This document shows positions 1 through 32,000 of a DNA stretch of 32,000 nt, in pieces. Below the pieces are notes generated by a model. The model was given only the letters and a program-made list of their open reading frames with translations. It was not told the origin of the DNA and searched no databases. Both the position numbers and the translations under genes were made by a program. The stretch covers positions 46,397-78,396 of the forward strand of contig CAWDRP010000028.1 in assembly GCA_963804755.1 (NCBI GenBank), given 5' to 3'. Position 1 is the stretch's first letter. Every line of letters starts with the position of its first letter. The DNA comes from an uncultured Acidobacteriota bacterium (lineage in GTDB: Bacteria > Acidobacteriota > Terriglobia > UBA7540).

Positions 1-2157
1 CTGGGTTACAACCGGTTCGCAGATAGCAACCACAATTCCGCAGACGGCAAGTATACGGCCGCCATGAATATTTCGGGAATCCTGAATAATTGCCTTCCCG
101 CCATGAGCTTCAAGGACAACAACGGCATCGCGTTCCTGCCGTCAATCGGGAGCAGTTGCGGCACCCGAGATCCGGAGGAAAGTTATCTCTACCAGGATAC
201 CTTCACCACCACGCGCGGCAAGCACAGCCTGAAGTTCGGGGGGTCGTACCTCCACTACCGCTCCAACAACTACGAACCTGGAGACGTGTCGGGGAGCTTC
301 GCCTTTAACAACCTGGAAACCTCGCTCCCCGGGTTCGTCACGAGTACGGGGCACCCTTTCGCCAGCTTCCTCCTGGGCGCCGCCGACAAAGCGAGCTCGA
401 GCATTTACACCACCGAGCCGGGCTACCGGCAGGGGGTGATGTCCTTCTTCGCGCAGGATGACTGGCGGGCGAGCTCCAAGCTCACTCTCAACCTCGGAGT
501 GCGTTGGGAGATTGCCACCCCCAGAACCGAAGCCTTCAACCGCATGGCCCAATTCGACCCCACGGTGGCGAACCCGCTGCCCAGCGGCGCGACGATTCCC
601 GGCGCCCTGGTCTGGGTGGGTAATTGCTCCGGGTGCCGCAAAGGCTCCTCTTTCCAGGATCACGACTTCAAGGATTTGGCGCCGCGTTTGGGCCTGGCTT
701 ACGCATTCAACGATAAACTGGTCTTCCGCGGCGGGTACGGGATCAGTTATCAGCCTCCCATCGAAGGCGGGTGGGGACCCGAGCAGTTCTTCGGGTTCAA
801 CTCCAGCGTTGTAGTTCACCGGCAGTCGGGCTCGATTAACGCCGTGAATCCGGTCATGTACCTTTCCAATTTCGCGAGTGGTTCGGCGCCCGGCCAGGTG
901 GGCATGCCCGCGTTCACAGGCACGCTGCCCAACACGAATCCCGCGAGCATGGATGGGAATAACGTCGATTACTACCCCGCCAACTCCCTGGCCATGCCTT
1001 ATATCCAGAACTGGAGCGCCGGGTTCCAGTACCAACTGCCGCATGAGATCGTCATGGAGGCCAATTACGTAGGGTCAAAGGGCACGCGCCTGATCAACTA
1101 CGATATGGGAGGAGTCAATCAGGCGAACGCAAAGTATATGGGCCTGGGGGACATGCTGACGGATGACTTGGGGGCGGATCTGGGCAACCCCACCACCGCG
1201 GCGACGCTCGCGCAATACGGCATCACCCACTTACCCTACCCCACTTTCGAAACGGACAACGCCGCCCTTTGGAGCAATTCGGTGGCCGCGGGGCTCATGC
1301 CGTACCCCCAGTATACCGGCATCCAGAACGATTCTCCCGGCCTCGGGAACTCGACGTATCACGCATTCGAGTTCACGGCACGCAAGAACTCGACGCACGG
1401 CCTGACGTTCATCGGCGCCTACACTCTCTCCAAGAACATCTCGGACAGCGCCAGCGCGATGCGTTACTACAACCAGTACATTCAGGACATCTACAACCGG
1501 AAATTGGAGAAAAGTCTTGTGTCCTTCGACTACCCGCAAGTCGTGAAATTGACCTGGATCTACGCGCTGCCCTTCGGCCACGGCCAGCGGTTTTTGAATT
1601 CGTCCCGCTTAGCTGACCGGGTCTTCTCCGGATGGCAGTTCACGGCCATTCAACGTTACGGCTCGGGCGACCCCCTGGCCATTACTTCGGCCTTGAATTA
1701 CTCCAGCTACATCACCCCGTGGGTCCGGCCGGACATCGTTCCTGGCGTCCCCGAGACCGTCAAGCCCCAAGGGTTGAACGCCGTCCTTGCCTATGACTCG
1801 ACGGGGGCCGTCACCAACGGGACTGCCTTGCTCAACCCCGCAGCATTCGTTAATCAACCTATCTCCCCCAATGGTGCCCCCCTGCGGCCGGGAACGGCCC
1901 CGCCGCTCCTGCCGAATGTCCGGGGGCCTGGTCACGAAGAAGAGGACTTCGGTCTCATCAAGGACACTCGGATTACCGAACGGGTCAAGCTTCAGCTCCG
2001 CGCGGACTTCCAAAACGTCTTTAACCGCACCGGGCTCGGCGACCCGGATGTGTTCATGACCGATGGACTTCCGTCCCAGGGAGGTACCTTTGGCTTGATC
2101 ACGGCCCCGATGAACGGGCCGCGTACCATCCAAATGGGTGCACACCTGATGTTCTGA
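1..2157 (+). CDS. TonB-dependent outer-membrane receptor, C-terminal beta-barrel part (5' end lies upstream of the window)
   Basis: Frame 1 is open from base 1 with no stop before the track ATG at 64, so the gene is 5'-partial. The long Gly/Asn/Tyr/Ser-rich sequence is typical of a large beta-barrel. The C-terminus ...TIQMGAHLMF ends in Phe, as in OMP/TonB-dependent receptor termini. A hairpin terminator follows. Confidence 0.75.
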   Translation: MGYNRFADSNHNSADGKYTAAMNISGILNNCLPAMSFKDNNGIAFLPSIGSSCGTRDPEESYLYQDTFTTTRGKHSLKFGGSYLHYRSNNYEPGDVSGSFAFNNLETSLPGFVTSTGHPFASFLLGAADKASSSIYTTEPGYRQGVMSFFAQDDWRASSKLTLNLGVRWEIATPRTEAFNRMAQFDPTVANPLPSGATIPGALVWVGNCSGCRKGSSFQDHDFKDLAPRLGLAYAFNDKLVFRGGYGISYQPPIEGGWGPEQFFGFNSSVVVHRQSGSINAVNPVMYLSNFASGSAPGQVGMPAFTGTLPNTNPASMDGNNVDYYPANSLAMPYIQNWSAGFQYQLPHEIVMEANYVGSKGTRLINYDMGGVNQANAKYMGLGDMLTDDLGADLGNPTTAATLAQYGITHLPYPTFETDNAALWSNSVAAGLMPYPQYTGIQNDSPGLGNSTYHAFEFTARKNSTHGLTFIGAYTLSKNISDSASAMRYYNQYIQDIYNRKLEKSLVSFDYPQVVKLTWIYALPFGHGQRFLNSSRLADRVFSGWQFTAIQRYGSGDPLAITSALNYSSYITPWVRPDIVPGVPETVKPQGLNAVLAYDSTGAVTNGTALLNPAAFVNQPISPNGAPLRPGTAPPLLPNVRGPGHEEEDFGLIKDTRITERVKLQLRADFQNVFNRTGLGDPDVFMTDGLPSQGGTFGLITAPMNGPRTIQMGAHLMF

Positions 2158-2183
2158 TTGTTTGTTTCGCACCACCATCTTCA

Positions 2184-2213
2184 ACGGCCCGCCCTGCGGC
2201 GGGCCGTTTTCTT
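2184..2213 (+). terminator. Rho-independent terminator after the receptor gene
   Basis: GC stem CGGCCCGCC / GGCGGGCCG around a 4-nt loop, followed by TTTTCTT, about 30 nt after the stop at 2157. Confidence 0.6.
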
Positions 2214-2217
2214 CCGT

Positions 2218-2271
2218 GTGCCACGGGCGTCCCGCCCGTGCCCGAGCATGACCAGGATGGCCATGGCACAA
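2218..2271. repeat. REP-like palindromic repeat, left copy flanking the RAYT-like gene
   Basis: GTGCCACGGGCGTCCCGCCCGTGCCCGAGCATGACCAGGATGGCCATGGCACAA recurs at 2935-2988 with a single mismatch (2251 A vs G). It contains the hairpin CACGGGCG-TCC-CGCCCGTG. Confidence 0.8.
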
Positions 2272-2294
2272 CGCGCAACATAAAGCTTTTGCGA

Positions 2295-2918
2295 ATGACT
2301 AAACACCCCTACGAACCGCGCGGCATCGCCATTCGCCATGGCGCATACCTTCCCCATTGGACACGGGAGAGCGCAATCTACGCGATTAATTTTCATCTGG
2401 CCGACTCGTTGCCGAAGTCGGTCGTTAAAGCCTGGGAATTTGAGCGTCTCGACATCATCAGGACCGCGCAACAATTGAACCGCCCCCTGACCCTTGCCGA
2501 GGAGACTCGGCTGGACAAGCTCTATTCCGAGAAAGTCGAAACGTACCTGGACGCAGGTGCAGGCGCATGTTGGATGCAAAGAGACGACGTGGCGGGAGTG
2601 GTAGCGGGTGCGCTTCTTTACTTCGAGGGGGTAAGATATCGCCTTGCTGCTTGGTGTGTGATGCCGAACCACGTTCACGCCGTCATGCAGCCGCTACCAG
2701 GTTATGAGCTTCCGGGAATTGTGCATTCGTGGAAATCATTCACCGCCAAGGAAGCGAACCGTCTGCTGGGAAGGACCGGGCGGGTCTGGCAACCTGAGCC
2801 GTACGATCACCTGATTCGGGATGAAGACGACTTCCAGCGCCAAGTGGAGTACGTCCTCGCTAATCCCGTACGCGCCGGCTTGATGAATTGGAAATGGGTA
2901 GGTGGTGGCACGGAGTGA
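2295..2918 (+). CDS. Y1/HUH transposase-like protein of the REP-associated (RAYT / IS200-like, COG1943-type) group
   Basis: HUH motif in CVMPNHVHAVMQP. The C-terminal WQPEPYDHLIRDEDDFQRQVEYVLANPVRAGL is typical of this family. The start is placed at the internal ATG at 2295, because 2238-2294 of the track ORF lies inside the REP repeat. The gene is flanked by direct copies of a 54-bp palindromic repeat. Confidence 0.75.
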   Translation: MTKHPYEPRGIAIRHGAYLPHWTRESAIYAINFHLADSLPKSVVKAWEFERLDIIRTAQQLNRPLTLAEETRLDKLYSEKVETYLDAGAGACWMQRDDVAGVVAGALLYFEGVRYRLAAWCVMPNHVHAVMQPLPGYELPGIVHSWKSFTAKEANRLLGRTGRVWQPEPYDHLIRDEDDFQRQVEYVLANPVRAGLMNWKWVGGGTE

Positions 2919-2934
2919 CGTGCCACGGGGTGAC

Positions 2935-3004
2935 GTGCCACGGGCGTCCCGCCCGTGCCCGAGCATGGCCAGGATGGCCATGGCACAAGGGCCATGGCAC
3001 AACA
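2935..3004. repeat. REP-like palindromic repeat, right copy, plus a partial extra copy
   Basis: The same 54-bp unit as at 2218-2271. It is preceded by the tandem GTGACGTGCCACGGG GTGACGTGCCACGGG (2915-2944) and followed by the re-duplicated GGCCATGGCACAA. Confidence 0.8.
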
Positions 3005-3034
3005 TATTCTGATTCGACTTTGCGCGGAGGGCAC

Positions 3035-4123
3035 ATGGCAGGGCAATTCATCAAGAGTCAGCTTCTCTGTTGCGCCGGCATCGTCGCAGGCTCGATTTTC
3101 CTGGTCTCCTGCGGCTCCGCTGGCTCGCCGACCTCGACATCCCCCATTACTCCTCCGCAAACGACAACGTGCTCAGATGCCCCCACCGGCAGTTCCACCG
3201 ACTACAGCACCAGTCCCACGATTTCCGGCTGCCCGCTTTTTCCCACGGACAATCCCTGGAACGCCGACGTCTCCAACTACTGTGTTGATCCCAACTCGGA
3301 CGCTTACATTGCGAGCATCAACCAGGAAAAGCAGTACCTCCATGCTGACTTCGGTTCCGATCCCACCTATGGCATCCCCTACGTGGTGGTACCGGGCACA
3401 CAGCCGCTGGTGACGGTGCTCTTCAATCAGTATCCTTCTGAAAGCGACTACGGGACCTCCGGGTCGGGTTGCACCGTCATGAACGGAACCAGCGGCTGCT
3501 ACCCCTTTCCGCCCAACGCCCCGGTGGAGGGCGGCAGCAGTTCCACCGGCGACCGGCACGTGCTGACGCTTCTCGCCGATCCCAATGATCAAAACTGCAC
3601 CTTGTATGAAGTATGGGAGGGCTATCAGAATCTGCCCAACAACGGCTGGACGGCAGCTAACGGCGCCATCTTCAATCTATACTCCGACAAGCTACGGACT
3701 GACGGATGGACCTCCGCCGACGCCGCCGGGCTGCCCATTCTTCCGGGCCTGGCGCGCTATGATGAGGTATCCGCAGGCGCGATTACGCATGCGTTGCGTT
3801 TCACCGTCTCGCAAACGCAGGCCGGATTCATTCACCCCGCCACCCACTACGCCAGCAGCTCGACGAATCCTGCCCTGCCCCCCATGGGGCTGCGGCTGCG
3901 CCTGAAGGCATCCTATGATATCTCTACCTTCACCGGCCAATCCCTTATCATCCTGACCGCGCTCAAGAAATACGGCATGATCGTGGCCGACAATGGCACC
4001 AGTTGGTACATCACCGGCGCGCCCGATCCCGGCTGGGACGACACGGACCTCGACCAGCTTAAGACCGTCCCCGGCAGCGCCTTTGAAGTGGTGACAACGG
4101 GAACGATTCAGACGAACCAGTAA
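3035..4123 (+). CDS. Secreted lipoprotein, conserved hypothetical
   Basis: The internal ATG at 3035 gives MAGQFIKSQLLCCAGIVAGSIFLVSCGSAG, a signal peptide with lipobox LVSC, followed by a Ser/Thr/Pro linker. The upstream part of the track ORF (2888-3034) is REP sequence. No family was recognised by eye. Confidence 0.7.
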   Translation: MAGQFIKSQLLCCAGIVAGSIFLVSCGSAGSPTSTSPITPPQTTTCSDAPTGSSTDYSTSPTISGCPLFPTDNPWNADVSNYCVDPNSDAYIASINQEKQYLHADFGSDPTYGIPYVVVPGTQPLVTVLFNQYPSESDYGTSGSGCTVMNGTSGCYPFPPNAPVEGGSSSTGDRHVLTLLADPNDQNCTLYEVWEGYQNLPNNGWTAANGAIFNLYSDKLRTDGWTSADAAGLPILPGLARYDEVSAGAITHALRFTVSQTQAGFIHPATHYASSSTNPALPPMGLRLRLKASYDISTFTGQSLIILTALKKYGMIVADNGTSWYITGAPDPGWDDTDLDQLKTVPGSAFEVVTTGTIQTNQ

Positions 4124-4280
4124 GGGCGAGCAGACGGAGCGCCGACCTTGAGCTCGGTGCTCTAGACTGGTGGTTCCCCTGCACCCCAGGGTTCCGTCAA
4201 AGTCCAGCGTGCCACACAGAGGGCATAGGCGTTAAGATAAGCCGCGTTATAACGTCTGCAGGATTGCCGACATTGGTTCA

Positions 4281-4758
4281 AGCCCGCGGAGCGGGCGCCA
4301 TCATTTAGCCCATGGCGACAGCCATGGGACAACGAACGAATCAATAGATTTCATTCAGCCCGCGGAGCGGGTGCCATCATTTAGCCCATGGCGACAGAAC
4401 GTGATAAAAAATTTACAATCTCGCGCAGAGACGCAGAGGCGCAGAGGTCTGAAATAAATAAATGCTTTATTTTCTTTGTCGACTCCGCGCCTCTGCGTCT
4501 CTGCGCGAGGTACTTTTGCTCGTTCCGGAATTTCTTCGCAGCTTCACAGCCATGGGACAACGAACGGCCCAACAAGTTTGATTAAGCCCGCGAAGCGGGC
4601 GCGATCATTTAGCCCATGGCGACAGCCATGGGACAACGAACGAATCAATAGATTTCATTCAGCCCGCGGAGCGGGCGACATCATTTAGCCCATGGCGACA
4701 GCCATGGGACAAAGAACGGCCCAACGAGTTTGATTAAGCCCGCGAAGCGGGCGACATC
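4281..4758. repeat. Tandem array of about 76-bp REP-like units (4 full copies plus 1 partial) upstream of the IS200-like gene
   Basis: The unit is AGCCCGCGGAGCGGGCgcCATCATTTAGCCCATGGCGACAGCCATGGGACAACGAACG plus one of two alternating about 18-nt tails (AATCAATAGATTTCATTC or GCCCAACAAGTTTGATTA). Copies start at 4281, 4357 (interrupted), 4585, 4661 and 4737 (partial). Each unit has two hairpins, GCCCGC-GGA-GCGGGC and CCCATGGC-GACA-GCCATGGG. Confidence 0.85.
4398..4549. repeat. About 152-bp palindromic MITE-like element nested in the loop of a REP hairpin
   Basis: It splits REP copy 2 between GCGACAG and CCATGGG, with ACAG present at both junctions. Internal long inverted repeat CTCGCGCAGAGACGCAGAGGCGC ... 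GCGCCTCTGCGTCTCTGCGCGAG. A related element sits at 5481-5637. Confidence 0.6.
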
Positions 4759-4767
4759 AGGAACGCC

Positions 4768-5220
4768 ATGTCTCACACCTACACCAACATTCTGATCCAC
4801 GCGCTGTTCAGCACCAAGGACCGCCGCCCGTCGCTCGTCCCGGAAATTCGGGACGAAACTTTCAGCTATTTGGGCGGCGCAATCAATGCGATGGGAGGCC
4901 AATCGTTGCTGGTGAACGGGCCGCGCGATCATGTGCACATGCTGTTTGTGCAACCGCGGACGCTCTCCGTTGCCGACGTCATGGAAAAGGTCAAAGCGAA
5001 TTCTTCCGGCTGGGTAAAGGATCGTTGGGGGGATCGGCGGCACTTCGGGTGGCAGGCCGGCTATGCGGCGTTCAGCGTGAGTATGTCGCAGGTGGGGCAG
5101 GTAAAGCGCTACATTCGGAATCAAGAGGAGCACCACCGGAAAATTAGCTTTATCGAGGAGGTTGTGGCGTTTCTCGACAAACACGGGGTTCCGTACGATC
5201 CGCGGTATGTTTTCGTATGA
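4768..5220 (+). CDS. tnpA: IS200/IS605-family-like Y1 (HUH) transposase
   Basis: 150 aa. The N-terminus MSHTYTNILIHALFSTKDRRP, the HUH motif DHVHMLF, and the Tyr region GWQAGYAAFSVS...YIRNQEEHH are classic for IS200-like TnpA/RAYT proteins. REP-type hairpins flank it on both sides in inverted orientation. Confidence 0.85.
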   Translation: MSHTYTNILIHALFSTKDRRPSLVPEIRDETFSYLGGAINAMGGQSLLVNGPRDHVHMLFVQPRTLSVADVMEKVKANSSGWVKDRWGDRRHFGWQAGYAAFSVSMSQVGQVKRYIRNQEEHHRKISFIEEVVAFLDKHGVPYDPRYVFV

Positions 5221-5224
5221 AGAA

Positions 5225-5680
5225 ATCCGCACCGCCATCATTTCGCCTACGGCGCAAGCCGTGGGACGAGGTAACGAATAAAATAGATCTCGAAACGACC
5301 CCCGGGAGGGGCGGCATCTGATATCCGTCGAGGGTGACGGCACGTGCCGCATGCCGCCTCTCCGAGGCTGATTGGGGAAATTGGTTGAAGCGACCCCATG
5401 GTTGGCTCGCCATGGGCTAAACGATGCCGCCCGCTGCGCGGGCTTTTTGAAATTTAATCGTCCGGTCGTTGACCCACGGCTTCGAAGCTGTGAAAGAACC
5501 TTCCGAAGTGCGAAAACATGTTCTCGCAAAGGCGCCAAGTCGCAAAGGTCGCAAAGAAAACAGGAGACTTGTGCTTCACGGCCTTTGCGACTTGGCGCCT
5601 TTGCGAGAGACTGTTTTGATTTTTTCGCAGCTTCTTCGCCGTGGGCTACATGACGACGCTCGCTTCGCGGGCTTTTAGCT
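5225..5680. repeat. Diverged REP-like units downstream of tnpA, mostly in inverted orientation, including a nested 157-bp palindromic element at 5481-5637
   Basis: 5385-5445 CCCATGGTTGGCTCGCCATGGGCTAAACGATGCCGCCCGCTGCGCGGGC is the reverse complement of a variant upstream unit. 5471-5480 CCCACGGC and 5638-5645 GCCGTGGG are the two halves of a hairpin split by an insert. That insert carries the 26-bp palindrome arms CTCGCAAAGGCGCCAAGTCGCAAAGG / CCTTTGCGACTTGGCGCCTTTGCGAG. Confidence 0.7.
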
Positions 5681-5877
5681 GACCGTGGGGCTTATTTTAA
5701 CGCCTATGCGGTACCCCCCTCTGCCTGGGGGGTACCGCAAGGCGGTGGGTGAGGGGTCTATTCGCGGATGATGCATTCATAGCTCTGTACGTATGCGGCA
5801 CGCTGGCCTTTGACGGAACCCTGCCTGCCCCCAATGGCAGCTTGCATCGGGCCCCGCTTTTCCGCACCACGATAAGG

Positions 5878-6159
5878 ATGGAAGTGCAACTGACGGCCGA
5901 TCAAAAAGCGTTTGTCCGCCAAGCCATTCAAAGCGGGCGCCTTCGCCGCGAAGAAGACGCGGTGGAGGAAGCTCTTGCGTTGTGGGAAGAGCGTGAGCGC
6001 GCCCGGGCGGAGATTCTCGCTGGTCTCGATGAGGCCGAAGCTTCACTGGCTCGGGGCGAGGGCCGCATTATCACCGGCGCGTCCAGGCGCGGACTCGCCG
6101 CCGAGGTGAAGAAGCGAGGGCGGGCCCGGCTGGCGGCAGGTCAATCCCGCGCGCGATAA
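5878..6159 (+). CDS. parD: ParD-family type II antitoxin (RHH-like)
   Basis: The internal ATG at 5878 is preceded by AAGGA. MEVQLTADQKAFVRQAIQSGRLRREEDAVEEALALWEERERARAEILAGLDEAEASL matches the ParD-type antitoxin pattern. A ParE-like N-terminal stub follows immediately. Confidence 0.7.
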   Translation: MEVQLTADQKAFVRQAIQSGRLRREEDAVEEALALWEERERARAEILAGLDEAEASLARGEGRIITGASRRGLAAEVKKRGRARLAAGQSRAR

Positions 6160-6227
6160 GGGCGCATCGTCTCTCCCTCAAAGCTGAAACCGACCTGTAC
6201 GGCATTTGGTATTACATCGCTCTTTAA
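6156..6227 (+). pseudogene. Remnant of a ParE/RelE-type toxin gene (first ~20 codons only)
   Basis: The frame overlapping the parD stop reads ...HRLSLKAETDLYGIWYYIAL*, which resembles the conserved ParE N-terminus (YRLSxxAExDLxxIWxYI). It has no ATG and stops after about 20 residues. The following sequence belongs to the convergent gene. Confidence 0.45.
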
Positions 6228-6661
6228 CGGTGTTCGCCGCCGGACTTTCCCTTCGAATATCCGGCGCTGCGCTCCGCGTGCGCGTCGTGGCCGGCATTAG
6301 GAACGACGTGGCCTTTCCCATCCCGAGCTTCGTTCGGCTGGAAGTGGCTGAACGCCTGCGCTCCTTTCGGGGGCAACGGTCCTTTGTAACCGTGTTTAGG
6401 ATCGTAGCGGTTATCGACGTGACCGGCGAAGCCTCTGGGTCCGTGGAACCATGGGCCCGCCCCGATGAATATCCCACCCACGAAGAAATCGGGTCCATAG
6501 TAGCCATAGGGCGCACAGTCATACGGAGCATAGTCAAAGTATCCGTACGGGCAACCAGGCTCCACTCCAATGTTGACGGAAATCTGACCCGGCGCTCGAG
6601 ACACACCGGTCATCAGCACAACCGTGAGAGCAAAGAAAGCAAGCAACTTCCATCGGAACAT
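6224..6661 (-). CDS. Small secreted Gly/Tyr/Pro-rich protein, hypothetical
   Basis: The internal ATG at 6661 is preceded by GGAGGAAAT. The N-terminus MFRWKLLAFFALTVVLMTGVSRA is a signal peptide. The longer track ORF upstream has no such support. Confidence 0.6.
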   Translation of the reverse strand: MFRWKLLAFFALTVVLMTGVSRAPGQISVNIGVEPGCPYGYFDYAPYDCAPYGYYGPDFFVGGIFIGAGPWFHGPRGFAGHVDNRYDPKHGYKGPLPPKGAQAFSHFQPNEARDGKGHVVPNAGHDAHAERSAGYSKGKSGGEHR

Positions 6662-6834
6662 ATTTCCTCCTTGAGCCGGCGGTGGAATCTGCCGTGATTC
6701 CTGCTTTAACATACGGGATTTGGCCATGATACGCTGGACTGCTCCCGCGTCACAAGATTTTTTTGAAATTTTCGTGCCGACCGTCTTCGGAACGGCCAGC
6801 TTAAGTGAACAGAAGATGTGGGACACGTTCAGCC

Positions 6835-8535
6835 TTAGTGCGGCTCATCCACTGCCAGAATCTGGTCGGCCTTGACGTCGCGCAGGGTTTGCAGAATCCC
6901 GCTGGGCCAGCGAATCTCAACTGCCTTCACGTTTGTTTCCGGACCCAGGCCGAAGTGCACCCGCTTATCGCTGGAAGAAAGATAACTGCCCGCCGTGGTT
7001 ACGGTGGCCATCTGCGCGCCGCGGGCGGTGACCACCTTGACTTCCGCCCCAATGGCGTCGCGATTGCTCTTGTGGCCCGTCAGCTTCAAAATCAGCCAAT
7101 GGTTTGATCTGGGCGTCTGGTTCAGTAGCACGTGGGCCGGGCCTTCGCTGGTCGAGACCACGGCATCCACGCGGCCGTCGTTATTGATGTCGCCGATCGC
7201 GAGGCCGCGGCCTGCCCACGCTTGATGGAAAACCGCCCCGGAGGCCGCCGAGACATCCACAAAACCATGGGGTGTGTTTCGAACCAGCAGCATGGGCTCG
7301 CGGTAGTGAAGATTGGGATTGACCTGATCCACGGTGTCCATCACATGGCCTTGCGACACCAGCAAGTCTTTCCGGCCGTCGTTGTCGTAATCGATAAAGT
7401 GCAGTCCCATGCCCGAATGCTGCATGGTAATGTTGCCCAGCCCGCTGGAATCCGTGGTGTACTTGAAGAACCCCTTGCCTTCATTCTCGTAGAGCGCGTA
7501 CGTCTGAAGCGCCAGGTCGGCCACCGCGAGGTCCGGCAGGCCGTCGTTATTGTAATCGGCAAAGTCCACGCCCATGCCGGCGTACGTGCGCCCGCTGTCG
7601 GTCACACCGACACCTGCCAACAGCGCCACCTCTTCAAAAGTGCCGTTGCCCTGGTTGTGGTACAGGAACCCCGGCATCGAATCATTGGCCACGTAAACAT
7701 CGATGTGCCCATCGCGGTCGTAATCGGCAATGGCAATGCCCAGACCCTTGCCCGGCTTGGAGAGTCCAATCCGCTGCGACACTTCGGTGAATGTTCCATC
7801 CCCGTTGTTGTGATAAACCAGGGGCTCGACGGGCGGGAAGCTGTCGGGCCGGCAGTAGGTCCGCAGCGTCCCGTTCACCAGGCACACGCGGTCTTCGAAA
7901 TCCCACTGCACATAGCGAAGGACCACGAGGTCAAGCAGGCCGTCGTTGTCTAGGTCCACCCAGGCCGCGCTGGTGGACCAACCGCTGCCGCCCACTCCGG
8001 CCTTTTCTGTGACATCGGTAAACGTCCCATCGCCGTTGTTGTGGTACAGCCGGTTGCCGCCATACTCGGTGACAAACAAATCTTCAAAGCCGTCGTTGTC
8101 GTAATCACCCACCGCGACGCCGTATCCGTAACCCTTCCCCTGCACCCCCGCGCGCTCGGTCACGTCTTCGAACGTGCCGTCAGGTTTCTGGTGATAGAGA
8201 CGATTCCAATACTTGGGGTCAGTCTTGCGCGGGATCGTGCCCAGCGGAGTGGGATCGGCGATGGGCGCACCGTTCACCAGGAAAATGTCCAATCGCCCGT
8301 CATTGTCGTAGTCGAACAGGGCCACGCCCGAGCCCATAATCTCCAGCATGTATTTCTTGGCGGTTTGGGAGGCGTAGTGATGGAATTGCACGCCGGCCGA
8401 GGAGGCCACATCCACAAAGTTGGCCGGCACAATTTCAGTCTGTTGCCCCGGTGATCCCAGCTCCGCCCGTGTAGCCAGAAACCAGAGGGCAAGAACCAGC
8501 ACCGAAGCACCAGTGCCGGCGCGTCGGAAGCTCAT
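6835..8535 (-). CDS. CRTAC1-family FG-GAP/VCBS repeat protein with C-terminal ASPIC/UnbV domain
   Basis: Repeated DYDNDGxxDL/FxxN motifs (FG-GAP/VCBS) occur at least 7 times. The C-terminus NRDAIGAEVKV...SYLSSSDKRVHFGLG...VEIRWPSG is UnbV/ASPIC-like. The start at ATG 8535 gives the signal peptide MSFRRAGTGASVLVLALWFLA and lies 2 nt from the upstream gene's stop. Confidence 0.85.
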   Translation of the reverse strand: MSFRRAGTGASVLVLALWFLATRAELGSPGQQTEIVPANFVDVASSAGVQFHHYASQTAKKYMLEIMGSGVALFDYDNDGRLDIFLVNGAPIADPTPLGTIPRKTDPKYWNRLYHQKPDGTFEDVTERAGVQGKGYGYGVAVGDYDNDGFEDLFVTEYGGNRLYHNNGDGTFTDVTEKAGVGGSGWSTSAAWVDLDNDGLLDLVVLRYVQWDFEDRVCLVNGTLRTYCRPDSFPPVEPLVYHNNGDGTFTEVSQRIGLSKPGKGLGIAIADYDRDGHIDVYVANDSMPGFLYHNQGNGTFEEVALLAGVGVTDSGRTYAGMGVDFADYNNDGLPDLAVADLALQTYALYENEGKGFFKYTTDSSGLGNITMQHSGMGLHFIDYDNDGRKDLLVSQGHVMDTVDQVNPNLHYREPMLLVRNTPHGFVDVSAASGAVFHQAWAGRGLAIGDINNDGRVDAVVSTSEGPAHVLLNQTPRSNHWLILKLTGHKSNRDAIGAEVKVVTARGAQMATVTTAGSYLSSSDKRVHFGLGPETNVKAVEIRWPSGILQTLRDVKADQILAVDEPH

Positions 8536-8536
8536 A

Positions 8537-10064
8537 TCACCTCGGGTCCGCCGCAGGAGTAGGATTCGTGCCCACCAGCGCCGCGTACGTATCGAGTTCG
8601 GCCTTGGCCTTCTCCATTTGCCCAGCCCTGCGATACAACTGTCCCAGCATAAAGTGCAAACGCGCCACCTTGGGAGCAAGCTCGATGGCTTTCTCGATCT
8701 CCTGCTGAGCGGCGGCAAGGTCATTCAGCGCGGAGCAGGCTTTCCCCAGCTCTTCATGCGCCTCGGCCGACGCCGGCTCCATTTGGACCGCCTGCCGAAG
8801 ATAAGGCAAAGCCTCTGCCGGCCGATTCTGTTTCAGCAGCACGCGGCCGACGCCGAGAAACGGCGCAGGATCGTCCGGCTTCGACGCCTCCCAGCCGATG
8901 GCGGTCTTGTACGCCCTCGTGGCGTCCTCCAACCGGCTCAACAACTCCGCGCACCACCCCATGCTGGTTTCGGCGGTAACGACCCGCGGGACGAGCGCGA
9001 GAGAAAGTTGATAGGCCTGGATGGCCGCTTCGAATTGTTGCTCGTTCGTCCTGACCTCTCCCAGCGCCTCCCACGCGCCGGCATCGCCCGGCTCCATTTC
9101 CAGGGAGCGAGTGAGCCACTTATCGGCGTCGCCGTAAAGGTACAACGCCAGGCAATCAAGCCCCAGCATCTTGAACTCGACCGCGCTGAGCGCGCGGTGT
9201 TGGGACGCTTCTTCGAACTCCGCCCGCGATTCCTGCCAGTGCTGTTGAACGAAGCGAATGAATCCCAGCAACGCATGGCCGTTCCCGGCATCCCCGGTGG
9301 TCTCCAGGAACCGCCGCGCCCGCGCTTCGGCCTCATCCGGCGCCAGCTCGACGGCGCGCGTAAGGTATTTCACCGCCTCCTGGGGTTTGTTCTGCTGCTG
9401 GAGGACGCGGCCGAGATTCCAATAGGGTGTGGGGTCCTGAGCCGTCTTCGACGATTGCCAGGCAATGATGTTCCGATAGGCTGCCGCAGCCTCGTCCCAG
9501 CGGCCCATGCGCTCGTAGGCGCCGCCCAAGGCGTTTTCCGCGTACACATTCTTCGCGTCCAGCTTCAAACACTCGCGAAAAACGCTCACCGACTCGCTGT
9601 ATCTCTCGCGCAGGAACTTCGCCTGCCCCAGATCATTGCAGGTCTCCAGATCGCGCGGATCCAGCGCCAGCGATCGCGAGAGCCACAGATCGGCGCTCGC
9701 ATAGTCGTTGAGCATCGCCGCGCTCAAGCCCATGATCTTCGACTCGAAAGCAGAGGGCCAGGCGTAACTTCGCGGTTTCCCCATACTCGCGCAGCGCCTC
9801 CGCCGGTTTCGATTGCTTGAACAGGATGAAGCCCAGCACGGCATGCCCATCCGCGGAGTCGGGCCGCTGCTCCAGAAAACGGTGGATGACGGGAAGCGCC
9901 TCGTCCAGTTTCCCGTCGCGCACCAGCAACTGCGCCTGAACCAGGAGCGGCTCGGAGGCCGCTGTCCGCGGGGTTCCCGAAGCCGGCGGAGCGCTGCCCT
10001 GCCCCCAAAGGCACACCGCCGCACAAAGCCAGGCGGCCGCCAAGGCAAGAACCCGAGACTTCAC
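8537..10064 (-). CDS. Secreted tetratricopeptide-repeat protein with an apparent frameshift near 9744-9755 (pseudogene or sequencing indel)
   Basis: A GTG at 10064 is preceded by GGAGGAAAC and opens MKSRVLALAAAWLCAAVCLWG (signal peptide) followed by TPR sequence. That frame (track ORF 9633..10064) dies shortly after ...REYGETAKLR. TPR sequence continues in the frame of track ORF 8537..10048 from ...PSAFESKIMGLSAAML. An internal paralogous segment (EEASQHRALSAVEFKMLGL) shows the two pieces should be contiguous. Confidence 0.65.
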
Positions 10065-10310
10065 GTTTCCTCCGTCTTATCGTCCGGATCGCCGCCGGTC
10101 ACCAACGGAAAGCGCCGGCACGACAGAGCCCAAGCCAATCCGGCAGATGAGAATACTCCGCCGAGGGCCGGGAAGTACAGGGGCTTGCCACCCGTCTGAA
10201 GATGAAGCCGCCGCAAGCTTGGTTGCACGTGGAAGAGCTGGGCGATGGTTTCGCTTCGCTTCGAGAAACACCGCGTGGCGGCAGGGTTCGGTGTAGAATA
10301 ACCGGCGAAT

Positions 10311-12371
10311 ATGCATCGGTCTGACATGAAAATTTGGCGGCGAATCTCGGGCAAAGCCATGGTGGCAGTGATCGCCCTGCTGGCATTCCTCAGCGGATGC
10401 CGCCACCATGAGCCGGAAAGAGCGGCCACGGCGCCACGCGATGCCAACATCCTGCTCATCACGCTGGACACCACCCGCGCCGACCACTTGAGCTGCTACA
10501 ATCCGGGCAAAGCCAAGACGCCAAGCCTGGACGCGCTGGCGGCGCGGGGCGCGCGGTTTCTGCATGCCACGGCGCAAGTGCCGCTCACCCTTCCCTCCCA
10601 CGCCTGCATCATGACGGGGGCGTACCCCACCGTCCACGGCCTGCGCGACATGGGCGGCTTTGTCCTGGACAAGTCTCACCCTACCATCGCGTCCTTGGCG
10701 CAGGCGGCCGGGTTCGAAACCGCAGCCTTCGTAGGGTCGCGCGCGGTAGCCCGGCACTTTGGTCTTGCCCACGGATTTGACACCTACGACGACGATATGG
10801 GGCCGCAGACAGAAGAAGGAAGACTCCCCGGGATCTTTGCCGAGCGACGGGCCGCCGTCGTGACCGACCACGCGCTCGACTGGCTGAAGCAAAACTCCGG
10901 CCGGAAGTTCTTCCTTTGGACGCACTACTACGACCCTCACCAACCCTATGATCCGCCCGAGCCTTACCGGCACGAATACGCCAAGCATCCCTACGACGGC
11001 GAGATCGCCTACATGGACGCGCAAGTGGGGCGGTTGCTGGATGGCTTGGACCATCTGGGACTAACCGGCCGCACGCTGGTCATCGCGGTGGGCGACCACG
11101 GCGAAAGCCTGGGCGAGCATGGCGAGATGACGCACGGCATCTTCCTTTACGACGCCACCCTGCACGTCCCGCTGATTGTCGCCGGCCCAGATGTCCCCCA
11201 GGGTAAGGTCATCGATGAACAGGTGCGGTCGATCGACCTCCACCCCACCGTTATGGAGTTCCTGCACCTCACGGCATCACCGGAAGCACAAGGCGTAAGT
11301 CTATGGCCCCTCATGGAGCGCGGCACGCATGTGCGATCAAATTACTCCTATGGAGAAACGATTTACCCGCGCACTTACATGGGGTGGTCCGAACTGCGTG
11401 CGATGCGCACGGACGGTTGGAAGCTCATCGTGGCCCCGCACCCGGAACTCTATGACCTGCAACGGGATCCGGGCGAACTCCAAAACCTCATTGTCCACCA
11501 GCCGGCCATTGCCGACCAACTCCAGAAACAGATCTGGACGGTGGCCGGAGCGCAGGGCAAAACGGAGAAGGTCAGCACGGTTCCCGTAGACGAGCAGACT
11601 CGCCAGGAGCTCGAGTCATTGGGATACGTCAGCGGGGGATCAGCGCGCGAAATCCAGCTCGGGTCGGATGCCCCTGATCCCAAGGACCGTATCGCGGTCT
11701 TGACCATTCTCCAGCGGGCGGACGATCTCCTGAACGCGCGTGAGAATTTGCGCGCCGCCGAAACTATGGAGGAGGCGCTCCGCCAGGACCCCGGCAACCC
11801 CATGGCGCATGTCCTGCTTGCCGCCGCCGATGAGCGTGCCGGCCGCTATGACAAGGCCCTTGCGGTCTACCAGGATGCCGTTAAGCGCCACGTTTTCACC
11901 GACATCGTTTATTCTCGATTAGGCAAGCTCTATTTGCGCCTTCATAGACTGGATGAGGCTGTGGAGGCCATGACCCGTGCCCGCCAGACAAACCCAACGG
12001 ACCTTGATAACTGGCGCAATTTGGGCACCGCGGAATTGGAGCTTGGGCACGTCGAAGAGGCGGAGAGGGCGTTCAAAGCCATTACCGTCCAGAACGACCA
12101 CTACAGCGCCGCCTATAACGGGCTGGGCCTGGTGGCCATTCAGCGTGGGGACAGCGACACCGCGCAGCATGACTTCGAAAAGGCCGCGGAACTCGATTCC
12201 ACCCAGGCGGAACCCCTCCTGAACCTCGGCGTGCTTTTTGACAAGGCAGGCGGCAAGACCCAGGCGCTGCATTACTACCAGGAGTTCCTTGCCAAGGCTT
12301 CCCCCGAGGAATACGGCGCGCTGATTCCCAAGGTGCGCGCCGCTGTCCGTGACCTGAAGAACGGGAACTGA
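10311..12371 (+). CDS. Sulfatase-fold (alkaline phosphatase superfamily) lipoprotein fused to C-terminal TPR repeats
   Basis: Lipobox LLAFLSGC. The N-terminal ILLITLDTTRADHL metal-binding motif, the signature-like PLTLPSHACIMTG, and later GDHGESLGEHGE are all sulfatase-family landmarks. The last ~230 aa are TPR-like. An alternative start exists at 10326. Confidence 0.85.
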   Translation: MHRSDMKIWRRISGKAMVAVIALLAFLSGCRHHEPERAATAPRDANILLITLDTTRADHLSCYNPGKAKTPSLDALAARGARFLHATAQVPLTLPSHACIMTGAYPTVHGLRDMGGFVLDKSHPTIASLAQAAGFETAAFVGSRAVARHFGLAHGFDTYDDDMGPQTEEGRLPGIFAERRAAVVTDHALDWLKQNSGRKFFLWTHYYDPHQPYDPPEPYRHEYAKHPYDGEIAYMDAQVGRLLDGLDHLGLTGRTLVIAVGDHGESLGEHGEMTHGIFLYDATLHVPLIVAGPDVPQGKVIDEQVRSIDLHPTVMEFLHLTASPEAQGVSLWPLMERGTHVRSNYSYGETIYPRTYMGWSELRAMRTDGWKLIVAPHPELYDLQRDPGELQNLIVHQPAIADQLQKQIWTVAGAQGKTEKVSTVPVDEQTRQELESLGYVSGGSAREIQLGSDAPDPKDRIAVLTILQRADDLLNARENLRAAETMEEALRQDPGNPMAHVLLAAADERAGRYDKALAVYQDAVKRHVFTDIVYSRLGKLYLRLHRLDEAVEAMTRARQTNPTDLDNWRNLGTAELELGHVEEAERAFKAITVQNDHYSAAYNGLGLVAIQRGDSDTAQHDFEKAAELDSTQAEPLLNLGVLFDKAGGKTQALHYYQEFLAKASPEEYGALIPKVRAAVRDLKNGN

Positions 12372-12406
12372 CGCCGGGCTGCCGACTCTCCCCCAGGGGT
12401 AAGCGG

Positions 12407-13432
12407 ATGGATCACCCATTGTGTCCGCGTTATACGTTCGACACGTTCGTCGCGAGCGGATATAACCAGTTTGCTTACGCGGCCGCGCAAGCCGTGGCGG
12501 CAAGTCCCGGGAAATCGTATAACCCGCTGTATATCTACGGCGCCGTGGGGCTGGGGAAGACGCATCTGATGCAGGCCATTGGCCACGCGATCAAGGGAAA
12601 ATGGCCGGAGATGCGCGTGGCCTATGTTTGCGCCGAGACTTTCAGCAACGAGCTCATCACCGCCCAACGCCACGATCGCCTGGATTCATTCCGCCATAGC
12701 TACCGGAGCTTGGACGTGTTGCTGATGGACAGCATCCACTTCATCCCCGGGAAGAAACCAACGGAAAACGAGTTCCTCCACATTTTCAAGCTCTTGCATC
12801 AGGAAGATAAGCAGGTGGTGGTCACCAGCGACTGCCCGCCCAAGGACCTCCCGGAGTTGGATGAGCGCCTGCGCGAATGCTTCGGCTGGGGGTTAGTCGC
12901 TGACCTGCAACCTTCTGACATTGAAACCCGGCGGGTGATCCTGGCGAAGAAATGTCAGGACCAGGGGATCGAGCTGCCCGACGATGTTAGCGAATTCATC
13001 GCGCAAAAGTTCGAGTCGAGCGTCCGTGATCTCGAAGGAGCTCTGGTGCGCGTGCACGCCTATGCTTCTCTCACCGGCGCGCCCATCACCCTCTCGATGG
13101 CGCAAAGCGTGCTCAAGAGCATGATTGACCCCATGGAGTCACGCATCTCCATCGAAGAAATCCAGCGCGCGGTCTGCCGGGAATTCGGCCTCAGCGTGCC
13201 ACAATTGAAGGCCAAGAGTGTGACCCGGCGGTTCTCTTACCCAAGGCAGATTGCGATGTACCTTGCCAAGGAGTTGACCTCCGCATCGCTGCCGCAAATT
13301 GGCAGGGAGTTCGGGGGAAAGCACCATACCACCGTGCTGCATGCGATCAACAAGATTGCAGAGCTGCGAGACTGTGACAGGGACCTGAACAGGCTGCTTA
13401 AGAAGCTAAGAGACAGTCTTGATACAGCGTAG
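12407..13432 (+). CDS. dnaA: DnaA-family protein comprising only domains III (AAA+) and IV (DNA binding), with domains I-II absent
   Basis: It begins directly at PRYTFDTFV. Walker A GAVGLGKTHL, box VII-like ERLRECFGWGL, sensor 2 SSVRDLEGAL, and domain IV YPRQIAMYLAKELTSASLPQIGREFGGKHHTTVLHA are present. The upstream gene ends at 12371, so there is no room for domains I-II. Confidence 0.85.
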   Translation: MDHPLCPRYTFDTFVASGYNQFAYAAAQAVAASPGKSYNPLYIYGAVGLGKTHLMQAIGHAIKGKWPEMRVAYVCAETFSNELITAQRHDRLDSFRHSYRSLDVLLMDSIHFIPGKKPTENEFLHIFKLLHQEDKQVVVTSDCPPKDLPELDERLRECFGWGLVADLQPSDIETRRVILAKKCQDQGIELPDDVSEFIAQKFESSVRDLEGALVRVHAYASLTGAPITLSMAQSVLKSMIDPMESRISIEEIQRAVCREFGLSVPQLKAKSVTRRFSYPRQIAMYLAKELTSASLPQIGREFGGKHHTTVLHAINKIAELRDCDRDLNRLLKKLRDSLDTA

Positions 13433-13714
13433 GCGAGATGTGTCGACCTCAGCATCGGCTTAGGAGATGGCGAGGAGCGAGCCAGGACCTCACGCTCCTT
13501 TTCGAGCCGCTGTGGCACGGATTGTTGGTCATCAGTAGGGGAAAACGCTACCGCGTGTGATTCTGAGAAGCCGCAGGGGACGAATAAGACCGCACTGCCA
13601 TGAAAATGTTTAGAGCGAGATCCTTCGCTGCGCTAAGGACCACAGCACCTAAGAGTTTTTTCACATCCTGTTTTAGCCTTGCATTCGCGGCTTGGTCGAT
13701 GGGGTCCTTCCCTC

Positions 13715-16700
13715 TCAATCCGATATGGGGGCCGCGGCGTTGCGCCACGGTGGGAATCCATCGGGGTCTGGCAGGCCGCTGACGCCGCTGAGCGCCTCCG
13801 CCAGCGCTTTCAGAAACTGGTAGTTCGCTTCGCCCAATCGCGAGCGCAGGTGATCAAGCATCGGTTGGACAGTCCAATCCAAGTGCGCATCAGGCGCGCG
13901 CAGGGCAGCTTTGATCTGTCCGACTATGGTGGTGGTGTCCGCCGCGTCCAACACGGTGAACACACACTGGTAGTACAAGATGCGCGGCATGGCATACGCT
14001 GGTGCTTCCTCACGAGCGGCCCAGGCCTGGTTAATCTCCTGCCGGGCCTCCGCCTCTCGATCCGTCATGAGCAGAAGTCGGGCAAGGTGGCAATGCGTGT
14101 CTGGCACTTCGAATCTCTCTTGCAGTAACCCTCGAAGCAACCCCTCAGCGCCAGAGTAGTCTCCACTGAGAATTCGATCCACGGCGTCCTGCCTACGCCT
14201 CCAGGGTTTTTGTTCTTCGTCAGCGTTCTTAAGCTCACGATTCAAGGCCTTTAACTTGCTCCTGAGCATATCCAAGATCAGACCGTCCCGGTTGCTCTGG
14301 GCAAAAGGAATAAGTTGCTCAATGATCTGTCGTGCTGCGACCAGTGCTTGTACATCCAGCAATAAGCAAGTCTTAGCAACATCTCGTCGGATATCAATTC
14401 CTTCGCCCCGCTTTCCGCCTCGTTCGAGTACGGCTGCGAGGCCGAGTCTTCCCAAAAGCGTGTTCAGACGGGATGGGCCCCAGCACTGAAGACACGCGGA
14501 GATCTCCTGCCGCAGTTGTGCCTCCGAATCCTGTAGCACGGGTTCCACGGGTTCAGCATAACTCCAGGTCAGTCCGTTAACATCGAATTGGAGCACTTCG
14601 CCGATCGAGGTGCCAACGGTCATTCGACCGGACACCGGGGAGATCGCGACAGCCGTAACCGGTACCGGCAGGTACGCAATGGTCAGGCACTCACCCGTCT
14701 CTATATTCCACACCCCAAACGCCTTGCCGGAGCACCTTGAGACGACACGCCGGCTGTCCGGCGTTACGCTCACGCTATCGCCAAACCCTTCCAGCACACG
14801 CAGGCACTCACCCTTCTCCAGGTCCCATACCCGCACCGTATTGTCCCAACTGGCGGAGACTGCGCGCTGGCCATCCGGCATTACGCTCACGCTGCTGACG
14901 CCCATCGTGTGCCCCTCCAGCACGCGCAGGCACCTCCCAGTCTCCAGGTCCCATACCCGCAGCGTTTCGTCCCAACTCCCCGACACCGCGCGCCGACCAT
15001 CCGGTGTCACACTCACGCACATAACCATGCCGTCGTGTCCCTCCAGCACCCGCAGGCAGGCCCCCGTTTGCAGATCCCATACTCGCAACGTATCGTCACG
15101 ACTCGCCGACACCGCGCGCCCGCCGTCCGGCGTCACGCTCACGCTACTGACGCCATCCGTGTGCCCCTCCAGCACGCGCAGGCACTCCCCAGTCTCCAGG
15201 TCCCACATTCGCAGCGTATCGTCCCAACTCCCCGACACCGCGCGCCGGCCGTCCGGCGTCACGCTCACGTTGCTGACGCCACTCGTGTGCCCCTTCAGCA
15301 CGCGCAGGCACTCTCCAGTCTCCGGTTTCCACACCCGCAACGTCTTGTCCCAACTCCCCGAGACCGCGCGCTGCCCATCCCGCGTCAGACCCAAGTCCAA
15401 GATGCCCCTCGTGTGCCCCTCCAGCGCCCGCCGGTCCGATCTCTTCTCCAGCTCCCACACCCGCAACGAGCCATCGAAACACCCCGAAACTGCGTTCCGA
15501 CCATCTGGCGTCACGCTCACGCCTTTTACATCAAACGTGTGTCCTTCCAGCACGCGCAGGCACTCCCCAGTCTCCAGGTCCCAGACCCGCATCGTTTCGT
15601 CCATACTCGCGGAGATCGCATGCAGGCCATCCGGTGTCACGCTCACGCATTCGACATCATTCGTGTGCCCCTCCAGCACCCGCAAGCACACCCCAGTCTC
15701 CAGGTTCCACACCCGCAAAGTCTTGTCTTCACTCGCAGAAACCGCCCGCTGGCCATCCGACGACACGCTCACACCACGAACCGCTTTGGCGTGCCCGTTC
15801 AGTACTCGCAGACACGCCCCAGTCTCTAAATCCCACACCCGCAACGTAGGCTCATAATTACCCACCGACACCGCGCGTCGGCCATCCGGCGTTATGCTTA
15901 CGCTCATGACTTCATTCTCGTACCCCTCCAGCACACGCAGGCACGCCCCTGTCTCGATGTCCCACACCCGCAACGTAAAGTCAGGACTTGCCTCGGTCCA
16001 TGGGTCGCCACTCCCCGACACTGCGCGTCGGCTGTCCGGAGTTACGCTCACGCAATTGATCCCTTCACTGTGCCCCTCCAGCTCACGCAGGCACACCCCC
16101 GCCTCAATGTCCCATAACAGCAACGTCTGGTCACAGCTCGCCGAAACTGCACGCCGGCCATCCGGTGTTATGTTCACGGAAGTGATCCAATGCGAGTGTC
16201 CCGCCAGCACGTGGAGGCACGCTCCCGTCTCCAGGTCCCACACCCGCAACGTCTTGTCCCAACTCCCCGAGACCGCGCGCCGACAGTCCGCAGACACGCC
16301 CACACACGTGACACATTCCGTGTGCCTTTCCATCGTTCTCATTAACGCGGGTCTCGGGTTGTATGGGTCACTGGGAAACCAACGCCGCGCGAGCAGCGGC
16401 ACATTCACGGCGGGCAAAACCCGGGTAGCCATCTCCTTCACGGGTCCACGAGGCGCATGGTTATAGGCTTGCTGCATTACGAATCCCAACCGAGTACCGA
16501 ACTGCTGCAGCGCGTATGTTTCCTGCTGAACGAAGCTTTGAAACTCCTGCATCCGATCCAGACGTGTAGGATTTGCCCGAATACGCTCGGCCTCCTGCTC
16601 GATGCGCTCTTCGCTCCAGGGCCACACCGAGCGCACGGGTTCCGGCGACACCGGCTCTGGTTCCGTGAGGGTTTCCCCGCGTGCCAGGCGGTCACGGCGG

Positions 16701-18946
16701 ATGTTCCATTGCCGCGCGTAGTCCATGATCTCTTTGGTCCACCGGGCGGTCTCCGATTGTCGCCGCGCTTCTTCCTTCAATTCTGCATGCGCCTCGGGCA
16801 GAGCGGCGATGGCATTGCGATAGTCCAATTCGAGATCGACAACCAGACCGGCCGCGCATTTGGCCGCGATAAAGTCCAAATCGGTGAGTGTGGCCTCCGG
16901 GTCCGCCAGGGCGGTTGCACGGATCTCGTGCCGCACCAGTTCGGTGATCTTGCGCTCGTTGGCCTGCATGGTGCCTTTGTTCCGCCAGTGGGACTGTTCG
17001 CCGAAGTACCTGGCAAGTGCAGCGTGCCGCAAGGCGCCCTCGTCTTCTTGCAAATAGAGCCCCGCCGCCCGCTCGGCGACCTGCCGGTGGTAGAAGGCCA
17101 TCACCTTGCCGCCGGGCGCGGCGCGTTCGTTCAGATAGGGCTCAAGATCAAGGAACAGCCGCGACCAGACAATCACGGGCAGCCGCCGTTCGGGCGGGGT
17201 GTGGTGAGCGCGCAGTTCGAAGTCCTGCCACAACGCATCATCGGCCGCCAGAATGTCCAGCATCTCGTCTTCGGTCAGGCCATAGCGCGCGGCGGCCAGG
17301 AAACCCAGGCTGCGATTGACCAGGATCGGGCCGTGATGGTTCTCCTGGGAGAGCCGGTCGAACAGCACGTCGATCATGCCGCCGACATCGTTCCCGAGCG
17401 CACACCTTTCTGCTGCCTGAAATGACTGCCAGAGCCGGGCCTCTTCGAAGGCCAGCTTCAGATACAGCGGTAACCCGGACCGGGCGAAGCCGCTCAGCAC
17501 CTTCTCCCGTTGCTCCGGTTGCAGCTTGCGGCGCGCATCCTGGAGCCACGCCGAAAGCACTGCTTCCGCCTCGCTCGCGGGAAAGTCTTCCACCGCAATC
17601 CGCGACGCGTTCTTGAGCCCGGCCGGAATCTCCGTGGTGGAAACCACCAGCGACACGTGCGGCGGCAGATTCTGCCGCAACCACGTGAAGGAATTCGCTT
17701 CGTCGTCGGAGCGCAACTGATCGAGCGCATCGAGGAACAGAACGAGCGGCCGCTCTGCCGTCGCCCGCGCCATCCGCTCGTGGAACGCCACGACCAGCGG
17801 CTGCAAACCCATAGGCGTCTCTTCGGTGACGCCGTACTCGCGCGAAAGCTGCTCGCACAAGCTGTGCAACAGGGTGATGCCACTGGAAGAATCGGGCGTT
17901 ACACCGATGAAGCGCTGGATGAGCACCGCACTCGGCAACGCCGCCTGGGCTTGCGCCGATGCCTTCGCCACAATGGCCGACTTGCCGCAGCCGGAGGGAC
18001 CGTGCACCACCAGCGGACGTCTTTCGCCGCCCCGAAGATGTGCGTCGATCGCGTTGAGGACACTCTTCCTGCCCGTGAAGTGCCGGGCACGGTCGCGCGC
18101 AAACGCCTCATGCGCCCCAATCTCCAAATCGAGCGCCGGGCGAGACTTGAACCTGGCTACCTCAGCCCCGATAACCCTCCTGAGCTGTCTCCTGACGTCC
18201 GCGCAGAGTCTGGCGAGTCTTGCGGCAGAGAACGGGCGGACATTTTCCGCCGGGAGCTTTTTCCTCAGACTTAGTTTGAGCGCCGCAAGGTCCGGATCTT
18301 GCGCGATGCCCGGAACGGGTTCGCGGAAGAAACCGAAGACGTGTTGCCGGTCCGCCTCCGCCTCGCCCAGGCCTGCCAGAATTTCCTGATGCGTCGCGGA
18401 GGCTTCGTACTTGATGATCTCCCGTTCCGGCAGTCCGGCCGCCCTCGCCGCCTCCGCGAGCGCCTGGCGCAGCGGCTGCTCCACCCCATCCCAGGTGGCG
18501 GGATTGACGAATTCACCGGTGCGCGGCTCTAAGCAACGCTCCGGCGGAACGGCATTCTCGTCGAGCCGATACCACTTCTCAGCCAGCGCTCGTATGTCCC
18601 TGGAATGAATGTGCGGCAGAAGTGCGTTGAACTCCGAGGCGAGAATTCGCGGCGGCAACGGCTGCCAACCGTAGCGGTCGCCCAGCAGAACGATGAAGTT
18701 CGGTTTGATTCCGGTGCGCTGGCAACGCTCGATCTCACGCAGGCAGATTTCCATGGTCTGCTGGTCGAGCGCCGCCTCGTCGCGTACGCCCCAGCGCAGA
18801 TCGATGGCCTGGAAGCGCGCGCCGTGCCGCTCGCAGAGTTTGCGCAGCTTGGGAAACACATCGCGCTGAAGCGCGTTGCGTTCCTCTTTCAAGTCCTCAA
18901 AAGTCGAACTCACAAAAACCCGAAAGGTGCGAGTCGCGATCGGCAT
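13715..18946 (-). CDS. NWD1-like STAND NTPase: DUF4062-type N-terminal domain + NACHT-like P-loop NTPase + 14 WD40 repeats + ~290-aa helical C-terminal region
   Basis: Start at the internal ATG at 18946. N-terminus FRVFVSSTFEDLKEERNALQRDVFPKLRKLCERHGARFQAIDLRWGV...LLGDRYGW (DUF4062 pattern). Walker A VVHGPSGCGKSAIV (~17978-18001) and Walker B LVLFLDALDQL (~17716-17750). There are 14 tandem GH...WD units at 14575-16333. Confidence 0.9.
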   Translation of the reverse strand: MPIATRTFRVFVSSTFEDLKEERNALQRDVFPKLRKLCERHGARFQAIDLRWGVRDEAALDQQTMEICLREIERCQRTGIKPNFIVLLGDRYGWQPLPPRILASEFNALLPHIHSRDIRALAEKWYRLDENAVPPERCLEPRTGEFVNPATWDGVEQPLRQALAEAARAAGLPEREIIKYEASATHQEILAGLGEAEADRQHVFGFFREPVPGIAQDPDLAALKLSLRKKLPAENVRPFSAARLARLCADVRRQLRRVIGAEVARFKSRPALDLEIGAHEAFARDRARHFTGRKSVLNAIDAHLRGGERRPLVVHGPSGCGKSAIVAKASAQAQAALPSAVLIQRFIGVTPDSSSGITLLHSLCEQLSREYGVTEETPMGLQPLVVAFHERMARATAERPLVLFLDALDQLRSDDEANSFTWLRQNLPPHVSLVVSTTEIPAGLKNASRIAVEDFPASEAEAVLSAWLQDARRKLQPEQREKVLSGFARSGLPLYLKLAFEEARLWQSFQAAERCALGNDVGGMIDVLFDRLSQENHHGPILVNRSLGFLAAARYGLTEDEMLDILAADDALWQDFELRAHHTPPERRLPVIVWSRLFLDLEPYLNERAAPGGKVMAFYHRQVAERAAGLYLQEDEGALRHAALARYFGEQSHWRNKGTMQANERKITELVRHEIRATALADPEATLTDLDFIAAKCAAGLVVDLELDYRNAIAALPEAHAELKEEARRQSETARWTKEIMDYARQWNIRRDRLARGETLTEPEPVSPEPVRSVWPWSEERIEQEAERIRANPTRLDRMQEFQSFVQQETYALQQFGTRLGFVMQQAYNHAPRGPVKEMATRVLPAVNVPLLARRWFPSDPYNPRPALMRTMERHTECVTCVGVSADCRRAVSGSWDKTLRVWDLETGACLHVLAGHSHWITSVNITPDGRRAVSASCDQTLLLWDIEAGVCLRELEGHSEGINCVSVTPDSRRAVSGSGDPWTEASPDFTLRVWDIETGACLRVLEGYENEVMSVSITPDGRRAVSVGNYEPTLRVWDLETGACLRVLNGHAKAVRGVSVSSDGQRAVSASEDKTLRVWNLETGVCLRVLEGHTNDVECVSVTPDGLHAISASMDETMRVWDLETGECLRVLEGHTFDVKGVSVTPDGRNAVSGCFDGSLRVWELEKRSDRRALEGHTRGILDLGLTRDGQRAVSGSWDKTLRVWKPETGECLRVLKGHTSGVSNVSVTPDGRRAVSGSWDDTLRMWDLETGECLRVLEGHTDGVSSVSVTPDGGRAVSASRDDTLRVWDLQTGACLRVLEGHDGMVMCVSVTPDGRRAVSGSWDETLRVWDLETGRCLRVLEGHTMGVSSVSVMPDGQRAVSASWDNTVRVWDLEKGECLRVLEGFGDSVSVTPDSRRVVSRCSGKAFGVWNIETGECLTIAYLPVPVTAVAISPVSGRMTVGTSIGEVLQFDVNGLTWSYAEPVEPVLQDSEAQLRQEISACLQCWGPSRLNTLLGRLGLAAVLERGGKRGEGIDIRRDVAKTCLLLDVQALVAARQIIEQLIPFAQSNRDGLILDMLRSKLKALNRELKNADEEQKPWRRRQDAVDRILSGDYSGAEGLLRGLLQERFEVPDTHCHLARLLLMTDREAEARQEINQAWAAREEAPAYAMPRILYYQCVFTVLDAADTTTIVGQIKAALRAPDAHLDWTVQPMLDHLRSRLGEANYQFLKALAEALSGVSGLPDPDGFPPWRNAAAPISD
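14575..16333 (-). repeat. Coding tandem repeat: 14 WD40 units of about 126 bp (enough for two 7-bladed propellers)
   Basis: Consensus HTxxVxxVSVTPDGRRAVSGSWDxTLRVWDLETGECLRVLEG. Most units are near-identical apart from a few fixed positions. Unit 3 carries an 8-aa insertion, and units 13-14 are diverged. Confidence 0.9.
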
Positions 18947-19171
18947 GGGGGCGGTCCACAGAAGACTTACTGCGATGTGCAACAGCTTTTTCGATGGTGG
19001 TTACTTTACACCCTCTTGAGCCATACAGGAATCGATGGAGAAAGTCATCACTGTTTGCGCGTTCTCCCAATCCCATTAATCGAATGAGGGATCGCAGGTT
19101 AGGCGGGAAGTTCGTCATTCGCGATCACCGGTCATCGAAGGTACGAAATGAAGACGTCAGCCATGGCCGGT

Positions 19172-19609
19172 TCACCCTTCCGAGGCTTCGGCGAGCAGCC
19201 GCTCGCGTGCGGCCGTGTACCTGGCGTGCCGACTGGCCGCATCGGGGTCGACGGGCAACGCGCGTTGCGGATCCAGGTTGTCAGCCAGGTCGGCCAGTTT
19301 CACCTGCCGCGCCAACGGATTCGTCGCGACTCGCTCGATCATGGCTTCATAGGTCTCTCCCCTCCGGCGCGTCAGGCAATCCACGGCTGCGCGAACCTGC
19401 TCGCTGTACCCGGCGGATTTCAAGTCGGACAGGGTGACGGAGGTATCTTCCAATACGTCATGCAACACGCCGACCCTGCGGGCGGCATCCTCGTTCTGCC
19501 GGAGCATGACGCGGAGGACATGCAGAATATACGGCTCCCCTCCCTTGTCCACCTGACCACGGTGAGCCTGGGAAGCGAGAATAATGGCGTCTTCAAGCGT
19601 GGGTGTCAT
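19172..19609 (-). CDS. Small HD-domain hydrolase of the RelA/SpoT (RSH) hydrolase type (small-alarmone-hydrolase-like)
   Basis: 145 aa. AHRGQVDKGGEPYILHVLRV, VGVLHDVLEDT and ARQVKLADLADNLD match the HD_4 / (p)ppGpp-hydrolase motif layout. The ATG at 19609 overlaps the upstream gene's stop (19593-19595) by 17 nt. Confidence 0.8.
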   Translation of the reverse strand: MTPTLEDAIILASQAHRGQVDKGGEPYILHVLRVMLRQNEDAARRVGVLHDVLEDTSVTLSDLKSAGYSEQVRAAVDCLTRRRGETYEAMIERVATNPLARQVKLADLADNLDPQRALPVDPDAASRHARYTAARERLLAEASEG

Positions 19610-21908
19610 TTTGTTCCAGTTTTACCAGGGAATAGCCGAGTTCGGGCAGGTACTTGAGAATTGCCTGGACCGTCGCCAAGTCGAGGGGGCGGACTTCGTT
19701 GGGAAGCTCGTCGAAGGGCAGAATGTTCGGGTTCAAACGGAGTGCCGGACTCTTAGGGCCATGCGTCCAGCCGCTTTGCAAAAGCTCGCGCAGCCAACGG
19801 TCATGTTCGAGACGCTGCAGCCTCTGCAGCTCATGCGGAGGGATCGCGGTCGATGGCGTGTTCGGGCAGCCGCGAACCAGCCGATAGCCACAACCGACCA
19901 GTGCTGTAAGCGTCGAGCGGACGCTGCTGCGGTTGCTTTCCTTCTTGTTGTCGGGCAGCTTGTCGAAACACACATCGTTGGGGTTCGGCTCTGGTCCGGG
20001 CACGATTTTTGCACGGTAGGCATCGTGAGTGGCGATCGCCAAGACCTCAATCTCGGCAAGGCCCAGCAACAGCTCTCTGACCCCGGTTTCGAAATCTGCG
20101 GTAACGTGGAGCCTCAACAGATCGCTGGAAGGCAATGCTGCTGCGCCAAATTGCGACGCCTTGGCCAGGTTGCTCATGCTGACGATCGACTCGATGGAGC
20201 GGGCACCGTGCTCGTAACGCGTGGCGCTAAGAAAGGCCCGGACTACACTCGCGTCAATGGCCAGATGCTTGGAGATGGGGTCAAGAAGATGAGGAGCGTG
20301 CCTCCGCACGTGACTTCTCAGCATGATGGCGCGGCGTATGATGTGCGCGTGGCCTGAGGCCCCTGCCTCCGGATTCGGGCCCTTGACATCAATATGTCCT
20401 CGCAGGCGGCTGACGAAGTCCGGCCCTTTTTGCTTTTTGAAATGATCATACTCAGGCGTGTCGGGTTTCTGCGCGTCGGGTTTCTTATGGAACTCGGCCA
20501 AGCTTGCGGACGTCCCCCCGGCAAAAACAAAAATTGCTTTTCCGAACGGGTAATGCATCCCCCCAGCATGGAACTGGGCATCCTGCATGGGGCAGAGGAA
20601 GTCTTTCAGCCACTTGAGGTCGCCGGTATCAAACTCGTCCCAGAAGACAAACGGCATCCGGCCCTGGGTGGCGGCATCGCGAATCCGGTGGAATGCCGTG
20701 TGCAGATCCTCGGGTTTCGCCATTTGCGACAGGTTGAAGTCGTAGCCCGACGCTGAGTCGCCAGCGACATCTCGCATCAGTTCTTTGACGGCGAATGACT
20801 TCCCGGAACCGGGCGGACCAAATACCGCGAAAGACAAGGGGCGCGTGTCTTTACTATTGCTAAGATAGGTGACGATCAGATTGCGGACCGAGTTGAGGCA
20901 CTCAATCTCGCTGCGGTCCACGGTGAAGTACTTTCCGAAGTTTGCTTTCGGCACGGGCTTTAGTGCGACCTCCGGACCGCGCAGGACGACATCGACGCCC
21001 GTTGAAACGACCGAATCAAGACCCGCTCCGGTGAAATCTTCCAGCAAGTCCGACTGCGTGGCCGGCCGGGCGCGGAGTTTCGTATCGTCGAAGGTGCCGT
21101 GCGGAAACGCCGTGAAGTAGGTCGAAGCCGGCTCGCCCTTTTCCGGGTGGAGTATCCTGCTGAGGTATTTCATCGAAAGATCGGGGCGGCTTTGTGAAAG
21201 GGAGCCGGCGCCCTTCGCATGGTACTCGCGCGCGGCTGCTAAGGCGCGGCCCAAGGCAACATATAAAGGGTAGGACCCGGGGTCCAGCACCTGCCGCACC
21301 AGCGCCGCGGCGCCAATCTCAACCGTGTGGCGAACCAAGCCGGGGCGTTTCGCCGCCCAGGTTCCCTCCAGAAAATCCGGATCATAGAGGCAGCGTTCAA
21401 ACTGCACGCGTTCCGAGAGTCCCCCGCCAGGGGTGCCGTGGAGCGGCAGGCGCGTGAAGCTGGCGGCCCCATCCGTGCCGAATACCACCACAACACGCCG
21501 AACGAGCGCCAGGCGGTTGGCGAATCGTTCCCCCAAAAGTTCCCCGGTCGTCTCCTCAATGGTCGCGTCCCACGAGAGTGGCGCCCTTATTGCCGCGCCA
21601 TATGAACGAAGGGTATCTGCCGACACGACTACGGTGAGCCGGTCACCACACACCTTCAGAAGATGTCCCCAAAGCTGGCCCTGAAACAGCGGCGCCACCG
21701 TGGTCAGAATGACATGCTCAGGCCTTCCACCCTGCCGGAGAGCCGCCGGCCAATTCTCCGGCGTGTCTCGGAATCCCAGGGAGCAGTCCGCAATCGCCAG
21801 GACGTCCGGACTGGCGGTTACGTCGCGTCCCCATGACAGCTTTGGTTTGCGCTGCCGCTTGAAGCCTAGTATTACTATGTTAAGTCGTATCCTCAAAAAT
21901 TTGTTCAA
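19593..21908 (-). CDS. AAA+ ATPase with a C-terminal tandem RyR-like module. This is the 3' portion of a gene interrupted by an IS; native sequence ends at 21869
   Basis: Walker A FGPPGSGKSFAV (~20786-20822) and Walker B FVFWDEFD (~20628-20651). The C-terminus IATHDAYRAKI...LPDNKKESNRSSV...GYRLV followed by LEHDRWLRELLQSGWTHG...LNPNILPFDELPNEVRPLDLATVQAILKYLPELGYSLV is RyR-domain-like. The first 13 codons of the track ORF (from a TTG at 21908) are IS terminal-repeat sequence, not native. Confidence 0.75.
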   Translation of the reverse strand: MNKFLRIRLNIVILGFKRQRKPKLSWGRDVTASPDVLAIADCSLGFRDTPENWPAALRQGGRPEHVILTTVAPLFQGQLWGHLLKVCGDRLTVVVSADTLRSYGAAIRAPLSWDATIEETTGELLGERFANRLALVRRVVVVFGTDGAASFTRLPLHGTPGGGLSERVQFERCLYDPDFLEGTWAAKRPGLVRHTVEIGAAALVRQVLDPGSYPLYVALGRALAAAREYHAKGAGSLSQSRPDLSMKYLSRILHPEKGEPASTYFTAFPHGTFDDTKLRARPATQSDLLEDFTGAGLDSVVSTGVDVVLRGPEVALKPVPKANFGKYFTVDRSEIECLNSVRNLIVTYLSNSKDTRPLSFAVFGPPGSGKSFAVKELMRDVAGDSASGYDFNLSQMAKPEDLHTAFHRIRDAATQGRMPFVFWDEFDTGDLKWLKDFLCPMQDAQFHAGGMHYPFGKAIFVFAGGTSASLAEFHKKPDAQKPDTPEYDHFKKQKGPDFVSRLRGHIDVKGPNPEAGASGHAHIIRRAIMLRSHVRRHAPHLLDPISKHLAIDASVVRAFLSATRYEHGARSIESIVSMSNLAKASQFGAAALPSSDLLRLHVTADFETGVRELLLGLAEIEVLAIATHDAYRAKIVPGPEPNPNDVCFDKLPDNKKESNRSSVRSTLTALVGCGYRLVRGCPNTPSTAIPPHELQRLQRLEHDRWLRELLQSGWTHGPKSPALRLNPNILPFDELPNEVRPLDLATVQAILKYLPELGYSLVKLEQNDTHA

Positions 21909-23252
21909 ACTTCGTTCCGCAGAAGGGACAGAGTCCGCTCCATCTCACCAGCCAGGGCTGGATCGTGCGGAGAATCTGTTCCCACGTCGCACCAGAAGTT
22001 TTTTTTACGCCGTAAGTAGACGGTCAGGATAAAGAGATAAGCCACGGCGGAAAGCACCAAGTGATGATGAAAGCCTCGCCACGAGCGGCCTTCGAAATGG
22101 TCCAACCCCAAGTCATCCTTGGAGCGCTGGAAGTATTGTTCGATGTGCCAGCGGGAACGGCTCAGTTTCAAGCAACGGGCCTTGGTGGGAGGAGCGTGGA
22201 GATGGGCCAAGTAATAATGATAGGGCGCAGGGTCCCCTGCCGGCCAGTCCACCACCAGCCAGACTTTTTCCAGTTCGCCCCCCGCGTGGCGCAAGTCGTG
22301 TTGCAGAAAAACCTCTCGCCAAGCCAGCCGCGTGCGCTGGGTTTGGCCGCCCGCCGTTACCCAAGAACACTTCTTCCATTCGTTCTCCGGGATGCGGCCG
22401 GTCAACTCCGCCAAGGTGGTGGCGGGAGGTTCCCCGTCACAGACGTAACGGCGCACCCGCTTGACCTCGGTCCGCACTTCGCGGTCCCATCCCTTGAGCG
22501 CCTGCCCGTCGACTTGCAGAAAAAACTCCATGTCCAACGCCCGCACCCCGGCGCGAAAATCCGCGTTGTTGCCGTAGGCGCTATCCCCCAAGACCGGTGC
22601 CGGAGGAACTCCGTCGTGCCGCGCTTGGCGCAGGATCCCCAGCGCCAGCTCCGGCTTGGTGGCAAACCTCACTTCCGGCGGGACTCCGGCGGCCTGGCAG
22701 CGTTCCCGGTCGGCGGTCCAGCGCTCGGGCAGATACAGCCGCCCGCCCACCGGCGCGGCAATCCATCCGTCGCTCACCACCACTTCCACGCTCACTTGAC
22801 AGTTGGCCTGCTTGCCCACCGCCCCACAATATTGATGCGAAACTCCCACCGAGTGCGAGCCCTGTTTGACCCAGCCGGTTTCATCCACCACCCAGGCCTC
22901 CAGCGGCTCCAAGTGCGGAATGATCTCCTGCCGGATCGCGCGCCACAACTCTTCCTCGCTCCAGGGACTGTCGGTAACAAACTGCTGCAGACTTTGCGAG
23001 TCCACACCCAGGCGCTCGGCCATGGGGATGATCGATTTGCGCTGCCCCGGCATCAACAGCCCTTCCACGTAGCGTGTGGCCGCCACGCGCCGCTCACTTC
23101 GGCCCAGCCCGGCAATCAGCGGATTCAAAAACTCAAGGAATTGTGCCACGCTTTCTTTCCAAAGCTTGCCATTCCAGCGCATGGGCTTCATGGGCCCATG
23201 CTAAGTCATTCGAAGGAGAATTTCAAGAACTACTTAACATAGTAATACTAGG
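21865..23252 (-). mobile_element. IS701-family-like insertion sequence (~1.38 kb) inserted into the AAA+/RyR gene
   Basis: Perfect 21-bp terminal inverted repeats CCTAGTATTACTATGTTAAGT (21865-21885) and ACTTAACATAGTAATACTAGG (23232-23252). CTAG at both junctions (21866-21869, 23248-23251) is consistent with a 4-bp target duplication. There is a single transposase ORF. Confidence 0.85.
21905..23191 (-). CDS. DDE transposase, IS701-family-like
   Basis: 428 aa. The N-terminal ...GRSERRVAATRYVEGLLMPGQRKSIIPMAERLGVDSQSLQQFVTDSPWSEEELW matches the characteristic IS701/DDE_5-type N-terminus. It lies between the 21-bp terminal inverted repeats. Confidence 0.8.
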   Translation of the reverse strand: MKPMRWNGKLWKESVAQFLEFLNPLIAGLGRSERRVAATRYVEGLLMPGQRKSIIPMAERLGVDSQSLQQFVTDSPWSEEELWRAIRQEIIPHLEPLEAWVVDETGWVKQGSHSVGVSHQYCGAVGKQANCQVSVEVVVSDGWIAAPVGGRLYLPERWTADRERCQAAGVPPEVRFATKPELALGILRQARHDGVPPAPVLGDSAYGNNADFRAGVRALDMEFFLQVDGQALKGWDREVRTEVKRVRRYVCDGEPPATTLAELTGRIPENEWKKCSWVTAGGQTQRTRLAWREVFLQHDLRHAGGELEKVWLVVDWPAGDPAPYHYYLAHLHAPPTKARCLKLSRSRWHIEQYFQRSKDDLGLDHFEGRSWRGFHHHLVLSAVAYLFILTVYLRRKKNFWCDVGTDSPHDPALAGEMERTLSLLRNEV

Positions 23253-23560
23253 TGCCTGTCGATCCGCCAGATGCGATCCTTAGGCTCGAGCTCCTCACCC
23301 TGCACGGGTGCACACGGCGACCACAACGCCACGGCGCGGGCGGCTGCCGCTGTTGGCAGCGGGGCGGATACGGTCCAGTCAACATTCTGCGGCTGCTCCA
23401 ATGCCATCTGGATATAGTCGGCGAGCCGCCACGCCCCTCCGTGTTCCTCCTGAACGTCGAGTGAACAGTTAGCGCCTGCTCGGCAAGCCGCCATCGCGTC
23501 GTCAACAAAGATGTTCTCCTGAATCAGCAAGTCACCGGCAACAACAACTGTTTTCGCCAT
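23252..23560 (-). pseudogene. 5' fragment (103 codons) of the IS-interrupted AAA+/RyR gene
   Basis: ATG at 23560 is preceded by GGAGGTGGGAACG. It reads MAKTVVVAGDLLIQENIFVDD...EEHGGAWRLADYIQMAL...RIWRIDRH, then runs into the IS end. After conceptual IS removal it joins in frame to LGFKRQRKPKLSWGRDV at 21869. Confidence 0.8.
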
Positions 23561-23906
23561 CGTTCCCACCTCCGGAGAGATGAATAGCTGATGAACACGT
23601 CGTACACGGCTTTACCCCCGATGAGCACTCACGCGGTGCGTCCGCGCAGCGGAGCCGCCCATCACCATCCGGCAGGAGGTGACAGTTGCTATGGCGGGCC
23701 AGCATATCACAAGCAACAAGCCACCTACCGCACCGAATGCACGATGGACCAACCTGCTGCCGTTTACAGCCTGTGTCGGAGGCAGTGACCGGCTGCCGCG
23801 CAACAGACATGCCGCGAGAAGGACTCTTGTCTCAAGCCTGCTCCTGCCTCATAATGCCACGCGGCAGCTGTGGGCCGTACACTCCGCATGCTTGATCGGG
23901 TGAGCC

Positions 23907-26900
23907 ATGAGCGATGCCCATCCCCTGGGGCGTCAGATCCGCGTTTTTATCTCTTCGACCTTCCGCGACATGCAGGCGGACCGCGATGTGCTGGTGAAGA
24001 AAACCTTTCCCCAGCTTCGCAAGCTGTGTGAGTCGCGAGCCGTGACTTGGACGGAGGTGGACCTGCGCTGGGGCATCACCACCGAGCAGCAGGCCGAGGG
24101 GAAAGTGCTGCCCTACTGCCTGGCCGAAATCGAGCGCACCCGGCCGTTCTTCATCGGCCTGCTGGGCGAGCGCTACGGCTGGGTGCCCGAGAGCATTCCG
24201 GCGGACCTTCTCGAACAACAGCCTTGGCTCCGCGAGCACCTCGAGCACTCGGTCACCGAGCTCGAAATCCTGCACGGCGTTCTGAACAACCCCGCCATGG
24301 CCGACCGGGCGCTGTTCTACTTCCGCGACCCGGCCTACGCGGCTGCGGCGCCGGGCGGGAAAAAGGACGACTTTGTCGAGACGGGACCGGACGCCGAGCG
24401 GATGCAGGGGAAGCTCAGGAGCCTCAAGAAGCGTATCCGCACGGCCGCCGAGCAGAAGAAGCTTAAGCACCCACCACGCGAAAACTACGCCGATCCCGAG
24501 TCCTTGGGTGCCTTGATTTTGGCGGACTTCACTCAGATCATCGACGAACTGTACCCGGCCGCAGAAGTCCCCGATCCCCTCGACCAGGAAGCCGCGCGGC
24601 ACGAGGCTTACGCGCGAAGCCGACGGTTCGGATTCGTTGGGCGCGGAGAGCTGCTGCGCCGCCTGAACGAACACTGCACCGCGCCTGGCCAGCCACTGGT
24701 TCTCACGGGTGAATCAGGCTGCGGGAAATCTGCTCTGCTGGCCGAATGGGTGCACGAGTGGCGCGAGACGCATTCGGACGATTTGATTCTCCAACACTAC
24801 ATTGGCAGCACGCCGGATAGTGCTGACTGGCCGCGGCTGGTGCGCCGTATCCTGGCCGAAATCAAACGTACCTACGCCATCACCGGCGATATTCCGGCCC
24901 AGCCCGAAGCCCTGCGGAACGCCCTCAGCGAGTGGATCATCAAAGCCTCCGGTTCGCATCGGATTGTGTTGGTGGTCGACGCGCTGGACCAACTGCCTGA
25001 CGGCGGAGCGGCCCGACAACTCGGCTGGCTGCCAACTGTCTTTCCCGCCAATTTCCGAGTGCTCATTTCCAGCCTTCCAGGTGAGGCGCTGGATGCCTTG
25101 CGCAAGCGAGGCGGGGCAGAATTGCACGTGCCGTTGTTTGGCAAGGCTGACATTGCTCCCGCAGTGGCCGCTTACTTCCAGCTATTTGGCAAAACGCCGC
25201 CGAAGGAAATGGTAACGAGGTTGGAATCCGTTCCGGCTGCGTGCAACGCTCTCTACCTGCGCACCGTGCTGAACGAATTACGCCAGTTCGGCGAATACGC
25301 CAAGCTGCAAGCTACCGCTAACGATTATCTATCCTCCCCCAGCCTGCCAGAACTCTTCGACCGCATCCTCGCGCGCTGGGAGACGGACTTTGGTGCTGAT
25401 TTGGTTCGCACAAGTTTGAGCCTGGTCTGGGCGGCGCGCCGCGGCCTCTCCGAAGCTGAAATCCTTGATTTGCTCGGTGAGCACTCAAGTCACGATTGGT
25501 TCACGGCTAATTCCAAGAGTTCAGTAACTGAGCTGCGTAAGCTACTCGATGAGCTTCATACACCTCGTGCGCCACTGCCGCGCGCAAGATGGACACCTTT
25601 CTTTCTGGCATCTGAGGCGGAAGTCACTAATCAGGCAGGCGTATTAACCTTCTCGCACTCGCACTTCCGCGACGCCGTGGAGAAAAGGTACCTGCCGGGT
25701 GCAAAAAGCAAACGGGCGGCCCATGAGCGTTTGGCACTGTATTTTGATTCGTTGCCACTTCCAGCCCGCATCGGTGTGGACGGTTCAATCCACATCGAAC
25801 CGGATGCCGTTGCATCGTCCCGTGCACTTGATGAAGAGCCGTGGCAACTTCAGGCTGCCTGCCGGTGGGAGGCTCTAGCCGATCACTTAAGTTTCATGCC
25901 GGTCTTTATAGCGGCATGGGGAACGGGTCGAGAGTTCGAATGGATGCAGTATTGGCAGAGCCTCCTCACGGCAGCAAAAGTAGGTGTTGCTTCACCTGTA
26001 GACATTCCGGCCCTTTATCTCACCGCTTTCCATAGGCTGGGTCCTGCTGACAGAGCTCTTACAGGTGGGATGGTGGGCCAATTTTTGTATGCGCTCGACT
26101 ACTTTGACGCCGCCCTGGAGTGCTTCGAAAAACAAGGCAAGGGAGACGCAGTGGTTGGTGACCCATTTCTTCGCGCCATCACCCTTAATGACAAAGGATT
26201 GGTCGAGCGAGACCGCGGCAACGACCAACAAGCACTGGCACTTTTTGAGGAAGCTGCAGCTTTAGTTGAAAATGGCGGGCCAAGAAAGGGAGAACTTCAA
26301 TCTCAGAGAAACGAGCACCGCCTCCTCGCGTCAATCTTAATGAACGAGGCAAACTCGCAAAAAGAGATCAATGGCACGGCCGGGTGTCGATCGCTGCTTG
26401 ATCGCGCCTTAGCGCTCATGAAGGAGACCACGGGAGAACGGTCGCCGGAAGTTGCCACAGTACTTCAAGAGACGGGAAATCTCGCGATGACAGAAGGGAA
26501 TCCCGAGAAGGCGCTGGACTTGCACCTCCAGGCACTCGCCATCCGGCGTGAGGGACTTGGTCTCGATCACCATGATGTTGCCTTGAGTTTCGGCAACGCC
26601 GCGAACGCATTGGGTGAAATGGGACATTATTACTATGCAACCTGCTTATGGGAGCGGTCGCTGAGGATACTGAAAAAGACGGTCGGCGATGGACATCACT
26701 TTTCCCGGGCGGTAGCCACCCCGCTCGCTCAATGCGCGGCTCGGGCAGACGCAGCAGCGAAGAGCAGTTCCGGGTTTGGTATAGTGTTGCTCGTTTTCAA
26801 TTCGCTGCCGCCGACCGAGAATCCTCCCGACCCGGGCACATCGGAAGGGGCGCAGCTCATGGCACGAGCTGTCAGTGACACTCTGATTGAGATTTGGGAC

Positions 26901-27701
26901 GATTGTCTAGCATACAGCTCGATTCCAGTCCTGATCGTCTCATTTCCGGGCTATGAAGATGCCGTAAGGCTTGCTACCGAGAAAGCAATTGCCAGGCGAT
27001 ATTCGCAAGGCTTCCTGAGCCGGCTGCGGATCCCTTCGGTCCGTGCCAACATCACGCTGCCGATTGGAGCGATGCGCCTGATGTCGGTAAAACGCAAGTT
27101 CCTAAATTGGCTGCAAGAGCACAAGGTCGACGTCCTCATGATCAAACCGGTCACGTCTTGCGGAGCCACGCTCGATCGCCATATCCTGGGCTATGTTCGA
27201 CGGAGTTTTAGCGAGGGCTCAAGCGGCCATTCCAAACTGCAGCCAAAAAGCTCCGACGAGTCCAGTATGGACCTTCGCCCGATAGCGATTGAAACTGTTC
27301 CTTTGGACCAATTCGCCGGGCCCATCTTGGCGCTTTACACAGGTGATAATGACCGTCGTCCGTGCATCTTGACGGCCTCGGAAGTAAGGCGGCAGAACTA
27401 CTGTCCTCAAGCAGCCGACTCACGGGCGACTGGAGTGATTTACGCAAACATGCCCGCCATCCGGCGGTGGTTGAGCACGCATTCAGGCAGCGGTTTGACC
27501 CCGCTTGAACGCTGGTCGATAGATCTATTCCACTCTATTGCCTCGAGACCCAGGGAGGAGCAGTATCACGTATTCGAATCGCTGCTCTCGGCCTTGATTT
27601 TGCTCATAAAGACGAAGCCCATCAGTTTTCCATCTGAACGGGGTATCAGGGGTTTTCAGGAGCAAAGCCTGAACCGGGAAATCGAACGGCTGCTGGCCTG
27701 A
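23907..27701 (+). CDS. NWD1-like STAND NTPase: DUF4062-type N-terminus + NACHT-like P-loop NTPase + TPR (TPR_12-like) repeats + ~310-aa unrecognised C-terminal module
   Basis: N-terminus IRVFISSTFRDMQADRDVLVKKTFPQLRKLCESRAVTWTEVDLRWGI...LLGERYGW. Walker A LVLTGESGCGKSALL (~24698-24740) and Walker B IVLVVDALDQL (~24961-24995). TPR_12-like units appear around 26050-26720 (e.g. ATVLQETGNLAMTEGNPEKALDLHLQALAIRRE). The C-terminal part matches nothing I recognise. Confidence 0.9.
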   Translation: MSDAHPLGRQIRVFISSTFRDMQADRDVLVKKTFPQLRKLCESRAVTWTEVDLRWGITTEQQAEGKVLPYCLAEIERTRPFFIGLLGERYGWVPESIPADLLEQQPWLREHLEHSVTELEILHGVLNNPAMADRALFYFRDPAYAAAAPGGKKDDFVETGPDAERMQGKLRSLKKRIRTAAEQKKLKHPPRENYADPESLGALILADFTQIIDELYPAAEVPDPLDQEAARHEAYARSRRFGFVGRGELLRRLNEHCTAPGQPLVLTGESGCGKSALLAEWVHEWRETHSDDLILQHYIGSTPDSADWPRLVRRILAEIKRTYAITGDIPAQPEALRNALSEWIIKASGSHRIVLVVDALDQLPDGGAARQLGWLPTVFPANFRVLISSLPGEALDALRKRGGAELHVPLFGKADIAPAVAAYFQLFGKTPPKEMVTRLESVPAACNALYLRTVLNELRQFGEYAKLQATANDYLSSPSLPELFDRILARWETDFGADLVRTSLSLVWAARRGLSEAEILDLLGEHSSHDWFTANSKSSVTELRKLLDELHTPRAPLPRARWTPFFLASEAEVTNQAGVLTFSHSHFRDAVEKRYLPGAKSKRAAHERLALYFDSLPLPARIGVDGSIHIEPDAVASSRALDEEPWQLQAACRWEALADHLSFMPVFIAAWGTGREFEWMQYWQSLLTAAKVGVASPVDIPALYLTAFHRLGPADRALTGGMVGQFLYALDYFDAALECFEKQGKGDAVVGDPFLRAITLNDKGLVERDRGNDQQALALFEEAAALVENGGPRKGELQSQRNEHRLLASILMNEANSQKEINGTAGCRSLLDRALALMKETTGERSPEVATVLQETGNLAMTEGNPEKALDLHLQALAIRREGLGLDHHDVALSFGNAANALGEMGHYYYATCLWERSLRILKKTVGDGHHFSRAVATPLAQCAARADAAAKSSSGFGIVLLVFNSLPPTENPPDPGTSEGAQLMARAVSDTLIEIWDDCLAYSSIPVLIVSFPGYEDAVRLATEKAIARRYSQGFLSRLRIPSVRANITLPIGAMRLMSVKRKFLNWLQEHKVDVLMIKPVTSCGATLDRHILGYVRRSFSEGSSGHSKLQPKSSDESSMDLRPIAIETVPLDQFAGPILALYTGDNDRRPCILTASEVRRQNYCPQAADSRATGVIYANMPAIRRWLSTHSGSGLTPLERWSIDLFHSIASRPREEQYHVFESLLSALILLIKTKPISFPSERGIRGFQEQSLNREIERLLA

Positions 27702-27731
27702 CATGCTCGGTAACGCCGCTCCAGGTGAGCT

Positions 27732-27965
27732 ATGGGTGGTATCCCTCTCGCTGGCCGGTTGACCAGCCTGAATAATCTTCCCGCCTTGCTCTGCAGCAAG
27801 GGCGACTACGCGGCGGCCGAGGCCCTATATCGTCGCGGCTTGGAGGTACGCGAGCGGGTGGTATCTCCGTCCCAGAATCCAACCCGGCGGCGATTTGCCC
27901 GCAGCCTTCGTCGCCGCTCTCAATGACCGCAGCAACCTGCCCGATCTGGAGCACCTCGAAACCTA
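27732..27965 (+). pseudogene. Decayed fragment of a TPR_12-type repeat coding sequence
   Basis: ...LTSLNNLPALLCSKGDYAAAEALYRRGLEVRERV matches the TSLNNLAxLLxxxGDYxxAExLYRRAL consensus. It then loses frame; the next frame reads ...AALNDRSNLPDLEHLET*. There is no credible start and it is bracketed by stops. Confidence 0.4.
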
Positions 27966-28435
27966 GCGAATGGCGACCGCTATGCCGCTCGATGCGCCTT
28001 GGCCGGAAGGATCTTGATGCGTCTGTGTGACAACTCTGAAACTCACCGGCGGAACCGGGTTTCCTACCGGCAGGAAAAAACGAGAAAAAAAGTGCAGCGA
28101 CGCGCTGCATGCGGGGCAATTTGTCGTCCGTGGCGATGTCTCTGGCCTTCCTCCTGCAAGCTTGGGGAGCAAGCGGCCGATGCGCCGGGCGAAATCACCC
28201 AGCCGCGCGCCTTGCCGAGGCTATGGAGCAAAGCTTACAGGTAAGTACGGGGAGCACGCAAAGCGAAACTGCCCGAACCCGAGGCGGCGCCGCTAACCCA
28301 GAATGCTACCGAAAACACAGCTTGTTAGTGATTTTTGTGAGATAGGTCAAAGTTATATGCTAAACAAAACAAGCCACTTGCCTGTTACACCGAGCTCTGA
28401 AGGGGAAACGCGCGAAATAAAAAAACGCAGGAATA

Positions 28436-28550
28436 TCCCAGAATGTTTATGAAAACAAAGGGCGTAAAACAAGGTGCTGGAGATGTCCCAGAATGTATAT
28501 GAAAATAAAGGGCGTAAAAAAGGTATCCCAGAATGTATATGAAAACAAAT
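28436..28550 (+). repeat. Three direct copies of TCCCAGAATGTWTATGAAAAYAAA in the AT-rich region upstream of the RelA/SpoT-fusion gene (possible operator/iteron sites)
   Basis: Copies start at 28436, 28486 and 28526 (spacing 50 and 40 bp). The first two extend as ...GGGCGTAAAA. A GC-richer degenerate copy, CCCAGAATGCTACCGAAAACACA, lies at 28297-28319. Confidence 0.8.
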
Positions 28551-28702
28551 CTAGTTAGGCAGCTGGCGCTACGCCCGAAATCAAGAATTCTTCCGGTTTT
28601 TTGAGGCTTCTGTACCTCGAAACGCAGCTTTTTGCATGCCAAACAGAGCTAGTTCGCAGTTTGCTACAGCCATTCATGTAGATGCGCATTCCGGGGGAAT
28701 CG

Positions 28703-31234
28703 ATGACTAATGATGAACGGCAGTGGCACCGCGACCGGTGCACAGAATACAAGGCGGAGTCTTCCATCTACCAGGCTTACGCCGGCTTTCTCGAAAAGGT
28801 CCTGAAGGTGGCTTGCCGCGACCTGGCGCCGATGGCGATCGTGCAGTCGCGCCCCAAGAGCTTCGCGAGCTTCGCCGAGAAGATGGCGCGCAAGGCGAAG
28901 AAGTACATGTCGAAGGGCATTGGCCCCACGGATCTCTGCGGCGCGCGCGTCATCACGGAGACGCAGGCGGAGGTAGACTCCATCTGCGCAGTGATTCGCG
29001 AGAACTTCGAGATCGACGTCGAGAACAGCCTGGATGTGCGGAGCAGGCTGAAGACGGAAGAGTTCGGTTATCTCTCCGTCCACTACGTCGTGCAGTTCAA
29101 GGGTGAGACGATGTTCGGCCTCTCCGTCCCGCCGGAAATCGGCAAGCGCAAGGCGGAGATCCAGGTGCGCACCCTGCTCCAACACGCCCACGCCAGTGTC
29201 AGTCATGACCGCATCTACAAGACCAGCCTGAAGGTGCAGGAACACTTGAAACGGGACCTGGCACGCGTCGCGGCGCTGCTGGAAGAAGGAGATGAGGCGT
29301 TTGGCAAGTCCGTACGCGAACTCGATGCCTACAAGCTCCACTACGGTGCCTATATGCACAGCAAGCGGTTAGCGGAGGAAACGGAGATTCTCGAGATAGT
29401 GCTGGAGAATGAAACCGACCCCTCGCAGCGGCCGCTGGTTGCTCTGCGTCTCGCCCAATTGGCCCGCGCCACCGGGAACTACGCGCGAATCGTGGAACTG
29501 CTGCAACCCTTCCTCGGCGCGGCGGGCAAGTGGGAAACCGAAGTCCTGGTCGAGCACGGGCATGCGCTTTGTCGCGTCCACGCCGACGAGCCGTCGAGTG
29601 ATGGATTCCTAAAGGGATGCACCGAAATTGAGCTTGCGCTCAAAGAAGCCGCCGGTAACCTGCAAACGCGTGCCTTGGGTTATCGCGCTTGGGCGCACGC
29701 GCAGATTCCCAACAACGAGACGAAGGCGCGCGACACTTACCGCGCTGCACTTGATGCGGACCCATCGAACCCCTTCCACCTGGCCTCGTTCCTGGAATAC
29801 GAGATCTTCCTGGGTGAGAAACTGGGCTTGCGCAATGCCCTGGCGCCGGGCTTCCAGCAGGCCATCGGCCGGTGCCGCGACTACATCGATGCGGGGATTG
29901 AAGTACCCTGGTCGTTTTTCACCATCGGGCGACTTGAGCTGCTTTTGGAATGCCCACTTGAAAGCCTGGCAGCGTACGCCAAGGCCATTCAGCTCTGCCT
30001 CGAAAAGGACAGCACGGTGCCCGCCTCGGCGCTGGAAGCGGAGATCACATTCGTGCACCGAATCAATCGCGGCCGGGAGATGCCGGAGTCGCATGCGGGC
30101 GTTCTGCAGTTGCTCCTGCTCGGCGAAGCCGTGTGGAAAGGCCAACCGCCGACGGGCTTGTCAGCCAAGCGAAAATCCTTCACCTCGCCGGTGGTCATCC
30201 TGGCGGGAGGCACGGCACAGGCCTTCCAGGCGAATATCGAGCGTTTCCGGCCAGTGGTGCTCGGGGCGTTCAAGGGCTTCAGGGGAACGCTCATCTCAGG
30301 AGGCACCAGCGCCGGTATTGCCGGGATGGCCGGCGAGATCGCGGTGGCGGAGAGGGCGGAAACAGGCGGACCGCTGGAAGTTCTCGGTTACATTCCGCGC
30401 AATCTTCCTTACGACCAGCCCGTCGACTTGCGGTATACCGACTGGGTGCCGTCGGAAGGGCTCAGCTATGGACCTGCGCACGCGCTCCAGTATTGGACCG
30501 ACCTGCTGTTAGCGGGCGTTAAACCACAGGACGTTCGCCTGCTGGGAATTGATGGCGGACCGATCTCGGCCTTCGAATACCGTCTGGCGCTGGCCCTTGG
30601 GGCTCCGGTGGGAGTGATGGAACCGCCGACGCGAGCGGCCGCGCAGGTTCTGGCCGATCCGGATTGGCGCGAATGCGGCGGCCTGATCGGCTTGCCTGAG
30701 GACGCTCGGAGTGTGCAGGTATTCCTGCAGCCTCCCAGTCCCGCCTTGACGAGCGAGCAGGTGGAAGCGGCCGCGCAGAAAATCCACGCCGCGTACCTCG
30801 AGGAGAAGCACTACGTGAATCCTGATCCCGCTATGCAACCGTGGGGGAAACTTGACGAACGCTTGCGGAACTCAAACCGCATGCAAGCGGCAGCCATTGC
30901 GGCTTTCCTGGAACGCGCGGGCTTCCACATTGAGCAGGCGGCAGCCGGGGACGAGGCGCTGGAATTTACAACTGACGACATCGAGTTGCTGGCTGAGATG
31001 GAACACGGTAGGTGGGTCGTCGAACGGCTGCAGCAAGGGTTTCGCTACAACGACGTGCGGGATATCACAAAGAAACTCCACCCTGATCTGGTGAGCTGGA
31101 GCAAGTTACCCGAAGGTGTTAGGGACTGGGACCGCTCCGCGGTGCGCAAATGGCCTGGGCTGTTGCGGGATGCAGGCCTCGCAATAAGGAGGACAGGCTG
31201 CCAGCCGCGGTCGTCGCGTCCAGTGCGGAGTTAG
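28703..31234 (+). CDS. Multidomain fusion: RelA/SpoT-type nucleotide pyrophosphokinase (small alarmone synthetase-like) + helical/TPR-like region + LOG/SLOG-like Rossmann domain + tandem RyR-like module
   Basis: Synthetase motifs: QSRPKSFASFAEKMARK, CGARVITETQAEVDSICAVI, GYLSVHYVVQF, AEIQVRTLLQHAHASVSHDRIYK. SLOG/LOG-like: VVILAGGTAQ..., LISGGTSAGIAGMAGEIA, VLGYIP, LLGIDGGPISAFEYRLALALGAPVGVM. Ryr-like: AAQKIHAAYLEEKH...LDERLRNSNRMQAAAIAAFLERAGFHI and EMEHGRWVVERLQQGFRY...LHPDLVSWSKLPEGVRDWDRSAVRKWPGLLRDAGLAI. The ATG at 28703 is preceded by GGGGGAATCG; an alternative ATG lies at 28682. Confidence 0.85.
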   Translation: MTNDERQWHRDRCTEYKAESSIYQAYAGFLEKVLKVACRDLAPMAIVQSRPKSFASFAEKMARKAKKYMSKGIGPTDLCGARVITETQAEVDSICAVIRENFEIDVENSLDVRSRLKTEEFGYLSVHYVVQFKGETMFGLSVPPEIGKRKAEIQVRTLLQHAHASVSHDRIYKTSLKVQEHLKRDLARVAALLEEGDEAFGKSVRELDAYKLHYGAYMHSKRLAEETEILEIVLENETDPSQRPLVALRLAQLARATGNYARIVELLQPFLGAAGKWETEVLVEHGHALCRVHADEPSSDGFLKGCTEIELALKEAAGNLQTRALGYRAWAHAQIPNNETKARDTYRAALDADPSNPFHLASFLEYEIFLGEKLGLRNALAPGFQQAIGRCRDYIDAGIEVPWSFFTIGRLELLLECPLESLAAYAKAIQLCLEKDSTVPASALEAEITFVHRINRGREMPESHAGVLQLLLLGEAVWKGQPPTGLSAKRKSFTSPVVILAGGTAQAFQANIERFRPVVLGAFKGFRGTLISGGTSAGIAGMAGEIAVAERAETGGPLEVLGYIPRNLPYDQPVDLRYTDWVPSEGLSYGPAHALQYWTDLLLAGVKPQDVRLLGIDGGPISAFEYRLALALGAPVGVMEPPTRAAAQVLADPDWRECGGLIGLPEDARSVQVFLQPPSPALTSEQVEAAAQKIHAAYLEEKHYVNPDPAMQPWGKLDERLRNSNRMQAAAIAAFLERAGFHIEQAAAGDEALEFTTDDIELLAEMEHGRWVVERLQQGFRYNDVRDITKKLHPDLVSWSKLPEGVRDWDRSAVRKWPGLLRDAGLAIRRTGCQPRSSRPVRS

Positions 31235-31677
31235 GGTACTTTCGGGAACAAGATGAGCTTTCGGCAAAGGTACGTACGTCAACCTTACCATTGAGGTTCG
31301 GGGATTCGGGTGCGTAACGCTGCCGATGGTGCGTTTGGTAGTTAATACGTGGCTGTCCGTGTTCTGCCCGACTATGCCAAAGCCCACTTCAACCCGTGAC
31401 ACAAAGCCACCGAGAGAGAAAGTCGCTGAGAGTTCTACAAGTCTCCAAAGCTGGAGACCGGTCGCAACAGATAACGCGTCTGCTCGGAACTGAAGAAGTC
31501 CTTGACAAACGCCGATAAGGAGTCCAAGAATCAGTGTGAAAGGGCCAAACGAGTGGTAGGACGAACCACCAGCGGCAGCTAAAATGACCGAAAAGCTGCG
31601 TTGAAACGGTGCGAGCTCGTTTTGACCAACGGCTTCAGATTCAAGGACTTAAGCAGCTATCCAGTAGTAACCTGCGA

Positions 31678-31752
<75 letters not shown>

Positions 31753-31807
31753 TCTTTTGAAGGACTTACAAAACCCGTCTTCATTCTGAACACCGTTTGA
31801 ACACCAT

Positions 31808-32000
31808 TTACATCACGCGCGGGCTTTTTTCTGACTGGTTCACCATGTCGAGCCTGCTTTCGACTGGCGATTGCGTATAGACGTTCTGGTTCACATCGAG
31901 ACTGTGGCCAAGCTGATCGGCGACCAGCTTGCCATCCACCCCGAGCGCCTTCATCAAAGTTGCATGGGTGCGGCGCATGACCAGAAAATTCACCCAGTCA
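31808..32000 (-). CDS. Tyrosine recombinase / phage-type integrase, C-terminal end (5' part lies beyond the window)
   Basis: ...MRRTHATLMKALGVDGKLVADQLGHSLDVNQNVYTQS carries the R...LGH...Y catalytic-region pattern of tyrosine integrases. The frame is open to base 32000. It lies 56 bp from the tRNA-Gly 3' end. Confidence 0.75.
   Translation of the reverse strand, partial: DWVNFLVMRRTHATLMKALGVDGKLVADQLGHSLDVNQNVYTQSPVESRLDMVNQSEKSPRVM

Follow-up and report, generated by a model that had tools for sequence, protein, structure and literature searches.

Thoeris (types I–XI) pairs a TIR signal generator with a SLOG, Macro or SLATT effector, and the SLOG domain of ThsA is its 3'cADPR sensor. The cluster described here occupies 17.5 kb of the window (the whole stretch of 32,000 nucleotides that was analysed) and, if its predicted messenger is made, would resemble Thoeris in that a TIR-type NAD+-processing enzyme is encoded near a SLOG protein, which could sense an ADPR-derived messenger and thereby activate an enzyme that arrests growth. 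In other loci, the family of gene C is likewise accompanied by genes for TIR and SLATT-like proteins. Unlike the stand-alone ThsB, the NADase head here is a DUF4062 domain fused to a NACHT STAND sensor, and the alarmone synthetase effector, the R12 (RyR Repeat12) sensor and the PfkB-AAA-RyR protein are absent from the eleven described Thoeris types.

In toxSAS and CapRel, as in the cluster, a RelA/SpoT-type synthetase of the small-alarmone-synthetase (SAS) fold is paired with a dedicated hydrolase, and the long C-terminal extension of our synthetase, E, could likewise hold the enzyme in check. E is, however, 850 aa long, with SLOG and R12 nucleotide sensors replacing a protein-sensing pseudo-ZFD, and its hydrolase is of the Nudix or Aph1 type, coupled translationally in the window to C and not to E. 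A parallel on the hydrolase side is offered by the (p)ppApp synthetase toxins Tas1/Apk and the hydrolase Aph1 (PMC10083569): gene B is a whole-length match to Aph1, carries the (p)ppApp-specificity signature, and co-occurs with a RelA/SpoT-type synthetase. In contrast to Tas1/Apk, E is neither secreted nor MuF-fused as a toxin, its sequence is nearer to RelQ/RelP, and an AAA+/RyR and STAND setting is not among the contexts mentioned in the excerpted text of PMC10083569.

DUF4062 is a TIR-like NADase that converts NAD+ to ADPR and nicotinamide; the enzymes studied so far yield plain ADPR and are NAD+-depleting effectors, with no signalling role described, while among the human DUF4062 proteins only TEP1 showed NADase activity, and the domain is found in about 1–15% of genomes (bioRxiv 10.64898/2026.05.01.722283). 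Our A and D share the TIR-like head and its conserved glutamate with Swarozyc and with the animal proteins NWD1, NWD2, NPHP3 and TEP1, for none of which a link to an alarmone enzyme is described, and they have the same order of domains as NWD1, NPHP3 and TEP1 (DUF4062, NACHT, then WD40 or TPR). Swarozyc is a single protein with an HTH auxiliary domain that binds the phage portal and has no NACHT, whereas A and D have NACHT and WD40/TPR; judged by their sequences, they are not classed as Swarozyc.

R12 domains bind ADP, ATP and 2'/3'cADPR (PDB titles; PMC13232231). The repeats in E and C belong to the same family (PF02026) as phage RyDEP and show H-x-x-W…D spaced as H75/W78/D117 of RyDEP, of which H100 is equivalent to position 800 of E; but RyDEP is virus-encoded and small, and serves counter-defence as an enzyme or sponge, whereas here a host R12 is fused to an enzyme or an ATPase and presumably acts as a receptor. 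A further parallel is TRPM2, in which an LSDAT-type SLOG and a Nudix domain of NUDT9 type are fused; for E the combination is operonic, the bacterial Nudix is MutT/NudG-like, and the output is an enzyme instead of a channel. TRPM2 is gated by ADPR.

Gene content of the cluster

Five genes, A to E (Table 1), make up the cluster, and the set recurs in related loci in our cross-genome comparison. All genes and domains named in the original prediction, which was made from the letters of the window, are present, with open reading frames where it had placed them. So far, the combination of an alarmone synthetase bearing two sensor domains, an RyR ATPase, a (p)ppApp hydrolase and two STAND proteins is a gene set without earlier description: no account of the system was found in the literature searched, and the SLOG/LSDAT survey of Burroughs et al. 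(2015, NAR) may already mention a RelA/SpoT-LSDAT architecture. PADLOC has no models for C, B or two proteins found beside C elsewhere (the TM-RCK-RyR and the SLATT-like protein, see below); E matches only its candidate model PDC-S33, A is a weak mad8 match, and neither A nor D matches any of its Avs models. An Rfam scan of the cluster returned no riboswitch or other RNA, and scans of the cluster for promoters and terminators stayed at chance level.

We consider the cluster to be most likely a growth-arrest or defence switch controlled by a nucleotide signal, its role in biological conflict or defence being putative. What the analysis establishes is how the genes are built and linked; their biochemistry is predicted. 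Our main reading, to which we assign a probability of about one half, is that of one modular nucleotide-signalling system, with E, C and B as its core and A and D as fast-changing input sensors.

Table 1. Features of the cluster (positions in the window).
Feature	Position	Strand	Description
Gene A	13715..18982	-	DUF4062, NACHT, NWD1-type winged helix, ~14 WD40 blades, C-terminal TPR-like cap
Gene B	19172..19609	-	145-aa Aph1-family HD hydrolase (predicted); start overlaps C stop by 17 nt
Gene C, 3' part	19593..21869	-	756 codons: rest of PfkB-like domain, AAA+ ATPase, two RyR (Repeat12)
IS701-family element	21870..23247	-	Interrupts C; transposase ORF 21905-23191
Gene C, 5' part	23248..23560	-	First ~105 codons, N-terminus of PfkB-like domain
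Gene D	23907..27701	+	DUF4062, NACHT, NWD1-type winged helix, TPR_12, rare C-terminal module
TPR relic	27759..27884	+	One 42-aa unit just past D stop; 55–74% identical to TPR units of the D orthologue in locus L001
Gene E	28682..31234	+	850 aa: SAS domain, helical region, LSDAT_prok SLOG, two RyR/R12 repeats

The synthetase and the hydrolase

The synthetase, HD, SLOG and RyR assignments were upheld by profile, PDB and structure searches. E is divided into a small-alarmone-synthetase domain (1–220), an all-helical TPR-like region (225–486), the SLOG domain (500–685) and the RyR/R12 repeats (690–838), with Pfam matches to RelA_SpoT (PF04607, 4.7e-15) and RyR (1.9e-11). In its predicted model (pLDDT 85) the N-terminus has the SAS fold, matched in Foldseek to SAS1, RelQ and RelP (TMt 0.6–0.77), and the C-terminal ~200 aa match the RyR Repeat12 domain. 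The synthetase motifs R-x-K-x3-S, D-x2-G-x-R and E-x-Q-x-R-T are all kept, with R57, K59, S63, D84, G87, R89, E159, Q161, R163 and T164 invariant. E is thus, to judge from its sequence, a RelA/SpoT homologue of the SAS fold, for which (p)ppGpp/(p)ppApp or tRNA-pyrophosphorylating activity is predicted; since its synthetase domain most resembles (p)ppGpp synthetases of the RelQ/RelP type, E could instead make (p)ppGpp or act on a tRNA.

The SLOG call rests on the family level: LSDAT_prok (PF18171) matches 19 of 20 E homologues, at best with 6.8e-9, and the window's own E with only 0.044. In the model, residues 504–682 show alternating strands and helices, in keeping with a Rossmann-like beta/alpha fold, and six glycines of the region are invariant (G509, G540, G541, G545, G548 and G625); searched against PDB sequences, the sub-alignment of the SLOG region brought up only spurious designed TIM barrels. 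The RyR regions of E and C match PDB RyR entries at 1e-28 and 4e-39, and Foldseek leads to R12 crystal structures. Of the ligand residues of R12 in E, H775 and D817 are found in 24/24 sequences and W778 in 21/24 (aromatic in 24/24), while position 800 is histidine in the window clade only and serine in most E proteins.

B has the HD metal site (H50-D51) and scores 20 bits against Pfam HD_4, below threshold, but its residues 4–121 match the Aph1 (p)ppApp hydrolase (PDB 7SMG) ungapped with an E value of 2.6e-24. Aph1 is a compact HD domain of ~149 aa, and its specificity residues (PMC10083569) are D24, R96, D116, R119, K133 and Y134; at a constant offset of +3, B has D21, R93, D113, R116, R130 and Y131, five of the six identical and K133 replaced by arginine, with R130 and Y131, which lie past the printed Aph1 alignment, mapped by the offset only. 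B is thereby predicted to be an Aph1-type hydrolase specific for (p)ppApp. The predicted 17-nt overlap of B with C spans 19593-19609; orthologues of B adjoin C in L001, L003 and L165, and in L164 the two are fused in a single protein, P0158.

The two STAND proteins

A matches DUF4062 (3.7e-13), NACHT (2e-9), WD40 (1.6e-118), HTH_NWD1 (weakly) and, C-terminally, TPR_19; it likely starts at the ATG at 18946 (MPIATRTF…), has the Walker A motif GPSGCGKS, and its WD40 region consists of 13 clear motifs and a closing blade. Identity between its C-terminal cap and the C-terminus of the D-like protein in L001 is 37%. D matches DUF4062 (1.1e-10), NACHT (1.6e-7), TPR_12 (2.1e-15) and, weakly, HTH_NWD1. 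Its C-terminal module of about 360–365 aa has no Pfam match and only three homologues, 45–52% identical, each of them behind TPR_12 repeats. By domain layout, A and D fall among the STAND NTPases, akin to bacterial NLR/Avs proteins. The glutamate of the DUF4062 motif C-x-x-E-I, which corresponds to KpSwz E97 by motif position and not by alignment to KpSwz, is present in at least 90% of 29 related DUF4062 domains as well as in those of A and D, and both proteins are predicted to cleave NAD through these heads.

Gene C and its insertion element

C has the motifs GPPGSGKS (Walker A) and FWDEFD (Walker B), matches Pfam RyR (2.2e-11) and, weakly, AAA, and belongs to a family of at least 949 proteins. 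Its N-terminal ~420 aa, listed in the original prediction as an unknown domain, show a ribokinase/PfkB fold in the model of the 67% identical orthologue P0124 (pLDDT 80.7, pTM 0.85), for which Foldseek returned HldA, ribokinase and nucleoside kinase (E about 1e-6, probability 1.0, TMt about 0.5), as well as RyR R12. The Pfam PfkB profile gave no match in C, and the motif D-x-T-G-x-G-L-[DE] of C has its acidic residue shifted by one position in comparison with the G-A-G-D of PfkB; the model indicates a PfkB-like fold, kinase status aside.

The predicted knock-out of this gene by an insertion sequence is borne out. The transposase of the IS701 element (DDE_5, 5.7e-64; NF033540, 353 bits, cutoff 150) lies between terminal inverted repeats of 24 nt that are 96% complementary, flanked by the target duplication CTAG at 21866-21869 and 23248-23251. 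The fragment upstream of it matches positions 1–104 of the C-family profile, and excision of the element (1382 nt removed) restores an 861-aa open reading frame that is 92% identical to the intact orthologue P0241 straight across the junction, where RIWRIDRHL/GFKRQRKP is identical in P0241. The orthologous site in L165 is empty. As for the cluster as a whole, the break in C in this genome speaks against its working as one system. Because the genome tolerates the disruption, C is more likely an activator than a sole inhibitor.

Short of an even chance, yet to be taken seriously, is the reading that the system in this genome, whatever it did ancestrally, is a disabled remnant in decay, in which IS701 has removed C and may lower the expression of B and A downstream. 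C is, after all, split after codon ~105, the C-terminus of D has been replaced, with the predicted TPR relic (27759-27884) left past the stop, and GC is lower across 25–29 kb, as the claim of compositional patchiness had it. The C fragments, however, contain no further stops and share 92% identity with an intact orthologue, which makes the insertion a recent one; none of A, B, D and E is truncated, their motifs are intact, and the odd C-terminal module of D is kept in three other proteins.

Linkage of the genes across genomes

The homologues of the cluster genes co-occur in other genomes, as predicted. E, C and the HD gene are found together in all five loci of the window clade (the window, L001, L003, L164 and L165), P0158 being encoded directly after an E gene, and HD orthologues occur only in loci that also carry E (four loci of the E set vs 0/80 of the C set). 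These three genes fit the predicted single island; for the others the linkage is looser. Of all E loci, no more than about 12% have a C-family gene ≤10 kb from E. Around the conserved E/C/B core, the presence of the two STAND genes is facultative: the closest relative, L165 (91–95% nt identity), has neither A nor D at these positions and lacks the whole segment 23763-28692 around D, L164 has no STAND gene within 17 kb, and in L001 the segment is present at 46% identity and A is in the opposite orientation. In the window, D and E point the same way with 980 bp between them; similar STAND-then-E pairs are also seen in L001, L025, L062 and L080, and are absent in L165 and L164. In total, 38 STAND genes were found near E, 13 of them at ≤1 kb.

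Over the wider family, E is most often partnered by a Nudix hydrolase, whose gene directly adjoins E in the same orientation in 47 of ~80 loci (40 of the 68 with flanks on both sides). It is MutT/NudG-like and not ADPR-pyrophosphatase-like, all matches being below threshold. The window is without one, and a six-frame search of it with an HMM from 38 E-adjacent Nudix proteins gave no match to a decayed copy. With B, of Aph1 type, or the adjacent Nudix beside it, E is thus paired with one of two unrelated types of pyrophosphohydrolase. TIR/DUF4062 genes lie ≤10 kb from E in 35 of ~80 loci and from C in 39 of 80 (44–49%), across phyla and often as the next gene on the same strand. In a random sample of 137 E neighbours, no Pfam families recurred other than TIR_2, TrkA_N, Sigma54_activat, RyR and DUF4062. 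C itself recurs in a same-strand operon of C, a small partner, TM-RCK(-RyR) and DUF4062/TIR(-STAND). The ~195-aa protein most often found after C had been labelled “SLOG-like” from motifs and a weak ShosA match (E 0.0016); we dropped the label because its profile, compared with that of E's SLOG region, reached a probability of 0.5% and Pfam gave no match.

A clearly less favoured explanation than the single modular system is that two or three independent systems sit side by side in a shared variable hotspot, with no transfer of signal between them: A and D would possibly be self-contained, Avs/NLR-like abortive-infection proteins that deplete NAD+, and E and B (with or without C) might tentatively be seen as a separate, self-regulated alarmone toxin and antidote, comparable with toxSAS-SAH or fused CapRel. 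STAND-NADase proteins can act alone by NAD+ depletion and so need no downstream partner, and the published DUF4062 proteins are NAD+-depleting executioners (bioRxiv 10.64898/2026.05.01.722283). At about 92% identity the core is unchanged while STAND genes are gained or lost around it, the orientation of A differs between relatives, D diverges far more quickly than the genes beside it (46% identity vs 67–79% for C and E), and in many loci E has only a Nudix gene. Against this, TIR/DUF4062 genes recur beside E and C alike more often than any others, in many phyla and far above the 1–15% per-genome background, and E and C themselves carry SLOG/R12, domains whose known ligands are NAD-derived.

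E has 190 matches in a collection that holds a single genome for each species; the distribution is patchy and spans domains of life, including Bathyarchaeia and Methanomicrobia. Full-length E or C genes were absent from 2.9 million viral contigs, which hold only ~200-aa relatives of the synthetase domain and one partial C, and a prophage or phage origin of the full-length proteins is rejected accordingly. Apart from the recurrent partners, E is flanked by mixed, mostly housekeeping genes and not by classic defence islands. The module could also be a second-messenger circuit of normal physiology, serving stress, dormancy or development in bacteria of complex lifestyle and not defence against phage, in which E would adjust alarmone levels to the adenine-nucleotide or NAD status sensed via R12 and SLOG. 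This reading would fit these flanks, the viral contigs, the sigma-54-type activator genes that recur beside E and the R12 of animal RyR1, reportedly an ADP sensor according to the title of PMC13642953, but is improbable given the patchy cross-domain distribution, the TIR, DUF4062-STAND and SLATT-like membrane protein partners, the quick turnover of STAND alleles and the IS knock-out of one component, all of them typical of conflict systems.

A possible signalling cascade

For the single modular system, the best reading is a Thoeris-like cascade, whose ligands, products, order of steps and trigger we infer. A trigger, most plausibly a phage component, would bind to the repeats (WD40 in A, TPR in D), and oligomerisation through NACHT would activate the TIR-like DUF4062 heads, which would turn NAD+ into ADP-ribose or an ADPR-derived messenger. 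The resulting adenine/ribose nucleotide could then be bound in E by SLOG and R12, and in C by the R12 and ribokinase-like domains. Freed from autoinhibition, E would pyrophosphorylate ATP or ADP to (p)ppApp, so that ATP would be drained and growth arrested, while B would degrade (p)ppApp, set the threshold and reset the system, a part that in most other lineages may be taken by the MutT/NudG-like Nudix right beside E. C might serve as a shared hub or regulator.

It is a more doubtful step to see here an undescribed branch of NAD-derived immune signalling, with a DUF4062-STAND or TIR messenger, R12/SLOG readers, a (p)ppApp synthetase output and a PfkB-AAA-RyR hub; the sister systems of that branch, which form part of the same joint reading and are no less tentative, would have membrane or channel effectors as their output. 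If true, NAD-derived immune signalling would gain an alarmone synthetase as an output beside those already known, and RyR Repeat12, so far seen in phage counter-defence proteins and animal calcium channels, would acquire a host-side receptor role. Two large families now just called “RyR domain-containing” (E and C) would be given a context, and (p)ppApp metabolism would be linked to a candidate upstream signal. Bacterial operons would, moreover, hold prokaryotic counterparts of NWD1/NPHP3/TEP1, of TRPM2 and of ryanodine-receptor modules in one pathway, and their co-occurrence suggests, as an evolutionary hypothesis, a reason why in animals all three are linked to cADPR/ADPR biology.

Finally, the tRNA/integrase junction predicted nearby does exist, as a tRNA-Gly gene with an integrase fragment behind it. 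Seen from the cluster, the tRNA comes first and the integrase after it, so the integrated element extends away from the cluster, and the junction is ruled out as a cluster boundary.

Genes and domains of the cluster

The stretch at 13.7–31.2 kb of the window carries five long genes plus an insertion sequence (see table), in ordinary surroundings: a TonB-type outer-membrane protein, an FG-GAP/ASPIC protein, TPR proteins, a sulfatase and a DnaA paralogue. Some homologues carry acidobacterial names, and the window holds two Acido-Lenti-1 RNAs, both hinting at an Acidobacteriota genome. Most domains of the original prediction are borne out by Pfam (in A, D, E, C and the transposase), and its strands, the divergence of C and D and the overlap of B with C are seen in the ORF coordinates; the 14 WD40 repeats expected in A resolve into 13 clear motifs and a closing blade.

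Features of the cluster, its surroundings and selected neighbours in related loci
Feature	Position	Strand	Basis or remark
ORF with IS200-like match	2238-2918	plus	weak Y1 transposase match, E 3.3e-5
Acido-Lenti-1 sRNA motif (RF01687), two copies	4281-4328 and 4661-4708	minus	380 nt apart
285-aa ORF	4681-5538	minus	
DnaA paralogue, 341 aa	12407-13432	plus	446 bits vs TIGR00362, over cutoff
A (STAND)	18982-13715	minus	Pfam DUF4062, NACHT, weak NWD1-type winged helix, WD40
B (HD)	19609-19172	minus	start overlaps stop of C by 17 nt
C (AAA+/RyR), two pieces	23560-23248 and 21869-19593	minus	ORF; Pfam RyR, weak AAA
DDE_5 transposase	between the two halves of C		Pfam
D (STAND)	23907-27701	plus, divergent from C	Pfam: A-type head and NTPase, with TPR_12
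D, C-terminal module	26598-27701	plus	
D-containing segment missing from L165	23763-28692		
E	28682-31234	plus, divergent from C	Pfam RelA_SpoT, RyR
tRNA-Gly(CCC)	31678-31752	plus	
Tyrosine recombinase, C-terminal end	31822-31999	minus	leaves the window; Phage_integrase E 0.0092
TM-TrkA_N/RCK-RyR proteins, ~600 aa	L069:12819-14663, L050:12843-14699, L144, L154, others		
Sigma-54-interaction AAA+ proteins, ~580 aa	L004:7786-9519, L005:7891-9594, L058:5051-6790, L077:7404-9194		

The structural model of E (pLDDT 85, pTM 0.78) is composed of four parts: an N-terminus that superposes on RelQ, RelP and SAS1, a helical, TPR-like stretch (residues 225-486), a Rossmann-like domain (residues ~500-685) and a C-terminal end of ~200 residues that superposes on the RyR Repeat12 (R12) crystal structures with AMP-PCP or ADP. 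LSDAT_prok, a SLOG family, is the sole Pfam family to match the Rossmann-like region at all, in 19 of 20 homologues (best E 6.8e-9). The synthetase and RyR domains foreseen for E hold, and its SLOG domain does so at family level. The catalytic and ligand-contact motifs are intact. All synthetase motifs are invariant in 24 homologues, at identities down to 38%. Phage RyR-domain proteins bind or cleave 2'/3'cADPR via H75, W78, H100 and D117 (preprint, PMC13232231), a spacing exactly reproduced by H775, W778, H800 and D817 of E; the contact positions hold histidine, an aromatic residue and aspartate in 24/24 homologues (tryptophan itself in 21/24), while position 800, histidine in the window, is serine in most of them.

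The N-terminal domain of C, previously “unknown,” adopts a ribokinase/PfkB fold in the model of a 67%-identical orthologue, and is followed, as predicted, by an AAA+ module whose Walker motifs are intact and then by a pair of RyR repeats. As this domain has no match to the PfkB profile, and the acidic residue of its G-A-G-D motif is displaced by one position, we term it PfkB-like and claim no kinase role.

B scores below threshold for Pfam HD_4, though its assignment as an HD hydrolase holds: it aligns without gaps (E 2.6e-24) to crystallized Aph1, founding member of the (p)ppApp hydrolases. The residues credited with (p)ppApp specificity in the Aph1 paper (PMC10083569), D24, R96, D116, R119, K133 and Y134, correspond at a constant offset of +3 to D21, R93, D113, R116, R130 and Y131 of B; the final pair falls outside the printed alignment and was assigned via the offset.

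An insertion sequence interrupts C

The first gene had been described as split by an insertion sequence, and the element has the hallmarks of the IS701 family: a transposase scoring 353 bits against NF033540 (cutoff 150), 24-nt terminal inverted repeats and a CTAG target duplication. Excising it in silico with one CTAG copy (1382 nt) gives an unbroken C ORF of 861 aa, 92% identical to the intact homologue P0241 and uninterrupted across the junction, and in L165, the closest related contig, the two flanks of the site are contiguous. On this basis, the insertion is real and recent.

A conserved core with facultative STAND genes

The predicted co-occurrence of synthetase, AAA+/RyR and HD genes is found as direct adjacency: HD, C and E adjoin in the related loci L001 (E 79% identical), L003 (57%), L165 (90%) and L164, the last with a C-HD fusion protein encoded directly after E. 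C is thus both linked to and fused with HD, and HD orthologues are confined to loci with E among the E- and C-anchored loci.

The STAND genes A and D are facultative, variable parts. L165 (91-95% nucleotide identity) lacks the entire D-containing segment and has no A downstream of B, and in L164 no STAND gene lies within 17 kb. L001 has both, with A inverted and D only 46% identical to that of the window, versus 67-79% for C and E. D is moreover chimeric: its TPR array ends at residue ~917 and is followed by a rare ~365-aa module, which has no Pfam match and, among 5.8 billion proteins, only three homologues (45-52% identity), all with the module behind TPR_12 repeats. This module may serve STAND proteins as an uncommon cap that senses a ligand or acts as an effector. 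A single orphan TPR unit is left past the stop codon of D, a decayed relic of the kind noted originally.

Neighbourhoods of the E and C families

Both families are large and conserved over their full length. E numbers no fewer than 120 protein clusters, and 190 matches where each species is represented by one genome, from many bacterial phyla, Bathyarchaeia and Methanomicrobia; C comprises at least 949 proteins. We fetched 80 loci around homologues of each, called and clustered the ORFs, and annotated cluster representatives.

E is conservedly linked to a pyrophosphohydrolase, either Nudix or Aph1-type: in 47 loci its immediate same-strand neighbour is a Nudix gene (40 of the 68 with flanks on both sides). 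TIR-type NADase genes are strongly enriched beside both RyR-bearing families, with TIR or DUF4062 in 35 loci around E and 39 of the 80 around C. DUF4062-STAND genes occur in 30 E loci, 13 of 38 such genes being within 1 kb of E. C-family genes are found around E in 10 loci, and E around C in 6 of 80. Pfam annotation of 137 random mid-sized E neighbours (66 loci) was led by TIR_2, TrkA_N, Sigma54_activat, RyR and DUF4062, the other families mostly occurring once or twice and the remainder being a housekeeping mix.

Beside both families recur ~600-aa proteins with N-terminal transmembrane helices, TrkA_N/RCK and a C-terminal RyR, which look like nucleotide-gated channel effectors: TM-TrkA_N-RyR forms in 16 loci around E and TM-RCK(-RyR) forms in ~11 around C, where SLATT-like membrane proteins also occur (~9). 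The commonest partner of C (~34/80 loci) is a ~195-aa protein of unknown family, lying directly downstream in L126, L135, L139, L141, L152, L161, L162 and others; it carries the motifs G-x-T-G-H-R, A-E-G-A-D, W-D-G and G-G-T, with no Pfam match and no detectable likeness to the SLOG domain of E. Same-strand arrays of C, small partner, TM-RCK and DUF4062-STAND are recurrent.

In 7 loci, E or E-Nudix has a Sigma-54-interaction-type AAA+ protein upstream. In P0013, an E-family protein of 936 aa, a Na+/H+-exchanger membrane domain replaces the RyR end. One 1156-aa stop-to-stop ORF directly upstream of E in L087 matches both the C family and Nudix; it is a genuine fusion or else an artefact of ORF calling that joined two genes. 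Archaeal metagenome-assembled genomes carry full-length E (35-37% identity) with an adjacent Nudix gene (L017, L047 and L052, Bathyarchaeia; L072, Methanomicrobia), which, provided that the binning is right, implies a transfer from one domain of life to another.

A candidate nucleotide-signalling switch

The best-supported model, to which we give a probability of about 0.5, is a modular nucleotide-signalling switch. The STAND proteins would detect an invader, and the DUF4062 heads they carry, members of a TIR-like NADase family yielding ADPR (preprint, bioRxiv 10.64898/2026.05.01.722283), would turn NAD+ into an ADPR-type ligand; this could be bound by SLOG and R12 of E and, in C, by R12 and the PfkB-like domain. 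E would then synthesize (p)ppApp, arresting growth, until reset by B or, in other lineages, by Nudix. Since the genome survives with C disrupted and E intact, a role of C as activator or hub is likelier than one as sole brake on E.

In the main rival, which we consider rather unlikely, the STAND NADases kill autonomously in the manner of Avs proteins, and a variable hotspot is all that they have in common with an alarmone module of E and B, with or without C. That A and D come and go among near-identical relatives fits this view; TIR and DUF4062 genes, however, adjoin both E and C families on the same strand across phyla, which speaks against pure coincidence.

The logic of the proposed switch resembles Thoeris, in which the signal from a TIR enzyme is read by SLOG and leads to the action of an effector; unlike the cluster, the eleven Thoeris types of a 2025 survey have no alarmone synthetase, R12, PfkB-AAA protein or DUF4062-STAND generator. 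The pairing of a RelA/SpoT-type enzyme with a hydrolase is shared with toxSAS-SAH, CapRel and Tas1-Aph1 modules, and the passages of PMC10083569 consulted mention no AAA+/RyR or STAND context for Aph1. The literature searched contained no pairing of “RyR domain” with alarmones; a 2015 SLOG paper may already note a RelA/SpoT-LSDAT fusion. PADLOC, a search proposed with the original prediction, has no model that C matches.

Flanking features

To the right of E, the recombinase end adjoining tRNA-Gly reads RRTHATL...LGH...Y, and the element integrated there probably extends rightward, with the cluster behind it. The matching position after the E orthologue of L001 is taken by a tRNA-Gln. To the left, the DnaA paralogue covers only positions 102-436 of TIGR00362, and so is without domain I; as cumulative GC skew has no inflection near it, it is probably not an origin-linked dnaA. 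The Acido-Lenti-1 copies, both barely over the gathering cutoff, flank or overlap the 3' end of the 285-aa ORF, and the ORF with the IS200-like match is possibly a decayed IS200/IS605 element.

Follow-up and report, generated by a model that had tools for sequence, protein, structure and literature searches.

The locus examined here raises the question of what an AAA+ ATPase and a small HD-domain hydrolase, encoded by two overlapping genes, could be doing together in the genome of an uncultured Acidobacteriota bacterium. A preliminary description of the 32,000-nt stretch of DNA that was analysed (the window) had treated the two genes as a self-contained unit. We found instead that the pair is probably part of a larger and widespread candidate anti-phage module, other members of which are an alarmone synthetase and NAD-cleaving sensors. 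Our best reading, whose mechanism we infer, is that the HD enzyme clears an adenosine alarmone made by a RelA-RyR enzyme within an NAD/ADP-ribose (ADPR)-linked conflict system that relies on RyR sensing.

All coordinates of the pair were confirmed on the minus strand (Table 1). The upstream gene is split by an insertion sequence (IS) into segments 23248-23560 and 19593-21865. Terminal inverted repeats of 24 nt (21865-21888 and 23229-23252; 96% complementary) delimit the IS, and CTAG is found at both junctions. Deletion of 21866-23247, that is of the IS and one CTAG, gave back an uninterrupted frame of 861 codons, the TGA stop of which (19593-19595) lies within the HD gene beyond its ATG at 19609, so that the reconstruction and the 17-nt overlap given in the preliminary description both hold. 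The 17-nt overlap is also kept in the related loci L081, L082/L083 and L169, and it amounts to 4 nt in L173. The IS has inactivated the ATPase gene of this genome, or has at least truncated it.

Table 1 Features of the ATPase/HD locus and of its neighbours, in window coordinates
Feature	Position	Strand	Evidence
DUF4062 (TIR-like NADase) STAND NTPase with WD40 propellers	13715..18946	-	WD40 Pfam, jackhmmer
HD ORF, Aph1-like small alarmone hydrolase, HD domain, 145 aa	19172..19609	-	ORF, homology
Tandem RyR (Repeat12-like) module (aa 705-855)	19614..20066	-	Pfam, column statistics, Foldseek
AAA+ ATPase domain (aa 412-700), Walker A GPPGSGKS, Walker B VFWDEFD	20079..20945	-	Translation, homologs, Foldseek
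Rest of PfkB/ribokinase-like N-terminal domain (aa 105-411)	20946..21865	-	AF2 model, Foldseek
IS (1378 bp) and one CTAG target duplication, inside the gene	21866..23247	-	Inverted repeats, excision
IS transposase, DDE_5 family, 428 aa	21905..23191	-	Pfam PF13546, E=5.7e-64
5' part of PfkB-like/AAA+/RyR gene (codons 1-104 + 1 nt), ahead of the IS	23248..23560	-	ORF, reconstruction
DUF4062-NACHT-TPR STAND NTPase, divergent from the ATPase gene, 346-nt spacer	23907..27701	+	Pfam: DUF4062 1.1e-10, NACHT 1.6e-07, TPR_12 2.1e-15
RelA_SpoT synthetase domain, helical region, putative SLOG-like Rossmannoid region, tandem RyR; 850 aa	28682..31234	+	Pfam: RelA_SpoT 4.7e-15, RyR 1.9e-11; PDB SAS matches 2be3 and 3l9d, ~1e-8

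The HD protein had been assigned to the RSH-type hydrolases rather than to generic HD proteins, and this assignment was upheld and could be narrowed. It matched PDB 7smg, annotated as '(p)ppApp hydrolase' (E=2.1e-24, 42% identity over 118 aa), and the N-terminal, hydrolase part of TIGR00691 (2e-12), while Pfam HD_4 scored 20.4 bits, under its cut-off of 27.2. The metal-binding and catalytic motifs H..HD..ED..K.D..N (H30, H50-D51, E54-D55, K104, D107 and N111) are kept in 125-126 of the 126 closest homologs. The Aph1 family consists of tetrameric small alarmone hydrolases that act on (p)ppApp but not on (p)ppGpp, and a six-residue specificity signature (D24, R96, D116, R119, K133 and Y134), with D24 and R119 as specificity determinants, has been described for Aph1 (adenosine 3'-pyrophosphohydrolase 1, PDB 7SMG; Ahmad et al. 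2023, PMC10083569). The equivalent residues in the window protein are D21, R93, D113, R116, R130 and Y131, five of the six being identical and K133 being replaced by R. These positions are conserved among the 126 closest HD homologs, D21 (D24 in Aph1) in 120 and R116 (R119) in 125 of them. As judged from its sequence, the HD protein is of the RSH type, more precisely a predicted Aph1-family 3'-pyrophosphohydrolase with an adenosine-specific signature. It shares with Aph1 the single HD domain of ~145 aa and the proximity of an RSH-type synthetase gene, which for Aph1 is Apk2. However, Aph1 is carried by a phage and gives immunity to a MuF-fused toxin that is secreted or injected (PMC10083569), whereas the gene of the present hydrolase lies in a chromosomal island, coupled or fused to that of a PfkB-AAA+-RyR ATPase, and the synthetase, RelA-RyR, is large, intracellular and made of several domains.

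The architecture proposed for the ATPase, an N-terminal domain followed by AAA+ and tandem RyR, was borne out by the Pfam RyR match, the Walker motifs and a structure model. The model of the reconstructed whole protein (pLDDT 90, pTM 0.91) matched AAA+ proteins, PfkB kinases and the Repeat12 domain of human RyR3 in Foldseek searches, and indicates a protein of three domains, in which a PfkB/ribokinase-like fold is followed by an AAA+ ATPase and then by a tandem RyR module that is Repeat12-like and complete. A PfkB-like layout of the N-terminal domain had been suggested with low confidence, and it is found at the level of the fold. The AF2 model of this domain (pLDDT 81, pTM 0.84) gave 178 PDB matches at E<=0.001 (best 3w4s, 7e-10), and all of the best 50 of these 178 were PfkB-family kinases, with TM-scores of 0.45-0.56; a sequence-profile search of the PDB with the domain found nothing. 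The accompanying caveat about a missing GAGD motif was also right. Neither of the phosphotransfer motifs NXXE and (D)TxGAGD is recognisable in the consensus of 20-51 homologs, their positions having been placed by eye on the secondary structure of the model; the family-specific stretches 'VSxxALRxRG' and 'YDPxxLEGxW' stand where they would be, and these homologs have no conserved Asp at the GAGD position. Since the phosphotransfer motifs were not encountered, we do not class the domain as a kinase. It shares the overall fold with PfkB/ribokinase enzymes, and an N-terminal G-D and a GG dipeptide fall at ribokinase-like positions (G9-D10 is invariant among homologs, and G41-G42-A43 invariant or nearly so), but it lacks sequence-level similarity to them and is fused to an AAA+ domain. 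R99, S202-W203-D204, E213, R228 and P267 are further invariant residues. The model is one of a PfkB-like fold with putative sugar-binding-side motifs and without recognisable ones of phosphotransfer.

In the AAA+ domain, G454, G457, G459 and K460 of the Walker A motif (454-461) and D514-E515 of Walker B are invariant among 51 homologs, and Foldseek gave matches to Clp/Hsp100, dynein AAA and NtrC1. Pfam AAA, AAA_16 and bpMoxR matched the window protein weakly, under their cut-offs, and PF00004 passes in many homologs. The domain is predicted to be catalytically intact. No effector-type domain (nuclease, pore or NADase) was detected in the protein by Pfam or Foldseek.

The C-terminal module is made of two RyR repeats (aa ~708-769 and ~785-853) with a common E..H..W...L...G-Y pattern. 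Repeat 2 matched Pfam RyR (PF02026) at 2.8e-11 (43.9 bits for a threshold of 27.4), column statistics revealed both repeats (H718/Y721 and E791-H792-x-x-W795), and the H-x-x-W motif is invariant. Foldseek aligned the module with human RyR3 Repeat12 bound to ADP (9l9b_B) over 193 columns with a TM-score of 0.56. The phage protein RyDEP has been reported to bind ADPR/cADPR via RyR Repeat12 (PF02026) (Lopez Rivera et al. 2026 preprint, PMC13232231). The window module shares Pfam family and fold with RyDEP and human RyR3 Repeat12 (9L9B), and in its model appears as a two-repeat pocket like that of animal Repeat12. With equivalences drawn from the motif pattern, the RyDEP ligand residues H75, W78 and D117 correspond to the conserved H792, W795 and D833, and RyDEP H100 to a position that is His in 36 of 51 homologs and Asn (N816) in the window. 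The equivalents of the phosphate-binding His residues (H732 and H816) are replaced by Asn in the clade of the window, a difference from RyDEP that counts against the mechanism proposed below. Moreover, RyDEP is a small anti-defence protein of phage, a glycosidase or sponge, whereas the RyR module here stands at the C terminus of large proteins of the host (the ATPase, the RelA synthetase and TM-TrkA_N proteins). The modelled module is a complete putative nucleotide pocket of the RyR Repeat12 type.

Comparison of loci changed the picture of the pair. The ATPase family is found in more than 578 species, and the outcome named as refuting the proposed unit, a lack of adjacent HD genes elsewhere, was half borne out: most ATPase homologs have no HD gene beside them, and no intact one occurs in the 80 best GTDB loci. 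The usual gene after the ATPase is a different small one, tentatively SLOG-like. This commonest partner, a putative nucleotide-processing protein of ~190 aa unrelated to HD, sits in the downstream or C-terminal slot in 46 of 88 loci and in 7 fusions among 120 homologs, and most loci that have it are without RelA. HD takes the slot only in some lineages, adjacent or fused; five independent-looking C-terminal fusions (P0038, P0040, P0041, P0047 and P0048) occur among the 120 homologs and support a functional linkage of HD with the ATPase at the sequence level. Of 11 ATPase loci that bear HD, 9 have a RelA_SpoT-RyR gene nearby, as have 4 of the 80 without HD (Fisher p=5e-8, uncorrected for phylogeny), counts that represent perhaps three or four clades and a partly targeted sampling. 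HD and RelA-RyR are adjacent or nearly so in L085, L086, L088, L096, L170 and L173. Because ATPase homologs mostly lack HD, have another commonest partner, and HD tracks the RelA-RyR gene (at 28682-31234 in the window), the view of the AAA+/HD pair as a self-contained unit was abandoned.

A refined version of that view can nevertheless be formulated, in which the PfkB-like domain makes or modifies a phosphorylated ribosyl nucleotide, the HD or SLOG-like enzyme processes the product, and RelA-RyR is a frequent neighbour. The overlap, which implies translational coupling, and the fusions do tie HD to the ATPase and not to RelA-RyR; another putative nucleotide-processing protein fills the same slot, mostly without RelA; and the N-terminal domain is highly conserved, with invariant residues as expected of a working site. 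We consider this version unlikely: NXXE and GAGD are not recognisable in that domain, HD presence follows that of RelA-RyR, HD and RelA-RyR are arranged divergently on the L096 contig, where no ATPase gene was detected, and the Aph1 signature points to adenosine 3'-pyrophosphates, which are products of RSH synthetases.

The RelA-RyR protein of the island carries an RyR module of its own, and its catalytic motifs are invariant in 7 homologs, so that this synthetase is predicted from sequence to be catalytically intact. It is the likely source of the substrate of the HD enzyme. As seen from the genes alone, the arrangement recalls the FaRel toxSAS, which is neutralised by its SAH antitoxin (FaRel-ATfaRel; Jimmy et al. 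2020, PMC7229694), in that an RSH synthetase, which would be able to poison the cell via ppApp/ppGpp, is accompanied by an HD hydrolase that would degrade what it makes. In contrast to such tight bicistrons, the two window genes lie on opposite strands at a distance of 9 kb, ~650 extra residues of presumed regulatory domains are present in the synthetase, there are extra conserved partners (AAA+-RyR and DUF4062 STAND), and the hydrolase is dispensable in most lineages. HD is absent from 77 of 80 RelA-RyR loci and, in L001, is decayed beside intact RelA-RyR and ATPase genes; we therefore regard it as dispensable and not as an obligatory antitoxin. Both RelA and HD are missing from the majority of ATPase loci, and the job of the ATPase hub itself is thus left unexplained by alarmones. 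The RelA_SpoT-RyR gene falls outside 19172-23560.

Two DUF4062 STAND NTPases lie on either side of the ATPase/HD pair. The WD40-type gene starts 225 nt downstream of the HD gene on the same strand (ATG at 18946), as had been described, and no terminator-like site was found in this gap. Its N-terminal DUF4062-type sequence groups with those of 27 loci in a local jackhmmer search. The suggestion that this gene may belong with the unit gained comparative support, as the same-strand downstream placement recurs across many phyla. Of 88 ATPase loci, 27 contain DUF4062 genes (the nearest at <=1.1 kb in 16 of the 27), as do 26 of 80 RelA-RyR loci, and these genes recur beside both RyR families. DUF4062 has been described as an NADase that makes linear ADPR and acts as executioner (bioRxiv 10.64898/2026.05.01.722283). 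The flanking genes resemble such DUF4062/Swarozyc-type NADases and NLR-like STAND NTPases in their order of an N-terminal DUF4062, NACHT/AAA_16, then WD40 or TPR. The published systems differ in being stand-alone NAD+-depleting executioners, and the paper that describes them (bioRxiv 10.64898/2026.05.01.722283) mentions no partner of the RyR, RelA or PfkB-AAA+ kind.

Based on these results, we propose that the ATPase/HD pair forms one arm of a conflict island, probably anti-phage, in which several genes take part in nucleotide signalling, a proposal that we hold, together with the following mechanism, to be evenly balanced between right and wrong. STAND sensors would detect an invader, and their TIR-like DUF4062 domains would cleave NAD+ to ADP-ribose. 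The RyR pockets of the RyR-tagged proteins would bind this ADPR-type adenine nucleotide, and RelA-RyR would pyrophosphorylate adenine nucleotides to (p)ppApp-like alarmones, draining ATP and stopping growth. The HD enzyme, in a fixed ratio with the AAA+-RyR protein or fused to it, would hydrolyse the alarmone, which would set the firing threshold and reset the system in the manner of a type IV antitoxin or a ring nuclease. The PfkB-AAA+-RyR protein would be the constant, ligand-regulated ATPase hub of the RyR modules. The NADase step cannot be universal, since compact cassettes such as L085 (RelA-RyR and ATPase-RyR-HD) are without any DUF4062 or TIR gene.

Such cassettes, L085 and also L088 (on a short contig, with no TIR/DUF4062 gene nearby), would fit a scheme without any NADase signal, in which RelA-RyR is itself the signal generator, its 3'-pyrophosphorylated nucleotide binds the RyR module of the AAA+ protein as effector, and the coupled HD enzyme clears the signal. 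The RyR3 Repeat12 pocket binds plain adenine nucleotides (ADP and AMP-PCP), and a receptor-fused hydrolase resembles the self-limiting effectors that exist in cyclic-oligoadenylate systems. This scheme seems to us rather improbable, more so than the two-enzyme pathway discussed above: with its RyR module and putative SLOG-like region, RelA-RyR looks more like a regulated effector than a sensor, RelA is missing from most ATPase loci, and the AAA+ protein has no effector-type domain.

The proposed island may bear a likeness to Thoeris-like systems of NAD-derived signalling, in which a TIR-type NAD+-consuming enzyme is encoded with an effector that has a signal-binding domain: DUF4062 genes flank a pair whose ATPase bears RyR, whereas published DUF4062 enzymes make linear ADPR and act as executioners, and some RyR cassettes are without TIR. 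PADLOC-DB v2 gave no match for the ATPase or HD proteins and only generic repeat matches for the STAND proteins, it has no model for any core protein of the assembly, and no description of the assembly was found in the searchable literature. A wider and more doubtful extension, towards which we lean less than to the island itself, is that the host-encoded RyR Repeat12 modules form a new class of second-messenger receptor, comparable with SAVED, CARF, SLOG and Macro. If true, NAD+-derived signals of the ADPR type, produced by DUF4062/TIR STAND sensors, would act through RyR modules on several interchangeable outputs, and a PfkB-fold AAA+ hub not known before would stand at the centre of all of them; one output would be RelA-RyR alarmone synthesis, reset by a dedicated (p)ppApp hydrolase, and another a TM-TrkA_N-RyR channel-like protein.

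HD homologs of 60-63% identity were also found in unrelated metabolic or cell-wall contexts (L171 and L172), and similar contexts have been reported for such hydrolases by Ahmad et al. (PMC10083569). Along with the IS in the ATPase gene, these contexts might suggest that HD is a general small alarmone hydrolase serving stringent-response homeostasis that lies by chance beside an unrelated ATPase pseudogene. We already disfavour this explanation and consider it very improbable, as the gene overlap (17 nt; 4 nt in L173) is kept in relatives at 62-81% HD identity, fusions exist and HD co-occurs strongly with RelA-RyR. Moreover, the distribution is patchy, in islands with STAND, TIR, restriction-modification and transposase genes.

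The ATPase gene of the window, whose product combines an N-terminal domain, an AAA+ module and a tandem RyR module, was found to be broken after codon 104 by an insertion sequence (IS), while the HD gene, the RelA-RyR gene and both STAND genes are intact in this genome. The IS is bounded by 24-nt terminal inverted repeats with 96% complementarity (21865-21888 and 23229-23252), and both of its junctions carry CTAG. Excision of 21866-23247 fuses the two ATPase pieces in frame to give 861 codons, the stop of which (19593-19595) overlaps the HD gene, starting at the ATG at 19609, by 17 nt; all genes of this arrangement lie on the minus strand. The two-gene layout proposed in the preliminary description is therefore real. 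An identical truncated 771-aa product (P0001) is found in a public assembly, so the IS allele is no artefact of the window. On the same strand, TTGA at 21905-21908 joins the transposase stop to the TTG that starts the 771-aa frame, and one could speculate from this arrangement that an ATPase without its first ~104 residues is conceivably translated by coupling to the transposase.

Features of the window and of related loci in other genomes
Feature	Locus	Coordinates	Strand	Basis
IS200-like Y1 transposase, partly matching ORF	window	2238-2918	+	
DnaA-like gene, 341 aa	window	12407-13432	+	
DUF4062-STAND gene, one side of the pair	window	13715-18946		Pfam
HD ORF, 145 aa	window	19172-19609	-	ORF calling
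ATPase 3' ORF, 771 aa	window	19593-21908	-	ORF calling
DDE_5 transposase, 428 aa, separating the two ATPase pieces	window	21905-23191	-	Pfam (E=5.7e-64)
ATPase 5' ORF, 111 aa	window	23234-23569	-	ORF calling
DUF4062-STAND gene, other side of the pair	window	23907-27701		Pfam
RelA-RyR, 850 aa (RelA_SpoT, helical, Rossmannoid, tandem RyR)	window	28682-31234	+	Pfam
HD remnant	L001	12800-12937		
Third RyR family	L008	2971-4755		
Third RyR family	L038	7672-9504		
Third RyR family	L049	13383-15140		
Third RyR family	L057	13287-15056		
Third RyR family	L062	6900-8636		
Third RyR family	L067	5759-7555		
TIR_2 genes	L081	1-4982		
RyR-only gene, 96 aa	L081	1495-1785	-	
NUDIX gene, 143 aa	L084	5510-5941	-	
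TIR_2 genes	L170	1699-2730, 10757-13465		
NERD-protein-kinase fusion and MmeI-type gene	L173	16139-20429		

Homologs of the ATPase aligning over its full length formed at least 949 clusters, and relatives were counted in 578 or more GTDB species. They are spread over many phyla, with Acidobacteriota, Chloroflexota, Planctomycetota, Actinomycetota, Bacteroidota, Chlorobiota and Proteobacteria among them, and reach a methanogen (a Methanomicrobia MAG). This widespread and uncharacterised family is missing from current defence-system catalogues, PADLOC having no model for it or for its recurrent partners. An alignment of 51 homologs showed strong conservation of the N-terminal 410 residues and no variation in Walker A or in the Walker B pair D514-E515. 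AlphaFold gave confident models of the full-length protein (pLDDT 90, pTM 0.91) and of its N-terminal domain (pLDDT 81, pTM 0.84). Searches with the N-terminal sequence against Pfam, NCBIfam and, by profile, PDB sequences returned no match, and the domain was identified by fold search alone: the top 50 PDB matches of its model were all PfkB-family kinases, among them myo-inositol kinase (7e-10), HldA, pseudouridine kinase, ribokinase and LacC. The tentative PfkB/ribokinase-like assignment made earlier by eye was thus borne out at the level of fold. Specifically, the sugar-side landmarks (the N-terminal G-D and a GG dipeptide) show little or no variation among homologs, and motifs peculiar to the family stand where NXXE and GAGD, the phosphotransfer motifs, would be expected; for this reason we describe a PfkB-like fold rather than a kinase. 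The domain may serve to bind a ribosyl ligand. The full-length model also matched AAA+ modules of Clp/Hsp100, dynein and NtrC1, and, over 193 columns, Repeat12 of human RyR3, which has been crystallised with ADP and dantrolene. Column statistics for the 51 sequences resolved two RyR repeats in the module at aa 705-855, the second with an invariant H-x-x-W (H792, W795) and the first retaining H718 in 48 sequences.

By far the closest solved relative of the HD protein was the '(p)ppApp hydrolase' Aph1 (7SMG), with E=2.1e-24 and 118 residues at 42% identity; scores of 1e-13 to 1e-4 were obtained with long RSH enzymes and with small hydrolases of the (p)ppGpp type. According to Ahmad et al., Aph enzymes are recognised by six residues (D24, R96, D116, R119, K133 and Y134), of which D24 and R119 give them their adenosine specificity (PMC10083569). 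The equivalent positions of the window protein are D21, R93, D113, R116, R130 and Y131, and this signature was kept, together with all metal and catalytic residues, across the 126 closest homologs. Based on the match to 7SMG and on this conservation, the RSH-type call made previously can be upheld and narrowed, the sequence placing the HD protein as a new member of the Aph1 family.

As a partner of the ATPase, the HD gene is confined to part of the family. It follows the ATPase gene directly with the identical 17-nt overlap in L081, L082/L083 and L169, with a 4-nt overlap in L173 and after a 53-nt gap in L170, and it is fused to the C-terminus of the ATPase in five homologs (P0038, P0040, P0041, P0047 and P0048). 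A tblastn search of the 80 best GTDB ATPase loci revealed no intact HD gene and a single 48-aa remnant, in the closest GTDB relative (L001, 68% identity), so that HD as a partner throughout the family had to be rejected; the expectation that HD genes would adjoin the ATPase homologs held for the adjacent and fused cases and failed for these 80 loci. The L001 remnant comprises the last ~48 HD codons 3' of an intact ATPase gene and beside an intact RelA-RyR gene, a decay reciprocal to that of the window, with its broken ATPase and intact HD. An ATPase toxin with an HD antitoxin was also rejected, given the intact ATPase with decayed HD in L001 and the lack of HD in most family members. The overlaps and fusions would suit a rival reading in which the ATPase and HD proteins perform a self-contained chemistry, which has to be weighed against the association of HD with a third gene described below.

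The usual gene directly 3' of the ATPase encodes instead a protein of ~190 aa (46/88 loci; fused in 7/120 homologs, as at the C-terminus of P0120) with the motifs GxTGHR, SSLAEGADR and WDG..GGTG. This protein had no significant match in Pfam or among PDB sequences. Its weak matches to ShosA (0.016), YAcAr (0.058) and DprA (0.21), together with the fusion of its long forms to SLATT membrane domains, lead us to label it tentatively as SLOG/DprA-like; NDT was matched at 0.25. Homology to the Rossmannoid region of RelA-RyR was considered and rejected (hhalign probability 1%). Since HD and the ~190-aa protein were never found together in the sampled loci, they appear to be alternatives for a single position.

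Although RelA-RyR lies outside the stretch covered by the preliminary description, it is the gene that the presence of HD tracks. Among ATPase loci not chosen via RelA, and counting HD whether adjacent, fused or remnant, RelA-RyR was present in 9/11 loci with HD and in 4/80 without (Fisher p=5e-8, with shared ancestry uncorrected and sampling partly targeted). RelA-RyR and ATPase genes are divergently adjacent in L086, L088, L170 and L173, while L085 holds a compact cassette in which ATPase-RyR-HD comes after RelA-RyR, amid metabolic genes and beside an integrase fragment; in L096, HD is divergent from RelA-RyR and no ATPase gene was detected on the contig. The protein joins an N-terminal RelA_SpoT synthetase domain (E=4.7e-15) through a long helical region and a GGT-rich Rossmannoid region to a C-terminal RyR tandem at about aa 690-840 (E=1.9e-11). 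Among solved proteins, its synthetase domain is closest to small alarmone synthetases of the RelQ/RelP type, the synthetase motifs are all invariant among seven homologs, and precomputed Pfam data gave a weak or faint LSDAT_prok (SLOG) match in two orthologs. Metagenomes yielded over 340 relatives of full length. HD was absent from 77/80 of the metagenomic RelA-RyR loci and the ATPase from 71/80, and HD homologs of 60-63% identity occur in unrelated contexts; because of this absence and these contexts, HD is a recruited accessory and not an obligate antitoxin. The pairing of RelA and HD is similar to that of toxSAS-SAH modules but is here neither bicistronic nor obligatory. The same unrelated contexts would accommodate a second rival, that HD is a housekeeping SAH, for which the co-occurrence of HD with RelA-RyR has to be accounted for.

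We also considered RyR as a co-evolving homotypic adaptor, similar to the effector-associated domains of Kaur et al. 2020, and found no support in RyR identities: the RyR of the window RelA-RyR is 26-27% identical to those of its own-clade ATPases and 36-39% identical to those of unrelated loci. The complete two-repeat modules present in all these proteins also speak against an adaptor. Two small genes were observed in related loci. In L084, which has RelA-RyR and no HD, a NUDIX gene lies divergently beside the ATPase and may encode an alternative nucleotide-clearing enzyme; in L081, an HD-bearing locus with no RelA-RyR seen within 6 kb, a lone RyR-only gene could be a RelA-RyR remnant or a RyDEP-like small protein.

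DUF4062-STAND genes, which resemble newly described DUF4062 defence proteins, were present in 27/88 ATPase loci, the nearest copy lying within 1.1 kb in 16 of the 27 and mostly downstream on the same strand, for example 13-14 nt away in one planctomycete and one archaeon. They also occur in 26/80 RelA-RyR loci, often directly downstream. This recurrence supports the earlier idea of including the downstream STAND gene in the unit, though its orientation varies (convergent in L082). A third RyR family of ~590 aa was identified in 18/88 loci, typically directly after the ~190-aa partner. Its N-terminal transmembrane helices, TrkA_N (RCK-like) Rossmann domain (1.4e-20) and C-terminal RyR domain (2.4e-19) make it look like a bacterial channel-like protein with a ryanodine-receptor domain.

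DUF4062 has been reported to act in phage defence as a TIR-like NADase, with ADP-ribose as its product (bioRxiv 10.64898/2026.05.01.722283), and phage PF02026 RyR domains bind or cleave 2'/3'cADPR, with the H-x-x-W motif lining the pocket that accommodates ADPR (PMC13232231). Growth arrest by RSH synthetases can proceed via ppApp or ppGpp, and HD hydrolases neutralise these enzymes (PMC7229694), Aph1 guarding against (p)ppApp synthetases (PMC10083569). We rate the assembly as a candidate nucleotide-signalling conflict system, one arm of which consists of an alarmone synthetase and hydrolase. In the proposed mechanism, the STAND sensors would generate an ADPR-type nucleotide, RelA-RyR and ATPase-RyR would sense it through their RyR pockets, and RelA-RyR would then make an adenosine alarmone; the Aph1-like HD, produced at a constant ratio to the ATPase hub or as a fusion with it, would remove this alarmone, setting a threshold and resetting the system. 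We hold the core of this reading, that HD degrades the RelA-RyR product within an RyR-module conflict system, to be evenly balanced between true and false, and the complete four-step chain to be less probable than that. The weak points of the mechanism are the existence of compact cassettes without any NADase, the presence of Asn in the window's clade at the equivalents of the phosphate-contacting His of RyR, the dispensability of HD in most RelA-RyR lineages and an ATPase hub whose own function is left unexplained. A third rival would make RelA-RyR the generator of the signal.

The literature searched contained no paper linking bacterial RyR with alarmone enzymes, RelA, SLOG or AAA+, a prior computational mention being possible, and RyR is unmentioned in Kaur 2020, Iyer 2022, the 2025 TIR survey and the DUF4062 preprint. 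A prokaryotic role for the RyR domain first became known from the 2026 phage study, and the present proposal would offer a testable one, as nucleotide receptor, for hundreds of RyR-bearing bacterial and archaeal proteins. If true, (p)ppApp, so far mainly a toxin product, would gain a regulated intracellular immune role with a dedicated synthetase/hydrolase pair; the arrangement also suggests that the DUF4062 NADases may signal to partner proteins, beyond NAD+ depletion, and bears on the origin of the adenine-nucleotide/dantrolene pocket in animal ryanodine receptors. That RyR Repeat12 represents something more fundamental, a host second-messenger receptor class, we consider doubtful.

Several further genes were noted around the cassettes. 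In some relatives (L170 and L081) the cassette comes with TIR_2 genes, instead of or besides DUF4062, among them one that directly follows RelA-RyR, one fused to Hsp70 (Hsp70-TIR_2) and others encoding TIR_2-NB-ARC-TPR proteins. At the edge of the window's island, adjoining a STAND gene, lies a DnaA-like gene encoding a Bac_DnaA ATPase and C-terminal HTH without the N-terminal domains, and the IS200-like ORF is a second trace of mobile elements besides the DDE_5 IS. In L173, within 10 kb of the four-gene cassette made up of DUF4062-NACHT, RelA-RyR, ATPase-RyR and HD, a NERD-protein-kinase fusion and an MmeI-type restriction-modification gene are consistent with a defence-island setting.

Follow-up and report, generated by a model that had tools for sequence, protein, structure and literature searches.

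The housekeeping SAS enzymes RelQ and RelP (PDB 5DEC, 6FGK, 6EWZ, 2BE3) are proteins of ~210 aa. DsRel SAS-TPR enzymes, which are regular alarmone synthetases, carry ~180 aa of TPR after an N-terminal SAS (410 aa in total), and in Tde-SAS of Treponema denticola (pp)pGpp synthesis is held back by the TPR, which serves as a brake. The toxSAS modules (FaRel/ATfaRel SAH, FaRel2, CapRel) act in anti-phage growth arrest; in them the gene for a RelA/SpoT-type synthetase and one that neutralises it, sometimes encoding an SAH, form a tight operon, and in CapRel the regulatory domain is fused at the C-terminus. In Thoeris, TIR genes adjoin a fusion of SLOG to an effector enzyme (ThsA), and in type I systems the SLOG domain binds 3'cADPR and turns on SIR2. 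SLOG and RyR-type sensor domains are familiar from animal calcium channels (TRPM channels and ryanodine receptors, respectively), and the relatives characterised so far have ADP-ribose, cyclic ADPR isomers, ATP or ADP as ligands. For example, the TRPM2 channel couples its MHR1/2 SLOG to a Nudix domain (NUDT9-H), RyR Repeat12 binds ADP/ATP, and the phage protein RyDEP binds or cleaves 2'/3'cADPR, with H75/D117 as catalytic dyad and W78 as ligand residue.

We analysed a 32,000-nucleotide stretch of DNA from an uncultured Acidobacteriota bacterium (hereafter the window), which encodes an 843-aa protein in a single uninterrupted frame (Table 1). A RelA/SpoT-type synthetase forms its N-terminal part and is followed by ~300 helical residues resembling TPRs, then by an LSDAT/TRPM-type SLOG domain and finally by a Repeat12-like tandem RyR module. 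These are the four parts that a preliminary description, made from the DNA letters, had proposed, and all of them are borne out by the searches reported below. The whole protein was modelled with AF2 at a pLDDT of 89 and a pTM of 0.83, and neither Pfam nor this model revealed a TM segment or SLATT domain. The longest frame, 28682-31234 on the forward strand, would encode 850 aa, but the start at 28703 is preferred because a Shine-Dalgarno sequence lies 4 nt upstream of it and the N-termini of homologs align there.

Table 1. Features of the window that bear on the RelA/SpoT-TPR-SLOG-RyR gene and its surroundings.
Feature	Position	Strand	Basis
RelA/SpoT-TPR-SLOG-RyR protein gene, complete including stop	28703..31234	+	ORF, homologs, AF2 model
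Shine-Dalgarno-like GGGGGA	28693..28698	+	4 nt before ATG 28703, read from sequence
N-terminal helix (aa 1-43) and RelA/SpoT synthetase (SYNTH) domain (aa 44-178)	28703..29236	+	PF04607
All-helical TPR-like repeat region (aa 180-480)	29240..30142	+	DSSP on AF2 model
SLOG domain, LSDAT/TRPM-MHR1/2 type (aa 495-666)	30185..30700	+	Foldseek, PF18171 in relatives
RyR-like repeat 1 (aa 684-750), divergent	30752..30952	+	Second Pfam RyR stretch
RyR repeat 2 (aa 757-832), H768/W771/H793/D810 pocket	30971..31198	+	PF02026
DUF4062 (TIR-like NADase)-NACHT-TPR STAND protein, 1264 aa	23907..27701	+	Pfam; syntenic with locus L006
5' fragment (aa 1-103) of AAA-RyR gene	23252..23560	-	tblastn E 6.5e-32
IS element with DDE_5 transposase ORF 21905-23191	21865..23252	-	DDE_5 217 bits; 24-nt terminal inverted repeats
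AAA ATPase with C-terminal tandem RyR, 3' portion (aa 104-874 of intact ortholog)	19593..21869	-	Pfam RyR 44 bits; tblastn with L006 ortholog
Small SpoT-type HD hydrolase (SAH-like), 145 aa	19172..19609	-	HD_4 E 4e-4; TIGR00691
DUF4062-STAND-WD40 giant, 1755 aa	13715..18982	-	WD40 matches; DUF4062 head

The RelA/SpoT-SLOG-RyR fusion is apparently undescribed but widespread. At least 80 species-representative genomes retain the architecture over its full length, and 419 of ~185,000 species representatives match (all MAGs, from more than 15 phyla plus contigs binned as archaea), with full-length homologs reaching down to 35% identity. No description of a RelA/SpoT-TPR-SLOG-RyR architecture was found in the literature searched, whose scope did not extend to the original SLOG/LSDAT paper (Burroughs et al. 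2015), and within that scope the earlier remark that no description was known held. Compared with RelQ/RelP, with which it shares catalytic fold and motifs, the protein adds ~660 residues (TPR, SLOG, RyR) after the catalytic domain, and its family is patchily distributed and has a conflict-type neighbourhood. With DsRel it shares the N-terminal SAS followed by TPR, whereas DsRel, as described, lacks SLOG and RyR.

The synthetase domain matches RelA_SpoT (PF04607) over aa 49-175 with 56.3 bits, against a Pfam cut-off of 27. It displays the motifs R50-x-K52...S56...K60, G80-A-R82-V-I, G122-Y123-x-S125-x-H127 and E152-I-Q154-V-R-T...H168...Y172-K173, and R50, K52, S56, K60, R63, D77, G80, R82, Y123, H127, E152 and Q154 are invariant across 92 relatives. 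An alignment to known synthetases of this kind had been suggested as a check of the catalytic and G-loop residues; aligned to RelQ/RelP and FaRel2, all of them are present. Specifically, the donor-site set R50/K52/S56/K60/R63 together with D77 and Y123 corresponds at equal spacing to R64/K66/S70/K74/R77, D90 and Y128 of FaRel2 (PMC11782079), and the ATP-donor residues, both catalytic acids (Asp and Glu) and the Tyr of the G-loop are all kept; alignment with RelQ/RelP places them at the motifs DIAGLR and EIQIRT. Judged by these positions, the N-terminal domain has the full set of residues required to pyrophosphorylate a purine nucleotide at its 3'-OH with ATP as donor, and the catalytic competence of the predicted synthetase is supported by its invariant donor-site, Mg-binding and G-loop positions. 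In a comparison across the family, no other domain of the protein is as conserved as SYNTH.

The closest solved structures to this domain are RelQ and RelP, both by family profile (E 5e-20 to 9e-12; 48-75 bits) and in a structure search with the AF2 model (SAS fold, target TM 0.72-0.78). The fused regulatory C-terminus follows a CapRel-like logic, and the protein might be read as a translation-targeting toxSAS with its fused C-terminal domains in the role of antitoxin/sensor, as CapRel has them. Such a reading could draw on the best PADLOC match of the synthetase domain, the single-gene defence candidate PDC-S33 (E 1.4e-13); PADLOC matched no system model, and this single-gene match covers the synthetase domain only. 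It could also draw on the long helix that precedes the SYNTH core in the AF2 model, given that an N-terminal extension of FaRel2 anchors tRNA (PMC11782079), and on the ability of SAH enzymes to neutralise all tested toxSAS, including the tRNA-targeting CapRel, PhRel2, FaRel2 and PhRel. Nevertheless, the family profile scores CapRel weakly (24 bits) and does not detect Tas1 or FaRel2 among solved structures at E<=10, so that by this comparison the protein falls outside the named toxSAS subfamilies (FaRel, FaRel2, PhRel, PhRel2, CapRel, Tas1). In addition, the partner in this family is usually a MutT/NudG-like NUDIX rather than an SAH or protein antitoxin, which better fits a free-nucleotide product, and the regulatory part consists of predicted nucleotide-sensor domains. 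We consider it very unlikely that the protein is a toxSAS of this kind.

The region between the synthetase and the SLOG domain is all-helical in the AF2 model, and its Pfam TPR matches are weak (TPR_21/TPR_2). No other structured part of the protein varies as much across the family or has as many indels.

The α/β domain that follows has a conserved pair of glycine motifs (S532-G-G-T..G538..G541..G544 and G618-G619...E625), and its conserved residues are G502, G528, S532-G-G-T535, G538, G541, Y563, D600, G618-G619 and E625. The copy in the window scores only 13-14 bits (E 0.03-0.06) against LSDAT_prok (PF18171), below the cut-off of 25.4, and the SLOG assignment relies on the fold search and on relatives. 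PF18171 is the top family for 28 of 29 relatives at E<=1 (best E 6.4e-12). Some members of the family pass the cut-off, for example P0213 with 25.6 bits. When the isolated domain was modelled (pLDDT 95.6) and searched with Foldseek, MHR1/2 of TRPM2/4/5/7/8 came first (E 1e-7 to 1e-5, query TM ~0.6), followed by MCP (2IZ5) and LOG (5ZBK, 7W2I), with E values for all listed folds between 1e-7 and 3e-5. The top TRPM2/TRPM4 matches include ADPR- and ATP-bound entries, and sequence similarity of the domain to TRPM is non-significant (E ~1). Of the interval 30185-30630 that had been proposed for this domain, the start stood and the end did not, since the domain runs to ~30700. The family resembles TRPM2 in having both SLOG and Nudix, but the output here is an enzyme rather than a cation channel, and the bacterial Nudix is MutT/NudG-like rather than NUDT9-like.

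Burroughs et al. 2015 reportedly defined SLOG/LSDAT, and the name LSDAT is said to come from an association with a two-TM (SLATT-type) module. No such domain is part of the protein in the window, and a separate SLATT protein was found in only 3 loci of the family.

RyR (PF02026) was matched with 44.4 bits by the whole protein and with 50.1 bits, in two stretches, by the C-terminus alone. The family profile likewise matches RyR Repeat12 (R12 chimera 6UHI) in two stretches (E 8e-31), and Foldseek aligned ~200 columns with human RyR3 Repeat12; the RyR module is therefore truly tandem. Its two-repeat fold and H/W/(H)/D pocket are common to RyR Repeat12 and RyDEP, but here the module lies at the C-terminus of a cellular enzyme with several domains and its first repeat is degenerate (H/Y/N), with H695, Y/F698 and N725 conserved and Asn replacing the acid. 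In repeat 2, H768 (100% of the family), W771 (97%) and D810 (99%) are kept; the first two line up with H879 and W882 of RyR1. At the level of fold, family and pocket residues, both C-terminal parts, SLOG and tandem RyR, are thus predicted nucleotide-binding modules.

The spacing of repeat 2 is identical to that of H75/W78/H100/D117 in RyDEP. This raises the possibility, compatible with other readings of the protein, that the RyR module is itself an enzyme, a RyDEP-like glycosidase cleaving 2'/3'cADPR, so that the protein would also end the incoming signal. The dyad and W78 of RyDEP correspond to H768/D810 and W771, and the protein in the window also has the equivalent of H100 (H793). However, H793 is replaced by Ser in 79% of the family, repeat 1 carries Asn where an acid is expected, and none of eight tested homologs of the phage DyoEdafos RyDEP degraded the signal despite high sequence conservation, although six bound it. 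Enzymatic activity of the module is accordingly improbable.

Directly upstream of the gene, on the same strand, lies the DUF4062-NACHT-TPR gene; DUF4062 is an NADase that makes ADPR. The 1755-aa giant also begins with a DUF4062 head (FRVFVSSTFEDL..., E 5.6e-45 in an iterative search) and has an equivalent in locus L006. Between them, an IS element splits the AAA-RyR gene: its inverted repeats (21865-21888 and 23229-23252) are 96% complementary, and tblastn places the break in the gene at the ends of the IS. The HD gene matches TIGR00691 positions 1-128 (E 2e-12) and overlaps the AAA-RyR stop codon by 17 nt; it lies 9 kb from the synthetase gene on the opposite strand. Orthologs that are 66-75% identical sit next to AAA-RyR in loci L001 and L006. 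The preliminary description had singled out this HD gene as relevant, and its identity as a SpoT-type hydrolase conserved with AAA-RyR near the synthetase gene in this clade agrees with that view.

Genes within 10 kb were counted in 81 loci of the family, on contigs many of which are short (median total flank ~18 kb). A NUDIX gene is present in 60 of these, in most directly adjacent and abutting or overlapping on the same strand, and 46 loci show a minimal operon of NUDIX and synthetase; in relative P0217, NUDIX and synthetase form a single polypeptide. A conserved operon with a candidate neutralising partner was thus found for the family, with NUDIX in that role, and not for the window. In the acidobacterial clade of the window NUDIX is absent, and a SpoT-type HD hydrolase is paired with the AAA-RyR gene instead; such HD genes occur in four loci, all NUDIX-less. 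TIR_2 or DUF4062 proteins were counted in 52 of 81 loci (union, raw count), with TIR-like ORFs in 37 and DUF4062 proteins in 25 (raw counts). Of these TIR-like ORFs, all eight sampled abutting ones are TIR_2 (48-83 bits), and several TIR-STAND genes begin 1-36 nt past its stop. About one third of the loci have neither a TIR nor a DUF4062 gene within 10 kb. The window has no NUDIX and no classical TIR_2 gene, but does have the DUF4062 heads. Neither NUDIX, the main conserved partner of the family, nor the NADase association had featured in the preliminary description.

Where TIR genes adjoin the synthetase gene, the arrangement recalls Thoeris with its TIR neighbour of a SLOG-effector fusion. 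Here, however, the effector is an alarmone-type synthetase rather than SIR2, Macro-TM or caspase, SLOG is of the LSDAT/TRPM type and joined by RyR, most of the TIRs are joined to STAND, TPR or FGE-sulfatase domains, and a NUDIX gene belongs to the core. The configuration is absent from Thoeris types I-XI in the published survey.

We infer that the protein probably belongs to a bacterial defence system, as an enzyme that arrests growth under the control of a signal. More specifically, we hypothesized that it is a sensor-controlled RelA/SpoT-type pyrophosphokinase acting as the effector of a nucleotide-signalling conflict system, in which SLOG and RyR sense an NAD-derived or adenine nucleotide and NUDIX or HD provides the off-switch, a proposal that we judge to be evenly balanced between right and wrong. 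At rest, the TPR and SLOG-RyR parts would keep the synthetase off, by analogy with the TPR brake of DsRel SAS-TPR. On infection, neighbouring STAND sensors headed by TIR or DUF4062 would cleave NAD+, and an NAD-derived nucleotide (ADPR or a cADPR-type isomer) would bind SLOG and/or RyR and release the synthetase. The released enzyme would then make (pp)pGpp or (pp)pApp-type alarmones, consuming ATP and causing growth arrest. The abutting MutT/NudG-like NUDIX may degrade the alarmone and so set the threshold and reset the system, much as hydrolase antitoxins do in toxSAS modules, with the SpoT-type HD hydrolase taking this role in the clade of the window. Other RyR-bearing neighbours (AAA-RyR, TM-TrkA_N-RyR) might respond in parallel to the same ligand. 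Counting against a defence effector are the synthetase, which is nearer to housekeeping RelQ/RelP than to known toxSAS, the third of loci with no TIR or DUF4062 gene nearby, the single-gene candidate PDC-S33 as the sole PADLOC match, and, in the window, the missing NUDIX and classical TIR_2 genes, the IS-broken AAA-RyR partner and the SLOG copy below the Pfam threshold.

The nature of the hydrolases is consistent with an alarmone product, in that MutT and NudG degrade (p)ppGpp. However, this argument is not exclusive, because alarmone-type HD and Nudix enzymes occur in ADPr-processing contexts too and the SAH homolog Mesh1 reportedly hydrolyses NADPH. The NUDIX partner is not of the ADPR-pyrophosphatase type and therefore does not tie the system directly to ADPR.

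In a second reading, the synthetase might make a dedicated second messenger, a 3'-pyrophosphorylated nucleotide, that is read by the RyR effectors AAA-RyR (20 of 81 loci) and TM-TrkA_N-RyR (15 loci) and degraded by NUDIX or HD, with SLOG-RyR in cis providing product feedback like that of pppGpp on RelQ. All three protein types share the tandem RyR with the same H/W/D pocket, the synthetase is the sole nucleotide-generating enzyme in the minimal NUDIX operon, both alternative hydrolases (NudG/MutT-like NUDIX, SpoT-type HD) are of types that act on alarmones, and classical stringent-response targets would be unexpected in the contigs binned as archaea. Yet 61 of 81 loci lack a further RyR protein within 10 kb, the RyR-type domains so far characterised bind ADP, ATP, ADPR and cADPR isomers rather than alarmones, and the TIR/DUF4062 association is left unexplained. 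The SLOG+RyR unit is also portable, being fused to a Ser/Thr protein kinase in relative P0161 in a TIR/SIR2/SLATT neighbourhood, which better fits a sensor of an external signal. Because of this portability and the TIR_2/DUF4062 genes flanking 52 of 81 loci, the context favours an effector under an external nucleotide signal over a self-regulated enzyme; the earlier suggestion of a self-regulated signal generator or effector is supported in part. We regard a dedicated messenger as rather unlikely, though deserving consideration.

A further reading, without any conflict, is that of a (p)ppGpp synthetase whose activity follows the energy or NAD state of the cell, with RyR sensing ADP/ATP and SLOG sensing ADPR, within ordinary stress physiology. 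The proximity of its catalytic domain to RelQ/RelP and the ordinary alarmone synthesis of DsRel enzymes are consistent with this reading, as are the chromosomal location of the gene, where no phage or plasmid signature was seen, and the RyR1 RY12 domain, reportedly an ADP sensor. In contrast, the very patchy spread across many phyla is as expected of a mobile conflict system, the family members sit among STAND, TIR, SLATT and DUF4062 genes, and the neighbourhood is hypervariable and carries an IS insertion. We give this reading little likelihood. Moreover, pairing with the gene for a degrading enzyme in a tight operon is typical of toxin-antitoxin-like modules.

The 843-amino-acid RelA/SpoT-TPR-SLOG-RyR protein is encoded in the window by a single, long and intact open reading frame (28682..31234, plus strand). 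The preliminary description placed its start at 28703, and we prefer this position over 28682 because a GGGGGA Shine-Dalgarno sequence lies 4 nt 5' of it and because it matches the point where homolog N-termini and DNA synteny begin. Pfam models for RelA_SpoT (amino acids 49-175, 56.3 bits, cut-off 27) and RyR (amino acids 760-828, 44.4 bits, cut-off 27.4) match the protein. A full-length AlphaFold2 model, computed with 92 relatives as input (pLDDT 89, pTM 0.83), comprises an alpha/beta domain resembling small alarmone synthetases (SAS), a region of helices only (residues 180-479), a Rossmann-like alpha/beta domain (residues ~497-664) and a helical C-terminal module. The helical region yields weak TPR matches and is the most variable and indel-rich of the structured regions. 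An origin of the reading frame as a gene-call or fusion artefact was rejected because the protein is conserved over its full length in at least 80 species and its model is compact and confident. Promoter and terminator scans gave counts equal to the shuffled expectation.

The protein belongs to the RSH synthetase superfamily, and its RyR and SLOG-fold domains are bona fide. By both sequence and fold, the solved proteins closest to the synthetase domain are RelQ and RelP (target TM 0.72-0.78), which score 48-75 bits, compared with 24 bits for CapRel and 12-16 bits for long Rel/RelA enzymes; Tas1 and FaRel2 were not detected in this sequence comparison with solved structures. The preliminary description had allowed that essential synthetase residues might be missing. 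None is: across 92 sequences, with identity down to 37%, the donor-site series R50-K52-S56-K60-R63, the Mg-binding D77, the G-loop residues Y123/H127 and the E152-I-Q154-V-R-T motif are invariant. The spacing is identical to that of FaRel2 residues R64/K66/S70/K74/R77, D90 and Y128, for which structures show binding of ATP and of the acceptor base (PMC11782079). This domain is also the most conserved of the protein, with 59% identity in distant members versus 38% in the TPR part. The RSH synthetase domain is intact and under strong constraint, and these invariant residues, their FaRel2-like spacing and the high conservation make it very likely that the enzyme is catalytically competent. Its acceptor may be a G nucleotide, an A nucleotide or tRNA. 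The protein could instead be a toxSAS (toxic SAS) that targets tRNA, a reading that we consider improbable; it resembles toxSAS modules in logic, being likewise a synthetase with a hydrolase partner, but belongs to none of the named toxSAS subfamilies that were compared.

The middle domain of the window protein has no significant Pfam match from sequence alone, and for this reason the SLOG assignment draws on the fold search and on scans of family members. PF18171 (LSDAT_prok) is the top family for 28 of 29 family members (best E 6.4e-12), and a family profile run against PDB sequences recovered no SLOG structure, with TRPM2 appearing only at E ~1. Because Foldseek searches with the whole model were dominated by SAS and RyR matches, the middle domain was modelled separately (pLDDT 95.6). 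The N-terminal MHR1/2 domains of TRPM4, TRPM2, TRPM8, TRPM5 and TRPM7, including ADPR- and ATP-bound structures, then rank first, followed by the Mo-cofactor carrier protein and LOG enzymes. Both glycine-rich loops and E625 are conserved. The SLOG/LOG-like domain proposed in the preliminary description is thus upheld by fold and by relatives, whereas the window copy itself stays below threshold by sequence (13-14 bits against LSDAT_prok).

Two repeats were detected in the RyR module. RyR Repeat12 is recovered with a family profile at E 8e-31, and the target model aligns with human RyR3 Repeat12 across ~200 columns. In the second repeat, H768, W771 and D810 are conserved in 97-100% of the family, and the RyR1 counterparts of H768 and W771 in the alignment are H879 and W882. 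Repeat12 of RyR is reported to take up ADP or ATP along with dantrolene. The spacing of H768/W771/H793/D810 is exactly that of H75/W78/H100/D117 in the phage RyR-domain enzyme RyDEP, residues that bind and cleave 3'cADPR (PMC13232231). The module might accordingly be catalytic in a RyDEP-like manner and degrade an incoming signal; we give this only a small chance, and it would be compatible with the other readings considered here. The protein has, in sum, two nucleotide-sensor-type domains with conserved pockets. When the module was used in a tblastn search against phages, one weak match was returned. Phage RelA/SpoT and RyR proteins exist separately in BFVD, and the combined architecture is absent among the phage proteins there.

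To compare gene neighbourhoods, ORFs were clustered and six-frame HMM searches run over 81 non-redundant loci, many of them on contigs with short flanks. A NUDIX gene (~143 amino acids) is present in 60 of these loci and in nearly all of them lies on the target's strand, directly next to it or overlapping it, either upstream or downstream; in one relative (P0217), a single polypeptide has the order NUDIX-RelA_SpoT-TPR-LSDAT_prok-RyR. The partner NUDIX is MutT/NudG/NudI-like and not ADPR-pyrophosphatase-like, and (p)ppGpp is broken down to pGp by MutT and NudG, both in vitro and in vivo (PMC5845004). In four loci (the window, L001, L006 and L007, which form the window's clade), NUDIX is missing and a small SpoT-type HD hydrolase is found instead (TIGR00691 positions 1-128, E 2e-12). 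The possibility that this HD reading frame is spurious was rejected owing to 66-75% identity in syntenic orthologs and the presence of SpoT hydrolase motifs. Small alarmone hydrolases (SAH) neutralise every toxSAS tested (PMC7229694), and HD and Nudix enzymes are known also from ADPr-processing contexts (PMC9503650). The conserved partner is a hydrolase from a class with known activity on alarmones.

In the window's clade, the HD gene is translationally coupled to an AAA ATPase carrying the same tandem RyR module. Such AAA-RyR genes occur in 20 loci and TM-TrkA_N-RyR genes in 15. The latter family (L072:1168-2961 (-) and 14 other loci) has N-terminal TM segments and two TrkA_N/RCK-like Rossmann domains ahead of the shared module, and could be an effector at the membrane or in ion transport that is gated by nucleotides. 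The presence of these carriers bears on an alternative in which the target is a signal generator whose product is read by the RyR modules of its partners, which we regard as unlikely. In the window, the AAA-RyR gene is split by an IS, and this copy is therefore probably inactive.

Of the 81 loci, 37 have TIR-like ORFs and 25 have DUF4062 heads within 10 kb of the target; 52 carry at least one of the two (raw counts). All eight abutting TIR-like ORFs sampled are genuine TIR_2 proteins (48-83 bits) in which the TIR is joined to NB-ARC, NACHT, TPR or FGE-sulfatase domains, and several TIR_2 genes begin 1-36 nt past the target stop. DUF4062 is a TIR-like NADase that makes ADPR (bioRxiv 10.64898/2026.05.01.722283). 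NAD-cleaving sensor proteins are thus often adjacent to the target. A housekeeping (p)ppGpp synthetase that senses energy or NAD, set beside such neighbours, has little credence in our estimation. We class the whole as a probable conflict system based on nucleotide signalling, in which an alarmone synthetase is the effector and SLOG+RyR the sensor.

We propose that a ligand of the SLOG+RyR unit relieves inhibition of the synthetase, and judge the chances of this reading to be about even. The ligand would be an adenine nucleotide or one derived from NAD (ADPR or a cADPR isomer), and its binding would lift the inhibition exerted by the TPR and C-terminal parts. Alarmone would then be made and ATP consumed, leading to growth arrest, while NUDIX or HD would set the threshold and reset the system. 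The MutT/NudG/NudI-like type of the NUDIX gives no pointer to ADPR. More tentatively, the target may form the second tier of a cascade. TIR- or DUF4062-type NADases would convert NAD+ to ADPR or cADPR-type signals, and the paired sensor would read these and turn on the synthetase, with NUDIX or SAH as the reset, such that immunity based on NAD would be converted into a burst of alarmone. As a corollary, SLOG (TRPM MHR1/2) and RyR Repeat12 would already be an ADPR/cADPR-sensing pair, beside Nudix, in prokaryotic conflict systems. This would offer an evolutionary and mechanistic precedent for TRPM2 gating by ADPR and for cADPR action on ryanodine receptors, which has long been debated.

If these readings are right, the protein represents a new, widespread kind of defence effector that links NAD-derived immune signalling (TIR, Thoeris, DUF4062 NADases) with alarmone/toxSAS growth control, fields hitherto studied apart. 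RyR-type domains would gain their first cellular, non-phage role in bacteria, as a sensor module common to a synthetase, a kinase, AAA ATPases and TrkA-type membrane proteins. One bacterial protein beside Nudix would hold both of the domains through which nucleotides regulate the animal calcium channels TRPM and RyR, bearing directly on how these channel domains acquired ligands. All predictions are accessible to standard biochemistry on a soluble protein. The target would share the logic of a Thoeris effector, as a proposed SLOG-gated enzyme beside TIR genes, but fits none of Thoeris types I-XI as surveyed. PADLOC returned no system-level match for its neighbours and only a single-gene candidate match on the synthetase domain. 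No mention of a RelA/SpoT-SLOG-RyR protein was found in the toxSAS classification paper, the Aravind-lab surveys, the RyDEP and DUF4062 preprints or full-text searches; a passing mention in Burroughs et al. 2015 is possible.

At 90% identity, the full architecture makes up more than 100 clusters, and members are named at source only as 'ppGpp synthetase/RelA/SpoT-type nucleotidyltransferase', 'RyR domain-containing protein' or 'hypothetical'. Species-representative genomes gave 419 matches, the best 80 of which are all full-length, all from MAGs and spread over more than 15 bacterial phyla, and also include contigs binned as Bathyarchaeia and methanogens. Five full-length members (L030, L047, L066, L074 and L079), on contigs of up to 344 kb, are assigned to Bathyarchaeia, Methanobacterium or Methanoregulaceae by MAG binning. 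Archaea normally do without (p)ppGpp signalling; should these contigs be genuine, they would place an RSH-type synthetase system in that domain. One relative (P0013; 936 amino acids, 77% identical over 85% of the query) has precomputed Pfam matches to RelA_SpoT and Na_H_Exchanger (PF00999) and none to RyR, and is either a real cation/proton antiporter fusion or a gene-call artefact.

Among 50%-identity clusters, 581 representatives match the SLOG+RyR half by itself at E<=1e-30. P0161 joins this half to a Ser/Thr kinase, and TIR_2-FGE, SIR2_2-TIR_2, SLATT and nSTAND genes share its locus. The fusion shows that the sensor unit is portable between output domains. Stand-alone SLOG+RyR proteins were not established as a class; one example checked begins at a contig edge. 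SLOG-SLATT is a classical pairing, and a protein of this kind (L054:8129-9778 (+) and two other loci; 550 amino acids), with a Nuc_deoxyrib_tr/SLOG-like N-terminus followed by DUF4231 and SLATT_1 two-TM effector domains, adjoins the RSH-SLOG-RyR gene.

Features of the window around the target gene
Feature	Position	Strand	Remarks
ORF, 226 amino acids	2238-2918	+	partial IS200-like Y1 transposase match, 24 bits
Acido-Lenti-1 sRNA (Rfam RF01687), two copies	4281-4328, 4661-4708	-	380 nt apart; 38 bits each, just above gathering score
DnaA-like protein, 341 amino acids	12407-13432	+	Bac_DnaA ATPase and C-terminal HTH, lacking N-terminal domains
DUF4062-STAND-WD40 giant	13715-18982		further left of target, as is the minus-strand AAA-RyR/HD pair
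AAA-RyR gene	19593-21869 and 23252-23560	-	split by IS; SAH-like HD gene downstream intact
IS, 1388 bp, DDE_5 transposase	21865-23252		24-nt terminal inverted repeats 21865-21888, 23229-23252
DUF4062-NACHT-TPR protein	23907-27701	+	upstream of target, same strand
Spacer to target	27702-28702		~1 kb, GC lower (0.54)
Spacer ORF, 64 amino acids	27732-27926	+	TPR_10/12 fragment-like
tRNA-Gly(CCC)	31678-31752	+	440 nt past target gene
Tyrosine-recombinase-like ORF, C-terminal end (integrase fragment)	31808-31993	-	runs off window

The gene order of the window is syntenic with that of L006, whose target protein is 79% identical. The spacer upstream of the target is unusually long, the equivalent in L006 being ~390 nt, and its small ORF (LNNLPALLCSKGDYAAAEALYRRGLEV) may be what is left of a longer or different sensor C-terminus. 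The tRNA-Gly/recombinase region just past the target may be an integration hotspot or island edge, and the Y1-like ORF and the DDE_5 IS are signs that mobile elements have been active in the region. The DnaA-like gene adjoins the conflict-gene cluster, with no obvious replication origin there. The two Acido-Lenti-1 copies are consistent with an acidobacterial origin of the window.
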